Assembly: GCA_963743635.1 (NCBI GenBank)
Contig: CAVUQO010000003.1
Span: 64,001 to 128,000 of the forward strand
Origin: Candidatus Babeliales bacterium
Lineage (GTDB): Bacteria; Babelota; Babeliae; Babelales; Vermiphilaceae
Reading direction: 5' to 3'
Length of the DNA: 64,000 bases
Below the pieces are notes generated by a model. That model did not search any database. It was not told the DNA's origin and saw only the letters and a program-made list of their open reading frames with translations. Every line of letters begins with the position of its first letter. Positions within the stretch are counted from its first letter, which is position 1. The translations under genes and the position numbers were made by a program. Of the stretch, positions 1-64,000 are shown piece after piece.

Positions 1-534
1 TCTGTCAGTAAGGACAATCTTCTTATTTTGATTTGCCCGCGCATTTTACCCGCTGAGTCTTCCAAGGATGCGGACAAGTTTACCAATAATCACATCATTG
101 GTTATCGTACTACGCTTGCTGATATGATGGCACCGAATGATCCGCGCGATCCAATTAATAGATTCTTCTTTGAAAGAAAAGATGGTTCAGCTGACCAGGT
201 AGTAGAAGAATTCTTGTTTACGCGATCGGATAACACCAAGAAAAATACAAAGCCTCAAAAAAAGAACCTCCAAAAGAATCAACAAGCGCGAAAACGTTCA
301 AACCGAAACTCTTTTACGCAAGATCCAAAAGGGCCCAATCTAGAAAATGAAATGGTCGATAGCCAAGCAACTGCGGCCATGAAACAAAATGAGATTGCCG
401 TTGCACACGCAGCGCCTCCAGAATCGGAACCCGCTGCACCGACTTCTAAAAAGTTATCCGTGCGTTCGCCGCAACGAGGTCGCCGCTCTCTTTCCACGCT
501 CATTGAAGACACGCAAACTGAAGGGGTAAGCTGA
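1..534 (+). CDS. gspD: C-terminal part of a type II secretion secretin (GspD paralog 1), 5' end outside the window
   Basis: Frame is open from base 1: SVSKDNLLILICPRILP...DPRDPINRFFF. This parallels the secretin C-terminus of the 2714 ORF (DNNLTIFIAPTIIEP...LQDPITRWFF). Confidence 0.7.
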   Translation, partial: SVSKDNLLILICPRILPAESSKDADKFTNNHIIGYRTTLADMMAPNDPRDPINRFFFERKDGSADQVVEEFLFTRSDNTKKNTKPQKKNLQKNQQARKRSNRNSFTQDPKGPNLENEMVDSQATAAMKQNEIAVAHAAPPESEPAAPTSKKLSVRSPQRGRRSLSTLIEDTQTEGVS

Positions 535-2156
535 TGATAAGAGAACTATTTCTTCCAAGCTCACTCGCAGGCCGCTACATTATTTCGCAACGAGTTGTCG
601 GCATTGATGTTGCACGCACGTATGTCAGCGCCAGTCAGGTATATCTGCACGATAAATCAATCACCATTGAAAAATGCATTAATGAGCCACTTGAAATTGG
701 TAACACTACAAACTATGAAGAGCGCGTGATCACCGCGCTGAAAGCAATTAAACCTCAATTAGATAAATACAACACGATTCGCACCACTATCCCCAGCTCG
801 ACTGCGATCATCAAAGAAATTACCCTGCCATTTACGCAGCCTGAGAAAATAAAAATGGTACTCGAATATGAAATCGAACCACTGCTGCCGTTTTCTCTCA
901 ACGATGCAATTGTAGATGGCATCATTACCAAAATTATTCCTGAAGAGAACAAGGCACTCGTATTAGTAGCAGCGGTACCAAAAGAACATATTGCGCACCA
1001 TTTAGAGTTATTGCGGGCCGCAGATCTCGACCCAGATATCATTTCCATAGATTTTTTTGATCTCTATGAATTATGCCGCATGATACCGGCTTATGCAGCA
1101 GACAATCAATCAGTCGTGATTATTGATCTTGAATCTCATAGCACACGCATCGGATATTTGTATAATGGCGCACTGCGCATTGTGCGAACTCTTCCAAAAG
1201 GTCTTGTTAATCAAGTGAAATCAATTAGCGAAACGCTCGGCATGCAACCAAGTGCGGTTATGGAACAAGTAATTCGGCATGGCTTCGATCATACCGACAA
1301 ATCATTTACCGATGCACTCAAGGAATCTTTGGATGCCTTTTGGAATGATATTGCATTCACCCTCACTTCATTTACCGCGCAATCAGATAAAAAAATTGAT
1401 ACTATTCTGCTTTTAGGATCTGGCGCTGACATTCAGGGCTTTCCTGGTTTTATTACGGAAAAAACGGGCGTTGCCTGCCAAAAATTAGAGATCAATCAAA
1501 TCACACTCCAAAAAAATATTATCTTTAAGCAAAATGGTACTATCTCACAAGCATGCATGCTCAGCCTTGCTGCCGCATTAAATCCGGCTAATGCTGAATC
1601 ATTTAATTTGCGCAGAAAAGAATTTGCTTCAAAAAAGATACCGCTCTTTATGAAACAGCTGATTACTGCGGGAATTTTGAGCTGCTTACTGGTTTTTGGA
1701 TTTGTTGGTTACATCGTCTATGAGTTAGCATCACTCCATAGTGAACTGGGTTCATCCACTGAAGAACTTTCTAATGATATCAAGGAAAAACTGCAGATCA
1801 CTGCTGAAGGCGATCGGGACCTGAAAGGTTTGATTAGCGATGCAGAAACAAAAGTGAATGGACGCAAACAACTCGTAGAAGCATTTTCAGGCGGCCAGCG
1901 CGCATCATTTTTACAATGTCTTGATGAATTAGCTACCGTAACGCTCAAAGATAGAAATGATCTTGGTTTTAATTTAAAAAGATTAACAATTGCGGATCAC
2001 GAGTTAACGCTTACGGGCAGTGTGCAAAACGATTCTCAACTCAACATATTTCAACGGCGATTACAAACTTCCAAGTTCTTCGATTATAAAGGTAAGATTC
2101 AACTTCCTGAATTCGACAATTTAAAAATTCCTCTCAACACTCGAGGGAACCTATAA
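534..2156 (+). CDS. PilM/GspL-like protein (actin-like cytoplasmic domain, TM helix, PilN-like periplasmic domain)
   Basis: VGIDV, IIDLES and LLLGSGA actin-fold motifs; EIEPLLPF segment; one TM near aa 375-397; lies in a secretin operon with overlapping stop/start. Confidence 0.75.
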   Translation: MIRELFLPSSLAGRYIISQRVVGIDVARTYVSASQVYLHDKSITIEKCINEPLEIGNTTNYEERVITALKAIKPQLDKYNTIRTTIPSSTAIIKEITLPFTQPEKIKMVLEYEIEPLLPFSLNDAIVDGIITKIIPEENKALVLVAAVPKEHIAHHLELLRAADLDPDIISIDFFDLYELCRMIPAYAADNQSVVIIDLESHSTRIGYLYNGALRIVRTLPKGLVNQVKSISETLGMQPSAVMEQVIRHGFDHTDKSFTDALKESLDAFWNDIAFTLTSFTAQSDKKIDTILLLGSGADIQGFPGFITEKTGVACQKLEINQITLQKNIIFKQNGTISQACMLSLAAALNPANAESFNLRRKEFASKKIPLFMKQLITAGILSCLLVFGFVGYIVYELASLHSELGSSTEELSNDIKEKLQITAEGDRDLKGLISDAETKVNGRKQLVEAFSGGQRASFLQCLDELATVTLKDRNDLGFNLKRLTIADHELTLTGSVQNDSQLNIFQRRLQTSKFFDYKGKIQLPEFDNLKIPLNTRGNL

Positions 2157-2713
2157 TGCAACTACTCGATACTATCAAGCACCATATTTTACAATTGGAT
2201 GAAAAGACGTTTTTTGCCTATATTGGTGGGTTTATTCTTGGACTACTGCTCGTATTGGGCGGTCTCTTTTATTATTACTCGCAAGCCTCTGAAGAGCTGG
2301 TAACTGAAATTCAAGAACTCAATACAGAGCGAACAAAAATGCGTAAACTGTTTGAAACATATGCTCAGGTAAGAAAGCAAGAAGTTACCGTTGATAAACT
2401 GCTCAAAGAAAATGAAAATTTTAGAATTTATGACCAATTCACCAAAATTTTAGAGAAGGTAATACCCAACGGCAGCGCCATTAGAGAAAAACCAACATCG
2501 GAGCTCAAGGGAAAATATCTTGAATGGACACTCACCACAAATATTAGCATGGTCGATATGAAACAAATATGTGAGTTGCTACAGGCCATTGAAGAAAATC
2601 CGCGCCTTTACACCAAAGAGCTCGATATTACACGATCAGCAACAGCCGCAAACAAGCTTGACGTAAGGCTTGCCATAGGCACACTAGACTTAAACACAAC
2701 CCCTGGTACCTAA
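2156..2713 (+). CDS. GspM/PilO-like inner-membrane assembly protein
   Basis: N-terminal TM, coiled coil, ferredoxin-like C-terminus (ELLQAIEENPRLY); position between a GspL-like gene and a secretin. Confidence 0.6.
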   Translation: MQLLDTIKHHILQLDEKTFFAYIGGFILGLLLVLGGLFYYYSQASEELVTEIQELNTERTKMRKLFETYAQVRKQEVTVDKLLKENENFRIYDQFTKILEKVIPNGSAIREKPTSELKGKYLEWTLTTNISMVDMKQICELLQAIEENPRLYTKELDITRSATAANKLDVRLAIGTLDLNTTPGT

Positions 2714-5350
2714 ATGGAGTTGGCCATGAAAAAAATTATTTATAGTTTACTGATACTGTGGTTAACAACCCCCGGTATTTATGCCAGAACCATCGAAGCT
2801 AAAGAAGAACCTTTTTATTTTCAGTTCAATAATGAAGAATTGGTTGACGTAGTCAATCGTCTTGCGGCAAAAAAAGAAATTAATATTGTATTTCCAGTAA
2901 AATCTCCACTTACTGCTCGTATCACCATGGCTATTGATGATCCATTTACCATAGATCAGGCGTGGGAAAAACTGTATACCATTCTTGATCTCGCAGGTTA
3001 TTCTCTTATTAATAAAGGTGCACAATACACTATTGTAAAGACAGAGGCAGGAAAAGATGGCGTTATTCGAGAGCCAGTTCCTATTTATATCGGCGTATCC
3101 CCAGAAAAACTGCCCGACTCTGATGAACGCATTCGCTATATTTATTATCTGACCAATTTTAAAATTGGTGATAACTTTGATAAAAGCGAATTATTCCCAA
3201 TCTTACAAAATATATTTCCTGATACAGCAAGTTATTTAGGCGATCCACAAACGAATGGCATCATACTAACTGACAAGTCCAGCAATATTAAATCGGCAAT
3301 GGATATCATTGCTAAGCTCGATAATATGACCCTCCAAGAAACCTTCGAAGTCATCCCGCTGCATAACACCAGTGCACAAATGATAAAGGATATTTTTTAT
3401 GGAAAAGATGGAAAACAAGGAATCTTGGGCGATGACAATAAAAATCAATATGGCTTTGAGGCAAAAAAACAACAGTCAGAAACTAACTATTTCCCTAAAA
3501 ATGTACGTATCATTCCGATAACTCGCACCAATTCAATACTTGTTCTTGGCACCAAGACCGCCATCCAACGCATTCGCGATTTCTTAACCAAATATATTGA
3601 TGTGGAGCTTGAATCTGGAAAATCAATTCTCCATATTTACAAGCTGCAGTATATGGATGCTAATGATATTAAGAAGGTTTTAGAGGATATCGTTAAACCA
3701 ATGAAAAAAGGCTCTACCGGACAATCCGCAGGCGGCGACAAGGCTAGTGCAGGCGTAAATCCAAGCACTCAAGAACGTGTGTTTGATGAAATCATTATTC
3801 AAACCGACGTTCCCGCCAATAAGGACGATAAAAACAAACAATATTTTGGTAATAATAATCTCATTGTTGCTTGCCGCAATGATGATTGGGTGAAAATAAA
3901 AGGGCTCATTGAGCAACTTGATCAGCCTCAATCGCAAGTAATCATCGAAATTTTAGTCGCAGATTTAACACTCCAAGATACTCGCGATTTAGGAGCGATC
4001 ACACGCAACCCTCTTGAGCTCGGCTTTCCGCCCGGAGTAAATATTCAGGCTGCTCAAATTGGTCTTGCTGCTGCAGTGGTTCCCAATAGCCCAATAAGTA
4101 ATGCTTCATCGCTTGCCTGCGATCTTGCAAGTACTAGCAACTTAGTTCCTAATCCAAATTCAACGACTACCCCACCTGGTCTTATTCAGCAATCTGTTCT
4201 TGCATCAGTACCCGTAGGGGCGACGGCGATTGCCATTAATGATGGCGGCACCAATTCTGCATGGTCTGTATTTCAAATGCTTGATCTTTTTACCTATAAC
4301 AAAGTAATATCCAATCCACACTTGATCGCAACGAATGGCACACCAGCCAAAGTTGTAATCGGGCAGACACGCCTCATTCAAGATCAGACTGCTGGTAGTG
4401 GTGGTGGTACTGCGGTAGTTAACTTGAAAGATATCGGGGCATTGTTGCAAATTAATCTAACCCCTCGCATCTATACGTCTGATGCGGCTGGCGGCAAAGA
4501 TGATACGGTTAGCTTAAGCGTTACTGTTGAAATTTCTAATTTTATAGCCGGAACTAACACCAATAATGCGCGCCAAACGCGTACGGTTGAGACATGCGCG
4601 ATGCTTAAAAATGGCCAAATTTTAGCACTCGGCGGTCTCATTAATCATGAAATAGATGACGCAGTGAATGAAACGCCTATCCTGGCTAAAATACCTATTC
4701 TTGGTTGGTTCGCAAAACAACGTAACAATAACTACATTGATAATAATTTAACGATATTTATTGCGCCTACCATTATCGAACCTCGATTACGCGGCGGTAC
4801 CGGCCAATATACTGAAGATTATTCGGGAGTTATTAGACAATATTGCAAAGAAAGCGAAGCATTTGATTCCTTGCAAGATCCAATAACGCGTTGGTTCTTC
4901 AAGAATGACTATGATCCACAAAAAGAGCTCAAGGAATTCATGGACTTGGACGAATTTAAACGCCATCCGGATCCAAAACAATATAAGAGCCTTGTTGATA
5001 CAGAACAAGCTGCATCAGTTGAAGAAGCTAATGCACCAGACAAGAAGAATAAGGATAAGAAATCAAAACGCATCGTGTTAACCAACGTTGACAAAAAAGA
5101 AGATGTTACGACTGTCATCCAAGCGCCACATGATATGCATACGGCTACACCTACACCTGATACCAGCACAAAAGTAGCAGCCGCAGAAAAACCTACTGCG
5201 TTGGCTGACGTTGTATCATCATTCGAGCCATTGCCTGAACAATCAACGTCGATGACGGTGGCATCTGCGCCGGCTCCTCAACGCGATATGAATGCGTTGA
5301 GAAGTCAGTTACAAAAGATACTTGAAGCGGAAGAAAATCCGCTATTGTAA
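2714..5350 (+). CDS. gspD: Type II secretion secretin GspD (paralog 2) with low-complexity C-terminal extension
   Basis: Signal peptide; N0/N-domains; QLDQPQSQVIIEILV, GGLI and PILAKIPILGWF secretin motifs. Confidence 0.9.
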   Translation: MELAMKKIIYSLLILWLTTPGIYARTIEAKEEPFYFQFNNEELVDVVNRLAAKKEINIVFPVKSPLTARITMAIDDPFTIDQAWEKLYTILDLAGYSLINKGAQYTIVKTEAGKDGVIREPVPIYIGVSPEKLPDSDERIRYIYYLTNFKIGDNFDKSELFPILQNIFPDTASYLGDPQTNGIILTDKSSNIKSAMDIIAKLDNMTLQETFEVIPLHNTSAQMIKDIFYGKDGKQGILGDDNKNQYGFEAKKQQSETNYFPKNVRIIPITRTNSILVLGTKTAIQRIRDFLTKYIDVELESGKSILHIYKLQYMDANDIKKVLEDIVKPMKKGSTGQSAGGDKASAGVNPSTQERVFDEIIIQTDVPANKDDKNKQYFGNNNLIVACRNDDWVKIKGLIEQLDQPQSQVIIEILVADLTLQDTRDLGAITRNPLELGFPPGVNIQAAQIGLAAAVVPNSPISNASSLACDLASTSNLVPNPNSTTTPPGLIQQSVLASVPVGATAIAINDGGTNSAWSVFQMLDLFTYNKVISNPHLIATNGTPAKVVIGQTRLIQDQTAGSGGGTAVVNLKDIGALLQINLTPRIYTSDAAGGKDDTVSLSVTVEISNFIAGTNTNNARQTRTVETCAMLKNGQILALGGLINHEIDDAVNETPILAKIPILGWFAKQRNNNYIDNNLTIFIAPTIIEPRLRGGTGQYTEDYSGVIRQYCKESEAFDSLQDPITRWFFKNDYDPQKELKEFMDLDEFKRHPDPKQYKSLVDTEQAASVEEANAPDKKNKDKKSKRIVLTNVDKKEDVTTVIQAPHDMHTATPTPDTSTKVAAAEKPTALADVVSSFEPLPEQSTSMTVASAPAPQRDMNALRSQLQKILEAEENPLL

Positions 5351-5410
5351 GATGAACTCAACTTAAAGAGTTCATTTTATAGCAAGACTTGCTAAGTGAT
5401 GCACATTTAT

Positions 5411-5823
5411 CCCTTATGTCCCGCGTTACGCCCCTCCGGGCTACTAGGGACGAACGGGAGTGGATATTTGTTTCAAGAATTAGGTTTTTTATATGAATTT
5501 ATTTATGTTTTTTCCGTTAATAAATGCTTAATTTAACGGGAGACTCTCCATCCCCGTTCGTCCCTAGTAGCGGAGCGTAACGCGGGACATAAGGGGGCGC
5601 AAATTTGTGCACTGTTTAAAATATGAATTATCTGATTTAAAATCCTTCGCACATTTTTCTCCTACCCCTTCGATCCTTCGCTATACTCAGGCCTCAGGAG
5701 CAGGAATAAAAACACTTCCAGCCTTCGCATAAAGCTACGGCGGACAGGCAGGACGAAACGGGCGCAGTCCGGCGAAGCAAAACACTTCCTGAGGTATAAC
5801 TTCGAAGTATTAGCGTAGACGGA
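5411..5823. repeat. Composite palindromic REP/REPIN-like cluster
   Basis: Inverted arms at 5411-5458 and 5553-5595. 5618-5717 matches the reverse complement of ~56007-56090. GTAG/GAAG-type units at ~5719 and 5767-5823. Confidence 0.8.
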
Positions 5824-5909
5824 GGAGGAGATTTTACTTATTTTTTTATGATGGGATCGCGGTTTAATATTAACTTGCTTATATAAAGTTCGCGGTATAA
5901 TGTAATGAA

Positions 5910-7171
5910 TTATGATCCAAACACACCGAGTACAAGATTATCTTCAATGCGAAGCATTTCATTGTATTTAGCCATGCATTCGCCGCGCGAACATCCGCCC
6001 GCTTTGATCTGACCCGCACTGGTTCCCACTGCAAGATCAACAATAAACGTATCGTTCGTTTCACCCGATCTATGAGATACGATGGTATTAAATCCATGTT
6101 CTTTGCATAATTTAATTGCTTGCAACGTTTCTATAACGGTACCGATTTGATTTGGTTTGATAATTGCCGCATTTGCAAGGCCTTTTTCCATAGCATCAGC
6201 AATACGCTGCGCATGCGTTGCAAAAATATCATCACCAACGATTTGAAGTTTTTCGCCAAGTGTTTCGGTCAATATATGCCATGCTTCATAATCATCATAC
6301 CCAAGACCATCTTCAATAGAATACAGCGGATAATGAGTTGCGAGAGAAACATATTCTTGGATCAATTCTTGTGAAGTAATACGGAGCATTGTGCCAGTTA
6401 TATAGTTTTGTTTTTGGATCATAAAATTGTGATGCGGCAACATCAAGCGCTAATACAAAATCGCCTTCACGATCAACACCGGAAAAATTAATCGCTTCCA
6501 TAATCAAATCAAGCGCTTCGCGTTCATGCGCAAATGATACAGCATATCCCCCTTCATCACCAATACCAATCAATTTTCCCTGCTTTTTAAGCAAATCGCC
6601 AAGCGTGTGAAATACTATCGTTGCTAATTCAAGAGATGTCCTAAAGCTGGACGCGCCGGTCGGCACAATCATAAATTCTTGTATTTGCAAACCGTATTAG
6701 CATGCGCTCCACCATTTATAATGTTAAACATCGGAAAGGGCAAACTGACTGATTCAAAATCGCATAACTGAGCAATGAGTTCATAAACGTGCATGTTATT
6801 GGCATATGCTTGCGCTTTGCATAATGCAATACTTACCGCAATCATGGTATTTCCACCAAGACGCGATTTATTCGGCGTACCATCCATCTCAATCATTTTT
6901 AAATCAAATTCAACAACGTCCGGAGTCTTGCCGAGCAATTCAGGCGCGAGTATCAGTTTCCAATAATATTGATAGCTTTTCCTAACACCATGCCCCATCA
7001 AGCGACTGTTATCCTTATCACGCAAATCAAATGCCTCAAATGGTCCACACGATTTGCCAGTCGGAACAGATGCGACTACAGGAACACTATCATCTAGCAC
7101 AATTTCACATTCAATGTTGGAAATCCACGCGAATCAAAAATTTCTCTGGCAGATACGCCGGTTATTTTCAT
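5910..7171 (-). CDS. eno: Enolase, split by several frameshifts (probable sequencing indels)
   Basis: Fragments MKITGVSAREIFDSRG, DGTPNKSRLGGN, NIINGGAHA, QEFMI, GDEGG, VGDD, KPNQIGT, SHRSGET and GQIKAG occur in successive frames. Confidence 0.9.
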
Positions 7172-7252
7172 ATACTTCCTTTTTTTGCTCGATTCAATTA
7201 TTTATGTACAAAGTTACAGCTTACCCAAAATTCTAATCAAGTTTAAAAATAA

Positions 7253-7291
7253 AAAAGCGCACAATGAGTTTAACCCATTGTGCGCTTTATT
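7253..7291 (-). terminator. Intrinsic terminator after aspS
   Basis: aaagcgcacaatg-loop-cattgtgcgcttt hairpin flanked by A and T tracts. Confidence 0.75.
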
Positions 7292-7307
7292 TTTCTTATA
7301 AAAGGAA

Positions 7308-9082
<1,775 letters not shown>

Positions 9083-9185
9083 GTATTCTTCCTACCAAGA
9101 TATTAAAGTCATATTATTCTTTATATAACCGATCCATTGTAGCACAAATATCAGAACTTAATAATGCCTGATCTATGCTCATATT

Positions 9186-11159
9186 CTAGAATTTGAATTC
9201 AAGACCAAGGTTGACCGTAAAGGCAATATCATCACTAATATTTGGCACTCTATCAAGCGAATGGCCCTTCTCATTAAAGTTCTCAAGCGCTCTTAACTGA
9301 TCTTTGCTCGTTGGTTTACCTTTAATATCAGTGAAATGCTTACCTGGTACAAATGCAGACCATACCACATAGAATTTTAACGGTTCAGATAAGTAGAAAT
9401 CGAAGAACGTGTTAAATTCTGTTCCTAAATAGGTACTTGCTGGTTTATCAATATCCACACGAGATGGAATATCAAATCTGCGCGTTGGGCTTTCTTGCCA
9501 GTATGCAATGATATTTGGATGAACTTTAAATCTTCTGGTCACATTCATCGGTTCCCACTTCATACTGGTACCGACAAATATAATGTTGGTAAATCCAGAA
9601 ATGGTGGTTGAGAATTTGCCGGGAGCTAATTTTGAAGCATTTATGTCAGAGAAGAAACGTTTTATTTTTCCTGCACCACCCAGCAAGAACGCACTCAATA
9701 CGCGATCACCAGTATAGATTTCTTGTAACCCAATAAACCCGCGATAATTACTATCTTTAGTTTCACTGTTAGGGTTATCATCACCAGACGCTACGCCGGC
9801 CATTGCCGCAAATCGAAGATCTTTATTATGCGCCCATGTCGCGAGATCACAAATAAACATCCAACCTTCATAAGTATTATTGTATGGATTTCTAAAGCGA
9901 TCTTTAGAGTTGTAAAGTTCTACTGGTGCTGTTAATCCGGCAAAATTCTTTTCAACAGTACCGATGAGATCGCCATTATTCAATTCATTTGGATCAGCAC
10001 TATCGATAAATGCTTGCGCTTCTTTGCCTGGAGCAGTGCTGCTATCATGCGGAACCTTAGGGGTTTTCTTTCCAGTTGCATCAATTGCATAAGCCTGACT
10101 ATTCACTTCCGTTAATGCGGCATTAACGTTCGTAATTTCGATTTGGTTACGATCCCAACCTTTTACTTTTTGTCGGCCCATATTTTTCGCATATTCAAAG
10201 CCAAATTCAAAACGATCGCCCTTATATTCAGTCGCTAAACCGAAGGTTGCTAGCTTACTGTTTGAGTCCCCACGGAACTCTACCATTTGTTCAGGAGCAT
10301 TATTATAGAGCATGTATGGTTCGATGACGCATGAACCAAGATTGTTGTCAAAAGCGGTCCAGAAGAATCGCGCAGCGGTTAGGAAGTTGATAACCCCAAA
10401 TCCACGCTCAGGACACGATCGTACGCCATTATCAAATGCCTGTTGTTGTATTTTAGCGCCGGTTTCTCCAAGGCCATTTGCATAATTTTCTATGATTGAA
10501 ACATAGAAGTCATACGTCAATACATCAGGGATAAAGTCACCAGTGATTTCCGCACCTGGAGCAAACTGGTCAATAACCGCTTCGCTATAGAAACCAAGAA
10601 AGCTTGGCCCGACGGCATAAGCCTCACCCAGCGAGATACCGCGTCCGAGTTTGAACGGGAAGAACCCAATCTTAAAGGTGTGAGTGTTTTTCATGGTTAA
10701 GCCAAGGGTTTTGGCCATATTGAATGATAACCATAACTCACGCAATGTAATCTTTAAACGAGTATCAGTGTGTCGGTGTGCGCCAAATGTAGTATCGCCG
10801 AGCCGAACGTTTGATTCTGTGGTAACACCATTTGCACTGGTGCTGCCAAAGTTGGCCCTGTTACGCAAAGTTACGGTCGAATTGATGATTTCTTCACTAT
10901 AAATGCGCTTACCATACCCTATCTTGAGCGTTTCATCCCAAATATGTCGAAAGTAAATTGTTTTATCAGTAGCCAATTCATTTCGGTTTAAGTACGTATT
11001 GCCTCTTGCATAGAACGATTCTTCTTTTAGCTTACCTGCGAGGCTCAAGCTAACGTCGCTCTTTTCATCATAAACAGAGAATTTTGCCTCCAGAGCTTGG
11101 ACGCAAAAAAATAAAACAATATATATAAATAGGGGTAAGGATTGAATCCTAATTTTCAT
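9186..11159 (-). CDS. Outer-membrane beta-barrel protein (alginate-export/porin-like)
   Basis: Signal peptide from MKIRIQ (SD AGGA upstream); alternating aromatic beta strands; ASGDDNP motif; C-terminal BAM-type signal VNLGLEFKF. Confidence 0.65.
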   Translation of the reverse strand: MKIRIQSLPLFIYIVLFFCVQALEAKFSVYDEKSDVSLSLAGKLKEESFYARGNTYLNRNELATDKTIYFRHIWDETLKIGYGKRIYSEEIINSTVTLRNRANFGSTSANGVTTESNVRLGDTTFGAHRHTDTRLKITLRELWLSFNMAKTLGLTMKNTHTFKIGFFPFKLGRGISLGEAYAVGPSFLGFYSEAVIDQFAPGAEITGDFIPDVLTYDFYVSIIENYANGLGETGAKIQQQAFDNGVRSCPERGFGVINFLTAARFFWTAFDNNLGSCVIEPYMLYNNAPEQMVEFRGDSNSKLATFGLATEYKGDRFEFGFEYAKNMGRQKVKGWDRNQIEITNVNAALTEVNSQAYAIDATGKKTPKVPHDSSTAPGKEAQAFIDSADPNELNNGDLIGTVEKNFAGLTAPVELYNSKDRFRNPYNNTYEGWMFICDLATWAHNKDLRFAAMAGVASGDDNPNSETKDSNYRGFIGLQEIYTGDRVLSAFLLGGAGKIKRFFSDINASKLAPGKFSTTISGFTNIIFVGTSMKWEPMNVTRRFKVHPNIIAYWQESPTRRFDIPSRVDIDKPASTYLGTEFNTFFDFYLSEPLKFYVVWSAFVPGKHFTDIKGKPTSKDQLRALENFNEKGHSLDRVPNISDDIAFTVNLGLEFKF

Positions 11160-11304
11160 GCTATCCTCGGCAGACAATAGGCAAATAAGCGTGATATATA
11201 CGCATTAACGAACAGGCCCCTGAATGGGTCCTTACTGACATGATTAAGCAATTTATATTGAAGCGATCAACGGGTTAAACCCCATTATATCGCCCGAATT
11301 ATAA

Positions 11305-11362
11305 CCCAGGCTTCGCTTTTACTTCGAAGTTTTTACTCCACGAGGTGTTTTGCTTCGTTGGG
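11305..11362. repeat. GTAG/GAAG-type REP-like unit (inverted copy)
   Basis: Reverse complement is closely similar to 32449-32508 and 5767-5823. Confidence 0.75.
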
Positions 11363-11552
11363 TTATTCTATTCGCTTTCAACCATGAATTAAAACTCATG
11401 ACTTCCGCGAAGTAGAATAAAATATACTGCGCATGCAGGGTGAATAATGCTTATAAAATAGTAATAATATTGGAGAAATTGTCAAGTTGTATCGTTATAC
11501 TATATGCTTAAAATCACCTATTTTTAGTCCCTAAAACACGAGATTGTGAATT

Positions 11553-12464
11553 ATGGTATCCCACAAAAAATCGCGCCTTCTTTTGGGCGCACATATGTCT
11601 ATTTCTGGTGGATTTGAAAAGGCTATCGAACGAGGCATCTCTATCGGCTGCACCACGATTCAGATATTCACCAAAAGCAATCGTCAATGGAATGCGAACC
11701 CTATCACCGATGAGCAAGCAGAGCTGTTTCGATCGGCTGTAAAGGAATCTAATATAGATCCTATCGTCACCCATGCCACCTATTTAATTAATCTCGGAGC
11801 CTCCGACAAGACGATTGCAGAAAAATCTACTAAAGCTCTTATCAAGGAACTGGAGCGCTGCGCGTTGCTGGGGATTCCTTACTTAGTCCTTCATCCAGGA
11901 TCATATGGCAGGGGCGATGAAGAAGCATGCCTCGAGCGCATCGCTCAAAATCTTGATACGGCGCTTGAAACCGATACCGGTCGCACCAAAATATTGCTCG
12001 AAATTATGGCAGGCCAGGGAAGCTCCGTTTGCTACACGTTCGAACAACTTGCAACTATACGCAGACTATCGCACCATAAACAACGGCTAGGGGTCTGCAT
12101 TGATACGTGCCATGCCTTTGCGGCCGGCTACGATTTTACTACTCCGCACGGATATAAGGCCATGTGGGATGAATTTGATAAGCTTATTGGGCTTAATCAC
12201 CTTTATGCTATTCATATCAATGACTCCAAGAAAGAATTGGGCTCACGCGTTGATAGACATGAGGATATCGGCAAGGGAAAGATCGGGCTTGAAGCCTTTG
12301 AGTTGCTCTTTAATGATCCTCGTTTTTTCGATGTTCCAAAGATTCTGGAAACGCCCGAAAATAAGCAAGAAAAGGATATTATGAAAGATTACGTCCGCAA
12401 TATGCGAACTATTGGAAAGCTCTTGAGCGAGGCTACAAAGAAGAAATTGAGTATAGATGGGTAG
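11553..12464 (+). CDS. nfo: Endonuclease IV
   Basis: GAHMSISGG, HATYLINL, HPGS, DTCHAFAAGYD, HINDSK, DRHEDIG and ILETP motifs. Confidence 0.97.
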   Translation: MVSHKKSRLLLGAHMSISGGFEKAIERGISIGCTTIQIFTKSNRQWNANPITDEQAELFRSAVKESNIDPIVTHATYLINLGASDKTIAEKSTKALIKELERCALLGIPYLVLHPGSYGRGDEEACLERIAQNLDTALETDTGRTKILLEIMAGQGSSVCYTFEQLATIRRLSHHKQRLGVCIDTCHAFAAGYDFTTPHGYKAMWDEFDKLIGLNHLYAIHINDSKKELGSRVDRHEDIGKGKIGLEAFELLFNDPRFFDVPKILETPENKQEKDIMKDYVRNMRTIGKLLSEATKKKLSIDG

Positions 12465-13136
12465 AAATAGAAATGAGAAAAGTAACGAACTGAAATCTAA
12501 AAATGAGCTAAGAAGGAATTGTAGCCTAAATCTTTTGATCTCAATCTGTTACTTTTCTCAGTAAGCAGTGCATCTAACCATACTTCCCTAAGCATTTCTA
12601 CTAGGAGGAGTAAAAGACACTATACATTTTCTTATATCTGGCATAAAAGACAATGAAACCAATATACCAAAAAACGCAACAACAATAAATGCCTTATTTA
12701 AGCACTTATTTCATCCTTTTTTATTGTTTTGCGCAAAATGCAACGCAAAAGCAACATCAATTTTTTATCGATTTTTCATGCATTAGGTTACAGCATGTAA
12801 CATATGTGCAACAAATCAATCTTGTACTCATTACAATATGAATCCTTTTGAACGCTGCATCTCTCCATCATCGATAGATATTTGGCTTACGATCTTCAAA
12901 TTCTCACCCCTTGTTGCTCTCGAATCATTAGCCGCAACAAAGCGTCTTGCTTTAAGGTTGTGTCTCTATCGGGTGGATTTTGTTGCTCTAACGGCTGATT
13001 TTGCCTGTTAGGCAAGATATATGGGCCGGCGAGTAGGATATATCCAGACCTAGTGGGGCTGGTTATAGCTCTAATGTGGTCGATTTTAGGGGACAGTTAA
13101 TAGATGCTATATCGACACCTAAACAGCTTATCAAGC

Positions 13137-13177
13137 AAAAGCGGGCGACTCTTTGGGGAATCGCCCGCTTATTTTTT
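13137..13177. terminator. Bidirectional intrinsic terminator (after infB on the minus strand)
   Basis: aaaagcgggcga...tcgcccgcttattttt hairpin. Confidence 0.8.
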
Positions 13178-13214
13178 CAGAATAATTCTTTGGTTTTTAT
13201 CAACCTAAAGAAAT

Positions 13215-15278
13215 CTATTTAGCTGCTTTTTTCTTTTCTGTAGATGGTTTATCGATAAAGCATTCAGCACGATCGCCTTCTTGCCATGAATCGATATCCT
13301 GCACGATAAAGCCGCACTCGTAGCCCGCATGGACTTCTTTGACGGTCTTTTTATCGCGCTGCAAGCTGCGGATTTTGCCTTCGCCTATCTTTTGTCTTCC
13401 ACGCCATGCTACCACATATCCATCTCGAGAGAAAATACCGTCTTTGATGTAACAACCGGCAATAACACCAATGTTTTTAACATCAAATACTTTGCGTACT
13501 TCAGCTTCACCAATCTTAGTGCGAACCATTTCAACTTCTTGTTTTGATTCTACTAAGGCTTCTAAAGCTTCTAATAACTTGTAAATAATATCGAACTGAT
13601 ACAACGGAACTCGATACTTGCGCACTAATTCCTTAGCTTGCGCATTTACCTTTGCATGGAATGCAATCAATGACGAACCGGTGTTTGTTGCGAGCATTAC
13701 ATCACTTTCTGTAATATCGCCCACACCCGCATAAATCACGTTAAATTCATGTTTTATTTTTTTACTTAACTTATGCAATGAACCAAGTAACGCTTCCTTA
13801 GAAGAGTCTGTATCGGTTTTAATAATGCATGTTAATACATGTTTTCCTGAGCCTGAAAACGCGAGCTGTTTATTCTTGCGTTCATCACGCAATGCTGCAC
13901 GTGCTCTGACATATTGTTCTTTTGATATAACTTCAAAATAACTACCTGCCTCAGGTAAATCATCAAAACCAACTACCTGCACCGGCATTTTTGCATCTGC
14001 ACGTTTTACTGATTTGCCGAAAGAATCGAACATCGCAGTTACTTTACCTACGGTAGTACCGCACGTGAAGTAATCGCCGACATCTACATGCCCATGACGA
14101 CACAATAATGTTGCAACAGTACCGCGACCACGTTCAAGCTTTGACTCAAGGATATATCCTTTGCCTTCTTGCGTGAAATCGGCTTTTAATTCTTGCATTT
14201 GCGATTGCAAAATAATCATATCAAGAAGTTGGTCTACACCAGTTCCTTCTTTTGCAGAAACAGGAACAACAACGGTCTGACCGCCCCATTCTTCAGGAAG
14301 CAAATCATGTTTTGAAAGATCGCGCTTAACCACTTCAAGCTGGGCCTTATCGACCTTATCAATTTTATTGATCGCAACGATAATAGGTACGCCCATTTCT
14401 TTGATATGCTTTAATGCTTCGATGGTTTGCGGCATAACGCTATCATCTGCAGCTACTACAAGTACCGCGATATCAGCAGCGCGAACGCCGCGAACTCGCA
14501 TTTTTGAGAAAGCTTCGTGTCCAGGAGTATCGATAAAAATAACGTCGCCATGCGATGTGTGTGCAGCATAAGCACCCAAATGCTGGGTAATTCCACCTTT
14601 TTCACGGCTCGCAACGCGCGTTTTACGGATATAATCGAGTAATGTTGTTTTGCCATGATCGACGTGGCCAACGACCACCACAACGGGCGGACGCTCTTTT
14701 AACGTGCCACCAGTAAGCGATTGAAGCGCAGCTTTAGTTTTATCTTCTACCAGCTTTGGCTTTTCGATAGGAATTTCATAATGAGCAGCCAACTTTTCAA
14801 CTGCTTCTTCGGGAATGAATTGATTTTTTGTCGCCACAACACCCATACGCAATAATGTCATAATGACATCGGTAACTGGCTGATGCATGCGCTCTGCGAC
14901 ATCGCCCACACTCATCGATTCGAGCGTTAAAAGCAATGGCTCTTGAACTTTCTTTTCAAGAAGATCAACACGTTGCTCTCTTCTTGAAAAGAACACTTTT
15001 TTGGTATTTTTTTTGGGTTTTTTTTCTAGGATTTCGACATTATCTTTTTCAGCAACCCCTGATCGAGCTGCTTTTTTAACGATAATTTTTCCTTTTCGGG
15101 CTGCTCGAGGCTGAGACTCCTCTTGCTCTTCTTTTTCAAAGGTTTCACCTAAAAACTCAATTTGTTCTGGCGTAAGAATAGCCATATGACTTTCTACTTC
15201 AAACCCCACGTCCTGCAGGGCCTGCAATACTTCTTTATTGGAAATATTATATTCTTTGGAAAACTCGTATACCCGCAT
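13215..15278 (-). CDS. infB: Translation initiation factor IF-2
   Basis: IF2_N MRVYEFSKE; GHVDHGKTTLLD, GGITQH, DTPGHEAF, NKID. The ORF track starts at 15299. Confidence 0.97.
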   Translation of the reverse strand: MRVYEFSKEYNISNKEVLQALQDVGFEVESHMAILTPEQIEFLGETFEKEEQEESQPRAARKGKIIVKKAARSGVAEKDNVEILEKKPKKNTKKVFFSRREQRVDLLEKKVQEPLLLTLESMSVGDVAERMHQPVTDVIMTLLRMGVVATKNQFIPEEAVEKLAAHYEIPIEKPKLVEDKTKAALQSLTGGTLKERPPVVVVVGHVDHGKTTLLDYIRKTRVASREKGGITQHLGAYAAHTSHGDVIFIDTPGHEAFSKMRVRGVRAADIAVLVVAADDSVMPQTIEALKHIKEMGVPIIVAINKIDKVDKAQLEVVKRDLSKHDLLPEEWGGQTVVVPVSAKEGTGVDQLLDMIILQSQMQELKADFTQEGKGYILESKLERGRGTVATLLCRHGHVDVGDYFTCGTTVGKVTAMFDSFGKSVKRADAKMPVQVVGFDDLPEAGSYFEVISKEQYVRARAALRDERKNKQLAFSGSGKHVLTCIIKTDTDSSKEALLGSLHKLSKKIKHEFNVIYAGVGDITESDVMLATNTGSSLIAFHAKVNAQAKELVRKYRVPLYQFDIIYKLLEALEALVESKQEVEMVRTKIGEAEVRKVFDVKNIGVIAGCYIKDGIFSRDGYVVAWRGRQKIGEGKIRSLQRDKKTVKEVHAGYECGFIVQDIDSWQEGDRAECFIDKPSTEKKKAAK

Positions 15279-15339
15279 CGGCTCTATCATCTCGCACACG
15301 TATTGTATTATTCAAATAATTTTGCGCGCTACACAACAT

Positions 15340-16398
15340 TTAATCACGGTCTAGCGCATCATCCATTTCCTGGTTTCTCTCTTCTTTTTTGCCTTGAACT
15401 ATGTGTAAGTTCATATCAACTAAACGAGAAGCAAGAGATATATTTTGACCCATTTTTCCAATAGCAAGTGATCGCTGATCTTCTTCGAGCCAAATATTTG
15501 CATTTTCATCATCCACCAATTCAACTCTATTGACGACCGCTGGCTTGAGAGAACTCTTCACCATGTCTTCAACAGAATCAACCCACGCGATAACGTCGAT
15601 TTTTTCGCCCTCAAGCTCTTTAAGTATCGGCTTGATACGTACACCGCCCACACCAACACAAGTACCAACAGGGTCGATATTTGGGTCATGTGAAATAACC
15701 ACAACCTTTGACTTGTACCCAGGAGCGCGTACGGCTTTTTTGATTTCAACCAGTTTTTCAAAAACTTCTGGAATTTCTAATTCAAACAACTTGATCAGAA
15801 ACGCCTCAGAAGCACGATCCAATATTAACTGATTTTCATTGCGTGGCTCAGGCAACACTTCTTTAAGGAGCGCGCGAATGGGATATCCAACAATAAATTT
15901 ATCGGTTGGAATAGTCAGAGACTTAGGCAAAAACGCAAGAGCGTCTTGAACCTTAATTGAAATACCGCTGCGTTCGATTTTATGGATAACGCCGTGGATA
16001 ATGGTGCCTTCTTTGGGCTTAAATTCATCGTAAACGGCTGCAGCTTCGATGGCACGTATGCGACTTGCTATAATTTGCTTTGCACGCAAAATCTCAATAC
16101 GGCCAATTTTACCCTCAAAGGGTAACCAGACAGTGGTCCCAGCTTCTAGATCTTTATCTATGTGCCGAGCTTTGCGAACGCTGATTTGAGTATCCTCATC
16201 AACAGCAGTCGCTACCACTTCTTTTTGAACGCTAATTTTAATTTCGTCTGTTTGCTTGTCGTATTCAGCTTTAAGTATAAGATCCGGAAACTTGCGCATA
16301 TATGCAGCAAGCATTCCTTCGCTGATGATGTCCCTTAAGACATCTTTGTCTAAACCACGCTCTTCTACAAGCTCGTCTATAACTCCGGAAAGTTTCAC
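15340..16398 (-). CDS. nusA: Transcription termination/antitermination factor NusA
   Basis: NusA N-domain, S1 and KH motifs (RAPGYKSK, DPVGTCVGVGG, AIGKMGQN); upstream of infB. Confidence 0.96.
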   Translation of the reverse strand: MKLSGVIDELVEERGLDKDVLRDIISEGMLAAYMRKFPDLILKAEYDKQTDEIKISVQKEVVATAVDEDTQISVRKARHIDKDLEAGTTVWLPFEGKIGRIEILRAKQIIASRIRAIEAAAVYDEFKPKEGTIIHGVIHKIERSGISIKVQDALAFLPKSLTIPTDKFIVGYPIRALLKEVLPEPRNENQLILDRASEAFLIKLFELEIPEVFEKLVEIKKAVRAPGYKSKVVVISHDPNIDPVGTCVGVGGVRIKPILKELEGEKIDVIAWVDSVEDMVKSSLKPAVVNRVELVDDENANIWLEEDQRSLAIGKMGQNISLASRLVDMNLHIVQGKKEERNQEMDDALDRD

Positions 16399-16559
16399 GG
16401 CTTCCTTTGTGCTAAATTGAAAAAATTGTTTTTATCTTAGACTGCTAATGCTTTCTGAAAGAGACCTAAAAGAAAGGTATAGCGTGATACATTGCTACCT
16501 AACTTCTCTTTATAGATATAAATTATATATTAATTTACCAGATCGATCAAATTTCTTAC

Positions 16560-16892
16560 ATACGTTCGATCTGCTTATTAATAATAATATATATATATAT
16601 AGTTATATATAATAATAATAGGCTAAGCCAAAAGTGGTGGATAACTCAATTTTGACACCATCAATATATCGATCTAATCGCGATATCCGCAAATCCCGCG
16701 GGTGGTGGATAAGTGGTGGATAACTGGTGGACAAAATGTGGATAACTTTTAGACATGCGCTCTGAATCGTGATTCCGGAGATATTTATTTCTAAATCAGC
16801 GATCTGATCGAACTATTTAAAAATAGGCCATTTTTTTACTCCACCACTTATCCACCAGTTATCCACCACTTATCCACCACTTATCCACCAGC
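16560..16892. promoter_or_regulatory. oriC: Probable chromosomal replication origin (oriC): AT-rich DUE plus two inverted clusters of DnaA-box-like 9-mers
   Basis: AT-rich tract at ~16576-16620. GGTGGATAA-type boxes at 16636, 16704, 16715, 16726 (GGTGGACAA) and a perfect TGTGGATAA at 16737. TTATCCACC at 16848, 16859, 16870, 16881, with a degenerate box at 16837. Confidence 0.75.
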
Positions 16893-17105
16893 ACATTAGA
16901 AACTATTGATCTATTTCGCGAATCAGAGCGATTCTGCTTGTAATTATTGGCGTTGGTAACGACGGGATTGGTTAAATATCGTTGATTGCGATATCGGGGT
17001 CGTTTTGAAGGTTTTACATAGAATCTGGTAAAAACGATACGCCGACAGGGGTGTATCCTGCCGGCGTAGACGATTTATAGGTTGATTTGCTGAGTTATGG
17101 CCTTT

Positions 17106-18518
17106 TTATGCCATAAGGTATTGCGTTAAGAATGTTACCCATTCATTTGACGCTGCAAAGTTCGTTTTTCGATACGATGGATGAATACGCCGCTCTGGGA
17201 AGTAGACCGAAATGCCCCGTGAGTTGCTTAAATTCTTACCGCAGACGTATGCTATGACATTTTTGTCTATGAGCGCTAAGCCTTCAGTAATTGCAGTATG
17301 TAGGGCTGTGGTAAGAGTATTGCCTTCATTAGCATTGGAGAATGTAAAGTATTTCAAGTTGATTTGCAGGTTTGAGAGAAAGTGGTGAAGATCTATGTAG
17401 CTCGGCTCGTCGAAATGGGTGCAGAGTAGTTTGTTTGAGCTGGCGTAAATAGCGTTTTTAACACTATTATTGCTTTGTTTTTTCAAGCATTCGATAAGAA
17501 GGCGCGCAATGGCATTTACATTTCTTTCAACGGCGGTAATTGTATCGAGATTCATTGCTGATTGGGTGAAATCGTCAGTCACCATATCGTATGCTTGGGC
17601 GTACATTTTTACAATGTGCTTAGCAAATGTTTGTTGGTGAGGCGCGTGCGTCAAGAAAGGGCTCAGGGCTTTGGAGTAGTCCCAGCCCGTTGCAAGTTCA
17701 ACTTCTTGCGACCCAACCATGATATGCGCATATGGCTTTACGATATTAGCAACTTCAAGCATAGACATTAAACATGCATCAAAGGCGATAATGCTGAATT
17801 TCTTTCCGCCCAGATAGTTTTTCGTGATGTGCGCAAGAGATTCTTCAAGCTTTTGGTTGGTGAGATAATGGCCGGTTGAGTCATCCCAGCAAATGCCACG
17901 TTGTTCCTTTTCAAGGATGGTCATAATATCAAGAAAACCGATTGATCTATCAAGTTCGAGTTTGTGCGTTGCGTTATTAAACGTAAATAAATCAACAGAG
18001 TTGATAATTTTTCCTGTTGCAGGATCAATAATCCCCGTGCCATGGTTCCAAAAAACGAGCATATAATTATCCGCTGGATATTCATCTACAGCCCATTTAC
18101 AGCATGAAATGAGAGTATTTGAATCGCCACTATCCATTTGTTGCGTATTAGGGTCGTCAGCGTTCATACAAAGGATAGTGTCTTTTTGTATGAAGTAACG
18201 GCGAGTGATCTTTTTGTTGCCATTTATACGAATATCTAAGTGTGCAACGATATTACAGTGATCATTTGAACCTATTGTGGACATCTGTTTGAGGTTGCGG
18301 GCAGCAAATCCACGCAGATCGTTGTCCGCTGCGAGATACACAATAATGGTCCATGGTTTTTTCGATTGCCTGTGATTTGCTGGTAATTTTTTGAGCGTAA
18401 GAGATTCGAGTGGCGTGCCAAGAAATTCTAAGTCCGTATGCGCTTGTGCTGGTGTTATGAGTAGTAAGAGTAGCGTGTATAAGCATGCTTGGTATGTGTA
18501 TGTGTTATAACCCTTCAT
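17106..18518 (-). CDS. Clostripain-family (C11) cysteine peptidase, secreted
   Basis: WTIIVYLAADNDL, WNHGTG (catalytic His), FDACLM (catalytic Cys), YIDL, GISVYFP. Start MKGYN has SD AAGGAG. Confidence 0.9.
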   Translation of the reverse strand: MKGYNTYTYQACLYTLLLLLITPAQAHTDLEFLGTPLESLTLKKLPANHRQSKKPWTIIVYLAADNDLRGFAARNLKQMSTIGSNDHCNIVAHLDIRINGNKKITRRYFIQKDTILCMNADDPNTQQMDSGDSNTLISCCKWAVDEYPADNYMLVFWNHGTGIIDPATGKIINSVDLFTFNNATHKLELDRSIGFLDIMTILEKEQRGICWDDSTGHYLTNQKLEESLAHITKNYLGGKKFSIIAFDACLMSMLEVANIVKPYAHIMVGSQEVELATGWDYSKALSPFLTHAPHQQTFAKHIVKMYAQAYDMVTDDFTQSAMNLDTITAVERNVNAIARLLIECLKKQSNNSVKNAIYASSNKLLCTHFDEPSYIDLHHFLSNLQINLKYFTFSNANEGNTLTTALHTAITEGLALIDKNVIAYVCGKNLSNSRGISVYFPERRIHPSYRKTNFAASNEWVTFLTQYLMA

Positions 18519-18568
18519 AGCGTTCTCCTTTGTAACGGGCATAATTTTACACATAATACTTTATTTTT

Positions 18569-19690
18569 TTATGCAGAAGCAATTGTATGTTTTTCTATCT
18601 TAGTTTGATAGGTTTTCAAGAGGTGTAACCATGCGAGAGCAAAGGTAATTCCAAAGCTTAATTGGAAATCAAGATAAAATATATGCAGTGGATTTTGGAT
18701 CAAAAGATAAAATGCGGTGATGGTTAAAAGATGAAGGTTGTTGTAGTAGTGATACCAGATGCAAGAGCAGGCCTTGCAGAGAAAAAAGGTGCTGAGCGCG
18801 CGTACAAACGAAATACTAGACCAACTAAGTAATGCATAGATCATGACAAGAAGGGCGATGCAAAGTTGTTTATACAAAAAAGGAATTGCGATGATTCTGA
18901 AAAACCAAACCCAAAGAGCGACAATTAATACCAAGTGCAGGCCCGAGCGGGCAAGGTAATGGGAAAGGCCCCAGCGCCTAAATTGCTCTTTTATTGATTC
19001 ATAACAAGAGCTTGTATACGTTTTGTTCCCGAGAAATAATGATGCATAGAGGGATTTTGCAACTGGTATCAGCGATTGCGTGGCCCGTTTGGTGACCAAA
19101 ATCTTGGTATTATATATCCATCTTTTATATGAGAAGGTTGGTTTTGAGTGATATGACGGCACGATCTTGGGGGTGAATATGGTTGCAATTGTTTGCTCGC
19201 GCATAAGGTGCCCTCTGTATGAGGACTGAGGCGGTTTCTTGCATTGCACATTTTCAAGGGTGATGACGTCATCTACCTCCACAGAAGGATATGAGCTTAC
19301 ATATATATGTATCTTATGGTGGGGATTGAACCAAGAGGTTGAGGTGCCATTAATAGAATTAAGAGAAAGCACTACCAAATTTTTAAAAATACGATGATTT
19401 GTTTTTTGAATGTCGGTGACTACGCCTGTTATCATTATAGGAGTGGTAGGAATTTGGGCTGCTGCCTTTTCGTAGAGCAAGGCGTAACCGTTATGCGCAA
19501 CGCATCCAAAAGCAACCATGCCACACACCCATATAATAAGGTGTATGCGGTATTTAAAAAAAGTGAGTAACCCGATTGCCATGCACAGGGGAATAAGCAA
19601 TAAAGAGTGATTATGAAATGATATGCCCAGGATAAAACCGCATAGATAGTATATAATGGGTGGCACGTGGGTAATGAAAAAGGATCCCAT
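18569..19690 (-). CDS. comEC: ComEC/Rec2 competence-domain membrane protein (no metallo-beta-lactamase domain)
   Basis: GLSHYLARSGLH, SFVRA and NPLHIFYLDFQLSF motifs; multiple TM helices. Confidence 0.85.
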   Translation of the reverse strand: MGSFFITHVPPIIYYLCGFILGISFHNHSLLLIPLCMAIGLLTFFKYRIHLIIWVCGMVAFGCVAHNGYALLYEKAAAQIPTTPIMITGVVTDIQKTNHRIFKNLVVLSLNSINGTSTSWFNPHHKIHIYVSSYPSVEVDDVITLENVQCKKPPQSSYRGHLMREQTIATIFTPKIVPSYHSKPTFSYKRWIYNTKILVTKRATQSLIPVAKSLYASLFLGNKTYTSSCYESIKEQFRRWGLSHYLARSGLHLVLIVALWVWFFRIIAIPFLYKQLCIALLVMIYALLSWSSISFVRALSTFFLCKACSCIWYHYYNNLHLLTITAFYLLIQNPLHIFYLDFQLSFGITFALAWLHLLKTYQTKIEKHTIASA

Positions 19691-19790
19691 TGATAGTATT
19701 CTATTGATATGTGAGTTGATGAATTGTCATTATTACTTTATCACATTTTTGCCATTATTAAAAAATATTACGTAGTATAGCGGGTTTTTA

Positions 19791-22424
19791 ATGAATATAG
19801 TCCCTCAAAATCGTGTTGTAAAACGGGTATTATCGAACGGATTGACCGTTTTGGTGTATCGATCTACCAGAATACCAAAAGTGTCCTCTCAGATCTGGTA
19901 TAACGTTGGTTCTAAAAATGAATCAAGTGGTGAGCGAGGACTTGCTCACTTTTTAGAACATCTTGTTTTTAAAGGCACTGAGAAACTTTCCGAGTTAGAT
20001 CTTACTATGATCGCGTACAAATTATCCGGATATTCTAATGCCTTCACTTCATATGATTACACGGGGTATCTCTTTGATTTCCCACGGCAACATTGGGAAA
20101 CGTCGCTCGATCTTTTTGCGGATTGCATGCGTAACTGCACATTTAAAGAAGAATACATTAATTCAGAATTGAAGGCGGTCATTCAAGAGCTAAAGCTTTA
20201 TAAGGACGACTACGTTAGCTCATTAATGGAAGATATGATTTCTATGATCTTTGCCGATCATCCCTATCATTATCCGGTCATTGGGTATAAGCAGGATTTG
20301 TGGTCTATCACGCGTGAATCGGTGATGGCTTTTTATAAAAAGTATTATATTCCTGCGAATGCAACGATTATGATCTTGGGTGATGTAGACCCGGAAGAAG
20401 CATTTGCTGCAGTAGCAAAACGATTTGATGCTATTCCTAGAATAGAACCAGTGCCGCAAATACAAAGTTATTGTAAACAGGATATAACTTCTCGCTCTTT
20501 AACCTTATATCGAGATATAGATCAACCAGTGAGTATGATGGCATTCGTCATTCCAGGCATAAAAGACACAAAAAATGATCTCGCTCTGCTTGCTTCTTGG
20601 ATCATAGCCAATGGAAAAGGTTCTCGCTTATATCGCAAGCTGGTAGATGAGGAAAAATTAGTTTCACATGTAGAGGTAGTACTTGAAAACTTTTTTGAGT
20701 ATGGCGTCTTTTTTATAGGGTTTTACCCTTACAAGCAGGCGGATAATGAGCGCATTATTGCATTGATTAAAAAGGAGCTCGACATTCTCATACGCGACGG
20801 GTTCACCGATGCGGAAATGGCTCGGGCATCAAAAAGAGTGCAAATTAGTTATTTAGCATTGTGCGAAAACAACCAAGAATTTGCGTATGCGATAGCCGAA
20901 ACGTTTTTGGCGACCGGTGATGAGAATTATATCATTGATTATATGAGCTTATTATCAAGAGAGCGTAAAGAGAATGTGCATGCATTTATCAAAGAATATA
21001 TGCGTCCTATTCGTGCGAACACAGGTTTTGTATTGCCTCTTTCTGAATCAGAAGAGAAGGTATGGCTCGCTTTACAAGAAGAGTCAGACAAATTAGATGA
21101 AGAATTTTTATCGAAAAAGATTCGCACGCAACTGGTAGAGCAAAGTGGTGCGGTTGAAAAAGTGCAGATACAAAAAGCGCCTAAATTTAAATTTCCTCAT
21201 CCAGAGCGCATAGATTTGGATAATGGTTTGGGTGTCATTTATCATCAAACTGATCACGCTCAAAAGATAGATCTCATTCTTGATGTAAAGGCATACAATG
21301 CCTATGATCCGCATGATTTGCAGGGATTGCTCTATTTTACGAGTCGTATGGTGCTTGAGGGTACAAAAAATTATTCAGGTCGAGCTCTTGCAGATGAACT
21401 TGAATCGCATGGTATTTTCTTTGATATCAAACCGGGCTTATTTGTGATGAGCATGCTGAGCAGTGATTTTGAAAAGGGGCTTTCATTATTAACCGAAATG
21501 GTCACTAATGCACTCATGGAAGAATCAGCGATTCAAAATGTACGTGCGCAAATAGAAGTGGCATTGAAGAATTATTGGGATGATCCATCACAATTTATCG
21601 ATCAATTAGCGCGGGATATTGTGTATGCAGAGCATCCACATTCCTATAATAGACTCGGCACTATGGAAAGTGTTTTCCGTATTTCGCGTGAAAATATTAT
21701 GGACTGTTATACAAGGATGATGACGCCGCAAGAGGCACGCCTCGTTATAGTTGGTGACATGTCAGGCTATGATGTCAGCGCAATAGTTAAAAAAACAATT
21801 GGCAAATGGCAAGGCCCTCATCTTGAGACGCTCCTCTATCCGATTTTAAGACCGCCTGTTGCTGCGGTAAAAAATTATCCGTTAAATAGAGACCAAGTTA
21901 CTCTTGGTTTTGCAGGACTATCAGTTTCGCGCCTTGATCCTCTTTTTGATCCGCTTCTTTTATTTGATCAAATTTTTGCCGGTGGCGAACTAGGATCTAT
22001 GACTTCTCGTCTTTTTATGTTGCGGGAGCGATCGGGCTTGTTTTATTCAATTGGTGGTTCGCTGCTTAACCAGGCGGGGATTGTGCCAGGTATGATATTT
22101 ATCAATACTCAAGTTTCGCGCGATAGACTGAAAGAGGCGGAAGATGCAATCATAAACCTCTTTAAGCAAGGTACGGCGAATTTGAGTTATGAAGAATTGA
22201 CTCAAGCAAAAAGTGCGGTAATTAATAGCCTAATCGATCATTTTGGATCTAATCTACAAATAGCTATGACATTCTTGCTGATGGATCGATACAATATGCC
22301 GCCTGATTATTTGGATCAACGTGCAGACCTTATTGCACAGGTTACCTGTGATGATGTGATAGAAAGGGTGCAGCCTCTTTTGGATACCAATCATATCGTG
22401 ACGATCCGCATTGGGCGTGTCTAA
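19791..22424 (+). CDS. M16 (pitrilysin/insulinase) zinc peptidase, fused two-subunit type
   Basis: GLAHFLEHLVFKGT (HxxEH), NAFTSYDYT, HPYHYPVIG; second half contains SRLFMLRERSGLFY. Confidence 0.92.
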   Translation: MNIVPQNRVVKRVLSNGLTVLVYRSTRIPKVSSQIWYNVGSKNESSGERGLAHFLEHLVFKGTEKLSELDLTMIAYKLSGYSNAFTSYDYTGYLFDFPRQHWETSLDLFADCMRNCTFKEEYINSELKAVIQELKLYKDDYVSSLMEDMISMIFADHPYHYPVIGYKQDLWSITRESVMAFYKKYYIPANATIMILGDVDPEEAFAAVAKRFDAIPRIEPVPQIQSYCKQDITSRSLTLYRDIDQPVSMMAFVIPGIKDTKNDLALLASWIIANGKGSRLYRKLVDEEKLVSHVEVVLENFFEYGVFFIGFYPYKQADNERIIALIKKELDILIRDGFTDAEMARASKRVQISYLALCENNQEFAYAIAETFLATGDENYIIDYMSLLSRERKENVHAFIKEYMRPIRANTGFVLPLSESEEKVWLALQEESDKLDEEFLSKKIRTQLVEQSGAVEKVQIQKAPKFKFPHPERIDLDNGLGVIYHQTDHAQKIDLILDVKAYNAYDPHDLQGLLYFTSRMVLEGTKNYSGRALADELESHGIFFDIKPGLFVMSMLSSDFEKGLSLLTEMVTNALMEESAIQNVRAQIEVALKNYWDDPSQFIDQLARDIVYAEHPHSYNRLGTMESVFRISRENIMDCYTRMMTPQEARLVIVGDMSGYDVSAIVKKTIGKWQGPHLETLLYPILRPPVAAVKNYPLNRDQVTLGFAGLSVSRLDPLFDPLLLFDQIFAGGELGSMTSRLFMLRERSGLFYSIGGSLLNQAGIVPGMIFINTQVSRDRLKEAEDAIINLFKQGTANLSYEELTQAKSAVINSLIDHFGSNLQIAMTFLLMDRYNMPPDYLDQRADLIAQVTCDDVIERVQPLLDTNHIVTIRIGRV

Positions 22425-22494
22425 TATTGTTTTATGGCTGAGCTTTGTTACACTATTTACGCAATAACTTCCAATTTTAAAAGGGATATCTGTA

Positions 22495-25272
22495 ATGAAA
22501 AAAAGGAACATATTTATCGCGTGTGCACTTATGATTTCTGTGATGATGCATGTAAAAACCAACGAAGATGACATTTTTTGTTTAGAACCAGAGGAAGCAA
22601 TGACGAAATCAGTACATAAATATGTTTTAGATAATGGTATGACGATTCTTGTGCGTGTTGTGCGGACATTGCCAAAAGTCTCGATTCAGCTCTTTTATCA
22701 TGTTGGTTCTAAAGATGAAGGTACCGGCGAACGTGGCATTGCTCACTTTATTGAACATTTAATATTTAAGGGTACGAGTGGTAAGAAATCACTCAATCTT
22801 TCTGAATCTGATATTAACGTGCTCTCGCAAATTTTAGCGGCATATACCAATGCATTCACTTCTTATGATTACACCGGATATCTCTTTAACGTGCCAACCC
22901 ATAATTGGACTCAAGTGCTGCCTATTATGGCCGACTGTATGACCAACTGTGCATTCAAAGATGATCATATTAATTCAGAGATGAAAGCGGTCATTCAAGA
23001 ACTTAAGATGGGTAGAGATAATTATACGCGCGATCTGATGTTTGAAATGGTTGGTACCATTTTCGCAGATCATCCATATCATCATCCGGTTATTGGGTAT
23101 AAGCAAGATTTGTGGAGCATTGATAGCGAAGGATTGCGGGAGTTCTATAAGAAACACTATTTACCAAATAATGCTTTTCTTGTGGTAGTTGGCGACGTTG
23201 ATCCTGAAGCTGTGCGAGATGAAGCGAATAAGGCATTTGGTCACATTAAACCCGATCATAATTATAAAAAACAAACATTCTTCCATAGTAAAAATATCGC
23301 TTCAAAATCAATCACTCTTTATCGTGATATTCAGCAACCAGAAGTGCTTTTGGCATACGTAGTTCCCGGTGAAAATGCTAAGAAAAATGCAATTTTAGAT
23401 GTTATAAACTACGTGCTCTTTGCAGGCAAGAGTTCTCGATTGTATAAAAAATTAATCGATGATTCACAACTGGTGACGGGGCTTTCAGCGGGGAATTGGG
23501 CCCTTTTTGAGCATGGACTTTTCTTTGTTCAGTTTGATCCTAAAAATGTGGCTGATATCGATAAAATTACCAAAATCATTAATGATGAAATAGCATCAAT
23601 CATTAAAAATGGTATCACCGCTAAAGAATTAGAGAGCGCGACCAAAAAGGCTCGTATGAAATATTACGGACTTCTGGAGAACATACAGACTCAAGCATAC
23701 GATATCGGCAAATCATTCCTAGCAACGGGTGATGAAGAATACGTATTAAATTATCTTCAAGAACCATCTGAAGAGCTTGCGCAGGAAGTGCGTGAAATGT
23801 TGGCGCAATACTTTAGACCATCAGTGGTTCATAAAGGAGTGATATTGCCATTACCAGATGAAGAGCGCCAAGCCTGGACGCATATTCAGGAGTCATCAGA
23901 TATGGAAGATAAACGGATTCTGAGCGCGCGCGAGCGTACGTCTCCGGTTGAAGAACCGTCTTTTGCTAAAAAAATAGTGCCTGCTGAGCAAAAAGAATTC
24001 AATTATCCTAAACCTGAAACGTTTATGCTCAGCAATGGGGCAAAAGTTCTTTATCATCACACTGATACTACGCCTAAAATTAATCTGATTATCGATCTCA
24101 AAGCTGCCGATTATTATGATCCGGAAGATAAGCAGGGCCTCTTTGGGTTTGTATCACGCATGCTTACTGAGGGCACTAAGAAATATACTGGCGCAGAACT
24201 CGCGGAAGAGTTGGAATCGCGCGGAATGTCATTCTCGGCGCATCCTGGCGGAGTTATGATGAGCATGCTCTCAGAAGATCTTGAAAAAGGCTTAGAGTTG
24301 CTTGAAGAAATTTTGAATAACGCAACTTTCGATAAAGATGCGATTGAAAAAATTAGAGCGCAATTGCTTGCGGATGTGAAAAGCTTCTGGGATGATCCTA
24401 AAATGTTCGCAAAGCAATTAGTGCGCGAGCAGATCTATAAAGGTCATCCATATGCAAAAAATAGCCTTGGAACAAAAGAGTCTATTGAAAGCATTACGCG
24501 CGAAGATCTCGTTAATTTTTACAAGAAATACGTTCGCCCAGATGGTGCAAAAATTGCCATAGTTGGTGACATAAAAGGATATAATCTTAAAGATGTATTC
24601 AAACATACACTCGGCAAATGGCGCGGTGAGCCGGTGGAAGAAATGAAGTTCCCAGCGTTAAAGCCATGCGAACTTTCAGATTATAATTATCCGATTAACC
24701 GTGATCAGGTTGTACTCTCATTTGTGGGACTTTCAATTGATCGCAAGCATCCTGATTATGATAAGTGCGTACTCTTTGATCAGATCTTTAGCGGAAGATC
24801 ATTGATGTCTATGCATTCGCGTCTATTCCAGCTGCGTGAACAATCAGGTTTATTCTATTCAATTGGTGGTAGCGTCGTGGCTAATGCAAATGAGCAGCCG
24901 GGCATGGTGCAGATAACCACAATGGTATCTCTCGATCGACTCGCTGAAGCTGAAAAAGTGATTAAAGAAACGCTTGATACGGTGCTTGATACTATTCAAC
25001 CGTATGAACTGGATCAGGCGCGTAATGCGATTATCACTTCAATTATCAACAATTTTGAGTCTAACTTTAGCATTGCAAACACGTTCCTATTCTTGGAACG
25101 CTATGGATTTGATTACGATTATTTCGATAAACGTAACGCGCAATATAAAGCAATTAGCCTTGAAGAGATGAAGAAAGCAGTACAATCCATTTTGGATAAA
25201 GCTCCGCTTACCACCTTCCGCATCGGCCGTGTTGAGCAACTGAAGAAACAAAGAGTCCAAGAACAAGATTAA
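22495..25272 (+). CDS. M16 zinc peptidase paralog with putative signal peptide
   Basis: GIAHFIEHLIFKGT, NAFTSYDYT, SRLFQLREQSGLFY; N-terminal MKKRNIFIACALMISV. Confidence 0.92.
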   Translation: MKKRNIFIACALMISVMMHVKTNEDDIFCLEPEEAMTKSVHKYVLDNGMTILVRVVRTLPKVSIQLFYHVGSKDEGTGERGIAHFIEHLIFKGTSGKKSLNLSESDINVLSQILAAYTNAFTSYDYTGYLFNVPTHNWTQVLPIMADCMTNCAFKDDHINSEMKAVIQELKMGRDNYTRDLMFEMVGTIFADHPYHHPVIGYKQDLWSIDSEGLREFYKKHYLPNNAFLVVVGDVDPEAVRDEANKAFGHIKPDHNYKKQTFFHSKNIASKSITLYRDIQQPEVLLAYVVPGENAKKNAILDVINYVLFAGKSSRLYKKLIDDSQLVTGLSAGNWALFEHGLFFVQFDPKNVADIDKITKIINDEIASIIKNGITAKELESATKKARMKYYGLLENIQTQAYDIGKSFLATGDEEYVLNYLQEPSEELAQEVREMLAQYFRPSVVHKGVILPLPDEERQAWTHIQESSDMEDKRILSARERTSPVEEPSFAKKIVPAEQKEFNYPKPETFMLSNGAKVLYHHTDTTPKINLIIDLKAADYYDPEDKQGLFGFVSRMLTEGTKKYTGAELAEELESRGMSFSAHPGGVMMSMLSEDLEKGLELLEEILNNATFDKDAIEKIRAQLLADVKSFWDDPKMFAKQLVREQIYKGHPYAKNSLGTKESIESITREDLVNFYKKYVRPDGAKIAIVGDIKGYNLKDVFKHTLGKWRGEPVEEMKFPALKPCELSDYNYPINRDQVVLSFVGLSIDRKHPDYDKCVLFDQIFSGRSLMSMHSRLFQLREQSGLFYSIGGSVVANANEQPGMVQITTMVSLDRLAEAEKVIKETLDTVLDTIQPYELDQARNAIITSIINNFESNFSIANTFLFLERYGFDYDYFDKRNAQYKAISLEEMKKAVQSILDKAPLTTFRIGRVEQLKKQRVQEQD

Positions 25273-25300
25273 ATAGCCTCCTTACTACAAAGAACAAACA

Positions 25301-26005
25301 ATGATGAAATATGGATTAATGTTGAGCTTGATCGTGAGTACAAGTTTATCAGCGATGGAAGTACGTAAAGATCTTCAGGGTTTAACGTATGAACAACTCA
25401 AACAGCGAGAACGAGAGAACGAAGGGCGAGAAAGAGTGTTTCAGCGAAAATATGCTCATGATGCATGGCGTTATGATGATAATATTAAGAAAGAAAGAGA
25501 TGCTATTTATAATGAGGGGCGTGCATTAAGAACTGCAATTATGATGGGCGGAGTTATACCCCGAGAGCTCATTAAACCACATAGTGCTGCCAAGAATCAA
25601 CCGGTTGTGAATGATTTTGATGGCGATGATGAGGATATTATATTTACTCAAAAACCTCCATTAAAGCGATCTCCTAGTTTTCTTGAGGACAATGATAAGG
25701 CAGCTGATAAAACAGTAGAATCCAACTCAAAGACGGTGGCTAAGGCATTAACTTTTGAAGAGATTTTTAACGCCAACAGTGTACAAAAACCAAAAAAAAT
25801 AAAAATTGCAGATCAGGATGAAGATAGTTTGAAATCGAAAGTAGCTGCTTTGCAGGCCAAGCAAGATGAACTTCTTTCTTTAAGCACTCAAGACAAGAAT
25901 GAGTTAGCGCAAATGGCAGATCGATTAGATGCAATTGGAGATGAGTTATACGCGCTTCAAGAGCAATTAAAAGCATTGCGTAACAATGTAAATTCAAGAT
26001 TATAA
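25301..26005 (+). CDS. Secreted hypothetical coiled-coil protein
   Basis: Signal peptide MMKYGLMLSLIVSTSLSA|ME; heptad-rich C-terminus. Confidence 0.7.
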   Translation: MMKYGLMLSLIVSTSLSAMEVRKDLQGLTYEQLKQRERENEGRERVFQRKYAHDAWRYDDNIKKERDAIYNEGRALRTAIMMGGVIPRELIKPHSAAKNQPVVNDFDGDDEDIIFTQKPPLKRSPSFLEDNDKAADKTVESNSKTVAKALTFEEIFNANSVQKPKKIKIADQDEDSLKSKVAALQAKQDELLSLSTQDKNELAQMADRLDAIGDELYALQEQLKALRNNVNSRL

Positions 26006-26016
26006 AGGGACGTAAA

Positions 26017-26307
26017 ATGGTTAAATATGGGATGATACTGGGCTTGATTATAAGCTCAGTGCTTTGTTTTGCCGCTGATAAACCAAAATGCGATACTTGC
26101 AAATTACATAGAACAGGGACAAATGAGAACGATAATTCTAAGAGGGAAGAGGCTCTATTCTCAGCTCTATCAGATGTTAAAACCAAGCTAAGCAATACTA
26201 CGGATGCGAATGAGCAGAAAAAACTTAAACAGGGGCAAGAAAAGCTTAAGATTCAGCTGGGCCAACTGCTATTGCAATCTTTAGATGAACATGAGGACGC
26301 AAAATAA
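26017..26307 (+). CDS. Small secreted hypothetical protein
   Basis: Signal peptide MVKYGMILGLIISSVLCFA; SD AAGGGA; operon spacing. Confidence 0.65.
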   Translation: MVKYGMILGLIISSVLCFAADKPKCDTCKLHRTGTNENDNSKREEALFSALSDVKTKLSNTTDANEQKKLKQGQEKLKIQLGQLLLQSLDEHEDAK

Positions 26308-26864
26308 TGATGAAATATCTAGTAACTGCAAGCATAATGAGCTCAAGCATATTAGTTGCAGGCATACCCAATAATCTTTTATCTATGGCGTCAGCATTGC
26401 GTGCAGTTGCGGCATCTCGGAACTCAGTTCGAGCGTACAGCGCCAATCCAGAAAGAACTATAGATAGTCTCTTGCAGCAAGAAAACATGATTGTGCATGA
26501 AATAAATAAGCTTGAAAAAATGATGGGATATTGGATGGATCGGGAGATCGGGGAGCAATGCCTTAACCCTGGTAAATCATACTCCTATGAAATAAAAGTT
26601 TGTGCAGAAAAGAGAGAAAATCTACGTAAAAAACATGATTCAGTGACAAAAAAAATCTCCAAGAAAATTGAAGAAATGTATGACCAAAAAGATGAAGAAA
26701 GCCATTTACTGAAAAATCTTGGAGTATTAGATAGTCAATATCAGGTTGCTTGTCGAGAAGAGGATGACGGGTTTGATTTTACAAGATTTGACATTGAACG
26801 CAGAATTTTGTGTGAGAAAATCGATGCGTTAAAAAAAGAAAGATATTCAAACCCTCGTGGTTAA
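26307..26864 (+). CDS. Secreted hypothetical coiled-coil protein
   Basis: MMKYLVTASIMSSSILVA N-terminus; start overlaps the previous stop. Confidence 0.65.
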   Translation: MMKYLVTASIMSSSILVAGIPNNLLSMASALRAVAASRNSVRAYSANPERTIDSLLQQENMIVHEINKLEKMMGYWMDREIGEQCLNPGKSYSYEIKVCAEKRENLRKKHDSVTKKISKKIEEMYDQKDEESHLLKNLGVLDSQYQVACREEDDGFDFTRFDIERRILCEKIDALKKERYSNPRG

Positions 26865-27766
26865 ATCAACTGCTTTAACGAATTCGCTGATTTTTCCAAT
26901 AACTTCTTTTCCTCATCATTCAATTTAATATCAATGCGACGTTCGACGCCACGCCTTCCCAACACCACCGGCATATTCAGGCATAGTTTGAATTCTTCGA
27001 TGTAGGTCGAGACCGGCACAATCAAATGCTGATTAAATAACACACACTCGCAGAGAGCCGCTACGCAGGCAGCAACGCCAAAGAACGTAGCGCCTTTGCA
27101 TTTAATGATCTCATATGCTTTGTTTTTGGTTTGTTCTGCCATGTCATCAAGATCTTTTTTATTGATCCCTGGATATTCAAGGAGTGGCACGCAACCAACA
27201 TAGGCGCACGACCATGCAGGAAATTGCGTATCGCCATGCTCGCCCAAGATATATGTGCTGATCGATCGTTCTGAGATGGTTAGCTTGTTTGCGAGAGTTA
27301 CATTTATGCGTTGCGAATCGAGCATGGTGCCAGAGCCTATGATTTGGGTGCGCGGAATATTTGCAATGTTTTGCGCAAGAAGGGTCATGATATCAACGGG
27401 ATTGGTAACCATGATGATAATGGTTTCAGGATTGAGAGGCGTAATCGATTTCATAACCGAGCTAATAATCCCGCGATTTTTGGCAACCAATTCGGTGCGC
27501 GTTTGATCCGGTTTTTGTGCGACGCCCGCTGCGATAATAATAATATCTGCATCTTTGGTATCATCCACTGAACCAATACGAATATCTGAAGAACTATGAA
27601 ATGAGAGTGCATCTGAAAGATCGAGCACCTCTCCCGAGCAACGCACTTCATCGATATCGATTAACACAATTTCGGCTGCAATATTTTTAAGTAAGATAGC
27701 ATAGGCTGTTGTTGCTCCAACGGAACCGGCGCCAATAATAGCTATTTTTGAAGATTTCATAATCAT
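26861..27766 (-). CDS. ldh: L-lactate dehydrogenase (LDH/MDH family)
   Basis: IIGAGSVG, AGVAQKPDQTR (Gln suggests LDH), VTNPVD, GTMLDSQR, ILGEHGD. Confidence 0.9.
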   Translation of the reverse strand: MIMKSSKIAIIGAGSVGATTAYAILLKNIAAEIVLIDIDEVRCSGEVLDLSDALSFHSSSDIRIGSVDDTKDADIIIIAAGVAQKPDQTRTELVAKNRGIISSVMKSITPLNPETIIIMVTNPVDIMTLLAQNIANIPRTQIIGSGTMLDSQRINVTLANKLTISERSISTYILGEHGDTQFPAWSCAYVGCVPLLEYPGINKKDLDDMAEQTKNKAYEIIKCKGATFFGVAACVAALCECVLFNQHLIVPVSTYIEEFKLCLNMPVVLGRRGVERRIDIKLNDEEKKLLEKSANSLKQLI

Positions 27767-27964
27767 CCTTTTTTGACTTTATTCAACATTTAATAGTTTT
27801 TAACAATTTTTTATAAATTTTTAATACAATTCTATTGTTATCACAAAAAAATACCTTACAATAATCATATTATTGAGATCAAATGCTAATCTTTGAAAAT
27901 TCTTAATAAAAGCAGATTTATAAAAGAGATATAGAAACTATTAATCCTAATAAGGAGGCTACCC

Positions 27965-28039
27965 ATGGCAGATAAAAAGAAAAAACCAGCAGCTAAACCA
28001 GCAGCTAAAAAAGATGACAAAAACAAGAAGAAGAAATAG
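27965..28039 (+). CDS. 24-aa Lys-rich peptide MADKKKKPAAKPAAKKDDKNKKKK, copy 1
   Basis: SD AGGAGG upstream; same peptide as copy 2 with only synonymous differences. Confidence 0.8.
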   Translation: MADKKKKPAAKPAAKKDDKNKKKK

Positions 28040-28073
28040 TCAGACATAACCAATTATTGCTAGGAGGATTCCC

Positions 28074-28148
28074 ATGGCAGATAAGAAGAAAAAGCCAGCA
28101 GCTAAACCAGCGGCTAAAAAAGACGACAAAAACAAAAAGAAGAAGTAA
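28074..28148 (+). CDS. 24-aa Lys-rich peptide MADKKKKPAAKPAAKKDDKNKKKK, copy 2
   Basis: SD AGGAGG upstream; terminator downstream. Confidence 0.8.
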   Translation: MADKKKKPAAKPAAKKDDKNKKKK

Positions 28149-28210
28149 ATTCAGCCTTCGTTTATCCAGGCCTTCTGGCTTGGCAAACTACGGCGTGACT
28201 TAATTTTTTT

Positions 28211-28247
28211 AAAATACGGGCGGCATAAAAACTGCCCGTATTTTTTT
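28211..28247 (+). terminator. Intrinsic terminator after the twin peptide genes
   Basis: aaaatacgggcgg-loop-ctgcccgtattttttt. Confidence 0.8.
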
Positions 28248-28264
28248 AACCATTAAAAATCTAT

Positions 28265-29086
28265 ATGAACATCACCAAGCAAAAATTATTATCATTCCGA
28301 GATTTTATCTGGGCCTTCTATGAAAAAGAAGGAAGAAGATTTGAGTGGCGCAATGTAGATAATCCATACTACGTTCTAGTATCGGAAATCATGCTCCAAC
28401 AAACCCAGACCTATCGGGTTGAGCCCAAATATCAGGCATTTATAGCAGAGTTTCCTAATTTTGAAGCACTTGCGCAGGCATCATTGCGCGATGTGCTCGG
28501 CATGTGGCAGGGGTTGGGGTATAATCGACGTGGAAAATTTCTACATCAAACCGCTCAACGCGTGGTGCAAGAGTATGCGGGAAATCTACCCGATGACCCT
28601 GAACTGCTTGTCACTTTCCCCGGCATTGGAAAAAACACCGCCGGATCTGTTACCGCATTTGCATTCAATAAGCCGACCGTTTTTATTGAGACCAATATTC
28701 GCACGGTTTTTATTCATTCATTTTTTAAAAATCAAGAATCGGTCCACGATAATCTCATCTTACCGCTTGTAGAGCAAACGGTTGATCAGGATAATCCGCG
28801 CGAATGGTATTACGCGCTCATGGATTATGGCGTGCATCTTAAAAAATCGATGCCCAACCCAAGCCGCCGCAGCAAGCATCACGTTATACAATCTAAATTT
28901 GAAGGCTCAGATCGACAAATTCGCGGCGCAATCATTCGTGCGCTCGTCGAGCGTCCCTCGCTCTCTGAATCAGAATTGAGCATTATCTGCAAGAATGATG
29001 CACGGGTATCCAACATCATCCAGGAACTGGAGCAAGAGCAATTGATCGAACGTAAAAATGATATGTTTTGCATTCGCAATGCATGA
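28265..29086 (+). CDS. mutY: A/G-specific adenine glycosylase, short MutY-like form without Fe-S cysteines
   Basis: VSEIMLQQTQ, WQGLGYNRR, HhH FPGIGKNTA, ALMDYG. Confidence 0.85.
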   Translation: MNITKQKLLSFRDFIWAFYEKEGRRFEWRNVDNPYYVLVSEIMLQQTQTYRVEPKYQAFIAEFPNFEALAQASLRDVLGMWQGLGYNRRGKFLHQTAQRVVQEYAGNLPDDPELLVTFPGIGKNTAGSVTAFAFNKPTVFIETNIRTVFIHSFFKNQESVHDNLILPLVEQTVDQDNPREWYYALMDYGVHLKKSMPNPSRRSKHHVIQSKFEGSDRQIRGAIIRALVERPSLSESELSIICKNDARVSNIIQELEQEQLIERKNDMFCIRNA

Positions 29087-29151
29087 AAAAATGCGCCGAT
29101 TTTACTCAGCGCATTTTCATTTTCTTAGATATAAAACAAGAGCTTCTTGTT

Positions 29152-30018
29152 TTACACGCCCCGATAAAGGGTCATTCTATAATTGTGATTCAGTTGGTCT
29201 AACAATGTTTTGTTTTTGGTGTTGCGGTATTGAACGCATGCTTGGTATAAAAGGTAAGTAGACATTTGGCTAGCGGTTGAGGGATCAAGATGTGAGAATC
29301 TTTGTGCTATTAATGTTGCTATATTTGCGCGTGTACATTGCAATTGGGCGCTTTTTAATCGTGCCAATTGCGCATCTAGCCGCGCATCGGATATTGGCCC
29401 TGAAGAAGAAAAGACTATATTTTTTTTAGCGTATTTTCTGTAGGCATCGATAAATTCAGATCTAATTTCATCAGGTGTACTACTATCACGGTGAGAGGCT
29501 GCAACAACAGTTTGTACCAAAAGAACATCCACAGCTCTCCCTTTTAGGTCGGACACTTCTTCTATACGATTAGGCCAATTCCCCTTTGCTCGTTCTTGTA
29601 TATAAAAATCCCGCGTTTCGATTTTTTTACGGTCTTTATCATCTATGTCAAAGTGTCCAGATATTCCTTCGCAAGGATCACTGCAATGATATATCATAGG
29701 CATTGTATATACCGTTTTACCGATTTTATAAACCCTTAATTTGCCGAAATCATCCGTATAATTTACATCCGCCAAGCTACCTACAATCTGTTGCATATCG
29801 CCTTCAAATGCTGCTTGTACTTGTTGAGTTAAATCGGCTTTATTTTGCGCGATTTGGGCGGCTAGCTGGGCTGCATGTGTCTCAAAAGGCGACGACTCGG
29901 CATGGGGCGATCGCACGACGGAACAATCTTCCTCGTCAGTTCTAAATGCACTCATGGCCTGCGTGTTGACTGCACCAGCTAAGAGATATGCTATCGCAAA
30001 GTATTTGATAGATTTCAT
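29152..30018 (-). CDS. Secreted hypothetical protein
   Basis: Signal peptide ...AVNTQA|MS; SD AAGGA. Confidence 0.7.
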   Translation of the reverse strand: MKSIKYFAIAYLLAGAVNTQAMSAFRTDEEDCSVVRSPHAESSPFETHAAQLAAQIAQNKADLTQQVQAAFEGDMQQIVGSLADVNYTDDFGKLRVYKIGKTVYTMPMIYHCSDPCEGISGHFDIDDKDRKKIETRDFYIQERAKGNWPNRIEEVSDLKGRAVDVLLVQTVVAASHRDSSTPDEIRSEFIDAYRKYAKKNIVFSSSGPISDARLDAQLARLKSAQLQCTRANIATLIAQRFSHLDPSTASQMSTYLLYQACVQYRNTKNKTLLDQLNHNYRMTLYRGV

Positions 30019-30235
30019 CTGAAATCCTTTCGTAATAATTGGTTATATGTACTTACTGTGTTATGCATACACGGTTATCTATTATACCAAAGCGCATAAA
30101 AAACTATAGTTAAAAGTAAGTTTTATACAAATGATCACTGTAAGCAAAATGCAAAGCGATCGTTTTGTTTTGTTATTTCAAGCGGGTGGTATAATTTGAT
30201 TCATTTGAATACGTATATTATTAGAAGGACATTCA

Positions 30236-31058
30236 ATGAATATAATACGGCCGGCTATCTTTTGCGTGATAATGAGTATCTCTTTTTTCTGCGCACGCCA
30301 TTTCTTTAAAAGTAGCATCTTCTCTGACTTTAGTGAGTGCTGCCATTTCGGCTTCTACATCATATGCCGCTATTCAAAAATGTGGCGTCTACATTAGTCC
30401 TGAGATGACGGAAACGATGCACGTAGCTCTTGCCGCGGGATCGACGAGTGCTAACGCTGCAGGAACTTTTTGGTGGTTATATAAAAAGACGCCGCAAGGG
30501 CGTATGCGTGATGCAGGCAAAGAGCTTGATCGCATAAGCTCAGTTCTCTCATTAGATTCGATCAAAAAGGCTGATATGCCAGTAGCTGATTTTGAAGCTG
30601 AGGTATTGAAGCGCGCAGAGCGCGCAAATGCGCGAGATCCATTTCCTGTAGTGAAAACAGCGAGGGATTTAGAAGAATATGATAAACGTGTGATGAAGGT
30701 AGGAGTGCTCTTGCAAAAAGCCCATGCAGATATTTGGCCCCTCGATGATGTATTATTGGAGCGCCATGCACAGGTAAGTGGGCGAGCGGATGAAGTAGGA
30801 AATATTGTTAAAGATATGTTGGTGAAGATTAAAAGTACGCCAGAATATGCCAAGCATTTGAAATATCATAATGAAAAGCATGCTCAGGATAATCAGGCAG
30901 ACGCGCAGCATCAACAAGCAACTGCCCAAAAACGGATGGTATGGGTGGGTGTAGCGAACGCTGCCGTTAATGCAGTGTCTGCTACCGCGCAGGGGGCTAT
31001 TGCCGTTGCAAAATTGGCTAAATCGGCGATTGATCCATTCAATCCTTTTAAGAGATAA
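30236..31058 (+). CDS. Secreted hypothetical protein; one extra T in a T-run at 30283-30288 separates the signal peptide from the body
   Basis: ATG 30236 has SD GAAGGA. Removing one T gives MNIIRPAIFCVIMSISFSAHA|ISLKV, in frame with ORF 30333-31058. Confidence 0.6.
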
Positions 31059-31135
31059 ATCCCTTTAAACAGGCGTTTTCTCTCCTAAAAATACCCTTTC
31101 TTGCTATTTGTAATTCCTTACGGTAAGATGAAAGT

Positions 31136-31294
31136 ATGAATATTAAAAAAAATACCACTCAAAACTCAGTAGCGGGCATCGATTTCGGTGCTATGGTTAT
31201 TACCTCTAACCCGGTAAATAGCCAGAGTTGCGCTCTTTCTTATGTAAACTTTTCTTACTTTTACTTTATCTGCCGAGGGTCGCAGTATGCCTAA
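31136..31294 (+). CDS. Putative Tyr/Phe-rich attenuator leader peptide (alternative start 31193)
   Basis: 52-aa ORF ending ...SYVNFSYFYFICRGSQYA*, immediately before terminator/antiterminator elements. Confidence 0.65.
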   Translation: MNIKKNTTQNSVAGIDFGAMVITSNPVNSQSCALSYVNFSYFYFICRGSQYA

Positions 31295-31364
31295 GCTATA
31301 AAGTAAAAATTATAGGCAAAAATTGCGAAAACCTCAGTTCTAAAAAACTGGGGTTTTTTGTTTT
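31275..31364 (+). promoter_or_regulatory. Transcription attenuator (antiterminator and terminator)
   Basis: Terminator aaaacctcagtt/aactggggtttt plus T tract. GAGGGTCGCA (31275-31284) can pair with TGCGA..CCTC (31324-31335), which overlaps the terminator 5' arm. Confidence 0.75.
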
Positions 31365-31440
31365 ATATCATCAAGTGTCAGTGTATTATGATCTATGAAT
31401 ATAATCGAAGCTAAAATCACATATTAATAAAGGAATTTAT

Positions 31441-32421
31441 ATGAAGAAACAATTAATAATTATCGGGATGTTGGGTATATGTGCCGTTGGATTCGTGGCG
31501 CTCAAGCGAATGCAAACACCAGCAATTGCAGCTACCTACACCATCGGCATACTCCAAACTGCTTCGCATCCGGCGCTTGATGCAACGCGTGAAGGGTTTA
31601 TGGAGGAGCTTAAAAGTAAAATGGGAGACGACGTTGCGTTTGTGGAGCAAAATGCGCAGGGCTCAATTACGAGCGTGCATACCATAGCGCAACAATTTCA
31701 TGCGAAAAAACAATATGCTGCATTCTTTGCCATTGCGAGTCCTGCAGCCCAGGCGCTGCACGCGATCGAAAAAGAACGGCCAATAATTATCGCCGCAGTC
31801 AGTGATCCTAATGCTATAGGATTGGTGTATCCAAGAAACAATGTGTGCGGTACGAAAGATATGATTGATGTAAGGGCTGGTGTCGAGCTCTTGACGCAGT
31901 TAGTGCCTAAAGCAAAAACAATTGGTCTTTTATATGCATCAGGTGAAACGAATTCAATAGTTTTGATTAAGGATATGCATAAAGAACTTGAGGCCCGTGG
32001 TCTGAAGGCGATTGATTTTAGCATGAGTAGCGAAGCAGATATTCAGGCAATGGTGGAATCAGCGTGTCATAAAGTTGATGCGCTGCTTGCGCCAACTGAT
32101 AATATGATCGGATCGGCGATCGCTATAATTGCTACGATAGCACTGAAACATAACACACCGCTCATTGTGAGTGATAATATGCTTGTTAAAGATGGTGCGC
32201 TTGCCGCTCAAGGCGTTGACTATAAGGCCGGTGGTAAACAGTCTGCGCAGATTGCGTATGAAATTCTTGTTGGTGGGAAAAAACCATATGAGTTGCCCAT
32301 TGAGCAGATACAAGGCGGTCAAATATTTATTAATAAAAAAACTTTAGATACGCTGGGATTATCTATTCCAGAATCGTTAAAAGATCATATTGTTTTGCTT
32401 CATTCGCAAAAAGATGTTTAA
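31441..32421 (+). CDS. ABC transporter substrate-binding protein (COG2984/TrpX-like, aromatic amino acid)
   Basis: ILQTASHPALD, QNAQG, AAVSDP, PTDN and GVDY motifs. Confidence 0.88.
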   Translation: MKKQLIIIGMLGICAVGFVALKRMQTPAIAATYTIGILQTASHPALDATREGFMEELKSKMGDDVAFVEQNAQGSITSVHTIAQQFHAKKQYAAFFAIASPAAQALHAIEKERPIIIAAVSDPNAIGLVYPRNNVCGTKDMIDVRAGVELLTQLVPKAKTIGLLYASGETNSIVLIKDMHKELEARGLKAIDFSMSSEADIQAMVESACHKVDALLAPTDNMIGSAIAIIATIALKHNTPLIVSDNMLVKDGALAAQGVDYKAGGKQSAQIAYEILVGGKKPYELPIEQIQGGQIFINKKTLDTLGLSIPESLKDHIVLLHSQKDV

Positions 32422-32448
32422 TTTAATTTTAATGTAGTCGAATAGAAA

Positions 32449-32508
32449 GTCCGGCGTAGCAAAATACTTCGTGGAGTAGAAACTTCGAAGTAAATAGCGA
32501 AGCCTGGA
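32449..32508. repeat. GTAG/GAAG-type REP-like unit inside the ABC operon
   Basis: gtccggcgtagc...gcgaagcctgga; related to the 5767, 11305 and 48434 copies. Confidence 0.75.
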
Positions 32509-32528
32509 TAGTGTAATAAGGAAAAACA

Positions 32529-33374
32529 ATGACTGAATTGGTGCACATAGTTCAAGGCATTATCGAGCGGGGTCTCATTTTTGGCATTGTTGTTGCCGCC
32601 GTATATTTGGCTTCACGCCTCATTCATTTTGATAACTTGGCAGTCGAGGGAGCATTTGGATTGGGCGGTGCGCTTACTGCGCTTTTGATTGGTTTGAATG
32701 TAAATCCTTGGATTGCGCTTGGTGGCGCAGCATTAGCGGGAGGCTTATCGGGAGTTGCGACGGGGTTGCTTAACACGAAATTAAAATTGAACAATCTCAT
32801 CAGTGGTATTGTGGTCACCACGGGCTTGTTTTCAATTACGTTGAAAACCGCAGGATCCAATATGACGCTCGGCGACAAAGCGACAATCTTTAATTCAATG
32901 CCTTGGTTTTTTGCTCCGTATCAATCTTTAGTAATGTTAAGTTTTTTATGCATAGCACTGTTTGCTTTTATTGATTGGTTTTTGAAAACGGAAGTTGGCT
33001 TTTTGCTTCGCGCGGTTGGCGATACGCCGCAAATGGTCACTAACGTTGGCAAGAGTGCCGATCTTTATGTGGTGATGGGGCTTACTCTCTCAAATATGTT
33101 TGCCGCGATCAGTGGTGCATTATTCGTGCAATACACCGGCTATTTCTCTATTTGGGCGGGTGTTGGTGTGCTTATCATCGGGTTGGCGGGAATGATTCTG
33201 GCACAAACCTTCAGCCCTTATTTTGGCATATCCCTTCTTTTTGGCTCTATTGCATACCAATCGATTATTGCGCTTACGTTTGAGCTGCAACTCAATCAAG
33301 ATTGGAATAAGTTAATTACCGCCGTGCTCATTGTGTTGTTGATTGTAATCAAGCAATGGTTAGATAAGAAATAA
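32529..33374 (+). CDS. ABC transporter permease (COG4120-like)
   Basis: DNLAVEGAFGLGG, GFLLRAVGD; hydrophobic profile. Confidence 0.88.
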   Translation: MTELVHIVQGIIERGLIFGIVVAAVYLASRLIHFDNLAVEGAFGLGGALTALLIGLNVNPWIALGGAALAGGLSGVATGLLNTKLKLNNLISGIVVTTGLFSITLKTAGSNMTLGDKATIFNSMPWFFAPYQSLVMLSFLCIALFAFIDWFLKTEVGFLLRAVGDTPQMVTNVGKSADLYVVMGLTLSNMFAAISGALFVQYTGYFSIWAGVGVLIIGLAGMILAQTFSPYFGISLLFGSIAYQSIIALTFELQLNQDWNKLITAVLIVLLIVIKQWLDKK

Positions 33375-33386
33375 GGAATTATACAT

Positions 33387-34136
33387 ATGTTAAAGTTAAA
33401 GAATATTAATGTATGGTTCGATCATAACCATATCTTGCGCGATCTTTCATGCGATGTAGAGGCGGGGGATTTTATTGTTATTGTTGGTGCGAATGGCCAG
33501 GGGAAAAGTACGCTCTTTGATACCATTGCAGGAAAAATAATTCCAAAAAGCGGTACAATCACCCTCGATGGTATAAATGTTACTGCTATGGGAGAACAGG
33601 AACGCGCTGGAATGATTACGCGTATTTTTCAGAACACACAGCTCAATTCTGTTGGATCGCTCACGGTGCAACAAAATCTTGCCATGGCTCATTATAGTCG
33701 ACGCAATGCACGTCTTATTGATGGTATGGCTGCAATGCCTCGCGAGCATGCGGAGAAATTAATCCGTAACTTGGGCATGGATGTGTCTATTTTGGATAAA
33801 ACCATGAATGCATTATCGGGCGGTCAACGCCAACTCATTGCGTTTGTAATGTCCACGCAATTGATTCCTAGAATATTATTACTCGATGAACCGACCGCTG
33901 CACTTGATCCTCAGAGTTCTACCAAGTTGCTGCAATACGCTGCGCATTTTATTAAAGAGCACAGGGTAACCACGCTTTTGATCACTCACGATCCACATAT
34001 TGCACTGAGTATCGGAAATAAAGTGTGGGTTTTAGAAGATGGTAAAATATCTAAGGAGTTTGGCCCTGAAGAAAAGAAGAGTCTCAATCCAGATAAGCTG
34101 ATTGGCCAAATCGATTATGCGAGTCTTGAGGGGTAA
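33387..34136 (+). CDS. ABC transporter ATP-binding protein (COG1101-like)
   Basis: GANGQGKST, LSGGQRQ, LLLDEPTAALDP, ITHD. Confidence 0.93.
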   Translation: MLKLKNINVWFDHNHILRDLSCDVEAGDFIVIVGANGQGKSTLFDTIAGKIIPKSGTITLDGINVTAMGEQERAGMITRIFQNTQLNSVGSLTVQQNLAMAHYSRRNARLIDGMAAMPREHAEKLIRNLGMDVSILDKTMNALSGGQRQLIAFVMSTQLIPRILLLDEPTAALDPQSSTKLLQYAAHFIKEHRVTTLLITHDPHIALSIGNKVWVLEDGKISKEFGPEEKKSLNPDKLIGQIDYASLEG

Positions 34137-34161
34137 TCTGTTGTTCAGGTAAGAAGCGATC

Positions 34162-35151
34162 TTAAAATAGATAAGTTATATAATCTTTTGTTTTTCCAAT
34201 TTTTTCTGCATATGGAAAAACACCCTCAATAACCATCCTCTTATCCGCTTGAGCCTTAGAACGAAGGTGAAAGTGATAAGTGTTTCGAGAATATCCCCTT
34301 ATATGATATTTCGTCATTGCAGCATCAACAGCCGTCTCTGTGTCTGTTGTATTATCCAGAAAGGTATAACCGCAGGATAATGCTTCATGATATTGTTTCT
34401 CAGCTGGAAGATCGGGCGAAATTCTAGAAAATAAGGCTTCTAGCGCTGGTTTCTTAGATGCCACATATAAAGACACGGCTTTCCTTGTAATGAGTAGTAT
34501 GCAATTATGTAACAGATTATTCAGCTGTTCCACAGTACGATTACTGTTTGCCTCATACTGCGAGTCCCGTTTAAGATCATTAAGTGTTTTTTGATAAGCT
34601 GTGATTATCGAATCCGATTGTTTCCCAGTGATCCGATTGGTGATGTTCAGTACATTTATTTCATAATCTTTTAGAGCAAGATCTAGCTTTGCAAAATTTT
34701 CTTGCGCTTTTGCAGCGTCGGTAGGTTCTATGCTATAAAAGTTCCATATCTCTAAAATATCTTTTACACATGAATCGATAATTTGTTCCACCTCAGGCCG
34801 TGTGGTCTCAGCAAAAGAAATAAGCTCTTGGAGCGCCTGTTCTCTTGTTATTACACTTTGTTGTTGCGAATCAGAGGTTGATGGCAAGCTTTCGGTTACT
34901 TGCTCTTTTTCATAAGTACGCTCTTCTATTGCAGAATTAAATTGCAGAGCTTTTTTATCTCCCTGTCGTGGAGCTTTTTTAAGAATTGATTTTTTAGTAG
35001 GAGTTGATGGAGAAGAGGTCGAGGGGGATTCGGTGTGTGAGGAGCTACTGCTTTCTGAATTACCCTTAATAGAAGGGCTTGCTTCTTCCATAGCGTGGAT
35101 CATGGGAGTTAAGTAGATGATGGTTGCAAGTATATAATAAATGTTGTGCAT
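34162..35151 (-). CDS. Secreted hypothetical protein with Ser-rich linker
   Basis: Signal peptide ...PMIHA|MEE; SD AAGGAG. Confidence 0.7.
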   Translation of the reverse strand: MHNIYYILATIIYLTPMIHAMEEASPSIKGNSESSSSSHTESPSTSSPSTPTKKSILKKAPRQGDKKALQFNSAIEERTYEKEQVTESLPSTSDSQQQSVITREQALQELISFAETTRPEVEQIIDSCVKDILEIWNFYSIEPTDAAKAQENFAKLDLALKDYEINVLNITNRITGKQSDSIITAYQKTLNDLKRDSQYEANSNRTVEQLNNLLHNCILLITRKAVSLYVASKKPALEALFSRISPDLPAEKQYHEALSCGYTFLDNTTDTETAVDAAMTKYHIRGYSRNTYHFHLRSKAQADKRMVIEGVFPYAEKIGKTKDYITYLF

Positions 35152-35237
35152 AGAGATTACTCCTTAAAAAAATACGTATTATATTCAGTATTTTACGTAT
35201 CATATTGGAATAGTAGTCGGCAATGAAAGAAAATTCA

Positions 35238-36628
35238 TTACGCTCCTTTATAAGTTTTGAGTGCAATTTTACGTTCTTTTTCATGGTCAACAATTGGCCT
35301 TGGGTAGTCTTTGTATTTAGGGCTGTATCTTTGAACCAAGTATGAATGATCTTAGGCTCAATTTTGGAGAGTTCAGGGATCCATCTTTTTATATAGATAC
35401 ACTCAGGGTCGAATTTCTTTTGCTGAGTCCATGGATTAAAAATACGAAAGTAGGGCTGTGCATCGCAGCCAGTAGAAGCGGCCCATTGCCAATTACCATT
35501 GTTAACCGCGGGATCGTAATCAACGAGTTGTTGCGCGAAATACTTCTCGCCCCATTGCCAGTTGATATGAAGATCTTTAGTTAAGAAAGATGCGACAATC
35601 ATGCGCGCCCGATTATGCATAAATCCTGTTTCATTGAGTTGCCGCATGCCCGCATCAACGATTGGAAAGCCGGTCTTACCTTCGCACCATTTTTGAAAGT
35701 TTGCTTTGCTCGTACTCCAATGGAGAGCGTTATATTTTTTATGATAAGCATGTCCGTAGACGTAGGGCGAGTGGAACGCAACGTGATAATAGAAATCGCG
35801 CCAGTAAAGTTGGCGTAAAAGTGGATGATTGACACCAAGATGTTCTTTGATGGATGCAGCCACTTGTCGAACTGAAACGCATCCGAATTTAAGATAAGCA
35901 GATAGATGAGTAGTTAATGAAAGAGCGGGAATATCTCGCTCTTTTTCATAATGTTTAAATTTCTCAAGAGAGCGTAAAATTTTTTGCCCATTATCAGTTC
36001 CGCCATGAACGAAAATAGCGGGATTTTCTTTTGGTACTATTTTTTTAAATAATACTTTTGATAATTCGGCGCCTTTGATCGATGTGGCGTAAAAATTATG
36101 AAGACGTAAAGAAAGAGGATTTTTTATAGGAAGATGTTTAAAGCAGTATTTATAAAAGGGAGTGAAGACTGAATACGGAGTTCCGCTGCCGGTTTTAACG
36201 TCATCTGGTTCATTGAGTAAAACATCTGAATGCTGCATGAAGGGGAGATTTGCCTGATCGCAGACTTTCTGAATTGCTGTATCGCGCATGATGCTAAATG
36301 GCGTATAGTCCCGATTGCAAAAAACTGCATCAATTTTTTCTTGTTTAATCAATTTTTTAACAATGTCGTCAGGCTTGCCATAAAAAACATAAAGTTGAGC
36401 TTTTTTTGCTGCTAATTGGCCTGAAAGATCTTTAAGGGATTCAACCATAAACTGGATTGCATTTGAGCTGCGATAATCATTGCTTTTTCCGATTTGACGT
36501 GTATCGAATATAAAACACGGAATCACCGTTTCGCTTTCAGCAAGCGCCGCATATAATCCGGTATTATCCGTTAAACGGAGATCGCGCCTGAATATAAAGA
36601 GAGCTTTTCGATATTGTTTTTGTGCCAT
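35238..36628 (-). CDS. phrB: Class I CPD DNA photolyase; single frameshift near 35320
   Basis: RRDLRLTDN, LSAYLKFG, GKTGFPIVDAGMRQL, MHNRARMIVASFL, RIFNP. The canonical end DYPRPIVDHEKERKIALKTYKGA* is in another frame and ends at 35238. Confidence 0.92.
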
Positions 36629-36717
36629 AAAAAACCTTTTCGAGCTAGATAGTTTGTACTATTTATAGCATAGAAAAGGTTTTTATATTTTGAAAACAAA
36701 ACGATGTATTCTGCTTA

Positions 36718-37176
36718 TTATGTTGTAAATGTACGGGCAGGAATTTCTTTGATGTAATGGATACAAAGTTCTTTAACGTCTTTCTCAAGAGGCCTTAAAA
36801 GATCGAATGGGTGGACGATTAATCGCTCCGAATGATATGGATTTTTGGCGTCCAATGCAACTGTTCTTATAATGATAGTATTATAATATTGCCTTACATT
36901 ACCAATATACTTATGGTTTTCTATGGGGTTAGATTTAATGAGCCCTATAATATCAGTTAAGTTATCTATCGCGTTCCCAATAATGGAATTTTTGATATTG
37001 TGCACTATCTTATCTTCGAGGCTTTTAAATGATGGTGATTCTCGAATTACATCGTTAATCAGTTCCGCCTGCGGGTGTTGCGGCTCATCCAGCATCATCT
37101 GTTGGTTATTCATGGCGCTTGCACGTCCACAAACTGCCAGCGCTACCAGCGCCATAACTTGAAAATATTTTTTCAT
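36718..37176 (-). CDS. Secreted orphan protein, array member 1
   Basis: Likely true start MKKYFQVMALVALAVCGRASA|MNN at 37176; signal peptide paralogous to that of the 37483 ORF. Confidence 0.7.
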   Translation of the reverse strand: MKKYFQVMALVALAVCGRASAMNNQQMMLDEPQHPQAELINDVIRESPSFKSLEDKIVHNIKNSIIGNAIDNLTDIIGLIKSNPIENHKYIGNVRQYYNTIIIRTVALDAKNPYHSERLIVHPFDLLRPLEKDVKELCIHYIKEIPARTFTT

Positions 37177-37228
37177 AATGTTTGCTCCGTTGCGGGTTTT
37201 GCTAATCTTGCACCTATGACATTGACGT

Positions 37229-37483
37229 CTATGGGTGCGAGTGCTCTTGTTGCATAGACATCTGCGGATGCGGCTGCTGTTGCTGCATTGGCATCTGCGC
37301 ATGCGGCTGCTCTTGCTGTAGTTGCATTGCAATTATTGGTGGCATTGGTGCTTGTGGGTGTTGTTGTTCTTGTTGAGGCATTAGCGCTTGCGGGTGCGGC
37401 TGCTCTTGTCCGTTATACATGGCTCTTGCGCGTCCATAAACGGCCAGTGCTATGAGTGCCATAACTTTAAAGTATTTTTTCAT
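37229..37483 (-). CDS. Small secreted Gln/Pro/His-repeat protein, array member 2
   Basis: MKKYFKVMALIALAVYGRARA|MYN; repeated QEQPHPQ-like units; SD AAGGA. Confidence 0.7.
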   Translation of the reverse strand: MKKYFKVMALIALAVYGRARAMYNGQEQPHPQALMPQQEQQHPQAPMPPIIAMQLQQEQPHAQMPMQQQQPHPQMSMQQEHSHP

Positions 37484-37504
37484 ATTATTTTTTCCTTTAT
37501 TAGA

Positions 37505-37531
37505 AAAGGCATACTCAAATGGTATGCCTTT
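37505..37531 (-). terminator. Array terminator 1
   Basis: aaaggcatac...gtatgccttt; near-identical to 38276-38306. Confidence 0.7.
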
Positions 37532-37553
37532 AAATTTTTGTACTAATCAGTAA

Positions 37554-37988
37554 TTAATTATTATTGTTATTGTTATTATTGTTGTTCGGTTGAACTGGTG
37601 CAGCGGGATCCTGAGGAGCAATCTGATAAATCAGACGTATCATTTCTATCTTCTCGCGTAATAGAATAAATGCTCGTCTGCTTGCTTTTCCATTGAATGA
37701 GGCGACGCGATCAAGCTCTGCGCCCAAATTCACGATTTCTTGAGCACGGCCTTGTAACGCAACGGTAAGCAATTCAGGGTTTCCAAAACGATTCTTTATG
37801 AACCTAGTCATATCGATACACGCAGAGTTGATCTGGCTCGTTCTAATTTTGTTATGTATATTGGCGATTTTTTGGTCGTCGGTAAGATTTGATGTTTCAT
37901 CATCCGATGAATCCAAATCATTATTCATTGCAAAAATATTTCCCGCTGAAGCAACGAGTAGGGCAGTTAGAAGATATAATTTTTTCAT
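37554..37988 (-). CDS. Secreted orphan protein with poly-Asn tail, array member 3
   Basis: MKKLYLLTALLVASAGNIFA|MNN ... PNNNNNNNNNN. Confidence 0.75.
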   Translation of the reverse strand: MKKLYLLTALLVASAGNIFAMNNDLDSSDDETSNLTDDQKIANIHNKIRTSQINSACIDMTRFIKNRFGNPELLTVALQGRAQEIVNLGAELDRVASFNGKASRRAFILLREKIEMIRLIYQIAPQDPAAPVQPNNNNNNNNNN

Positions 37989-38003
37989 GAAAAGTCCGTA
38001 AAT

Positions 38004-38141
38004 ATGGTTTAGATACTAATATATTGTCATATATTAGTCTACTATAATGTTTTCTATTAGTCAAATGGGTAAGGATACAGGAGTGGTGTCAGCCAAAGGC
38101 AGGGATCAAACCTGTGAAATAGGTAGGATGCAGGTTCGATG
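38004..38141 (-). repeat. 138-bp upstream/promoter block, copy 1 (sigma70-like TTGACT-17-TAGACT at 38036-38064)
   Basis: Differs at 2 positions from 38767-38904. Confidence 0.85.
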
Positions 38142-38275
38142 AGGTTACCCAGGCTTGCGTCTACGCTCTGGTCATCTTGATCCTGAGCGCGCCGAAGGTA
38201 ACGAAGGACGTCGTATAGGTCGCTTTTAGTCGGTACAAAGTAGTCGGGCAGCGTCCGACGAGCGAAGTTGAAAAT

Positions 38276-38306
38276 AAAAAAGGCATACTCAATGGTATGC
38301 CTTTTT
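38276..38306 (-). terminator. Array terminator 2
   Basis: aaaaaggcatac...gtatgccttttt. Confidence 0.75.
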
Positions 38307-38327
38307 AAATTCTGGAATGAGCTGTGA

Positions 38328-38750
38328 TTAGTTGTTGTTATTATTGTTCTGTTGTGCATTATTCATTATTGTTCTTACTCGTCCAATCTGAGTGTTTAAA
38401 TTTAAATTGAGAGCAGTTCTTGGTAGGTGTGGTTGAATTCTTGTATTGAGATTTTGAACAATTTGAAAAGCATGGGCTGACCCTTGCATTGTTGGATTCT
38501 GTTTAATGAGATCAAGCCAATCAAGCAGCGTCTCACGAACTTCTGTATAGTCAGGATTGGTCTGATTGAGTTGGTTAGCCTCTTGAAACTGATTTGCAGC
38601 TTGAATTGCATGGCCAGCATGAGTGGTTTGCTCAAGCGGATCAATAAGTATGGATTGCGGACGAGCGCTTTCCGTGTCGTCTGGCTCATTAGCAAAAATA
38701 TTTCCTGCTGAAGCAACGAGTAAGGCAGTTAAAAGATAAACTTTTTTCAT
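38328..38750 (-). CDS. Secreted orphan protein with poly-Asn tail, array member 4
   Basis: MKKVYLLTALLVASAGNIFA|NEP ... QQNNNNNN. Confidence 0.75.
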   Translation of the reverse strand: MKKVYLLTALLVASAGNIFANEPDDTESARPQSILIDPLEQTTHAGHAIQAANQFQEANQLNQTNPDYTEVRETLLDWLDLIKQNPTMQGSAHAFQIVQNLNTRIQPHLPRTALNLNLNTQIGRVRTIMNNAQQNNNNNN

Positions 38751-38766
38751 TTAAAATCCCTAAAAA

Positions 38767-38904
38767 ATGGTTTAGATACTAATATATTGTCATATATTAG
38801 TCTACTATAATGTTTTCTATTAGTCGAATGGGTAAGGATACAGGAGTGGTGTCAGCCAAAGACAGGGATCAAACCTGTGAAATAGGTAGGATGCAGGTTC
38901 GATG
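38767..38904 (-). repeat. 138-bp upstream/promoter block, copy 2
   Basis: Direct repeat of 38004-38141. Confidence 0.85.
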
Positions 38905-38971
38905 GGGCTTTAAATAGTAAAGGCACATACGAAGATGTGCCTTTGAGTATCATATTTTTAGAGAATATTGA

Positions 38972-39412
38972 TTATTGAGGGTTATTCATGATGTCTTCAT
39001 CAAGGTTGCTTGGATTCCCGCTTCTTACGGGGGAGATACTTGGGCACCGGATAATTTCTTTTAAGGTGCTTAAGCGCTCAGGGAGATCCCTGAATACAGG
39101 CGTACTCGATTGTCCTTTAAAGGACGCGAGAGAAAGAATCACTCCTGCAACACCTTCCACTACAGCCAAAGATTCAAGCGCGTCAGATGAATGTGGATTT
39201 TCTTCGATAGATGTTAATAGTTGCAGCACTTCACGTGTAGCAGGTCCAAGTTCCCTCTTTGTAATATGTTCTTGGATAGTTTGATGGAATTCAACAGGCG
39301 ACCGGCTTTGTTCGTTATCCGAATCCCAGCCTGAGCCTTCATGCGAATTCATCGTAAATATAATGATATTTGTTACAAGCAGCAACGCTGCTAAGAGTTG
39401 TTTTTTGTTCAT
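38972..39412 (-). CDS. Secreted orphan protein, array member 5
   Basis: MNKKQLLAALLLVTNIIIFT|MNS; SD GGAGG; own TTGACA-16-TATACT promoter; terminator at 38919-38944. Confidence 0.7.
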   Translation of the reverse strand: MNKKQLLAALLLVTNIIIFTMNSHEGSGWDSDNEQSRSPVEFHQTIQEHITKRELGPATREVLQLLTSIEENPHSSDALESLAVVEGVAGVILSLASFKGQSSTPVFRDLPERLSTLKEIIRCPSISPVRSGNPSNLDEDIMNNPQ

Positions 39413-39581
39413 AGAAACCTCCGATTCTCTTCAAAAAAACTTGAAATACAGGGGTATTTCTTACTCTTAAGTATACCGCGTATTTTCTACTTGTCAAATA
39501 GGTTAAGTGAGGGGTATATCCAGCCAAAAGGAGTTTAAGCCTGCAAAAGTAGAAATAAATTCTCTTGGCTAGAGATTCGGA

Positions 39582-41042
39582 TTAGCCCAAATGCTTCTTG
39601 AGCAATTCCTGAATGACCTTTGGATTACCTTTGCCTTGGGTTTTGGCCATAGCCTGCCCCACAAAATAACCAAACAACTTCACGTTGCCAGCTTTATACT
39701 GAGCTACTTGGGTAGGATTAGCAGCAATGATGTCTTTAATAATTGCTTCGATTTCGTCGTGCGATCCCATCTGCTCAAGACCGAGTTCTTTAACGATATC
39801 GACTGGGTCTTTGCCAGTTTCAGCAACTATCTCAAATACTTGTTTTGCCGCATGATTATTAATCTTATCGGTGTCCATGAGCTGAATAATGGTAGCCAGT
39901 TTTTCAGGAGTTACCTTGCATTCAGCGAGTGAAATTTTGTGTTCTTTCAAGAGTCCCATTATATCGCGCAATACCCAGTTGATGCTATTTTTGCTCGGAT
40001 GTGCTTCATAGGTTTTTTCAAAGTAGTTTGCGAGCTCGAGGTCTTCGATTAAGATTTCCGCTTCATAAGGAGAAATATTTTTTTCTTTAATCAGACGATC
40101 AAATTTTTGATGTGGCAATTCTGGCATGGTCGCAGCAATGCGCGCAATCCAGGCATCATCAATGGAGATCAGTGGTAAATCAGGATCTTGGAAGATACGA
40201 TAGTCAGCTTCGCCTTCTTTGGTACGCATTAAGACTGTCTTTTTGTTTTTGCTATCCCAAAGGCGCGTTTCTTGATAAAGTTGCCCGCCATTTTCAATCG
40301 TAGTGATATGGCGTTCAATTTCATACTCAACGGCATCGCATATAAATTTGAAGGAGTTAATGTTTTTTAATTCACAGCGAACGCCCAATTCCTTCTGTCC
40401 CTTTTTGCGTACGGAAATGTTGGTGTCTCCACGGAATGCGCCTTGTTCCATATTGCCTGTACAGATACCGAGGTATTGTACCATGGCGTGCAATTGTTTA
40501 AGGTATGCGCGTACTTCATAGGTGCTATTAATGTCCGGTTCGCTGACCATTTCCAATAATGGAGTTCCCGCACGGTTGAAATCAACAAAACTTTCACCAC
40601 TCGCTGGATCGTGAATATTTTTCCCCGCATCTTCTTCCATATGAATGCGCTTGAGCCGAATGTTTTTGATTGTGCCATCTTCTAAGCGGATGGGAATAGA
40701 GCCATTCACGCAGATAGGTACATCGTTCTGGGTAATTTGATAGTTCTTAGGAAGATCAGGATAGAAATAATGTTTGCGATCAAAATAGGAAATTTTATTG
40801 ATGGTGCAGTTAGTCGCAAGGCCTGCAAGGATTGCATACTCCAGCACTTGCCTGTTGAGTACTGGTAGTGTTCCTGGGTAACCAGTGCATATATTGCAGA
40901 TATTGGTATTTGGTTCTTTTGGAATGGTATTGGCAGAAGAACAAAAGATTTTGCTTTTGGTAGTCAGCTGGACATGGATTTCCATGCCGATTGTCAATTC
41001 ATAATCAGGGTATTTATCTAGAACAGAGGGAATCTTAGACAT
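39582..41042 (-). CDS. gatB: Asp/Glu-tRNA amidotransferase subunit B
   Basis: IGMEIHVQL, FDRKHYFYPDLPKNYQITQ, HMEEDAGK, DFNRAGTPLLE, ELKNINSF. Confidence 0.98.
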   Translation of the reverse strand: MSKIPSVLDKYPDYELTIGMEIHVQLTTKSKIFCSSANTIPKEPNTNICNICTGYPGTLPVLNRQVLEYAILAGLATNCTINKISYFDRKHYFYPDLPKNYQITQNDVPICVNGSIPIRLEDGTIKNIRLKRIHMEEDAGKNIHDPASGESFVDFNRAGTPLLEMVSEPDINSTYEVRAYLKQLHAMVQYLGICTGNMEQGAFRGDTNISVRKKGQKELGVRCELKNINSFKFICDAVEYEIERHITTIENGGQLYQETRLWDSKNKKTVLMRTKEGEADYRIFQDPDLPLISIDDAWIARIAATMPELPHQKFDRLIKEKNISPYEAEILIEDLELANYFEKTYEAHPSKNSINWVLRDIMGLLKEHKISLAECKVTPEKLATIIQLMDTDKINNHAAKQVFEIVAETGKDPVDIVKELGLEQMGSHDEIEAIIKDIIAANPTQVAQYKAGNVKLFGYFVGQAMAKTQGKGNPKVIQELLKKHLG

Positions 41043-41172
41043 GTGTAACCTTAACTTAATTGTATTTCTAAAATTTGTTTAATGACTTTTATTCATCACT
41101 CAAGAGTCCGTAACGACTGCGTCCGGCGTAGTTATCCGGGCCTTCAGGCCCGGATGAACATAGATGGAAGAA

Positions 41173-42687
41173 TCACTTTTTTTCTATTTTGTACTGCGTG
41201 GTTGTATAAGAATCTTGAGAGAAGATGGTGATTTTTACCCCATACATTTTTTCAAGCTCTAAAATTGCATTATATTCAGTAGAGGTGATGTATTCAAAAA
41301 TTTTCGGATGCACTTGGAGTGTTAACTCTTTAAGCTTTGCGTTTGCCTTGAGATCTTTTTTGATTTGCCGCAGCATTTCATAAGATTCAATTTGTAGGGA
41401 TTTGACAAATCCATATCCTCTACAAACAGAGCAATTTTCCGTGAGCTGTTGCACCAGTGTTTTGCCAGATCGCTTACGCGTCATTTGCACGAGACCAAAC
41501 TCTGATATCTTGAGCACCACCGATTGGAATTTATCCCGCTCGCGCAGCGTTTTTTCGAAAAATTTAAACAATTTTTGCTTGTTGGCATGACTTGTCATAT
41601 CAACGAAGTCAATAACAATGAGTCCACCAATATTACGCAGACGCAATTGCCGCACTACTTCTTCAGCCGCTTCAATGTTATTTTTAAATATGGTTTCTTC
41701 CATATTTGCTTTACCAATGAATTTGCCCGTGTTCACGTCAATAACGGTCATCGCTTCGGTTGTCTCAATAATAAGAGATCCACCCGATTTGAGTTCTGCG
41801 CGGCGGTGCAAAGCTTCTTCAATCTGTCTTTCAACATTGAAATGATCGAATATTCCCGCGACGCCTTCATACAAGATCACCTTGTGTGTATATTCAGGCG
41901 CAGTATTTTTGATGAATTTATAAATTTTATTTTGATTCTCTTTATCATCCGTAATAATTGATTCCACGTCATCATCAAGATGATCGCGCACTATTTGGAG
42001 TGATATTTCAAGATCCTCATGAAGCATTTCTGCGACCGCAGCTTTTTCAAACTTCTTTAGAATAGCGTCCCATGTATCAAGGAGATAACGAATATCTTTA
42101 TTGATTTCTTGAGCTTCTGCTGATGCAGAGGTGGTACGAATGATAGCGCCCATTCCCTCAGGTAATGCCGCTTTAACGAGGTCTCTCAAGCGTGCTCGTT
42201 CATCGCGATCTTCTATTTTCTTAGAAATACCTATACGAGGAATATTGGGCATGAGCACAATGAATCGCCCTGGAAGCGTAAAGCAAGTGGTAAGTTTGGC
42301 CCCTTTTTCATAAATGGGCTCCTTATTTACTTGAACAAGGACGCTTTCGCCTTCCTTGAATATCTTGCTAATATCAGGCGAAACACGCACTCGTGGCTTT
42401 TTCTTAGGCTGTTCATCATCAAGCTGAGTTGTTTTGCTAATGCGTTCGATCGCAAGTTCTCTATCAACCTCTGAAATATGCAGAAAGCCTGATTTTTCCT
42501 GACCAATATCCACAAAGGCGGTTTGAATGCCAGGGAGGAGCTTGGTTATTTTGCCTTTAAAAAAGGCGCGTTCAAGGCTGGTTGTAGCATGGTCGGAGAA
42601 GTAAACGTTCTGTAGAACGTCTTCCGTCATAATTGCTATTCGTGTTTGCCAGCTGTTTTTATTTATTATTATCTTTTTCACCGTCAT
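41173..42687 (-). CDS. rng: Ribonuclease G (Rne/Rng family)
   Basis: S1 domain AFVDIG; EAMTVIDVNTG; RQLRLRNIGGLIVIDFVDM; FGLVQMTRKR; CxxC. Confidence 0.95.
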   Translation of the reverse strand: MTVKKIIINKNSWQTRIAIMTEDVLQNVYFSDHATTSLERAFFKGKITKLLPGIQTAFVDIGQEKSGFLHISEVDRELAIERISKTTQLDDEQPKKKPRVRVSPDISKIFKEGESVLVQVNKEPIYEKGAKLTTCFTLPGRFIVLMPNIPRIGISKKIEDRDERARLRDLVKAALPEGMGAIIRTTSASAEAQEINKDIRYLLDTWDAILKKFEKAAVAEMLHEDLEISLQIVRDHLDDDVESIITDDKENQNKIYKFIKNTAPEYTHKVILYEGVAGIFDHFNVERQIEEALHRRAELKSGGSLIIETTEAMTVIDVNTGKFIGKANMEETIFKNNIEAAEEVVRQLRLRNIGGLIVIDFVDMTSHANKQKLFKFFEKTLRERDKFQSVVLKISEFGLVQMTRKRSGKTLVQQLTENCSVCRGYGFVKSLQIESYEMLRQIKKDLKANAKLKELTLQVHPKIFEYITSTEYNAILELEKMYGVKITIFSQDSYTTTQYKIEKK

Positions 42688-42852
42688 CCCATCTAGATGT
42701 TGCCTTAGACATTTTTTCTGGTACGCTTAGGCATCATATGTAATATACTGCATATTGTAGGTAATGGGTAGAAGATTGCAAAAAAATATGCTAGATTCCC
42801 TTAAAATCTGAGAATTAAGTCAAAAATTTACGCAAAAAGAAAGGAAACTCCT

Positions 42853-43497
42853 ATGAAGAGTCAATATCTTCCTCTGGTACTTTTAAGCTGTATCGTCCTT
42901 GCGGGATGCGGTGGCAAAGACAAAAAAAAGAAAATGGACACCAAAAAAGGTAAACACGAAATGTCAACGCAGGTGGACATCGAAACAGCTGGCACTGAGT
43001 CAGGATTCCTGTTTGACGATCTCAACAATGAATTCGTAAAATTAGACGATAATATCGAAGCTGAAGCTAATGTCTTAAACAATGATGAATTTGACTGGCT
43101 TGAAGAAGAAGATGTTCTAGCGAATGAAGACTTTAAGGTAGTTCGCTTTGATTTTGATAAAGCAAGCATTCGCCCAGACCAAGAACCTCTTGTAGTGCGC
43201 AATATTGACCTTGCAAAAACGCTTCTTGATGAAGGCACAGCAGAAGAAGTCACTATCGTAGTTGACGGCCACGCATGCAGTTCAGCAGGTTCACGCGCTT
43301 ACAACTTGGCTCTTTCTGAAAAACGTGCCAAAGTCTTACGTGACCGCTTTGTAGCTGCAGGTATTCCGGCTGAAAAGCTCAAGATCGTTGCTCGTGGGTC
43401 TGAAGTTCCTGTTGTGATCAATGGTCAGCCAGTAACTGGTGATCGTGTAGCTCAGGCTCCAAATCGCCGCGACGAAGTACGCATCATCTATAGCTAA
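42853..43497 (+). CDS. OmpA/Pal-family peptidoglycan-binding lipoprotein
   Basis: Lipobox VLAGC; FDFDKA; YNLALSEKRA; NRR. Confidence 0.9.
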   Translation: MKSQYLPLVLLSCIVLAGCGGKDKKKKMDTKKGKHEMSTQVDIETAGTESGFLFDDLNNEFVKLDDNIEAEANVLNNDEFDWLEEEDVLANEDFKVVRFDFDKASIRPDQEPLVVRNIDLAKTLLDEGTAEEVTIVVDGHACSSAGSRAYNLALSEKRAKVLRDRFVAAGIPAEKLKIVARGSEVPVVINGQPVTGDRVAQAPNRRDEVRIIYS

Positions 43498-43520
43498 GCT
43501 ATAATGAATATAAAAAACCT

Positions 43521-43551
43521 AAAAAGCTCGCCCTAACCGGCGGGCTTTTTT
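43521..43551 (+). terminator. Intrinsic terminator
   Basis: aaaagctcgcc-loop-ggcgggcttttt. Confidence 0.8.
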
Positions 43552-43555
43552 GTTT

Positions 43556-43935
43556 CCCGTACCCATTCGATACCTTCGCGAAGCTCAGTACTCAGGGCGA
43601 ACGGGGAATGGAGATTTTGTTAAAACACTAGGTTTTTTCATATGAATTTATTCATGTTTTTTCCTTTAATAATGCTTAATCTAACTGAAGATTCCCATCC
43701 CCGTTCGTCCCTAGTAGCCCGCAAGGGCGTAACGCGGGGTATAAGGGGAATACAAATTTTGCACACTGTTTAAAACAGGAAGTTACAGATTCATTTATAT
43801 ATTCCTTTAAAAAGGGGCCTGCCCGGCGTCCTTCGATCCTTCACGTAGTTCAGGCCTCAGGATGCACGGGTTATATGATGGGGCGTGCCCTGCGTAGCTT
43901 GCCAAGTCTGAAGACCCGGATAAGCGAAGCATGGG
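43556..43935. repeat. Composite palindromic REP/REPIN-like cluster
   Basis: CGAACGGG/CCCGTTCG arms and AT-rich spacer shared with 5411-5620; GTAG/GAAG unit at 43888-43935. Confidence 0.8.
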
Positions 43936-43991
43936 TTGACGTTCCTTAATATATGCCATATTCTATAATAGAAATATATGTAAGGAATTGA

Positions 43992-45284
43992 ATGAATATT
44001 ATAAAGAATTATTATCAGTGGATTGTAGCGGTAGTGGTCGTGTTAGCGGTCTGTTTAGGCTGCTATTTTAGCTTTAAACTTCAGCCAAAGCCAGAGTCAG
44101 TGGTGGTCGCCAAAGCTAAAAAAGATTCCAAGATAATCACCGTTTTTATCCATGGATCCCTGTATCCGGATGAATCCTTTATTGATATTGTTTCCTTATC
44201 AGATCTCAATACGATCCTTTTTGATACCGTCGAAGACGATTCTGAGTATGTTAAATCATTAAAGCGGGCTCGATCGAACCCTGCAAGCTGCGGCGAACAG
44301 ATTATGTTGGCTGAAGGCTTACAGGAGATTCATGATAGCCATATAGCTCAACTGTGTGATTTTGAAGATACTGCCATTGAATCCATTCCTGACGCAAAAC
44401 CTCAAGAACATCATTGCAGTTGTTGCCATAAGGCGGCTGCACACCCAACCCCTAAGAAAAAACGCGTCTCAAAAGATACTCGCGCAGCCCATTATGCCAT
44501 TGCTTGTTATAGTGCGCTTATGGATAACCTCTTTCCGACTGATGACACTAGTTATTACACTTTTGGTCATTTAGGCGTCTTGAGCCATCGCTATCGAGAA
44601 GCAGTAGCCAAAACATTCTATCAAGAGCTTCTTAAAAAGGTGCGGCATGCGCAAGAAGAGTATGATAACGTAAAAGTTATCATCGTTGCCCATAGTCATG
44701 GCGGCACAATCTCGCTTAACATGGCGGCCGTAGAAAATGAGCTTAAAAAAGGTTTAATCATTGATGAGCTTATTTTATTTGGCACACCTCTGCAGCCTGA
44801 GACGGCACCATACGCAGCTCATCCAATGTTTAAACGCGTGATGAATTGTTATTCACTCGGTGACACGGTGCAAGGCTGCGATGTATTGACGACTGCATCG
44901 CGCAAATGCCATAACACTTTCTCATCTACCGAAGTAGTTAATCTCCAATCGGGGAAAATTTATGACATTCAACTCATTGTGAACGATGATACTCATGCAG
45001 TTACCCATGCAAAAATGTGGTATATCGATCCAAAAGATAAAAATAGTTCTCACGTAGATCCATTGCCATATGCCGTTATGGCACCTGCAATAATGGCAGC
45101 ATTGGATGCGGAAGATTTTGGATCTTCAGTCCAAGCATTCATTCAATCAAAGGATGACCATTTAGCGGTTGAGGTGAAAGATGCGCGTCTAAACGATCTG
45201 CAATACCTTTCCCCAAACACGTATGACATCGTTGCTAAAATGCGCGATCGCGCGGTATCACATATTACGCGCGAACATGCATAG
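43992..45284 (+). CDS. Membrane-anchored alpha/beta-hydrolase-like protein
   Basis: N-terminal TM; VFIHG; nucleophile elbow VAHSHGG; LFGTP. Confidence 0.65.
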   Translation: MNIIKNYYQWIVAVVVVLAVCLGCYFSFKLQPKPESVVVAKAKKDSKIITVFIHGSLYPDESFIDIVSLSDLNTILFDTVEDDSEYVKSLKRARSNPASCGEQIMLAEGLQEIHDSHIAQLCDFEDTAIESIPDAKPQEHHCSCCHKAAAHPTPKKKRVSKDTRAAHYAIACYSALMDNLFPTDDTSYYTFGHLGVLSHRYREAVAKTFYQELLKKVRHAQEEYDNVKVIIVAHSHGGTISLNMAAVENELKKGLIIDELILFGTPLQPETAPYAAHPMFKRVMNCYSLGDTVQGCDVLTTASRKCHNTFSSTEVVNLQSGKIYDIQLIVNDDTHAVTHAKMWYIDPKDKNSSHVDPLPYAVMAPAIMAALDAEDFGSSVQAFIQSKDDHLAVEVKDARLNDLQYLSPNTYDIVAKMRDRAVSHITREHA

Positions 45285-45473
45285 GCGCTAAAATTAAAGC
45301 CTTTCGTAAAAATACCCTCGTGGATCCCACGTATCTAACTGGTATACAAGCACGGGTATAATCGTTACGGCAATCGCAGCAATTATGATCAATGTTTTTT
45401 TGCTCAAAGTTTTGCCCGTGAGTGATTAAGGACCATGTAAAAAGAGGCTGCGCAAATGCAAGAAGATGGTGAC

Positions 45474-46607
45474 TTACTGATTACTCAAGATCTGAGTGAT
45501 CGCCGCATGAATAGTCTTATTAATATCATCTTTTTTGCGGGCTTTCATTCTCTCTTTCATGCTGTTTAGTGTTGTCGGGGATTCAACGAGTTCGTTGATA
45601 ATGCGGTAAATGTCATCGACGCTGTTTGCAACGATGCCAATTTTCTGCGCCGTCAGATAGTGCACATTAAACTGTTCCCAGGTGAGTGATCGGCCAAAGC
45701 GGGCGATAATCATAGGCACATTCATTTGAAGTGCTTCAGCAACGGAGTTAGATCCTGATTTGGTGATAAAGATATCCGCAATTGCCATTAAATCGGAAAT
45801 ATTTTTTGTGAATCCAATAACTTCCGTGGTGATATGGGGCGGGAAGGCGAGCGCTTGAATCTTTTCTGCCATTGATGCATTTTGTCCGGCACAAAAGAGT
45901 ATGTGGCAAGGTTTTTTTATTTTTTCTACATGCGCGGCAATATGGTATGTATTTTCAGATCCCATTGCGCCGAGCAGAATCATGATAACGGGAACATTTT
46001 CCGGAATATGGCGTTCTTTTTTGAGGACGCTCGGATCTTTGTGATCAAAAAAAGCGGAACGTATGACAAAACCGGTATGGATAATCTGGCTTTGCTTGAT
46101 GCCTTTATTAAGTATGTATTGATCTATTTTTGGATCGCGTATTGTCTGCGCAAAATAAAATTTGGGGTATGTTGGATTGTGAATGCCATAGAGGAAGGTG
46201 CGTGGGTCGAAATCCACCGGTATTAAAAAGAAGGGGATATTGAGTGCTTTGGCGGCATCAATAATGGCATCATTCACCAACGGGGTGACCGAGATAACGC
46301 AATCAGGTTTATATTTGGCGAGTGTTTTTTTTATGCACCATGCGTTAAATGGTCTGATGATTTTAAAGGTGCATCGCACTATGAAATTGCACGTATTTAA
46401 AAAGAGAATATGCTGCCGTTTGAGGGCATCGTTATAGAAATCGGTGCAATAATAGCGGTTTGGAATGATGGCGAATTTGATCACATCTTTAAAGATGTTG
46501 AGAATGGTAATATCATATTCAGTGCCCAAATAAGAATCGAGCGCTTGTGATGCAGCAGTATGTCCGCCGCCTGCAGTTATGGTGAAAATAAGTAATTTCT
46601 TTTTCAT
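45474..46607 (-). CDS. MGDG synthase/UgtP-like GT28 glycosyltransferase
   Basis: AGGGHTAAS, LGAMG, GFTKNISDLMAIADIFITKSG, EAL, WEQFN. Confidence 0.85.
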   Translation of the reverse strand: MKKKLLIFTITAGGGHTAASQALDSYLGTEYDITILNIFKDVIKFAIIPNRYYCTDFYNDALKRQHILFLNTCNFIVRCTFKIIRPFNAWCIKKTLAKYKPDCVISVTPLVNDAIIDAAKALNIPFFLIPVDFDPRTFLYGIHNPTYPKFYFAQTIRDPKIDQYILNKGIKQSQIIHTGFVIRSAFFDHKDPSVLKKERHIPENVPVIMILLGAMGSENTYHIAAHVEKIKKPCHILFCAGQNASMAEKIQALAFPPHITTEVIGFTKNISDLMAIADIFITKSGSNSVAEALQMNVPMIIARFGRSLTWEQFNVHYLTAQKIGIVANSVDDIYRIINELVESPTTLNSMKERMKARKKDDINKTIHAAITQILSNQ

Positions 46608-46696
46608 AGTATATCCTAACGAACTCGCCGAACAATTTTAGCTCTTTTAAGATAGTACGCGCGACCAGAATATAGCAATAAGATGAAAGGCTCGCG

Positions 46697-48097
46697 TTAT
46701 TTTCCGACGCAAAATTCTTTGAAGATTGCGTTCATGCCTTCTTCACTGATCGATTTTCCGGTCAGTTCGCTGACGTGAGCGAGGGCATCATTAAGATGAT
46801 AGGAAAGGATTTCATACTGAATGGTATCGGCAATAATGGTTTCGATTTCGAGCAGTTTGTGCTCAAGCTCCATTAACAAACTAAATTGACGTTTGTTGAG
46901 TAAAAATGGCGCATCGTGGGTAGATGAAAGGCTGGCGATCTTTTGCTCAATGAGCGATTCAAGTTGCGCAATGGTTTCAGGCTGGTGCGCGGAGATGCGC
47001 AATGCGGGCTCGCACGATAAGTTTCGGGCAATAATGTTCCCTTGATCTGCTTTATTTTCGATTAACAGCAATTTAGTGCCATATGATTGAATGAGTTGTT
47101 GATAGACGTCGTGCTCTTCTTGGGAAAGTGGGCGTGTGCTATCGCATACCAGAAGGATCACGTCGGCAGTTTGGGATTCAATAAATGATCGTTTGATTCC
47201 TTCTTGCTCAATTTCATCATCGGTGGTGCGTAGACCTGCGGTGTCCACAAAGGTCCAATAAATGCCATCTTTGTAGAGCGCATCTTCAAGTACGTCGCGC
47301 GTAGTTCCCGCTTTGCTCGTGACGATTGCGCGTTGTTTATCGAGCAATGCATTGAAAATGGATGATTTGCCGGCATTGACCGAACCGAGTAATGCAACGC
47401 GAAAACCTTGTTTGATTTGCTGTTGATGACTATAGGTTTTTTTTACCGCGGTAATCATAGCGAGGACTGATTGAAGCGCAGCTCTAATTTGCGCATCAAA
47501 GGTGATTTCTTCGTCAATAAATTCAAAACTTGCTTCGGCAAAAGCGAGCATGCGAAACAGTTCTTTTTCTATTTTCACTGACCACTCAGAGAGGCTCCCT
47601 TTGAGCTGGGAGAGTGATTTTTTCAGTGCGCGCGGCGTTTGCGCGTGAATGATATCGTTAATTGCTTCTGCTTGCAGGAGGTCTACCTTTTCATTGAGCA
47701 CGGCTCGTTTGGTAAATTCGCCCTCTTGCGCAAGGCGTGCACCATGATGGATTGCAAGTTCGATAATCTGATCGATGATGAATTGATTGTTGTGGCAGGT
47801 AATTTCCACGACGTCTTGGCCGGTGAAGGTAGCAGGCGCATGCATTACAATCAACATAACTTGATCGACCCTAGCGCCCTGAGGATCAACGATCCACCCA
47901 TAATGAATGGTATGAGTCGGTACGTCTTGCACCGTTTGTTTTGATGCAAGTTTACTCATCGCGGACGAAATCGCACGCACACGCACTCCAGACATTCGGA
48001 GCAGTGCGAGAGCGCCTGACCCCTTGGGCGTGCATTGTGCGATGATTGTTTCATCGTCATGACTTTGAAGTAATGTCCCGTTCATATAACCCCACAT
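46697..48097 (-). CDS. mnmE: tRNA modification GTPase MnmE
   Basis: TIIAQCTP, GEFTKRA, GSVNAGKSS, GTTRD, DTAGLR, C-terminal FCVGK. Confidence 0.97.
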   Translation of the reverse strand: MWGYMNGTLLQSHDDETIIAQCTPKGSGALALLRMSGVRVRAISSAMSKLASKQTVQDVPTHTIHYGWIVDPQGARVDQVMLIVMHAPATFTGQDVVEITCHNNQFIIDQIIELAIHHGARLAQEGEFTKRAVLNEKVDLLQAEAINDIIHAQTPRALKKSLSQLKGSLSEWSVKIEKELFRMLAFAEASFEFIDEEITFDAQIRAALQSVLAMITAVKKTYSHQQQIKQGFRVALLGSVNAGKSSIFNALLDKQRAIVTSKAGTTRDVLEDALYKDGIYWTFVDTAGLRTTDDEIEQEGIKRSFIESQTADVILLVCDSTRPLSQEEHDVYQQLIQSYGTKLLLIENKADQGNIIARNLSCEPALRISAHQPETIAQLESLIEQKIASLSSTHDAPFLLNKRQFSLLMELEHKLLEIETIIADTIQYEILSYHLNDALAHVSELTGKSISEEGMNAIFKEFCVGK

Positions 48098-48153
48098 TGA
48101 TAGTCAGGTATCGACTTATTTATATCTTTATTTATTAAATTATCGCCTACTCA

Positions 48154-48318
48154 CCGTTCGCCCAGAGGTTTTTTCGGACCGCAGGGAGAAAAATAGCGAG
48201 GGGTGCAAACTAAAATTGTTATACACCTATTTCGTAGACTAATCAGGACTTAATTTATTCCCGTACCCACTCGCTATTTTTCGCTCCTCGCGGATCGAAA
48301 AAACCTCTGGGCGAACGG
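48154..48318. repeat. REPIN-like inverted doublet
   Basis: ccgttcgcccagaggttttttcg ... cgaaaaaacctctgggcgaacgg, plus inner arms. Confidence 0.8.
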
Positions 48319-48474
48319 GAAATGGATATCCTGAGTGTTGAGTTTTTGCTATGACGCGCATGTTTGGGTCAGTAGGACACAAAGCAGAATATTATAATTT
48401 TAATTATTCTGTTGCGCCTATTCAGATGGCAGCCCCGACATAGCAAAACACTTCGAAGTAATGACGTAGATGGA

Positions 48475-49545
48475 TCACGATGGACTGTGTAACACAACCT
48501 TAAGCCCACGGAATTGTTTTTTCAATTTCGTGCGGAGCATTTGCATAATGAGATATGCGCAGCTTCTAAAGAGTTGTTGCTCTAAGGCCTTCGTTTCTCG
48601 TACTGGCTTATCAAATGATACCGTCAAATAGTAGCGTTTCGGTTCGAGTGTGAATGAAATATCGCCGCAGTTAAGATTCTTGACTAAGGTGTCGATCCAT
48701 GCGCGGGTGATTTCTACCATTTCTTCGGTCCAGAATATTTTTTCAGGAGCATTTGATTCAGCTGATTCAAACTCGCGTTCTTTTGGCGCTGTTTGATGTG
48801 ATTCATAGTCACCTGCAGGAGCGGCAGGTCTTGGAGTTTGTTCTCGGCGAACTAGTTCACGCACCATTGGCTCACGACGTTCTTGAGGTTCGCGCGGTTC
48901 ACGTGCTTCACGAGGCTCGCGGGGTTCGCGACGCTCTTGAGCTTCACGCGGTTCGCGGCGTTCTCGAATTTCACGATGTTCGCTACGCTCGCGAGGTTCA
49001 CGTTGTTCGCGCTCGCGTGGCTCACGCACTACCGGTTCTCGATATTCGCGCGTCTCTCTTGATTCGCGTGGTTCACGCGGTTCGCGGACCATTGGTTCTC
49101 GATATTCACGTGTTTCTCGTGATTCACGAGGCTCGCGCGGTTCACGACGTTCGTGTTGTTCGCGCGATTCACGGTACTCGCGTCCTTCGCGTTCGCGTGG
49201 CTCTCTATATTCACGAGGCTCGCGCGATTCGCGTGGTGATGACTCATAGCGTGATGATTCTTTGCGGGCTGATTCTTTAGGATGTGTACTGAAAACTGGC
49301 TGTTCTGATGGATGCGCAGTTGGTTTGTGCCGAGCCGCATGTTCTTTTTGCTCTTTATAAGATAATTTTTTTTCAACATGCTTAAAAAAGAGACCAATTT
49401 TAGCTGACTTGGTAACCATCCCGAAAAAGTTCTTTTCAGGTTCTTCGAAAACTTTGACTGAAAATTCGTGCGGTTTTTCAGCGCGAATCCATGCTGCTTC
49501 TATAGCTTTAGCAATAGATGAAGCTTCTTCCATTATTGATTTCAT
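48475..49545 (-). CDS. jag: Jag/KhpB-like protein with long Arg-Glu-Pro repeat insert
   Basis: Jag_N-like N-terminus (EEASSIAKAIE...KVFEEPEKNFFG); upstream of mnmE as in the canonical jag-mnmE order. Confidence 0.7.
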   Translation of the reverse strand: MKSIMEEASSIAKAIEAAWIRAEKPHEFSVKVFEEPEKNFFGMVTKSAKIGLFFKHVEKKLSYKEQKEHAARHKPTAHPSEQPVFSTHPKESARKESSRYESSPRESREPREYREPREREGREYRESREQHERREPREPRESRETREYREPMVREPREPRESRETREYREPVVREPREREQREPRERSEHREIRERREPREAQERREPREPREAREPREPQERREPMVRELVRREQTPRPAAPAGDYESHQTAPKEREFESAESNAPEKIFWTEEMVEITRAWIDTLVKNLNCGDISFTLEPKRYYLTVSFDKPVRETKALEQQLFRSCAYLIMQMLRTKLKKQFRGLKVVLHSPS

Positions 49546-49752
49546 AGAGTGTGTGCCTTTTAACGTTAAAATTTTTTATGGGTAATTAAGTACCGGTATA
49601 GTTGTAATTCTAGAACCGTAACGCCTTTTTGCGTATTGGTAAAGCTGTGAATCTGTTGTATGAATTTCCCGATCCGTCTACGCTTATCCGGGCCTTCCGG
49701 CTCGGCAAGCTGCGTCGTGACTATGATGATGCCGAATAAGGCGGACTGGCCT

Positions 49753-49949
49753 GCCATTCATTTTTATCGGCTGCGAAGAAGATTTTCACCTTACGAGGAT
49801 TGAAAAATGAATGACTTGTCAAAAAACTCTGTATCGCTTTCTCTCAGCAGGGTTCTTTTTGTGAATATACCTTAAAAGAGAATGGCTCGCCATTCATTTT
49901 TATCGGCTGCGAAGAAGATTTTCACCTTACGAGGATTGAAAAATGAATG
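49753..49949. repeat. Two identical 61-bp direct repeats (49753-49813 and 49889-49949) abutting the tRNA-Gly 3' end
   Basis: gccattcatttttatcggctgcgaagaagattttcaccttacgaggattgaaaaatgaatg occurs twice; each copy has self-complementary ends. Confidence 0.9.
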
Positions 49950-50023
49950 GAGCGGGAGACGGGATTCGAACCCGCGACCTTTGCCTTGGCAAGGCAACGC
50001 TCTACCAACTGAGCTACTCCCGC
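49948..50023 (-). tRNA. tRNA-Gly (GCC)
   Basis: GCGGGAGTAGCTCAGTTGGTAGAGCG-TTGCC-TTGCCAA-GGCAA...GGTTCGAATCC...CCA; 76 nt. Confidence 0.98.
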
Positions 50024-50180
50024 AATGCCGATATATGCTTGCACTGATAACTCTTAAAAGGTACCATTGGTGCTGAATTTGTCAATATTCAAACACGAGA
50101 ATTAGCTGTTTTTTATAGCTTATTGGCATATGAGTTCGAGATAATAAGAGGCAATACCCGTTTTTTGAGGTTAGATTTCG

Positions 50181-50780
50181 ATGATTCACATGATAACCGG
50201 AGTGATTAAAGCTCAGTATGATCAGTCTTTAATGGTCGATATTGGATCGATGGGATTACTTATTCAGGTTCCCCAGGGTTCGGGATTTCAGGTTGGCAGC
50301 ACGGTTTCTCTTCATACCTATCTGCATTGGAATCAGGAGCAAGGGCCGAGTATGTTCGGATTTGCCACCGATATTGAGCGGGAGGTATTCCTTTTAATTA
50401 TATCGTGTTCCGGTATTGGGCCTAAAATTGGCCTAGCGGTACTTGCCCAGATCGGAGCTCAGTCCTTTATACGTGCGGTGCAGCAGGAAGATATTGCCGC
50501 TTTGAGTAAGGTGAGTGGCATTGGGGGTAAAAAAGCGGAGCAGATTATCGTACAACTCAAGCATAAAGTAGCTCATCTCATTAAATTGGGTGTTCAGCTG
50601 GATGTCGGGGGCGATAGTGAATCATGGCATACCATTGGAGAGGTTCTTGGATCGCTGAATTACTCACGTACTGAAATCAATCAGGCGATGAAACATTTGC
50701 AGCAGGAGTATAATAGTACTCAGCTTCCCTTTGACCAGCTTATGCGCCACGCGCTATCTTTTTTATCGAAAAAACCGTAA
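50181..50780 (+). CDS. ruvA: Holliday junction branch migration protein RuvA
   Basis: MFGF, SGIGPKIGLAVL, VSGIGGKKAEQIIVQLK. Confidence 0.95.
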   Translation: MIHMITGVIKAQYDQSLMVDIGSMGLLIQVPQGSGFQVGSTVSLHTYLHWNQEQGPSMFGFATDIEREVFLLIISCSGIGPKIGLAVLAQIGAQSFIRAVQQEDIAALSKVSGIGGKKAEQIIVQLKHKVAHLIKLGVQLDVGGDSESWHTIGEVLGSLNYSRTEINQAMKHLQQEYNSTQLPFDQLMRHALSFLSKKP

Positions 50781-50872
50781 GATAAATTCATTAAAAAATG
50801 TTTAAAAATGACTATTTTGTACACGGTTATGGGAGTATAAAGTAGTCATTATTTTGTAAGTTTAGGAATTGT

Positions 50873-52183
50873 ATGGATGTTTTGGCTGGTTTGAGGTTTG
50901 CAAATGATATGTTAATGGCGCCGTTTGCGCTTTTATTCTTTGCAGTTGCCGTTATCTTAACCATCAGATCTGGGTTTTTGCAGTTTCGCGGATTACCACG
51001 CTTCTTTCAGTTGGTGAGCGGCGGCGTCAAGGAACGACACAGATACGATGAATCAAAGATTAGTTCGTTCCAAGCATTGTTTACTGCAATGGCAGGAACT
51101 ATAGGGATGGGTAACGTTGTTGGGCCGTCGGTGGCAGTATTTCTTGGTGGCCCTGGCGCACTATTTTGGCTCTTAATTTATATTTTCTTTGGATCAGTTA
51201 CTAAATTGACTGAAGTAGTCCTTGCATTACACACGCGTGAACGATTGCCCGATGGTCATATCGTTGGTGGGCCAATGCAATATCTAAAATATGTACATCC
51301 TTTTCTGGGATATTGGTACATGAGCATTGTAGCGTTTCTTTTTGTGGTCTGGTCAGGGCTACAATCAAATACACTCGGACATATTTTTGAGATGGATGGA
51401 GTGCCAAGTTGGGTAGTTGGCATTAGCTTAGCGTTCCTTGTTTATCTAGTGGTTAAAGGTGGTATTCATCGCATTGGTGCCGTGGCAACTGGGTTAGTTC
51501 CATTGATGTTTGTGCTCTATGTTAGCTTTGCATTGTACATTTTATTGCAAGATATACCGGCATTATGTAATGCATTTGTATTGATTGGTTCAAGTATATT
51601 CACTCCTGCCGCTCCAGCAGGAATGTTTGCGGGCGCCTCTATTATGACCGCTATGCAGTGGGGTGTTTATCGCAGTATTCATATTACTGAAGCAGGACTT
51701 GGCAGTTCTTCTATTGCTCATGCTATGTCCGATACTAATAAGCCCTTAGATCAAGGTATTCTTGCAATGGTATCAATGTTTGCCGATGCCATACTTTCTA
51801 TACTTTCAGGACTTCTTGTTTTGGTTACTGGTATTTGGACCCAAGGTGCATTTCGAAGTACGCTCGTATATGAAGTTTTTAAGGGGAGTTCTCCGTTTTA
51901 TGGCGCCGTTGTGTTAGTAATTAGTGTGAGCTTGTTTGTAATTACCACCGTTATAGGTAATACATTTAATGGGATGCAATCATTTGCATCACTTACGCGT
52001 GATCGTTATATGAACTTGTATTTGGGAATCACCTTATTAACCATCATGTGTGGTTCCATGATAGATCCAAGGACTGCATGGAGTATAGCTGATATTATGC
52101 TGACGTTTGTAGTAATTCCTAACATCATCGGCGTCCTTGTTCTCGCATTTCGCCATCCGGCATACTTTAAGTTGGGCAAGTAG
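50873..52183 (+). CDS. Alanine/glycine:cation symporter (AGCS family)
   Basis: SFQALFTAMAGTIGMGNVVG, GGPGALFW, GGPMQY, EAGLGSSSIAHA. Confidence 0.93.
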   Translation: MDVLAGLRFANDMLMAPFALLFFAVAVILTIRSGFLQFRGLPRFFQLVSGGVKERHRYDESKISSFQALFTAMAGTIGMGNVVGPSVAVFLGGPGALFWLLIYIFFGSVTKLTEVVLALHTRERLPDGHIVGGPMQYLKYVHPFLGYWYMSIVAFLFVVWSGLQSNTLGHIFEMDGVPSWVVGISLAFLVYLVVKGGIHRIGAVATGLVPLMFVLYVSFALYILLQDIPALCNAFVLIGSSIFTPAAPAGMFAGASIMTAMQWGVYRSIHITEAGLGSSSIAHAMSDTNKPLDQGILAMVSMFADAILSILSGLLVLVTGIWTQGAFRSTLVYEVFKGSSPFYGAVVLVISVSLFVITTVIGNTFNGMQSFASLTRDRYMNLYLGITLLTIMCGSMIDPRTAWSIADIMLTFVVIPNIIGVLVLAFRHPAYFKLGK

Positions 52184-52195
52184 GCATCTCTATCT

Positions 52196-53374
52196 TTAGT
52201 ATGCAAGATCAGACCATCCATGATGAGAGTATCCATAATGGGAATAGATAATTCTCACTATGATAGTGGCGATGGTGAGTGGTGGTATCCACCAATAATG
52301 GTTCAACCATTCTTGAAAGTTATTTGGGGTATACTCGTTATACTGACTATTGCTTGATACCTGATCCGTAATGATGTCGATTGCATGCAAAATGTCTTCA
52401 ACCTCTATATTTTCAATATTCAGCTCGATGTGATTGAGCGATTCTGTGAGGCCGTTGCCGGAATATAAATGGCGCAATGCTATAAAAATAACGGTCACGA
52501 ATTCTTTTACGAACGCTAAATTATCGATGAATTTATATTCCTGCACTTCTCCCCACATGTTCATTGCTGCATGATGCGTTCCCGATTCTTGCATTGCGCG
52601 TAATAACGATTCAACGCGCACTGATTTCCATGTTGTTTTGCATTGCATGGCGTGATACGGCTTTGCGCTGCGTATAAATCCGATCATCTCCATTGCTTTG
52701 GTTAATCGTTGTATATAATAAAATCGTAACGCTATCTCATCGGTTGAAGCCTCTGATTTGAGATCTAATGGCGGCGCAGGTATATGTTGTTTGTGATGGT
52801 GTATGGCAATACTGTGAGGGTGCGGCACTATCTTTTGCAATTCTTCAGTAATTGCATCAATGGCATCCAGTAATTGCTCTGTTTTTGGCGTTGCCAGTTG
52901 TTGCAATGCAGTTTGATCGTTATTAATGCCGTGGTAATCCAAGGAGGAAAGCACTGTGCGCGTTACGACAAATATTTCTTTGCTAAAATCTTCGATAAAT
53001 ATGTCATCCTCGAGCGACTTGTAGGCCACAAAATCATCCCAGATCATAAAAAGGGGTTTGAGTGTTCTTGTGTTTCTTGTATTCGCTTTAATGAACGAAT
53101 AATGCGTTTGTCATTGAATAGTGATAAATCAAAATCTATCGATCAGAGTGCGAAAAAAAGGAGCACGATGGGCCGATTGTATTTTCAGCAGAATCGCATG
53201 GTTTTATCAAGGCGTGAGATGAAATAATAGCGGCGAAATGTCAGATGTGTGCCCTGATTAATGGTTATATAATTCGATTGTTCGTTGTATTGAAACGGTT
53301 TATTCGGGTAGCGCCATCGCAGGTAACTATCGTGTTGCAGTTGCGAGTAAAATCCATCGGTAAGATAGTATCAT
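52196..53374 (-). CDS. Hypothetical protein with two internal repeats and a C-terminal TM; 5' part frameshifted
   Basis: ATG 53374 has SD GAAAGGA; RRYYFISRLDKTM and RFYYIQRLTKAM repeat starts; LLDAIDAIT and ILHAIDIIT; C-terminal WWIPPLTIATIIVRII. Confidence 0.55.
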
Positions 53375-53391
53375 AAGATCCTTTCAGAGCG

Positions 53392-54502
53392 TTATAACGC
53401 GCATGTTTTAACGATAAGATATGCAATCGGCAGTGCGAGCAAGGTGTGAAAAACAATCGGATATCTTGAATCCATTCTTTTTTATTTTTCTTTTCCATAT
53501 TTTGCAGAACATGAGCTTGTCCGTAGTCAGGTCGATTGCATGAAGAATCTCATCAAGAGGAAGTTCATCAATATGTTCATAAAGATCAAGAATGGTGCTC
53601 ATTTCGGTGGTAATGATTTGTTCCGATTCATGGCTTAATTTCACCAACAATAAATCTTTATATACCGTAAAAGCATCATAAGCATTTCTTTTAAAAAATG
53701 GGAATCGCCTGCGTGTCTAAACCGGATAAGTTCTTGCCACATGTGTGCAAGCGGTTCAAGATTTTTTTTAATCAGTATTTGATTAAAGCAGTGATTAATG
53801 CGTTCATGAGAAAAATTTACTCCTGCATCACAGTTGTTAAAATCAATGGCGTTTTTTGCGGTGACTTGGAAATGGATCTCGAATGAGTGCAAGGAGTTGC
53901 ATTGCTTTATCAAGCCGCTGAATAAGATAATAATTGAGTGCGACATCATCGGTAGTTAGCTGTTCGTGATCGAGAAACCTCTGTTTAAAAACCTCCTTGG
54001 TTTTCGTGCGCAGGCGCATCTATCGATATTTTTATCGAATCAGGCCGAGCATTTCTTCTATGTGAGAAGGAGGAGGGGTGATGGGCAATTCTTCTCTATC
54101 GAAAATAGGATCTGTTTTATGATGCGCTGGTTTTTCAACCGATTTATAAACATAAAAAGCAGCTTGATGAAATCTTTGTGAAACACCGGGTCGTTTATAT
54201 GCCGATGCGTATTCATCTGGATGCCACAAATCTAGAAAGGGTTCTATGGTGCGATTTTTTGATTGCCTGGATGTGTTCTTTTATTACCGCATTTTCAATG
54301 TATTGAGTGGAAAGCTTATTGAAGTTAATATGTTTCCATAAGGCGGTATTATGTATATAGGTGCGTCGGCTCTTCGCATGCGTTTAATGAGGTAGTAGCG
54401 ATAATACACTTCACGCGTAAATGGATTAATCAGTTTTTCATCGAATTCGAAATCCATAACACTGCTACTGATACATACCGCGCCAATCAAAAGTAATCTC
54501 AT
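53392..54502 (-). CDS. Paralogous two-repeat hypothetical protein, broken by multiple frameshifts
   Basis: Fragments YRYYLIKRM, NYYLIQRLDKAM, EPLAHMWQE, ILHAIDLTT and C-terminal YPIVFHTLLALPIAYLIVK in successive frames. Confidence 0.5.
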
Positions 54503-54577
54503 ACCTCAGTCCCCTTCTTTTAAGCTACCTTATAAAAGGTATAGCACAGACGAGGTACGATTTGATATTATCTAGAG

Positions 54578-55324
54578 TTATGGACGAGCTATAATTATGA
54601 TAGCAGGCTTGGATGATTCTTTTTCGTATTGCAGCTGTTTGTATATCAATAAGCCGTAATTTTTTTGAATTTTTTTGCGAAGGGATTCGACTTCTTGGTC
54701 TTTTGTCTCTTTTGTATCTATGGTGAATGCATTAACTTCAGCTTGAACCTTATGGAGCAGTGGAGTAACAATGCAGACCTCTTCTTTTTTCTGTCTTTCG
54801 ATGAATGCAAGCAGCGCATGACCGAGTCCAAGGCGTAATTCATGAGCGAGTGGCGCTAATTCTTCATCACCAGCCGTTTCTTTATCAAAATTATTAACTT
54901 CATCTCTCAGGCTCGATAAGTTTTCAATTTGCTGATTTTTGCTCAGTAGATTGCGAGCATCTCGTTCATCAGTCGGCTCATTGAGAGTCGCTATTAGTTT
55001 TTGTGCTATCACGCTTCCGACACCCTGCATTGCCCCTTGAAAAACGCCTTGCACCGCTCCTTCAGCAGCAGCCTTTGCAAGAATTCCGGCAGCATTAACA
55101 ACGGGATTGTCGCTTACTGTTTGAGCCGTGAAGGTTGGTTGCTGGTGCGTGTGATACGTATTTTGTCCCGTGCTGTGCATAAAAACGTGTGGCGTATGAA
55201 CATTGGTTTCACCAGAACTGATATTGGTGCCTTGCTGTATCGGCCTTGGTGTTTCACCTTCCATAGCAAACATTGTTGCATTGATTGAAATAAGCGCCAC
55301 GATAAGACATTGTTTTTTGAACAT
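54578..55324 (-). CDS. Secreted hypothetical protein
   Basis: Signal peptide ...INATMFA|MEG; glycine-zipper-like segment (AAEGAVQGVFQGAMQG). Confidence 0.7.
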   Translation of the reverse strand: MFKKQCLIVALISINATMFAMEGETPRPIQQGTNISSGETNVHTPHVFMHSTGQNTYHTHQQPTFTAQTVSDNPVVNAAGILAKAAAEGAVQGVFQGAMQGVGSVIAQKLIATLNEPTDERDARNLLSKNQQIENLSSLRDEVNNFDKETAGDEELAPLAHELRLGLGHALLAFIERQKKEEVCIVTPLLHKVQAEVNAFTIDTKETKDQEVESLRKKIQKNYGLLIYKQLQYEKESSKPAIIIIARP

Positions 55325-55437
55325 AAGAAACCTTCTAGGAAGTAATACTGCAGAGTACGCATGTTTTTTACTATTTTATCGTGGCTTAGTGTATAGTTTT
55401 GGCGCGAAGAATGCAAAATATAATGGCTATATCAGTC

Positions 55438-55935
55438 TTATTCGATGGCTATCTCGCCAACCAAGATCTCAGCAGCTTCTTTCTTTCCAAAAGCAGCTTC
55501 AAGAAGTTCCCGTTCTTTTGCGAGCATGACCTTATATTCAGAATCCTTCATATGATCATAGCCAAGCAAATGGCAGATGCCATGCACCAGGAGGCGGCGC
55601 ATGCGGCGCTCAAAAGTAATTCCTAAACGCTCCGCATCTTTTTTTACATACGCAGCGGAAATGATTAGATCGCCCAAATTTTCATCCTCAGGTTCTTTGA
55701 CCTTGATGCGTTTACCCGCCTTGAGCGTGTCATGGTAGGGGAATGAGAGAATATCGGTTGGTTTATCTTTGTGCCGATAATCCCGATTATATTTTTGAAT
55801 CGTGGTGTTCGTAGTGATCCAAATCCCGAGATCAAAATCTTCATAATCTAGCGCAGTGAGGAACTTCTGCGCATCTTTTTTAAGCTGCGCAGCATCGATC
55901 TTAATGCTGCGTTGGGTGTTTTTAATCTGTATCAT
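55438..55935 (-). CDS. ybeY: rRNA maturation endoribonuclease YbeY
   Basis: NRDYRHKDKPTDILSFP, LGDLIIS, HGICHLLGYDH. Confidence 0.96.
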   Translation of the reverse strand: MIQIKNTQRSIKIDAAQLKKDAQKFLTALDYEDFDLGIWITTNTTIQKYNRDYRHKDKPTDILSFPYHDTLKAGKRIKVKEPEDENLGDLIISAAYVKKDAERLGITFERRMRRLLVHGICHLLGYDHMKDSEYKVMLAKERELLEAAFGKKEAAEILVGEIAIE

Positions 55936-56006
55936 AACGTGAACTCAATGTAAGTAACCTAATATTAAATGGTGATTTCATCATGAAATAAGTAAAATCC
56001 TCTCCT

Positions 56007-56224
56007 CCGTTCGTCTCGAGTGTTTCTATTCCTACGCGCAGCGTAGGAGAGAAATGTGCGAGAGATTTTAAATCAGATAATTCATATTTTAGTATGAAAT
56101 GCTTGGAAATTTTATGAGGAATATTATTTATCCACAATCTCTCGCACATTTCTCTCCCTTCGTCCTTCATTCCTTCGCTAAGCTCAGGATCAGGACTCGT
56201 GATAGAAACACTCGAGACGAACGG
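56007..56224. repeat. REPIN-like element with 23-bp outer and 22-bp inner perfect inverted repeats
   Basis: 56007-56029 pairs with 56202-56224; 56046-56067 pairs with 56136-56157. Confidence 0.85.
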
Positions 56225-56274
56225 GATAAGGAATAATTCTTTATCTATTAAGTTCGTAGATCGAGTTTTCGTTA

Positions 56275-58758
56275 TCATACTTTAGCCTGCGCTTCACTCA
56301 CCGCAACATGTGCGCGCCATAATTCACCAATTTGCTCAATAGAGTTCGCGTCACGCTTAGTTGTTACATAGGAGATGGTTTGTGCGCGGGTTGATCCCTT
56401 GATAAGTTGTTCATGTTTTTTGAGTTGTTCATGTAATGCAGGAGAACCATAGATTACGAGCGAGCTCAAATCAGCCTTGAGTGAAAGTTGCTGTTCGGTT
56501 TTGAGTTTGCGTACGGTGCCGATAATGTCGATAAACTGACGCATGGTGTTCGCACTGTCCGGGTATTGCGCGGTCTGCACGCCAAAACGTGTTTGATGCA
56601 AGGAGTTAACCTCAAAACTCTTTCGGTATAACTCTTGATAAATCGTTTCCGTTACAAATGGCAAGTATGGCGCATAAAGTTGCAGAATGCGTAAGCCAAC
56701 GGTGTAAAGCGTGTAGCGCGTTGCTTCCACTTCCTCTTTGCTATAAAGATCAGGATTGAATAATTGATCTTTGACGATCTCAAGATAATTGTCGCAGAAA
56801 TCATTCCAGAAGAACTGTTCAACGCTATTGAGCGCTAAACTGAATTCGTCATTTGCAAAATATGATTCGTACGCCGCGAAAGTTTTCGCTGCAGAATCAA
56901 TGATCCATTCATTGCATACACCAAGCTTCTCAGGAGCTTTAGTTTTTGGCTCATAGAGCGCGATATGATCTTTGGTGAATATGAATGCATTCCACAGCTT
57001 TGTAATGAGGCGGTGGCCAAGTTTGAGTTGTTGCTCGGAGAATGCAGTGTCTTGCCCTAACGTGCCCGATGCTGCCCAAAAGCGTATTGCGTCAGCGGAG
57101 TGCTGAGCGAGTAGCTCTTCCGGAGTGACTGCTTTTTGGCCTTTTGATTTTGATAATTTTTCTTTGTTATCACTCAGCACGTGACCAGTAACCACAATGT
57201 TGTGCCATGGAGTGGTATCGTTATGCATCCATGCTTTAATGATGGTGTAGAATCCCCAGGTACGAATAATATCATGACCTTGTGGACGCATGCCCATTGG
57301 CAAAAATTCTGCAATGCGCGGATCAGTAAACGGTGATTTCATATCATCGTAAAAATATGATGCGCAAATATACGGCGTCAGTGATGAAGTGTTCCATGTA
57401 TCCATGACGTCAGTATCTGGAGCTATATCGCTACTCTTGCATTCAGGGCAGGTTTTGCCGGGATATGCGGTTTCTTGCGGATCGATTGGCAATTGGCTTT
57501 CATCAGCGAGTAGAATTGCTTTGCATTGTTTGCAATGCCACGCCGGAAATGGAATGCCAAAGAATCGTTGGCGTGAAAGACCCCAATCCCATCCAATATT
57601 TTCAACCCAGTTTTTATATCGAGATTTCATGAATCCAGGATGCCAGGTAATTTGATCGGCGAGTTCAAGGAGTTTTTTCTTATGATCCATAATATTTAAG
57701 AACCATTGCGGCACTTCAATATATTCGATTTCTTTTTTGCAGCGTTCATGAACGTTTACTGAATGTTTAATCGGGCGTTGGCGAATCAGTAAATTCTTTG
57801 CTTTGAGTACTTCAAGAATGAGTGCGCGTGCAGCTTCAACTTTTAGTCCGGCTAAAATGCCAGTATTATCGGCCCATTTGCCATAAGGCAAAATCGATTC
57901 TTTGTACGGCAGTGTATATTTCTTGTACCATTCAATATCGGTCTTATCGCCAAAAGTGCAGCACATTACAAGGCCCGTTCCCTTTTCAGGATCAACTGCC
58001 TCATCAGCAAATACCGGCACTTCATATTCAAAAATAGGCACTATTGCCTTGGTATTTTTTAAGTATTGATAACGCACGTCATCCGGATGATAAAAGAGCG
58101 CAACGCAGGATGAAAGTAGTTCTGGACGGGTGGTGCCGATTAATAAATCGTTGCCTTTATGATCTTTAAAGACGATATCATTAAAGAAGGAATCTTTTTC
58201 CATATCATCAAGTTCAGCTTGCGCAACGGATGTTTGGCAGGTGGTGCAAAAGAGCGCAGGTTCTTGTTTGCGATAGATGAATCCCTTTTTATAGAGACGG
58301 ATAAATGATTCTTGGGAGATAGCGCGAACACGATCAGATATCGTTGAGTAACATCGATTCCAATCGGGGGAAAGGCCCATGCGCTGCCATAATGCCTTGA
58401 ACTGCTCTTCTGCCTCATGAGTTTCTGCAAGGCAAAGTTTGATAAATTCAGAGCGTGAAAATTGATGAGCGCTCTTTTGAATTTTTTTCTCAACGTACCG
58501 TTCAGTCGGCAGGCCGTTATCATCAAAACCACATGAATAATAGACAGAAAAACCGCTCATGCGTTTGTAGCGAACGATAACATCAGTTTGGCTATACGAG
58601 AAGATATGCCCAATATGAAGTGATCCAGATACCGTTGGAGGTGGCGCGTCAACGCTATAAAGTGGTCCTGGGTTATTTTCGGCTGTATAAGTTTGTTCTC
58701 GTTCCCAGAGGGCTTGCGCTTTTTCCTGGGCAATCGTGTGTTCGTATCGTTTATCCAT
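56275..58758 (-). CDS. valS: Valyl-tRNA synthetase (short, type 2-like)
   Basis: PPPTVSGSLHIGH, GTGLVMCCTFGD, DWGLSRQR, DVMDTW, PQGHDIIRTW, KLSKS. Confidence 0.96.
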   Translation of the reverse strand: MDKRYEHTIAQEKAQALWEREQTYTAENNPGPLYSVDAPPPTVSGSLHIGHIFSYSQTDVIVRYKRMSGFSVYYSCGFDDNGLPTERYVEKKIQKSAHQFSRSEFIKLCLAETHEAEEQFKALWQRMGLSPDWNRCYSTISDRVRAISQESFIRLYKKGFIYRKQEPALFCTTCQTSVAQAELDDMEKDSFFNDIVFKDHKGNDLLIGTTRPELLSSCVALFYHPDDVRYQYLKNTKAIVPIFEYEVPVFADEAVDPEKGTGLVMCCTFGDKTDIEWYKKYTLPYKESILPYGKWADNTGILAGLKVEAARALILEVLKAKNLLIRQRPIKHSVNVHERCKKEIEYIEVPQWFLNIMDHKKKLLELADQITWHPGFMKSRYKNWVENIGWDWGLSRQRFFGIPFPAWHCKQCKAILLADESQLPIDPQETAYPGKTCPECKSSDIAPDTDVMDTWNTSSLTPYICASYFYDDMKSPFTDPRIAEFLPMGMRPQGHDIIRTWGFYTIIKAWMHNDTTPWHNIVVTGHVLSDNKEKLSKSKGQKAVTPEELLAQHSADAIRFWAASGTLGQDTAFSEQQLKLGHRLITKLWNAFIFTKDHIALYEPKTKAPEKLGVCNEWIIDSAAKTFAAYESYFANDEFSLALNSVEQFFWNDFCDNYLEIVKDQLFNPDLYSKEEVEATRYTLYTVGLRILQLYAPYLPFVTETIYQELYRKSFEVNSLHQTRFGVQTAQYPDSANTMRQFIDIIGTVRKLKTEQQLSLKADLSSLVIYGSPALHEQLKKHEQLIKGSTRAQTISYVTTKRDANSIEQIGELWRAHVAVSEAQAKV

Positions 58759-58979
58759 GGATATATACTCAAAAATAGTCTTTAAATAGGCCTTATTAGT
58801 GTTCAGTGTAACACATGTAATTCTAGGGTCAAAAAGGGGATCGATGACTTGCCCTGCCTAAGGGTTTTGGCCGTCTATAGCTGGCCAATACGGTTTTTTT
58901 ATCTTTTAGGTCTGGTATACTAGAGGTTATAAGTTAATTTTTTTGTTAAATGTATCCTTTTTTAAAGTATGAGGTCGCG

Positions 58980-59720
58980 ATGAAACGTATCTATTTTTCA
59001 GGTTTGTTTATGGTATGCGGTATTGCGCTAGCGGTTGGGTTAAGTAATAAGGTAACGCAAAAAGTAACGCAATCGGTACAATCGGTACATGCTATTTCTG
59101 AAACGGAAACAAGTACCACTGAGTATCCATTTTCTGCCAACGGAACATTGAATGTTAATAATACCAATGGTTCAATTACTATCGAAAAGCATGATGCAGA
59201 TACGCTTGTTATAGAAAGTGTAAAGACGACGCATATAGGACATCTGAATGATATCGAAATTAAGATTTCAGTCATTAATGATGTTGCCACCATAGAAACA
59301 ATCGAGAAAAATCCACATTTAAAAGAAATCTGTACGCATGGGGCATCTGTGGATTATGTAATTAAGGTTCCTGCAAACACCATCGTACGTGCGAACAATG
59401 TGAATGGTTCTATCTCGAGCACAGGTATTAAAAACATTACTGCGCATACCGTCAATGGTTCAATCGATACTGATAACGTTGAACAAGCTCAATTAGAAAC
59501 AATATCGGGTGAAGTTTCAGCATCATTTTCGGGATCAGTGAAAGAAAGTTCTTTAAAATCAATCAATGGCAGCGTTAACGTTTCATTGCCTGCTTCATAT
59601 CAAGGATCAGTTGCTGCGAGTGCCATCAATGGCGCAGTGCATTCAGATTTCCCACGCGCTTGCAATGCGCAAGTTAATCTTGAAACTACTAATGGCAGTA
59701 TTCAGGCTATAAGAAGTTAA
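58980..59720 (+). CDS. DUF4097/adhesin-like beta-solenoid protein
   Basis: Repeated (T/V/I)NGSI motifs; N-terminal signal/anchor; SD GAGG. Confidence 0.8.
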   Translation: MKRIYFSGLFMVCGIALAVGLSNKVTQKVTQSVQSVHAISETETSTTEYPFSANGTLNVNNTNGSITIEKHDADTLVIESVKTTHIGHLNDIEIKISVINDVATIETIEKNPHLKEICTHGASVDYVIKVPANTIVRANNVNGSISSTGIKNITAHTVNGSIDTDNVEQAQLETISGEVSASFSGSVKESSLKSINGSVNVSLPASYQGSVAASAINGAVHSDFPRACNAQVNLETTNGSIQAIRS

Positions 59721-59779
59721 GTAGTTAAGTATTGAGATTTTTTGGCCCTCTGATTTGTAAAAATCAGGGGGTTTTTGTA
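59523..59779 (+). repeat. ~255-bp direct repeat, copy 1 (DUF4097 3' end plus terminator)
   Basis: Matches ~61090-61348; near-identical in the 3' ~170 bp. Confidence 0.9.
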
Positions 59780-59884
59780 TACGAAGTTCTGTGAGCCAAA
59801 TTTAAAAAGTGCTTAAAAAAAGATAAACTTCCTTCAATGAATCAGTAAGAAGCAAAGGAAGGAAGCAGGAATGATAGGACTTTA

Positions 59885-60883
59885 TTATGTCTTTTCATCA
59901 GATTCTGTCTTGGATACCTCATCATTCTGTTCATTCTTATTTTCTAATGCAAGACGACGAGCTTTAAGGCGCTCTGCACGGAAGTAAGGACTCGGGTGTT
60001 CGTCATGCAAATATAAAAGTTCTGTAAGCTGAGGGTATTTTTCCCAGAATGTATAAGGAATAAGAGATGTAAACGGTCTCTGATACCAAGGGAATGCAGA
60101 AGGATAATGTTTAAGCATTACCATTGTAGTATCGTGTAATTCTCTGTGTGTTTTTTCACTGGCTTCTAATAATTCAGCATCGTTGGGGATTGCATCATCG
60201 GCACGCATTTCATCATATTTAGAATATAATGTCGTTGCCATGGTATGGGCCAAATACATACCTGCTCCTACGAGCGTGGCAGCGCAACATTGTAGAAAAT
60301 TATTTTTGGGCATAGAAAGCATTATTTTAATTGCTGCAGCGTTGGTTATGAGGCTGCTTGCAAGTATGGCATTTGGTTTATTGCTTGATGAGTTATTTTT
60401 CATATGTCCAAGTTCATGATGGAATGTTGCTTTTAACCAATTTATTCGATCTTTATCGACTGTGTTATCTGGATTCATCGAATCTAAAAGCGTTTCGTAA
60501 TATTTTTTCTTAATGAGAACCAGGTTTAAGTCTGTAAATGTCCCCATAACATCCATTTTTTCTGATGGAAGGATAGTGATGTTCTTTAATCCGTGATGTT
60601 TATCTGCCAAGTCTTTTAAATGGCTTTGTAATGCAGGTTCATAGTCTTTGACGTCAGAGGCAAGTTCAACATCGTGGAGTTTTCCGCTGTTGTCATTTTT
60701 CTTAACATCATATGGTCGCAGACATATTTCAGGGCACAATTTTCTTAGAGCGTATTGCGCAGCGGTGATAGCCATTGCTGCCATCGGCAGTATAGTTGGA
60801 TCAAAGGTTATGCTCTTCGCGGGGACGGTTTGCCCCAAAAATGCTCCTGCAAGCAGGAATGAGAATATTTTATTCATTTTCAT
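59885..60883 (-). CDS. M48-like zinc metallopeptidase with signal peptide
   Basis: FHHELGH (HExxH), DEMRADD, EHPSPYFRA. Confidence 0.75.
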   Translation of the reverse strand: MKMNKIFSFLLAGAFLGQTVPAKSITFDPTILPMAAMAITAAQYALRKLCPEICLRPYDVKKNDNSGKLHDVELASDVKDYEPALQSHLKDLADKHHGLKNITILPSEKMDVMGTFTDLNLVLIKKKYYETLLDSMNPDNTVDKDRINWLKATFHHELGHMKNNSSSNKPNAILASSLITNAAAIKIMLSMPKNNFLQCCAATLVGAGMYLAHTMATTLYSKYDEMRADDAIPNDAELLEASEKTHRELHDTTMVMLKHYPSAFPWYQRPFTSLIPYTFWEKYPQLTELLYLHDEHPSPYFRAERLKARRLALENKNEQNDEVSKTESDEKT

Positions 60884-61089
60884 GGTTATTTACCTTAATG
60901 AGACTTTAAATAGCCTATTTGAGCTCTATATCATACTAAAAGTATACCATGTGTTTCCCAGGTAGAAAAATGCCCCATAAAGAGAGCTTCTAGGAGCGCT
61001 TATCGTATTTTTTGAACCTGGGGTGGGGCGATTAAAAAATGGAATTACAGCCAAGAAGGTGTTTTATAGGTTAAAATTAAATGATAATT

Positions 61090-61348
61090 ATCCTATTCGG
61101 GATTAGTAAAACAGAGTTCTTTAAAATTAATTAACGGCAGTATTAACATTTCACTGCCTGCTTTATACCAAGGATCAGTTGCTGCGAGTGCCATAAATGG
61201 CGCAGTGCATTCAGATTTCCCACGCGCTTGCAATGCGCAAGTTAATCTTGAAACTACTAATGGCAGTATTCAGGCTATAAGAAGTTAAGTAGTTAAGTAC
61301 TGAGATTTTTTGGCCCTCTGATTTGTAAAAATCAGGGGGGTTTTTATA
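61090..61348 (+). pseudogene. Duplicated 3' fragment of the DUF4097 gene plus terminator (repeat copy 2)
   Basis: Same ...GSVAASAINGAVHSDFPRACNAQVNLETTNGSIQAIRS* coding tail, without a start. Confidence 0.8.
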
Positions 61349-61471
61349 TGTTTTTTCCCAATTGTGCCGCTTGCAGTAAGAATAATTTAGGCCGGCGATA
61401 GCTATTGCCCAAAGATTGGATCAAAAAGGATTATGCTGGGTTGTTGATCAATGTAGAGTAAGGGTAAGAGA

Positions 61472-61966
61472 TTATTTCAGGATTGTTTTTATCGTATTGT
61501 AGATTTCTATATGGTCGAGATAAAGATGTTCGTTTTTAACTATAACATATAGATGTTTTTCTATATCGCATTGATTATTGAGATTATTGAATTCTTTTTT
61601 ATATTGTTCGATGTGATTTTTCAAATTCACATCAGTTTTAATTTTTGCGAGTAAAGGCTTTGCTTGCTGAAGCCAAGCAGGCATCACCTTGTTAGCTTCT
61701 GTTATAGATTTTTCTGCTTGAATGGCCCAACCTTGCACTTTTCCAGCTGTTTTTGTGTCCATTGCCGATTTATCTTCGCTATTCCTGTGCATCACCTTGT
61801 CAGCTTCATCTACAGCTTTATCAGTATCACGAGCTGTATTCTTCCCGTGAGTATGAATTATGCCTTGTATGATGGCTGTAGTTATAAAAACTTTATCCAT
61901 GGCGCATGCTACACTGCCAAGCGTCAGGCCTAACGATGCAATTACTGATAACAATTTGTGATTCAT
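61472..61966 (-). CDS. Secreted hypothetical protein
   Basis: Signal peptide ...GSVACA|MDK; SD AAGGAG. Confidence 0.7.
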   Translation of the reverse strand: MNHKLLSVIASLGLTLGSVACAMDKVFITTAIIQGIIHTHGKNTARDTDKAVDEADKVMHRNSEDKSAMDTKTAGKVQGWAIQAEKSITEANKVMPAWLQQAKPLLAKIKTDVNLKNHIEQYKKEFNNLNNQCDIEKHLYVIVKNEHLYLDHIEIYNTIKTILK

Positions 61967-62296
61967 AGCGACTCCTTATGTTGGCCTTAAATTATAGTTA
62001 ATAAATTGTATTTTCTTATTTTCAGTATATAAGAAATAATAAAAATTTTGAATATGGACGTTAAGAAAAAGGCCAATAAATGGGGGTTTTAGTGGAATGG
62101 CCGGCTGTTTTTAGGGGCGGATGTTGAGCGTGCTAAATCAGCCGTAGCCTTGTCGAGGATACATAAGGAGTAGTTCAGGCTTGTAAAGGGGGCGAAGGCT
62201 GAATCAAACGTTAGTCTGGATCAAAAAGGCTAGTCGCGGGGGGTGATTAATACAGGGTAAAAACAGGTATTTAAAGAGCTCATAAGTCCCATTTTA

Positions 62297-62325
62297 TTGC
62301 GGTTTTTCCACATTTGTGGTATTAT
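62297..62325 (+). promoter_or_regulatory. Putative sigma70 promoter for the NTT leader
   Basis: TTGCGG-17 nt-TATTAT with extended -10 TG. Confidence 0.55.
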
Positions 62326-62762
62326 AGGGATGTAGGTGGTCATCCTTGTGCGATTAACCATCATTCTTTGACTCGAAACTGGAACAGGCTATTTGAATAA
62401 GCCAGGGCGCATTCCCATCAGGGGAAATGTTCGGTCCCTGAGCTTCATTCTTATAAAAATAGGTTTGCGTCATGAGTTTATCAAATCCTTAAAAGATCTT
62501 TGTGATTATGTGGAAATCACTTCGTTTCTTATCTTTTGGAATCAAAACAACTTCCCTCTTATAAAGAGGCAATAGCATGACTGAGAAAACCTTGGCTTAG
62601 TCCGGGAATTCGAGCGTGCGTTTCTTTATAGTAAGTAATTAATGATACACATATTGATAATCTATTATCAGTGTGCGTAAAGTTAATTGTGCCGATCTTT
62701 CTGACGATATTTTACGTTCAGAAGGACCGGATGTTTTGTAATTTCATTATGAAAGGATTCAT

Positions 62763-64000
62763 ATGTTATCTTCTTTGGTTCATTATTTTTACCCAGATCT
62801 CAATAAAGATGAGATCAAAAAATTTAGTTATTTATCACTGACGTTCTTTTTGATTATCGGTAGCTATTGGCTCGTCCGGTTATTAAAAAATACGCTATTT
62901 TTAAAAATCGCTTTTCCTGAAGCACTTGGTTGGCTTCCTCATCAAGGTCTACTCTTCCAGCCGATTGCGAAATTCTATTCACCATTCATAGTCTTTACTT
63001 TGGTTATGGTCTATTCAAAGCTGGTCGATATGTTCAAAAAACATGTCCTTTTCTATATCATCTGTACCTTCTATGCAATTGTGTTTGGCGGCATTACCGT
63101 CATGCTTGTGTTGCGTAGCCAATATGGAGATTTATATTTAGGTAAAAATCTTTTAGCAATAGTCGGATGGGCATCCTACTTTGCTATAGAAAGTTTTGGC
63201 TCGCTTATCACTGCATTATTTTGGTCCTTCACCAATAGTATCTGTACCTCAGAATCAGCTAAAAGTGGTTACCCTATGATTCTTGCATGTGCGCAGATTG
63301 GCGCTATTGGAGGATCGATATTAATGATCTTCTCAAGCCATTTCGGATTATCCCTACTTTTTGGATTCGCAGCTTTTTTTGTTGCTGCAGTCATGCCCGT
63401 TATTCACAAGCTTATGAAAGCGGTTCCTGAATCACAAATGGTGGGTAATAAGCAAGCAGCAGCTACCGAAAAGCAAAAAGAAGGATTTATTGAAGGTTTT
63501 CTATCGGGTATAAAGCTGATTGTTACGCGACCATATATTTTTGGGATATTAATTGTCTCTACCCTTTATGAAGTCATCAATACTATTATCGAGTATCAAA
63601 TGAACACGCAAGCGAGTATGGTTTATACAACTGATATAGAATTTGCACGGTTTTCGGGTATTTATGGTACTGCAGTTAATAGCCTTGCTTTTTTGTTGGC
63701 ATTACTCGGTACGAGTTATCTCATTAAGCGCTTCGGATTGCGTTTTGGGCTCTTTATCTTCCCTGTTTCATTGTGTATTGCCTTTGCAATGTTATTTGGT
63801 TTTTATACACTCGGCGCTCCTTCAGCAGGGCATCTCCTTGCAGCAACGTTTGTGGTCATGATGATTGCAAAAGGACTCGGATATGCAGTTAATAATCCGG
63901 TCAAAGAAATGATGTATATTCCAACGAGCAAAGATGCAAAATTCAAATCAAAAGGATTCATCGATGTATTTGGCGGACGCATGTCCAAGCTTGGCGGCGC
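62763..64000 (+). CDS. NTT/TLC-family nucleotide (ATP/ADP) transporter; runs off the window and is absent from the ORF track
   Basis: Hand translation: MLSSLVHYFYPDLNKDEIKKF...YSKLVD...ALFWSFTN...NNPVKEMMYIPTSKDAKFKSKGFIDVFGGRMSKLGG; SD AAAGGA. Confidence 0.9.
   Translation, partial: MLSSLVHYFYPDLNKDEIKKFSYLSLTFFLIIGSYWLVRLLKNTLFLKIAFPEALGWLPHQGLLFQPIAKFYSPFIVFTLVMVYSKLVDMFKKHVLFYIICTFYAIVFGGITVMLVLRSQYGDLYLGKNLLAIVGWASYFAIESFGSLITALFWSFTNSICTSESAKSGYPMILACAQIGAIGGSILMIFSSHFGLSLLFGFAAFFVAAVMPVIHKLMKAVPESQMVGNKQAAATEKQKEGFIEGFLSGIKLIVTRPYIFGILIVSTLYEVINTIIEYQMNTQASMVYTTDIEFARFSGIYGTAVNSLAFLLALLGTSYLIKRFGLRFGLFIFPVSLCIAFAMLFGFYTLGAPSAGHLLAATFVVMMIAKGLGYAVNNPVKEMMYIPTSKDAKFKSKGFIDVFGGRMSKLGG

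Follow-up and report, generated by a model that had tools for sequence, protein, structure and literature searches.

The window, i.e., the whole 64-kb stretch of DNA analysed, carries nine genes coding exported orphan proteins in which an ATG (Met) codon lies immediately after the sequence of a Sec-type signal peptide. A preliminary description had listed this arrangement for nine orphans and the sequence check bears it out, with starts and Met codons confirmed in 9/9 ORFs. Each protein features a short basic or polar n-region and a hydrophobic core, followed by an Ala (Thr in 39412) that abuts the Met. Genes are named here by the position of their start, and a slash marks the junction between signal peptide and Met. 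Gene 25301 (25301..26005, plus strand; 234 aa) has its signal peptide in codons 1-18 (LSA/ME, Met codon 25355) and codes a protein with a coiled-coil-like region at its C-terminal end. The other eight genes are on the minus strand. Gene 30018 (29152..30018; 288 aa; TQA/MS, Met codon 29955) matched only itself in a homolog search. The 329-aa product of gene 35151 (34162..35151; IHA/ME, Met codon 35091) is predicted to be disordered over residues 1-98 and to form a confident all-helical domain over residues 100-329; an Atlas search gave no usable match for it and a fold search with the helical domain gave no match (best E = 0.016, TM 0.19-0.26). Its 5' end overlaps the 3' end of a photolyase gene by 86 nt. 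Gene 37176 (36718..37176; 152 aa; ASA/MN, Met codon 37113) starts at the second ATG in frame, a choice backed by its paralog 37483 and by its own Shine-Dalgarno site. Gene 37483 (37229..37483; 84 aa; ARA/MY, Met codon 37420) is a Q/P-rich repeat ORF with a signal peptide as in 37176, possibly a truncated duplicate. They are followed by 37988 (37554..37988; 144 aa; IFA/MN, Met codon 37928), which ends in a poly-Asn tail, and 39412 (38972..39412; 146 aa; IFT/MN, Met codon 39352), which has its own promoter-like site at 39497-39470. The protein of gene 55324 (54578..55324; 248 aa; MFA/ME, Met codon 55264) has a Gly/Ala-rich hydrophobic stretch with helices after it, and the structure model of its family is poor (mean pLDDT 51). 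The last gene is 61966 (61472..61966; 164 aa; ACA/MD, Met codon 61900). None of the orphans matched a Pfam or NCBIfam model above cut-off, and PDB sequence searches gave no credible match to them. Sub-threshold matches to Nucleoprot-TPR, IcmG/DotF, CD1247 and staphylocoagulase were rejected, as they look like coiled-coil or low-complexity noise.

The nine proteins had been called unrelated. They do represent seven independent families, but two sets of paralogs, {37176, 37483} and {37988, 39412, 38750}, qualify the term. Gene 38750 (38328..38750, minus strand) is an exported orphan whose signal peptide is near-identical to that of 37988 and whose junction, IFA/NE, is without Met: 6 nt are missing relative to 37988, the ATG among them. 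Its closest relative, homolog P0008, has the Met (LFA/MD). Two further exported orphans lie in tandem on the plus strand (26017-26307 and 26307-26864). They have signal peptides similar to the one of 25301, while no similarity is detectable among the mature parts of the three proteins, and their best predicted site is without Met. Genes 37988 and 38750 also share a 5' module that spans roughly positions -155 to +70 from the ATG and comprises a promoter-like site, the 5'UTR and the signal peptide (37919..38143 for 37988 and a second copy at 38687..38905 before 38750, both on the minus strand). The two copies are ~95% identical over ~225 nt, the identity breaks within ~10 nt of the junction, and beyond it falls to ~50% at the nucleotide and 33% at the amino acid level. 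Gene conversion of a promoter plus leader is indicated, because the conserved tract takes in ~155 nt of upstream DNA. In the pair 37176/37483, the similarity (85% identity over 73 nt) is confined to the stretch between the ATG and the end of the signal peptide. No DNA cassette is common to the 5' regions of all nine genes; only these two paralog pairs share DNA.

The gene order RuvA-Jag-MnmE-Pal-RNase G-GatB is common to the window and to L001, one of two context loci (L001 and L002) taken from a GatB scan whose listed matches included neither the window's own genome nor any close relative; all remaining loci are unrelated background. The best GatB match among the matches listed is Candidatus Dependentiae UBA12474 (60%). 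By this synteny, as judged from sequence, the organism belongs close to Candidatus Dependentiae (TM6). Dependentiae are widespread parasites of protists, and we know of no injection systems described for the phylum. The window codes an ATP/ADP translocase (TLC) and a secretin; the latter, of GspD/PilQ type, is preceded by a PilM-like gene and an unknown gene (534..5350, plus strand), and the cluster is a candidate outer-membrane export route. Two large M16 peptidases, one of them with a signal peptide, are also coded, while no T3SS genes were seen within the 64-kb window. According to the accessible parts of published accounts, a T2SS and two gspD copies belong to the TM6 core (PMC4776705), and in Chromulinavorax destructans, a dependentian obligate intracellular parasite of protists, 44% of CDS have a predicted signal peptide (PMC6561590). 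Its exported set is described as enriched in ORFans that are proposed effectors; signal-peptide ORFans are a hallmark of Dependentiae, in which close to half of the genes code a signal peptide and ORFans form the majority of these (PMC6561590).

All site predictions were made with our own heuristic, which uses the (-3,-1) residues and hydrophobicity and is blind to the residue at +1. The type I Sec layout, with a basic or polar n-region, an uncharged hydrophobic h-region of ~8-15 residues and ~18-25 residues overall, is found in 9/9 proteins by heuristic or by eye, with signal peptide lengths of 18-22 residues, in the normal range. Cleavage directly before the Met, as originally predicted, is the best heuristic site in 7/9 proteins; in 37988 and 39412 another site is preferred and the pre-Met position is a lower-ranked candidate. 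SPase I sites call for small uncharged residues at -1 and -3 and for no Pro between -3 and +1; here residue -1 is Ala in 8/9 and Thr in 39412, and residue -3 reads, in gene order, L, T, I, A, A, I, I, M, A. In the homologs the pre-Met site is, by the same heuristic, the best in 11/17 and a candidate in 16/17, a different site being favoured in P0005, P0006, P0007, P0017, P0018 and P0028. Their -1 residue is A, T, S or G (Thr in P0005, P0013 and P0028), and once Pro, in P0017, where the Met is kept despite a residue that SPase I should reject. Other classes of signal were also considered. There is no lipobox, since +1 is Met rather than Cys in all nine, and L-A-G-C occurs only in the Pal-like gene 42853; none of the nine has the twin arginine of a Tat signal ahead of its h-region; and the window's predicted sites have no Gln at +1 of the kind that defines the Bacteroidetes Q-rule. 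Type IV prepilin leaders are short and basic and end in Gly, with Phe or Met at +1, Glu at +5 and a hydrophobic helix after the cut; the nine do not match them, as their hydrophobic stretch lies before the Met, they have Ala or Thr at -1 and the Glu +5 pattern is missing.

A methionine at this position is rare elsewhere. The background consisted of 80 loci of other bacteria (1.22 Mb, 1079 ORF-proteins) treated with the same heuristic, which yielded 87 signal-peptide-like proteins; Met follows the best site in 1/87 and any candidate site in 3/87. The corresponding count for the window is 9 of ~20 (Fisher p = 7e-6 for 9/20 against 3/87, the 20 being counted by eye) or, with paralogs counted once, 7/18 (p = 1e-4, the 18 likewise counted by eye). 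By this heuristic and with this by-eye denominator, +1 Met in the window stands well above background, as the preliminary description had supposed. A six-frame scan of the window gave 161 first-ATG ORFs of at least 50 aa, 39 of them with signal-peptide-like N-termini, spurious antisense ORFs included. A site followed by Met occurs in nine of these ORFs, namely eight of the named genes and the dubious 26307, and in no spurious ORF with a signal-peptide-like start. Only orphans bear the mark: it is found in 9/12 exported orphans of the window and in 0/8 recognisable envelope proteins (p = 0.0014), GspD, the porin-like protein and clostripain all being without it, as had been claimed. Two signal-peptide proteins of the Dependentiae locus L001 are without the Met.

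The Met is kept in 20/22 signal-peptide-bearing members of three homolog families, A3-A5 (7/8, 6/7 and 7/7), whose identities to the window protein are 17-35%, 27-47% and 67-96%, respectively. In the two diverged families, its column comes within the top 4 of 96 and the top 27 of 264 columns of the mature part. Replacements by L, I or V are not found, the exceptions being one F and one 6-nt deletion. Homologs retain the signal peptides with conservative changes, which identifies these as genuine coding sequence, and Met and residue +2 are more conserved than residues -1 and -3. Residue +2 is D, E or N in 7/9 window proteins (exceptions: Met-Ser in 30018 and Met-Tyr in 37483) and in 20/20 Met-bearing family members, as compared to 15/87 background signal peptides, to 6/28 for residue 2 of the window's conserved genes, and to a 22% share of D/E/N at +3..+20 of the same proteins. 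The probability of D/E/N at +2 in 6 or more of 7 families is 7e-4. The signature thus reaches to +2, in keeping with the earlier remark on NatB-type termini. Judged from these comparisons, purifying selection maintains the pair of Met and Asp/Glu/Asn in proteins specific to the lineage of this Dependentiae-like, obligate intracellular bacterium.

Translation of the nine genes begins at the upstream, Shine-Dalgarno-led ATG. Anti-SD pairing at the nine first ATGs averages -5.8 kcal/mol (7/9 at or below -4), stronger than at 21 conserved starts (mean -3.8 kcal/mol). The nine internal ATGs average -1.2 kcal/mol (2/9 at or below -4) and so do not surpass 124 ordinary internal ATGs in frame, for which the mean is -2.1 kcal/mol. 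A -10-like hexamer, as a leaderless transcript would need, was seen by eye ahead of the internal ATG in only ~2/9 genes. An ORF-extension artefact, with the internal Met as true start, was discarded in view of the SD sites of the first ATGs and the conserved homolog signal peptides; the scan result that no spurious signal-peptide-like ORF has Met after its site also opposes it. Note that public gene calls start exactly at the junction Met in P0011, P0014 and P0019 and at other Mets within the signal peptide in P0041, P0038 and P0034. Because callers often choose a Met within the signal peptide or directly behind it, such exported proteins come to be annotated as cytoplasmic. Homologs lacking a signal peptide were considered as proof of grafting and set aside on the case of P0011: P0011 (312 aa) and P0020 (333 aa, with signal peptide) belong to one 90% cluster, both lie on 3985-bp contigs, and they differ solely by called start.

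We tentatively favour, at somewhat less than an even chance, the reading that the cut leaves the mature protein with a Met-[D/E/N] N-terminus that is under selection and that the host may read. SPase I would cut ahead of the Met, so that the exported protein starts Met-[D/E/N], and selection would keep this N-terminus, not the ATG codon. Proteins built of a disordered linker and a helical domain might then be released towards the host through the T2SS-like secretin or in vesicles. There, a retained Met followed by an acidic residue could resemble an ordinary eukaryotic cytosolic N-terminus, of the NatB substrate class and free of an Arg/N-degron, and the protein might escape N-terminal degradation or become acetylated. 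NatB is specific for Met-Asp/Glu/Asn/Gln, to which Met-Ser (30018) and Met-Tyr (37483) do not conform, and it acts largely on chains still emerging from the ribosome, two points that count against the favoured reading. Moreover, dodging degradation alone needs no Met, because Ala, Ser and Gly at +1 are equally stable in the eukaryotic cytosol. The more specific proposal, that SPase cleavage makes a eukaryote-style Met-Asp/Glu/Asn end on Dependentiae effectors which host acetylation and N-degron machinery reads, is rather unlikely. The sample behind the favoured reading is one 64-kb window and three protein families, and against this reading also stand the heuristic's preference for other sites in 37988 and several homologs, the Pro or Thr at -1 of some members, and the L001 proteins without Met. 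Of the "effector signature" first put forward, the part that stands is a real, conserved and orphan-restricted mark of a class of exported proteins; that they reach the host, leave through the T2SS or are acetylated stays conjecture.

The Met could instead be a functionless relic, left when a promoter-plus-signal-peptide module was copied or converted onto fast-evolving genes and joined at or near the recipient start. The pairs 37988/38750, with their break near the junction, and 37176/37483, the similar signal peptides on dissimilar mature parts of 25301, 26017 and 26307, and the confinement of the Met to orphans, presumably young genes, all fit this account. The grafting suggested in the preliminary description gains real support from the 5' module that one paralog pair shares up to the junction, but it leaves the persistence of Met in 20/22 homologs and of D/E/N unexplained. 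A relic would have to survive without L/I/V drift in two families diverged to 17-47% identity, with D/E/N at +2 far above the 6/28 of ordinary window genes, and the sole clear module exchange lost an ATG (38750, whose nearest relative P0008 has it) and gained none; we regard this origin as unlikely. The internal ATG as a second start, each gene yielding an exported form and a cytoplasmic form without signal peptide, would account for an ATG that is strictly conserved and never replaced by L/I/V, for its retention even behind Pro (P0017) or Thr, and for public calls that at times begin there (P0011, P0014, P0019). This alternative, also raised earlier, is disfavoured by the difference in SD pairing (-1.2 against -5.8 kcal/mol), although initiation might be SD-independent. 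The P0011/P0020 case is a difference in start choice and other callers choose Mets inside the signal peptide, D/E/N at +2 is atypical of starts here (6/28), and a cytoplasmic role is not evident for acidic disordered orphans, with no T3SS gene in the window alone; a second start is improbable. A close alternative to a host-read N-terminus is a reader in the bacterium, for which Met-[D/E/N] would be a sorting or processing mark in a second export step by the T2SS-like secretin, vesicles or a dedicated peptidase. The motif opens the processed protein and is confined to one exported class, a secretin cluster and two M16 peptidases are at hand in the window, and similar rules exist elsewhere, e.g., the lipoprotein +2 rule and the +1 Phe of plastid ASAFAP. 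Taken by itself it is very unlikely, since T2SS substrates have no known linear N-terminal signal and no candidate reader was identified. Finally, the cut might not fall before the Met, the Met-acidic pair being a conserved signal-peptide end or linker start and its +1 position a by-eye artefact. Rival sites do score equally or better in 37988, in the 55324 family (INA site) and in several homologs, and -1 is Pro in P0017 and Thr in 39412, P0005, P0013 and P0028. These sites are, however, not conserved in orthologs, while a small residue then Met is; the pre-Met site is best in 7/9 window proteins and 11/17 homologs, a candidate in 16/17 homologs, and gives signal peptides of normal length (18-22 residues), which makes such an artefact highly improbable.

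To our knowledge there is no rule that tells host-directed from ordinary envelope proteins in Dependentiae. If the more specific proposal is true, a signal peptide followed by M[DEN] would be a simple signature of host-delivered proteins. A conserved Met-[D/E/N] junction would offer an inexpensive way to predict candidate effectors across a proteome, as well as a testable tie between the processing of signal peptides in bacteria and the quality control of N-termini in eukaryotes. It would be the second lineage-specific SPase I "+1 rule" after the Q-rule and the first limited to one functional class. Word searches of open-access full texts returned no paper that describes a Met behind the signal peptide, be it in effectors or in Dependentiae.

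Schnupf et al. 2007 are said to have found for listeriolysin O that the residue exposed by signal-peptide removal sets stability in the host cytosol; that case concerns one toxin and a destabilising residue, whereas a stabilising, host-like Met-acidic end would be present here in many families. The likeness to NatB substrates lies in the +1/+2 match (7/9 window proteins, 20/20 Met-bearing family members) and the difference in NatB acting on nascent chains, acetylation of an imported bacterial protein being hypothetical. Residues at or after a cleavage site steer the next trafficking step in Plasmodium PEXEL, in diatom and cryptophyte ASAFAP with +1 Phe and in the lipoprotein +2 rule, which differ from Met-[D/E/N] in organisms, residues and machineries. 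Conotoxins and the lipoprotein families of Mycoplasma and Borrelia combine a conserved leader with a hypervariable mature part. The 37988/38750 pair is alike (leader ~95% at the nucleotide level, mature part 33% at the amino acid level), but its conserved tract adds ~155 nt of upstream DNA. The exported ORFans of Chromulinavorax destructans share the phylum-level context, and the accessible part of their account holds no description of a Met-[D/E/N] junction (PMC6561590). A close parallel in form is the Bacteroidetes Q-rule, as far as its account is accessible: SPase I substrates there carry at +1 a Gln that is cyclised to pyroglutamate. This Gln is likewise a lineage-specific, strongly enriched residue right after the site, was tallied from predicted sites, and is thought to shield the new N-terminus, the same idea as here (PMC5837995). 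The two differ in the residues, Gln there and Met plus D/E/N here, where no modifying enzyme is identified, and in reach, since the Q-rule applies to most SPI substrates of all compartments, while Met follows the signal peptide in 9/12 orphans and 0/8 conserved envelope proteins of the window.

The nine orphan proteins encoded by ORFs 25301, 30018, 35151, 37176, 37483, 37988, 39412, 55324 and 61966 (named by their start coordinates) each feature an n-region, a hydrophobic core and a small residue that is followed by Met. All nine ORFs announced in the preliminary description were found, and their junction Met codons are ATG, at positions 25355, 29955, 35091, 37113, 37420, 37928, 39352, 55264 and 61900, respectively. 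Cleavage sites were predicted with a crude heuristic built on hydrophobicity and the (-3,-1) positions, in which the +1 residue plays no part. Its best site directly precedes Met in 7/9 proteins, the pre-Met site of 37988 and 39412 being a lower-ranked candidate. Met does not follow the signal peptide of three further exported orphans (26017, 26307 and 38750), nor that of the secretin, the porin-like protein, clostripain, the M16 peptidase, the ABC binding protein, Pal and the 58950 and 59885 proteins. The earlier statement that GspD, the porin and clostripain lack the pattern is thus borne out, none of these eight conserved envelope proteins having the Met. Within the window its frequency is 9/12 in orphans versus 0/8 in conserved envelope proteins (p = 0.0014), which agrees with the proposed enrichment.

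The background was composed of 80 loci from unrelated bacteria outside the phylum of the window (1.22 Mb, 1079 ORF-proteins) submitted to the same heuristic. Among its 87 signal-peptide-like proteins, Met occupies the best +1 position in one and follows any candidate site in three; Met accounts for 2.0% of residues in the background proteins. The frequency of +1 Met in the window is above that level, with 9/20 signal-peptide genes (a denominator listed by eye) against 3/87 in this other-phylum set scored by the crude heuristic (Fisher p = 7e-6), and 7/18 when paralogs are counted once (p = 1e-4 versus the same background). Among 161 first-ATG ORFs scanned in all six frames, no spurious signal-peptide-like one has Met next.

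The orphans had been described as unrelated. BLASTP identifies two paralog groups, {37176, 37483} and {37988, 38750, 39412}, while the likeness between 25301 and 26017 is confined to the signal peptide; seven independent families therefore remain. The tandem paralogs 37988 and 38750 have in common ~225 nt (roughly -155 to +70; window 37919-38143 and 38687-38905) with ~95% identity, a tract that takes in a promoter-like site, 5'UTR and signal peptide and stops at the cleavage-site junction. Beyond this point identity falls to ~50% for nucleotides and 33% for amino acids. Relative to 37988, 38750 misses 6 nt that include the ATG; its nearest relative, homolog P0008, has the Met. The DNA common to 37176 and 37483 is limited to the stretch that starts at the ATG and encodes the signal peptide, and no common DNA was found among the remaining 5' regions of the nine genes. 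The near-identical tracts imply that promoter-plus-leader modules were exchanged or homogenised between paralogs, the tract ending at the junction.

Homologs allowed alignment of three families. That of 37988/39412 (8 sequences, 5 from other sources, 17-35% identity to the window protein) has Met in 7/8, the exception being 38750. In the 35151 family (9 sequences, 27-47% identity) Met is present in 6/7 members with a signal peptide, P0018 having Phe, and two more members start at the junction Met. The 55324 family (7 sequences, 67-96% identity) has Met in 7/7. The homolog search with 30018 retrieved none. Overall, Met is kept in 20/22 signal-peptide-bearing members and in 16/17 homologs from outside the window. 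Its column ranks in the top 4 of 96 mature columns in the 37988/39412 alignment and in the top 27 of 264 in that of 35151; Met and +2 are more conserved than -1 and -3, and Leu, Ile or Val never replaces the junction Met in the family alignments. The +2 residue is Asp, Glu or Asn in 20/20 Met-bearing family members and in 7/9 window proteins, compared to 15/87 background signal peptides, 6/28 conserved window genes (at residue 2) and 22% of positions +3 to +20 of the same proteins; the probability that at least 6 of 7 families carry such a +2 residue is 7e-4. Because of the conservation of Met and +2 and of this excess, the alignments indicate that a motif formed by a small residue, the presumed cut and Met-Asp/Glu/Asn is under purifying selection.

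Pairing with the anti-SD sequence averages -5.8 kcal/mol at the nine first ATGs, which open the signal peptides (7/9 at or below -4), and -3.8 kcal/mol at 21 conserved gene starts (57%). The nine internal ATGs, which encode the junction Met, average -1.2 kcal/mol (2/9), and 124 ordinary in-frame internal ATGs -2.1 kcal/mol (20%). It follows that translation includes the signal peptides; a second, SD-led start at the internal ATG, which would yield the suggested cytoplasmic isoform, is unlikely. Public annotations place the start of homologs P0011, P0014 and P0019 exactly at the junction Met. The short calls are differences in start choice and do not speak for genes lacking a signal peptide: P0011 (312 aa) falls into one 90% cluster with P0020, whose 333 aa include the signal peptide, and the two lie on equal-length contigs; the calls for P0041, P0038 and P0034 begin at other Mets within the signal peptide. 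Public calls for P0011/P0020, P0017/P0021, P0034, P0038 and P0041 disagree on the start, often losing part or all of the signal peptide, which leaves the exported proteins of the clade under-annotated. Note that 35151 begins, and has its signal peptide encoded, within the final 86 nt (35066-35151) of a photolyase ORF on the same strand, where 35151 has its own strong SD; the public call for it (P0041, 313 aa) takes as start a Met of the signal peptide.

Pfam and NCBIfam gave no above-cut-off match for any of the orphans. The model of 35151 features disordered residues 1-98, corresponding to the signal peptide and a Ser-rich acidic linker, followed by a confident all-helical domain (pLDDT > 90) for which no fold or sequence match was found in the PDB (best E = 0.016, TM <= 0.26). 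The 55324 model is poor (mean pLDDT 51). A Gly/Ala-rich hydrophobic stretch of this protein (54800-55090, residues ~75-115), near-invariant in seven members and flanked by variable regions, could be a membrane-inserting segment. The carboxyl termini of 37988 (10 Asn; 37554-37590) and 38750 (6 Asn; 38328-38360) are poly-Asn, and homolog tails are Asn-rich too. ORF 37483 (37229-37483) codes for an 84-aa Q/P-rich product of 33- and 36-nt repeats with the same signal peptide as 37176 and is probably a duplicate that was truncated or is expanding; when begun at a TTG, the frame of 37176 extends back across the 3' end of this ORF.

The window (G+C ~40%) codes for a TLC ATP/ADP translocase, a PilM-secretin cluster, GatB, two M16 peptidases, a clostripain-like peptidase and a broken enolase. 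GatB has its top match, among the matches listed with one genome per species, in Candidatus Dependentiae UBA12474 (60% identity), and the order RuvA, Jag, MnmE, Pal, RNase G, GatB is the same in a locus of that genome and at 39.5-50.8 kb; the organism is treated as a Dependentiae (TM6) member or relative on these grounds. A T2SS and two gspD copies are described as common to TM6 genomes (PMC4776705), and for Chromulinavorax signal peptides are predicted on 44% of CDS, a set enriched in ORFans (PMC6561590). The two tandem, unusually long double-M16 (pitrilysin-like) peptidases (19791-25272; 877 and 925 aa, the second with a signal peptide) immediately precede the orphan trio at 25301-26864. The Jag-like gene (48475-49545) has no Pfam match, carries 9/27/54-nt tandem repeats (48872-49234) and is similar to its UBA12474 homolog at the ends only. 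Enolase is found on the minus strand in two incomplete pieces (Enolase_C 5910-6443, Enolase_N 6669-6998) beside ~2 kb (7000-9100) with short ORFs only, resembling a decaying glycolysis gene. A likely chromosomal origin at 16550-16900 features eight DnaA-box-like 9-mers in two opposed arrays (16636-16745, minus; 16848-16889, plus) and an A+T-only stretch (~16580-16620); the sign of GC skew flips near 16 kb.

The Sec-type leaders are genuine, Met-Asp/Glu/Asn is conserved right after them, in lineage-specific proteins only, and the 5' ends are modular. The reading that we put foremost, at somewhat below an even chance, is that the mature N-terminus is selected and probably host-facing: SPase I would cut before Met and the resulting N-terminus would be the object of selection. 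To our knowledge, recognition of exactly the Met-Asp/Glu/Asn/Gln N-termini is confined to eukaryotic NatB, and listeriolysin O, a Sec-secreted toxin, is reportedly a precedent for an exposed residue that sets half-life in the host cytosol. Against this foremost reading, P0017 has Pro and several members have Thr at -1, and two window proteins have Met-Ser and Met-Tyr at the junction. Ala at +1 would be equally stable in the eukaryotic cytosol, so that escape from degradation alone does not call for Met, and NatB acts mainly co-translationally.

That the Met is a relic of 5' module joining is unlikely, ordinary start-codon contexts not explaining the Asp/Glu/Asn bias at +2. A second translation start at the internal ATG, to which we give the same low standing, is opposed by this bias and by the weak anti-SD pairing at the nine internal ATGs. 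Since the +2 bias fits neither ordinary start-codon nor ordinary signal-peptide contexts, selection at the protein level is favoured over both. It is improbable that Met-Asp/Glu/Asn is a bacterial sorting mark for a second export step, and just as improbable that cleavage falls elsewhere than before Met.

Word searches of open-access full texts retrieved no description of a Met rule after signal peptides; the candidate rule put forward here is drawn from the sequences of one window and three protein families. The nearest known parallel is the Q-rule of Bacteroidetes (PMC5837995), under which SPI cleavage leaves a given residue at +1 across the lineage. The Q-rule differs from the Met junction in the residue itself, in how widely it applies and in that its modifying enzyme is known.

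Follow-up and report, generated by a model that had tools for sequence, protein, structure and literature searches.

H1-like proteins and tails, among them Chlamydia Hc1 and Hc2, AlgP, mycobacterial HupB/Hlp and Ku PAKKA, are about 50-200 residues long, with many repeats and a variable length, and they have a Lys/Ala/Pro-rich, Arg-poor, disordered composition of the KPAAK type. Generic polycationic tails usually evolve fast, and free disordered peptides of 24 residues are often unstable in cells. The tiny ribosomal proteins bTHX, bS22, bL37 and eL41 are polycationic and about 24-33 residues long; they are tightly conserved, and each fills a defined rRNA pocket. In the arrangement of E. coli rpsU-dnaG-rpoD, a strong gene for a small basic protein is followed by a terminator and then by a weakly expressed, promoterless gene for a DNA enzyme. 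ScvA, a tiny basic peptide made by the small-cell variant of Coxiella burnetii, is thought to act in chromatin condensation (PMC13568565). The Dependentiae are described in PMC6561590 as parasites of protists, and a condensed nucleoid is reported there in the free particles of a cultured member, Chromulinavorax.

The locus that we describe lies in a window of 64,000 nucleotides, by which we mean the whole stretch of DNA that was analysed (G000:C3:64001-128000, where G000 is the source genome: 1.45 Mb, 42% GC, 85% complete). Membership of the Dependentiae, presumed in the initial annotation, is supported by the L-lactate dehydrogenase (Ldh) encoded in the window, whose closest relatives (46-57% identity) are named Candidatus Dependentiae or Babeliales. 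The features of the locus are given below by their positions in the window; L042 is a metagenome contig with the same locus.

26861..27766, minus strand: L-lactate dehydrogenase gene (ldh), the divergent neighbour (TIGR01771, 322 bits against a cut-off of 303.6).
27815..27900, no strand: conserved intergenic block with promoter-like elements, shared with the divergent ldh (72/86 nt identical to L042).
27835..27862, plus strand: sigma-70-like promoter TTGTTA-N16-TACAAT, presumed to serve the twin ORFs (consensus scan; both hexamers identical in L042).
27859..27875, no strand: perfect palindrome CAATAAT-N3-ATTATTG overlapping the -10 element (arms conserved in L042).
27953..27958, plus strand: Shine-Dalgarno (SD) AGGAGG of ORF1, 6 nt before the ATG.
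27965..28039, plus strand: ORF1, 24 codons and TAG (L042 orthologue: 3 silent differences, peptide unchanged).
28062..28067, plus strand: SD AGGAGG of ORF2, 6 nt before the ATG.
28074..28148, plus strand: ORF2, 24 codons and TAA (L042 orthologue: 2 silent differences, peptide unchanged).
28152..28195, no strand: copy of a dispersed hairpin repeat, 44 nt (at least 8 copies in the genome; absent at this position in L042).
28211..28247, plus strand: intrinsic terminator with a 13-bp stem, an 8-nt loop and T7 (fold of -18.8 kcal/mol).
28265..29086, plus strand: MutY-like HhH-GPD DNA glycosylase gene (Pfam HhH-GPD, 6.5e-15; NCBIfam mutY, 4.9e-46, which is under the curated cut-off).

Both ORFs encode the same peptide, MADKKKKPAAKPAAKKDDKNKKKK, with 12 Lys and 3 Asp among its 24 residues. 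The initial annotation had described here two tandem 75-nt ORFs for one shared lysine-rich peptide, each ORF with its own AGGAGG, the pair differing at six synonymous codons and the stop, with unrelated flanks and a terminator after them; each of these points was recovered when we repeated the analysis. In the alignment of one copy to the other, 7/75 nt differ: one difference is in the stop codon (TAG vs TAA), and the other six are silent transitions at third positions, so that no amino acid changes. The likeness between the copies runs from the SD to the stop codon and ends there, the sequence on either side being unrelated. The terminator was confirmed by folding, and the description of a tandem pair with its own SDs on one terminated unit is supported as well. 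The 3' end of the 16S rRNA of the source genome carries the complementary CACCUCCUU. The full AGGAGG hexamer is present in the SD window of just 14/844 long ORFs of this genome, so that the ribosome-binding sites of the twin ORFs are unusually strong. Their codon choice (AAG, GAC, AAC, CCA) is shifted in the same direction as that of the ribosomal-protein cluster, though on small numbers. Amongst public sequencing runs, contigs from 4 runs in 4 studies carry the stretch with zero differences, and one of these contigs spans both ORFs. These contigs rule out the tandem as an assembly artefact, with the proviso that the best-matching run may derive from the source sample itself; there is no RNA run among the public runs listed as carrying the stretch. 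A weak DNA match elsewhere in the same genome, at G000:C3:792070, was set aside because it falls within a large protein gene, in a different frame.

A degenerate pattern for 14 residues of the peptide finds exactly one metagenome contig, L042, with two matches. L042 is a contig from a sister species, and its layout is the same: ldh, promoter block, ORF, ORF, terminator and mutY-like gene. All four copies, two in the source genome and two in L042, encode the identical 24-residue peptide. Amongst these four copies there are 8 variable sites, and 8/8 are transitions at the third codon position (P = 6e-5 for a single specified position). Between the two species, ldh retains 73% nt and 79% aa identity (dN 0.134, dS saturated), and the mutY-like gene 83% nt and 89% aa identity (dN 0.059, dS 1.08). 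The flanking proteins have thus changed at 11-21% of their residues; the twin peptide has a dN of 0. At the replacement rates of the flanks, 3.5-8 replacements would be expected per orthologous pair of peptides and 0 are observed, with a probability of at most 9e-4 for finding none in both pairs.

Neither the spacer between the ORFs nor the stretch that separates ORF2 from the terminator can be aligned across the two species, in contrast to the ORFs, SDs, promoter block and terminator, which are conserved. Because the spacers are unalignable, recent transfer cannot explain the identity of the peptides, and selection can. Three sites unite the first copies of the two species with each other, and likewise the second copies, from which it follows that the duplication is older than the species split and that both copies have been retained since. 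The orthologous copies have a dS of 0.18-0.29, about five times below that of the neighbouring gene. Codon selection acting on a strongly expressed gene may lie behind this low silent divergence, which also hints at an extra constraint at the level of the mRNA or of the codons, one that the explanation favoured below does not require. The substitution pattern by itself leaves the strand undecided, because one antisense frame has its third positions at the same nucleotides as the sense frame and 8/8 changes are silent there too. We assign the coding function to the plus strand because the conserved block is bounded exactly by the sense SD, ATG and stop codon. On this comparison, which draws on two genomes, we consider it very probable that the twin ORFs are a real translated gene under purifying selection. 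The four identical peptides and the restriction of changes to third positions also support the proposal of the initial annotation that these are real micro-genes under purifying selection that annotation misses.

We searched for further homologues using one genome per species. A whole-genome protein search at E <= 10 gives matches in 2 of 41 genomes, which are the source genome and a spurious 20-residue stretch in a 335-aa frame (E 0.39). The pattern KPAAKPAAKK, allowing up to 2 mismatches, is present in 21/261 genomes of the phylum, and outside the source genome all of the matches are in open frames of 90-646 aa. KPAAK-type tails elsewhere in the phylum are found on bS2, bS16 and other nucleic-acid-handling proteins. 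An SD followed by MADKKKK, again with up to 2 mismatches, is found in 7/261 genomes, six of them with foreign and unrelated ORFs of 8, 22, 104, 106, 174 and 507 aa. A C-terminal pattern with up to 3 mismatches is found in 6/261, and none of its five foreign matches is convincing. Among the foreign matches to these last two patterns, some lie in long frames and the others in short, unrelated ones (6-26 aa). The exact degenerate core has 0 matches in the species genomes, a collection from which the window's own record was possibly left out, and 0 matches in viral contigs. By synteny, no comparable ORF appears at any of 29 loci beside mutY-like orthologues, nor at any of 17 loci beside a Dependentiae-type ldh. 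Finally, a de novo scan for SD-led Lys/Arg-rich ORFs of 12-60 aa, which ranks the twins first in the source genome, returns just bL34 and two weak ORFs in the complete 1.096-Mb genome of a relative (G002).

The twin unit was therefore not found outside its genus among the genomes searched, and by these sequence comparisons it looks genus-specific. The conserved homologs on which the initial annotation had laid weight exist in just one sister-species contig, with identical peptides, and were not found in the 260 other genomes of the phylum that were searched. We considered whether the peptide is a split-off KPAAK tail of a 69-aa small protein or of bS16, and rejected this because the 69-aa protein occurs in a tail-less form throughout the family (43/80 genomes matched, all at about 68-70 aa).

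The neighbouring genes give the origin of the unit. In 12/29 relatives ldh adjoins the mutY-like gene in the same divergent orientation. For four of these 12 the starts of the two genes are about 84-204 nt apart, compared to 498 nt in the window; for the others, a membrane-protein gene without a Lys-rich part lies between ldh and the mutY-like gene. The nearest relatives are placed in different genera, their mutY-like proteins being 55-66% identical. Because the interval is short in the relatives, we take the unit to be an addition of this genus within a short divergent promoter region, which is also the 5' leader of the mutY-like gene. We also rejected the possibility that the unit is what remains of the gene that some relatives have in this interval, since its product is a membrane protein with no Lys-rich part. 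In the window the mutY-like gene starts 17 nt after the T-run of the terminator, which leaves no room for a promoter of its own, and it is probably fed by read-through of the terminator.

Upstream of the unit, the block at 27815..27900 is better kept than the coding sequences that flank it (73% and 83% nt identity), and it must also serve the divergent ldh gene. The 7-bp palindrome over the -10 element is a possible operator. It has no second perfect copy in the genome, where 5 other matches have one mismatch each, and as neither the palindrome nor the promoter block has a second perfect genome copy, no regulon can be defined from them. At the downstream end, the terminator in L042 folds at -15.8 kcal/mol and includes one compensatory change from G-C to A-U; a simple consensus scan does not report the terminator at 28211-28247. 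The hairpin repeat between ORF2 and the terminator is probably an insertion, outside the function of the unit, because L042 lacks the repeat at this place. An Rfam L20_leader match at 28131-28253, over the hairpin repeat and the terminator, reaches 33 bits against a gathering score of 58.7 and was treated as chance. We reject it because it spans the dispersed repeat that is missing in the sister species, and because no infC-rpmI-rplT genes follow.

The peptide has a mass of 2.7 kDa (2,696 Da with the initiator Met), a pI of 10.3, a charge of +8.5 at pH 7 and a GRAVY of -2.2, and it is free of hydrophobic and aromatic residues and of Cys, Ser, Thr and Arg. A chain of this kind can neither fold by itself nor enter a membrane, which is why we argue that the peptide must act by binding a polyanion. 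In composition it resembles the H1-like proteins and tails, with which it would also share electrostatic binding of nucleic acid, presumed in both cases. It differs from them in being free-standing, with 24 residues, two PAAK units and an acidic DD pair, and in being invariant. The search of Pfam and NCBIfam at E <= 0.01 assigns it to no family, and a 24-residue peptide with two PAAK units is not the long Lys-rich array of pentapeptide type, tens to hundreds of residues in length, that is typical of H1-like proteins. For lack of a Pfam or NCBIfam match and for its wrong length, we do not assign the peptide to the H1-type family. The link to H1-like KPAAK proteins drawn in the initial annotation consequently stands for the Lys/Ala/Pro composition, which is like that of an H1 tail, and falls for the length and the family match.

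The ScvA type includes strongly basic peptides of about 30 residues or fewer, and our peptide, with 24 aa, a pI of 10.3 and a charge of +8.5, is within that range. Both would be tiny basic peptides of an intracellular bacterium, with ScvA belonging to a resistant or infectious form (PMC13568565). ScvA is Arg/Gln-rich and the product of a single gene; here the peptide is Lys/Ala/Pro-rich and encoded by twin genes. In our search of the literature on Dependentiae and on unannotated lysine-rich ribosome-associated small proteins, we did not find a description of such a peptide. By these resemblances, it would be most like a free-standing tail module of the H1 type or like ScvA, and it is most likely a small basic nucleic-acid-binding peptide.

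The mechanism that we favour, to which as a whole we give slightly less than even confidence, combines a bicistronic and strongly translated unit, a peptide that binds nucleic acid in the manner of an H1 tail, and a leaky terminator that feeds the mutY-like gene. We infer for the unit its transcription, translation, abundance, binding target and read-through. One promoter (about 27835-27862) would give a short bicistronic mRNA ending at the terminator at 28211-28247. A full-strength SD for each cistron would yield two doses of the peptide from one transcript. The disordered Lys/Ala/Pro peptide, with its charge of about +8.5, would bind a polyanion, the likeliest being DNA, with the peptide as a counter-ion or compactor of the nucleoid, and the second likeliest RNA or the ribosome. 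The nucleoid-condensing role in an infectious stage and the ribosome association put forward in the initial annotation are both hypothetical. Transcripts that pass the terminator would provide a low level of expression of the mutY-like glycosylase gene, which would have lost the space for its own promoter when the unit arose inside a formerly short divergent region. The likeness to operons of the rpsU-dnaG-rpoD type with a leaky internal terminator is one of layout, and read-through is proposed here from the 17-nt gap.

The source genome elsewhere encodes an H1-like protein of 125 aa. The presence of this protein and the absolute invariance of the peptide count against a purely generic polycation, and the frequent instability of free disordered peptides of this size counts against the favoured mechanism as well.

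The strongest alternative to an H1-tail-like peptide is a structural one, in which the peptide is a lineage-specific ribosomal or ribosome-associated micro-protein, or the fixed partner of one complex, sitting in a defined pocket. It would account for a peptide in which 24/24 residues are invariant while the neighbouring proteins changed at 11-21% of their residues, and an invariance over all 24 residues is a better fit to a specific binding site than to a generic polycation or to charge neutralisation. The strong SDs and the codon shift resembling that of ribosomal-protein genes agree with this reading, as do the size and charge, which are within the range of the known tiny ribosomal proteins; like those proteins, the peptide is small, polycationic and tightly conserved. 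Unlike them, the unit is outside any ribosomal operon, neither in one nor near one, and is confined to one genus, and the peptide has Lys as its only basic residue, together with Pro and Asp, and has no Arg or aromatic residue. Broad conservation or a place in a ribosomal operon is usual for this class; the unit is at an ldh/mutY-like site, in the source genome and one contig. A phmmer search against all PDB chains gives 0 matches at E <= 10, so that no likeness to a chain of a solved ribosome was found. The absence of the peptide from 260 other phylum genomes and from the one complete relative scanned de novo also weighs against this alternative, as absence across the phylum is unusual for a component of the ribosome. 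All things considered, we find the structural reading unlikely, if worth keeping in view.

We give the same low credence to a fuller account, which joins the precise-site idea to the origin of the unit. The micro-gene would have been born or captured in the 5' leader of the mutY-like gene of one Dependentiae genus, then duplicated, and would now be as invariant as a core histone. Such invariance would likely arise because the peptide fills one precise site, as a lineage-specific micro-subunit of the ribosome or of the nucleoid, and is not a generic polycation.

The arrangement of short ORF, terminator and downstream gene on one strand is also that of an attenuator (here the terminator at 28211-28247 and then a gene at 28265), and the ORFs could act as leaders, their translation setting the read-through into the mutY-like gene through sensitivity to the supply of Lys-tRNA or through stalling on poly-Lys codons or A-runs. 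The ORFs are upstream of that gene on its own strand, with the terminator between and 17 nt from T-run to ATG; the unit occupies a place where relatives have just the 5' leader of the mutY-like gene; and Lys makes up half of the codons. In the minimum-energy folds of either species, however, there is no pairing that competes with the terminator. Besides the terminator, these folds contain an upstream hairpin that forms independently of it and is unrelated in sequence, where an attenuator would have a conserved antiterminator pairing. The sequence between ORF2 and the terminator is itself unrelated in the two species. The supply of Lys has no obvious link to a DNA glycosylase, a duplicated ORF with two full-strength SDs is atypical for attenuators, and the residues other than Lys are equally invariant. 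We regard a leader function as improbable.

Less probable still, and in our view very much so, is a peptide that leaves the bacterium to act on the protist host, as a polybasic nuclear-targeting-like, polyanion-binding or surface-binding agent. Its two basic clusters could suit such a role, the Dependentiae do parasitise protists (PMC6561590), and in mycobacteria host glycosaminoglycans are bound by HBHA and Hlp through their Lys-rich repeat tails. Against it, the peptide has no signal peptide or hydrophobic segment and the unit has no secretion or transporter gene beside it; the proposal follows from composition alone.

Identical tandem precursor genes are common in RiPP-like loci, and yet it is hardly credible that a peptide-modifying enzyme takes these peptides as its precursors or substrates, given that they contain no Cys, Ser or Thr, that none of the 17 ORFs scanned against Pfam (about 18.6-37.3 kb) is a radical-SAM, ATP-grasp, YcaO, lanthipeptide or other maturase beside the precursors, and that the nearest peptidases, two M16 genes, lie beyond ldh and three ORFs that are missing from L042. 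An equally slight chance is all that we allow to a reading of the minus strand as coding for a small membrane peptide, hydrophobic and built around the core YFFFLFLSSFLAAGLAAGFFFLSAMG, as in type I toxins: the 8 changes are silent in that frame and the hydrophobic core is identical in the four copies, but none of the four has a start codon and ribosome-binding site for it, there being no ATG or SD before the core on the minus strand, in 2/4 copies the core is preceded by a stop codon at a distance of 2-3 codons, the N- and C-terminal continuations are different in every copy, the conserved stretch has as its exact limits the SD and the stop codon of the sense strand, and the conserved terminator serves the plus strand.

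Genes of 24 codons are under the length limits of gene callers and of protein databases, and are missed by annotation for that reason. The twin ORFs carry one of the cleanest coding signatures that can be obtained from sequence alone. What the comparisons establish is a constraint of coding type, the signals for start, SD, stop and termination, and a distribution restricted to one genus. As the micro-gene is present in one genus and missing from relatives with the same neighbour genes, its age can be bracketed, which makes the twin unit a useful case for the birth, duplication and fixation under strong constraint of an orphan micro-gene. It also suggests how read-through from a new unit upstream can become something on which a repair gene depends. 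Should the peptide prove abundant, as the H1-tail-like reading would have it, it would be a minimal natural polycation packing DNA or RNA in a protist parasite with a reduced genome. If instead the less likely precise-site reading is true, this would be a dated case of a very young gene that became, under tight constraint, a structural component of a central machine.

Outside the window, two loci of the same contig of the Candidatus Babeliales genome encode further proteins.

271783-271989 (-), small conserved protein, about 69 aa long, found in relatives at L021, L022, L024 and L036
50894-51271 (-), H1-like protein of 125 aa, rich in Lys, Arg and Ala

The protein of about 69 aa, for which we find no Pfam family, was found in 43 of 80 genomes of the family. 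Its counterparts elsewhere in the phylum, outside this family, have a variable tail of KPAAK repeats with KKKK at its end. Proteins of about 105 aa that resemble the H1-like protein are encoded by two other members of its family (L048 and L049). Long Lys/Ala/Pro tails with KPAAK-type repeats also appear in other families of the phylum, on bS2 (L013, L014, L017, L018), on bS16 (L015) and on an aminoacyl-tRNA-synthetase-like protein (L019). In the present genome, the bS2 tail is rich in Lys, Glu and Ala, and bS16 has no tail.

The surroundings of the twin ORFs that encode the 24-residue Lys-rich peptide include two further features of the window.

19791-25272 (+), two large adjoining M16 (insulinase-type) peptidase genes
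28152-28195, a hairpin-containing repeat of 44 nt

The M16 peptidases have 877 and 925 aa, and three small ORFs of unknown family lie between their genes and ldh. On the same side of ldh, the sister-species contig L042 has ORFs that differ in length and sequence from those of the window. The 44-nt repeat occurs at least 8 times in the genome, with copies on each of its three contigs and some of them enclosed in longer shared repeats, and contigs from sequencing runs place it in different contexts as well; at the matching position, L042 does not have it. An Rfam L20 leader match at 28131-28253 (33.1 bits, E-value 3.7e-4) is below the gathering score of 58.7 and spans the dispersed repeat and the terminator, and we dismiss it as a chance match.

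The intergenic block at 27815-27900 is identical in 72 of 86 positions between the window and L042, a conservation above that of the flanking genes. Divergent promoter-like sites overlap within the block. It also includes the perfect palindrome CAATAAT-N3-ATTATTG, which does not recur in perfect form anywhere else in the genome. This palindrome may be an operator common to ldh and the twin ORFs.

Follow-up and report, generated by a model that had tools for sequence, protein, structure and literature searches.

We found that the 382-nt spacer between a 241-codon gene and a three-gene ABC importer in a member of the Dependentiae/Babeliales very probably holds a ribosome-mediated (leader-peptide) transcription attenuator that acts on the importer. 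Judging from the codons of its leader frame and of related leaders, this attenuator probably senses mainly tyrosine and also phenylalanine. Our computations identified the elements of the attenuator, their geometry, their conservation and covariation in relatives, and a match between the identity of the leader codons and the clade of the transporter that follows. Dependentiae are host dependent, have reduced genomes, and are hard to grow, and to our knowledge almost nothing is known about their gene regulation. The DNA analyzed here, a stretch of 64,000 nt that we refer to as the window, comes from a Dependentiae/Babeliales MAG of 1.45 Mb in 3 contigs that is 85% complete.

A 52-codon leader frame and a terminator precede an ABC importer

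The locus contains the following features, with coordinates given as positions in the window.

30333-31058: upstream gene of 241 codons, without known family
31101..31129, + strand: putative leader promoter, with a -35 element TTGCTA at 31101-31106, a 17-nt spacer, and a -10 element TAAGAT at 31124-31129
31136..31294, + strand: leader peptide frame of 52 codons, with an ATG start and a TAA stop at 31292-31294
31241..31267, + strand: proposed regulatory codon block, codons 36-44 of the frame, with Tyr codons at 31241, 31256, and 31262 and Phe codons at 31250, 31259, and 31265
31272..31338, + strand: antiterminator hairpin of three helices, with the leader stop codon in its 5' arm
31327..31364, + strand: intrinsic terminator, with a stem at 31327-31358 (13 pairs, of which 4 are G-C; loop of 6) and a T-rich tail to 31364
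31441..32421, + strand: substrate-binding protein of the ABC importer, 326 aa (PF04392, 7.4e-60)
32529..33374, + strand: importer permease, 281 aa (PF02653, 6.6e-21)
33387..34136, + strand: importer ATP-binding protein, 249 aa (PF00005, 2.9e-27)

The binding-protein gene and the adjacent permease and ATPase genes run in one direction, and together they constitute an importer of the PF04392/COG2984 type. The leader frame lies on the strand of the operon and ends 146 nt before the binding-protein start, with the terminator located between the frame and this first structural gene. As the original prediction had described, the frame contains the nine residues Y-V-N-F-S-Y-F-Y-F (31241-31267) and is followed by a T-tailed terminator. 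Tyr and Phe codons alternate in this block, giving six aromatic codons within nine. An extra Tyr codon occurs at 31286, beyond the nine-codon block, and the last 22 codons of the frame include four Tyr and three Phe codons.

The aromatic richness of this single frame is not rare by itself. Of the 1117 small ATG frames located shortly before terminator-like sites across the genome, 16 (1.4%) carry at least seven Tyr, Phe, or Trp residues in their last 22. Because background frames can be as aromatic as the leader, the locus is weak evidence when taken alone, and the significance of the frame rests on its conservation in relatives. A terminator scan returned 2 sites compared to 1.5 in shuffled sequences. 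The leader frame matched no family in Pfam, and a search of 5.8 billion predicted proteins yielded a single relative, which is 88% identical and keeps the aromatic block. Searching the whole genome for further leaders (a small intergenic frame with an abutting promoter and a terminator) produced six candidates, among which the window leader alone was leader-like. A scan of genome contigs for the exact pattern returned 18 loci; 5 appeared to be Babeliales loci already included in our set, and the others were taken as chance matches in large genomes. With cmscan of positions 29000-33000 at E<=1, we detected no Rfam leader family (Phe_leader, Trp_leader, etc.) and no T-box, and the only matches were a sub-threshold snoRNA on the opposite strand, which we regard as spurious, and an unrelated sRNA.

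Competing hairpins and the position of the ribosome

The RNA of the leader region is strongly structured, with a predicted fold of -69.7 kcal/mol over 271 nt (z -4.08) that none of 200 shuffled sequences equaled. When the 3' arm of the terminator was omitted, the minimum free energy (MFE) fold paired the GAGG-containing strand at 31275-31284 with its partner at 31324-31335 in the 5' arm of the terminator. The resulting pre-terminator hairpin, at 31272-31338, has a predicted energy of -20.7 kcal/mol (z -3.72). Its base helix joins GAGG at 31275-31278 with CCTC at 31332-35 and adds pairs of 31272-31273 with 31337-31338, its middle helix joins 31280-31286 with 31322-31328, and its top helix joins 31288-31293 with 31313-31318. 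The hairpin captures six of the eight core bases of the terminator 5' arm. Composed of 4 + 2 pairs, the window's base helix is short and lies at the low end for the family described below.

We analyzed how a ribosome on the leader frame would affect these structures by masked folding, in which the ribosome was assumed to shield positions -15 to +10 around the first A-site base and the RNA ended at 31345. The base helix of the antiterminator formed with a probability of 0.97-0.99 when the ribosome occupied one of the first five aromatic codons in the block. This probability decreased to 0.43 with the ribosome at the sixth block codon and to 0 with the ribosome at the Tyr codon at 31286 or at the stop codon. 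Under the assumed footprint, the antiterminator strand is thus covered by a ribosome at the stop but accessible when the ribosome is at the regulatory codons. The base helix also formed in the RNA without any ribosome (0.97), which implies that untranslated transcripts should read through the terminator, unlike in the trp paradigm. When the complete terminator was present, it formed with a probability of 1.00 at equilibrium for every ribosome position. Since the terminator always wins at equilibrium, the switch must be kinetic, as in other attenuators.

These results agree in most respects with the original prediction, which had proposed that 31275-31284 pairs with the 5' arm of the terminator, that a ribosome at the stop codon at 31292-31294 masks this strand, and that a ribosome stalled at the Tyr or Phe codons frees it. 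The first two proposals were borne out by the MFE fold and by the loss of the base helix, respectively. The third held for five of the six aromatic codons of the block but only partly for the sixth. The prediction had also called for folding of the alternative structures, and we found that the antiterminator does form before the terminator 3' arm is present but that the choice between the two hairpins can be kinetic only.

Conservation of the leader among orthologous loci

We examined whether orthologous importers are preceded by similar leaders. At E<=1e-40, the binding-protein gene was matched 84 times, in 69 of the 261 genomes of the order. After we left out 12 second copies of tandem or neighboring pairs, 72 loci were examined, comprising the window, 12 further loci, and 59 upstream stretches, some of which were cut by contig ends. 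Reading by eye in eight other genera, we recognized an ATG frame with a Tyr/Phe-rich last third, a G-rich stretch, a stop codon, and a C-rich, T-tailed hairpin. When ATG frames preceding a terminator were counted, those with at least six Tyr, Phe, or Trp residues in the last 22 were found on the operon strand at 34 of the 72 loci and on the opposite strand at 7 of 72; with at least eight such residues, the counts were 14 of 72 and 0 of 72. All of these counts overstate the statistics, as the relatives are not independent of each other. About 30 of the 72 loci, several of them cut by contig ends, had no leader recognizable by the criteria used, and at one locus (L004) the ATG frame was out of register with the aromatic codons.

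We also chose frames by position only, with no criterion of composition. At 42 of the 72 loci, an automatic finder located a terminator in the 350 nt preceding the binding-protein gene, and 34 of these 42 have an ATG frame of 20-95 codons that ends 0-70 nt before the terminator. In the last 22 residues of these 34 frames, Tyr accounted for 19.1% of residues compared to 3.1% in the genome-wide background (6.1-fold), Phe for 11.4% compared to 5.9% (1.9-fold), and Trp for 0.8% compared to 1.6% (0.5-fold). At least one Tyr was present in all 34 frames, and at least three were present in 30. The enrichment followed the reading frame, with 229 aromatic codons in frame 0 over the 21 codons before the stop relative to 93 and 155 in frames +1 and +2. 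An in-frame cluster of aromatic codons is thus found both in the window block and in the position-chosen leaders.

A profile HMM made from 21 rule-picked leaders matched 29 frames at E<=3.1e-4. Eight of these were not among the seeds and all 29 were on the operon strand; the best match on the opposite strand had an E value of 0.16. The loci with leaders span at least 10 family codes. In most relatives, the leader is 45-58 codons long, and a terminator is found in the same place as in the window. Conservation extends to the N-terminus of the leader and to the four codons preceding the aromatic block, and it is strong for the last five codons and the stop codon. The aromatic block itself varies in order and length between relatives and keeps its composition. 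At four loci, the leader and terminator precede a gene for a class IV aminotransferase with the binding-protein gene directly after it, and one locus has the gene order permease, ATPase, binding protein. As judged by comparison of these sequences, the evidence for the leader is strong.

Covariation of the antiterminator

To evaluate the antiterminator beyond the window, we analyzed 41 loci that have an aromatic frame and a terminator, a set that includes a few likely false frames. The antiterminators across these loci had a median z of -2.4, with 26 of 41 below -1.64. Bases of the terminator arm were paired to upstream bases in 57% of cases, relative to 31% after shuffling. In an arm-swap test, cognate arms had a mean energy of -9.47 kcal/mol, whereas non-cognate arms had a mean of -8.72 kcal/mol, and 42 of 10000 permutations were as good as the cognate arrangement.

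A covariance model built from 18 close leaders detected 21 sites in the 72 sources, with no further match within the 64-kb window. In the resulting 21-sequence alignment, 75.5% of the cells held standard pairs, compared to 32-52% when the partners were slid relative to each other. We observed compensatory change at 12 of 16 antiterminator pairs, which were altered on both sides among the 21 sequences, and none of 500 shuffles reached as high a covariation score, although the alignment was fitted to the model, which favors the structure. With the same reservation about a model-fitted alignment, the antiterminator, which would exclude the terminator, is supported by covariation. When 19 leaders were aligned with plain MAFFT, the 3' arms were misaligned, and the RNAalifold consensus consequently had six pairs and was uninformative.

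With these analyses, the expectation of the original prediction that aromatic codons would be conserved in orthologous leaders was confirmed, with the codons in frame, and the set of elements as a whole is retained in orthologous loci of many genera with compensatory base changes. Its proposal of dual Tyr/Phe sensing is refined in that Tyr is dominant among the relatives and Phe is secondary.

A putative promoter abutting the leader start

The putative -10 element TAAGAT ends 6 nt before the ATG of the leader, which would place the start of transcription at or near the first codon. The same layout, TTGnnn and, 16-18 nt further on, T[A/T]nnnn with its end 5-8 nt ahead of the ATG, was present at 19 of the 41 leaders, with the window included. 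As a control, this layout occurred at only 174 of the other 3129 ATG triplets in these regions (5.6%) and at 1 of 72 binding-protein starts. A stricter promoter scan did not detect the leader promoter at 31101-31129. Relatives often have TG before the -10 element; the window has a -10 element without this extension. No Shine-Dalgarno sequence was found at the window frame, and a Shine-Dalgarno-like word was present in only 8 of the 41 leaders. From the position of the promoter-like elements, we infer that transcription begins beside the ATG and that the leader mRNA is probably leaderless and translated from its 5' end.

A further promoter-like site occurs at 31362-31389, after the terminator. 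This site could give unregulated expression of the importer.

Importer substrate and a paralogous clade with Trp leaders

The best solved relatives of the window binding protein are 6HNI (CD0873 of Clostridioides difficile; 8.6e-51), 3LKV (VC_1101; 3e-41), and 3LFT (SP1069; 4.4e-37). The crystal ligands of these proteins, as given in the sections of PMC6816091 on which we rely, are Tyr for CD0873, Phe for VC_1101, and Trp for SP1069, in line with the link between this transporter family and aromatic amino acids that the original prediction had drawn. The same sections describe a Tyr residue that blocks Trp in CD0873 and VC_1101 and is replaced by Gln in SP1069, and a Glu of CD0873 that bonds the tyrosine hydroxyl and confers specificity for Tyr (PMC6816091). 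In HMMER alignments, Tyr261 of the window protein occupies the Trp-blocking position and Asp245 the position of the CD0873 Glu, and both residues are kept in 15 of 16 orthologues. The imported substrate is most likely tyrosine and possibly also phenylalanine.

A need for import is consistent with the gene content of the genome. In this 85%-complete genome, we found no match to the chorismate synthase, prephenate dehydratase, or phenylalanine hydroxylase families and none to the class IV aminotransferase family. The prephenate dehydrogenase family had one weak partial match (29.2 bits, N-terminal part only), which we did not count as a Tyr pathway. As the genome is 85% complete, the absence of the Phe/Tyr pathway families from it is likely rather than certain.

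A paralogous clade of binding proteins, 25-28% identical to the window protein and not found in the genome of the window, provided the decisive comparison for the leader codons. Leader frames with at least two Trp in the last 12 residues preceded the importer at 14 of 48 paralogous loci, compared to 3 of 48 on the opposite strand; 3 of the 48 loci had less than 100 nt of upstream sequence. These Trp-type frames end in two or three Trp codons, and none of the 14 has an abutting promoter. At the position of window Tyr261, which decides acceptance or exclusion of Trp in the solved relatives as reported in the cited sections of PMC6816091, all 8 paralogues aligned have Glu and all 16 orthologues have Tyr. 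The leader codons and the binding pocket thus differ in concert between the clades, a pattern that would be difficult to account for if the codons were not read. We ruled out Asp245 as a marker of Tyr specificity; it is shared by the Trp-leader clade and is thus uninformative on Tyr versus Phe.

These data bear on a reading in which the switch responds to Tyr only, with the Phe codons being passengers of T-rich sequence or with importer and sensor alike being Tyr specific. We regard this reading as possible but somewhat unlikely. It accounts for the 6.1-fold enrichment of Tyr and its presence in 34 of 34 leaders, compared to a 1.9-fold enrichment of Phe and its absence from the tail in 5 of 34, and for leaders that are nearly pure Tyr; the nearest solved relative is also Tyr specific, according to the cited parts of PMC6816091. 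However, Phe is still enriched over a background drawn from the same AT-rich genome, the Phe and Tyr codons alternate in the window, and the acidic residue of CD0873 aligns with an Asp that is also found in the Trp-leader clade and does not discriminate. We retain a sensor that responds mainly to Tyr and probably also to Phe as the preferred reading.

We also considered a broader proposal, which we hold only tentatively and think unlikely to be correct in full. Babeliales may contain a family of importer attenuators, so far undescribed, whose leader codons name the substrate, Tyr/Phe in the orthologues and Trp on the paralogue. Leaders of the Tyr type, at 45-58 codons, would make up a long, leaderless subclass of their own whose conserved N-terminus and four pre-block codons do more than count codons. 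These conserved parts might time ribosome loading relative to the polymerase or act through the nascent chain.

Proposed mechanism and alternative explanations

In the mechanism that we propose, transcription would start at or beside the ATG at 31136, and a ribosome would translate the 52-codon leader. With ample charged tRNA-Tyr, and probably tRNA-Phe, translation would proceed to the stop codon at 31292, where the ribosome would cover approximately 31277-31302. The 5' strand of the antiterminator would then be blocked, the terminator at 31327-31358 with its T tail would form, and transcription would stop before the importer genes. If charged tRNA-Tyr or charged tRNA-Phe runs short, the ribosome would be expected to stall in the block at 31241-31265, leaving the strand from 31275 onward free to pair with 31313-31338 once this segment has been made. 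The antiterminator would hold the C-rich core of the terminator 5' arm, and the polymerase would read into the binding-protein, permease, and ATPase genes.

As one alternative, the frame could code for a functional small protein or a trans-acting peptide, with the hairpins ending its transcript and the importer being expressed from its own promoter at 31362-31389. The frame in most relatives is long for a leader, conservation is seen at its N-terminus and in the four codons that precede the aromatic block, and a promoter-like site does follow the terminator. We nevertheless consider this alternative highly improbable. The frame always lies directly upstream of the operon, or of the aminotransferase gene and the operon, regardless of what lies further upstream; its conserved 3' codons are kept as RNA pairs with compensatory changes; and its aromatic block changes order and length and retains composition. 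The lack of a Pfam family and the lone relative among 5.8 billion predicted proteins also argue against a small protein.

It is similarly very unlikely that the signal is the free amino acid rather than tRNA charging, detected either by the nascent peptide through a TnaC-like arrest at the stop codon or by the RNA as a riboswitch. The strong conservation of the last five codons and the stop would fit such a sensor, and a ribosome arrested at the stop would mask the antiterminator as well. Base pairing in the antiterminator explains the conservation of the last codons, however, and the aromatic codons keep to the reading frame of the leader. Apart from the spurious opposite-strand snoRNA and the unrelated sRNA, nothing in Rfam matched at E<=1, and the paralogous clade switches its codons to Trp, as is expected if codons are counted. 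Attenuation by a ribosome that reads Tyr and Phe codons is the reading that we favor over both alternatives.

That the aromatic frame is AT-rich noise and the hairpin simply the terminator of the upstream gene at 30333-31058 is scarcely credible and is already contradicted by the comparative data, for although 1.4% of background small frames before terminator-like sites are as aromatic and the terminator scan did not exceed shuffles, the frame, its codon content, promoter, antiterminator, and terminator are kept in many genera with different upstream genes, and the terminator starts 269 nt past the upstream stop codon with a promoter-like site between them.

Comparison with known systems

Searches of the literature for Dependentiae with leader peptides or attenuation, which covered few subscription journals, returned no such report among the matches listed, and a prior description is possible. 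Nothing related was found for Dependentiae with riboswitch or for 'leader peptide' with 'tyrosine codons', and nothing on regulation was found for COG2984. A conserved attenuator of this kind would imply that Dependentiae track the charging of their tRNAs and match their uptake from the host to it. It would also assign substrates to two importers that are widespread but poorly annotated; in the relevant part of PMC5615194, this COG set appears for Rickettsia as an importer of branched-chain amino acids or of sugars. Tyrosine would also be added to the few amino acids for which sensing by leader peptides is known.

The proposed mechanism is classical leader-peptide attenuation, from which the locus differs in its importer target, the predominance of the Tyr codon, the length of the leader, its probably leaderless start, and the predicted read-through without a ribosome. 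The attenuators of E. coli act on biosynthesis or tRNA synthetase genes and have leaders of 14-16 codons with Shine-Dalgarno sites, and in the absence of translation their 1:2 hairpin leads to termination. The window, in contrast, has an importer as the target and a leader of 52 codons that is mainly Tyr coding and probably leaderless, and its antiterminator forms without a ribosome. The trpL-trpEDCBA, pheL-pheA, and pheM-pheST systems of E. coli otherwise share with the window a short translated frame with regulating codons, a terminator, an antiterminator, and a read-out of ribosome position, as far as they are outlined in passages of PMC11802643. AroR, upstream of aroF in Corynebacterium glutamicum, is similar in having a mixed Phe-Tyr-Phe leader and ribosome stalling (described in the same passages of PMC11802643). 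AroR controls a DAHP synthase operon, whereas the window leader precedes an importer and has three Tyr and three Phe codons in alternation, with Tyr dominant in relatives. In those passages, AroR responded to limitation for Phe and not for Tyr (PMC11802643), which indicates that the sensed amino acid cannot be read from the codons alone.

The probable leaderless start has a counterpart in the leaderless polycysteine short ORFs of mycobacteria, which, in the portion of bioRxiv 10.1101/834739 drawn on here, also have a frame at the mRNA 5' end, clustered codons, and downstream control and are Cys-responsive attenuators. They differ from the window leader in phylum, amino acid, and target genes. 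Regarding the importer, CD0873, VC_1101, and SP1069 are binding proteins homologous to that of the window, which keeps the Trp-blocking Tyr of CD0873 and VC_1101. The tyrosine-hydroxyl Glu of CD0873 is replaced by Asp in the window protein, as it is in the Trp-leader clade.

A parallel in both target and logic is the trpXYZ importer of Streptococcus suis and its relatives, which likewise consists of a PF04392 binding protein, a permease, and an ATPase and in which, according to the passages of PMC9382623 cited here, uncharged cognate tRNA raises expression through competition between a terminator and an antiterminator. The sensor there is a T-box RNA of roughly 460 nt that binds the tRNA directly (PMC9382623), whereas the window has a translated leader and no T-box match. 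With PF04392 transporters under T-box RNAs in Firmicutes and under a putative translated leader in Babeliales, two different sensors would serve the same regulatory logic.

Elements flanking the aromatic codons and the terminator

In the 52-codon Tyr leader, the four codons directly 5′ of the block of Tyr and Phe codons specify Cys, Ala or Val, Leu and Ser, and they are conserved across genera at the nucleotide level.

31226-31243 in the window, and the matching stretch in related leaders: conserved codons preceding the aromatic block
31362-31389 in the window: promoter-like site (TTTATA, 16 nt, TATTAT), downstream of the terminator and upstream of the binding-protein gene

The conserved codons have no role in the model of ribosome-mediated attenuation; they could act as a pause site or in base pairing. 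The promoter-like site could provide basal expression that escapes the attenuator.

Genes upstream of the binding-protein gene in relatives

Some relatives have a gene for a class IV aminotransferase (PF01063) between the Tyr leader with its terminator and the binding-protein gene, a placement by which the aminotransferase would share leader control. No leader was seen upstream of the PF01063 gene at L050, and PF01063 had no match in the window's genome. In one genus, a leader rich in Tyr and Phe is followed at two loci by a gene for a 455- to 460-aa protein without a Pfam family and then by the binding-protein gene.

L037, 1457-2398: class IV aminotransferase gene, PF01063
L038, 1368-2375: class IV aminotransferase gene, PF01063
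L051, 220-1113 (-): class IV aminotransferase gene, PF01063
L050, 216-1109 (-): class IV aminotransferase gene, PF01063
L072, 983-2350: 455- to 460-aa protein, between leader and binding-protein gene
L075, 1000-2382: 455- to 460-aa protein, between leader and binding-protein gene

Loci without a clear leader

Two loci in one genus have a gene for a sodium:solute symporter (PF00474) 5′ of the binding-protein gene and in the same orientation, and no leader was recognized at either.

L084, 793-2241 (-): sodium:solute symporter gene, PF00474
L085, 757-2229 (-): sodium:solute symporter gene, PF00474

At L004 (genome G012), a leader-like sequence lies about 150 to 300 nt upstream of the binding-protein gene, with its Tyr/Phe codons out of register with the ATG frame, and the covariance model of the antiterminator hairpin matched only at an E value of 0.4. 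The register mismatch could stem from an indel or an error in assembly, or the leader could be decaying.

Neighboring frames in the window

29152-30018 (-): 288-aa frame, no Pfam family
30333-31058 (+): 241-aa frame, no Pfam family
34162-35151 (-): 329-aa frame, no Pfam family
35066-36628 (-): photolyase gene

The 288-aa and 241-aa frames are neighbors. The 329-aa frame has the same orientation as the photolyase gene and shares 86 nt with its 3′ end; one start or end in this pair may be miscalled.

Trp-codon leaders of a paralogous importer clade

In a paralogous clade of PF04392 importers, which was not found in the window's genome, frames upstream of the binding-protein gene end in two or three Trp codons.

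L021, L023, L027, L103, L109, L115, L118, L122, L123, L129 and L131 to L133: Trp-ending frames preceding the gene for the paralogous binding protein

A promoter abutting the ATG was present in none of 14 Trp-type leaders. At several loci the terminator stem itself seems to contain the stop and Trp codons, which would be a simpler arrangement than that of the Tyr type.
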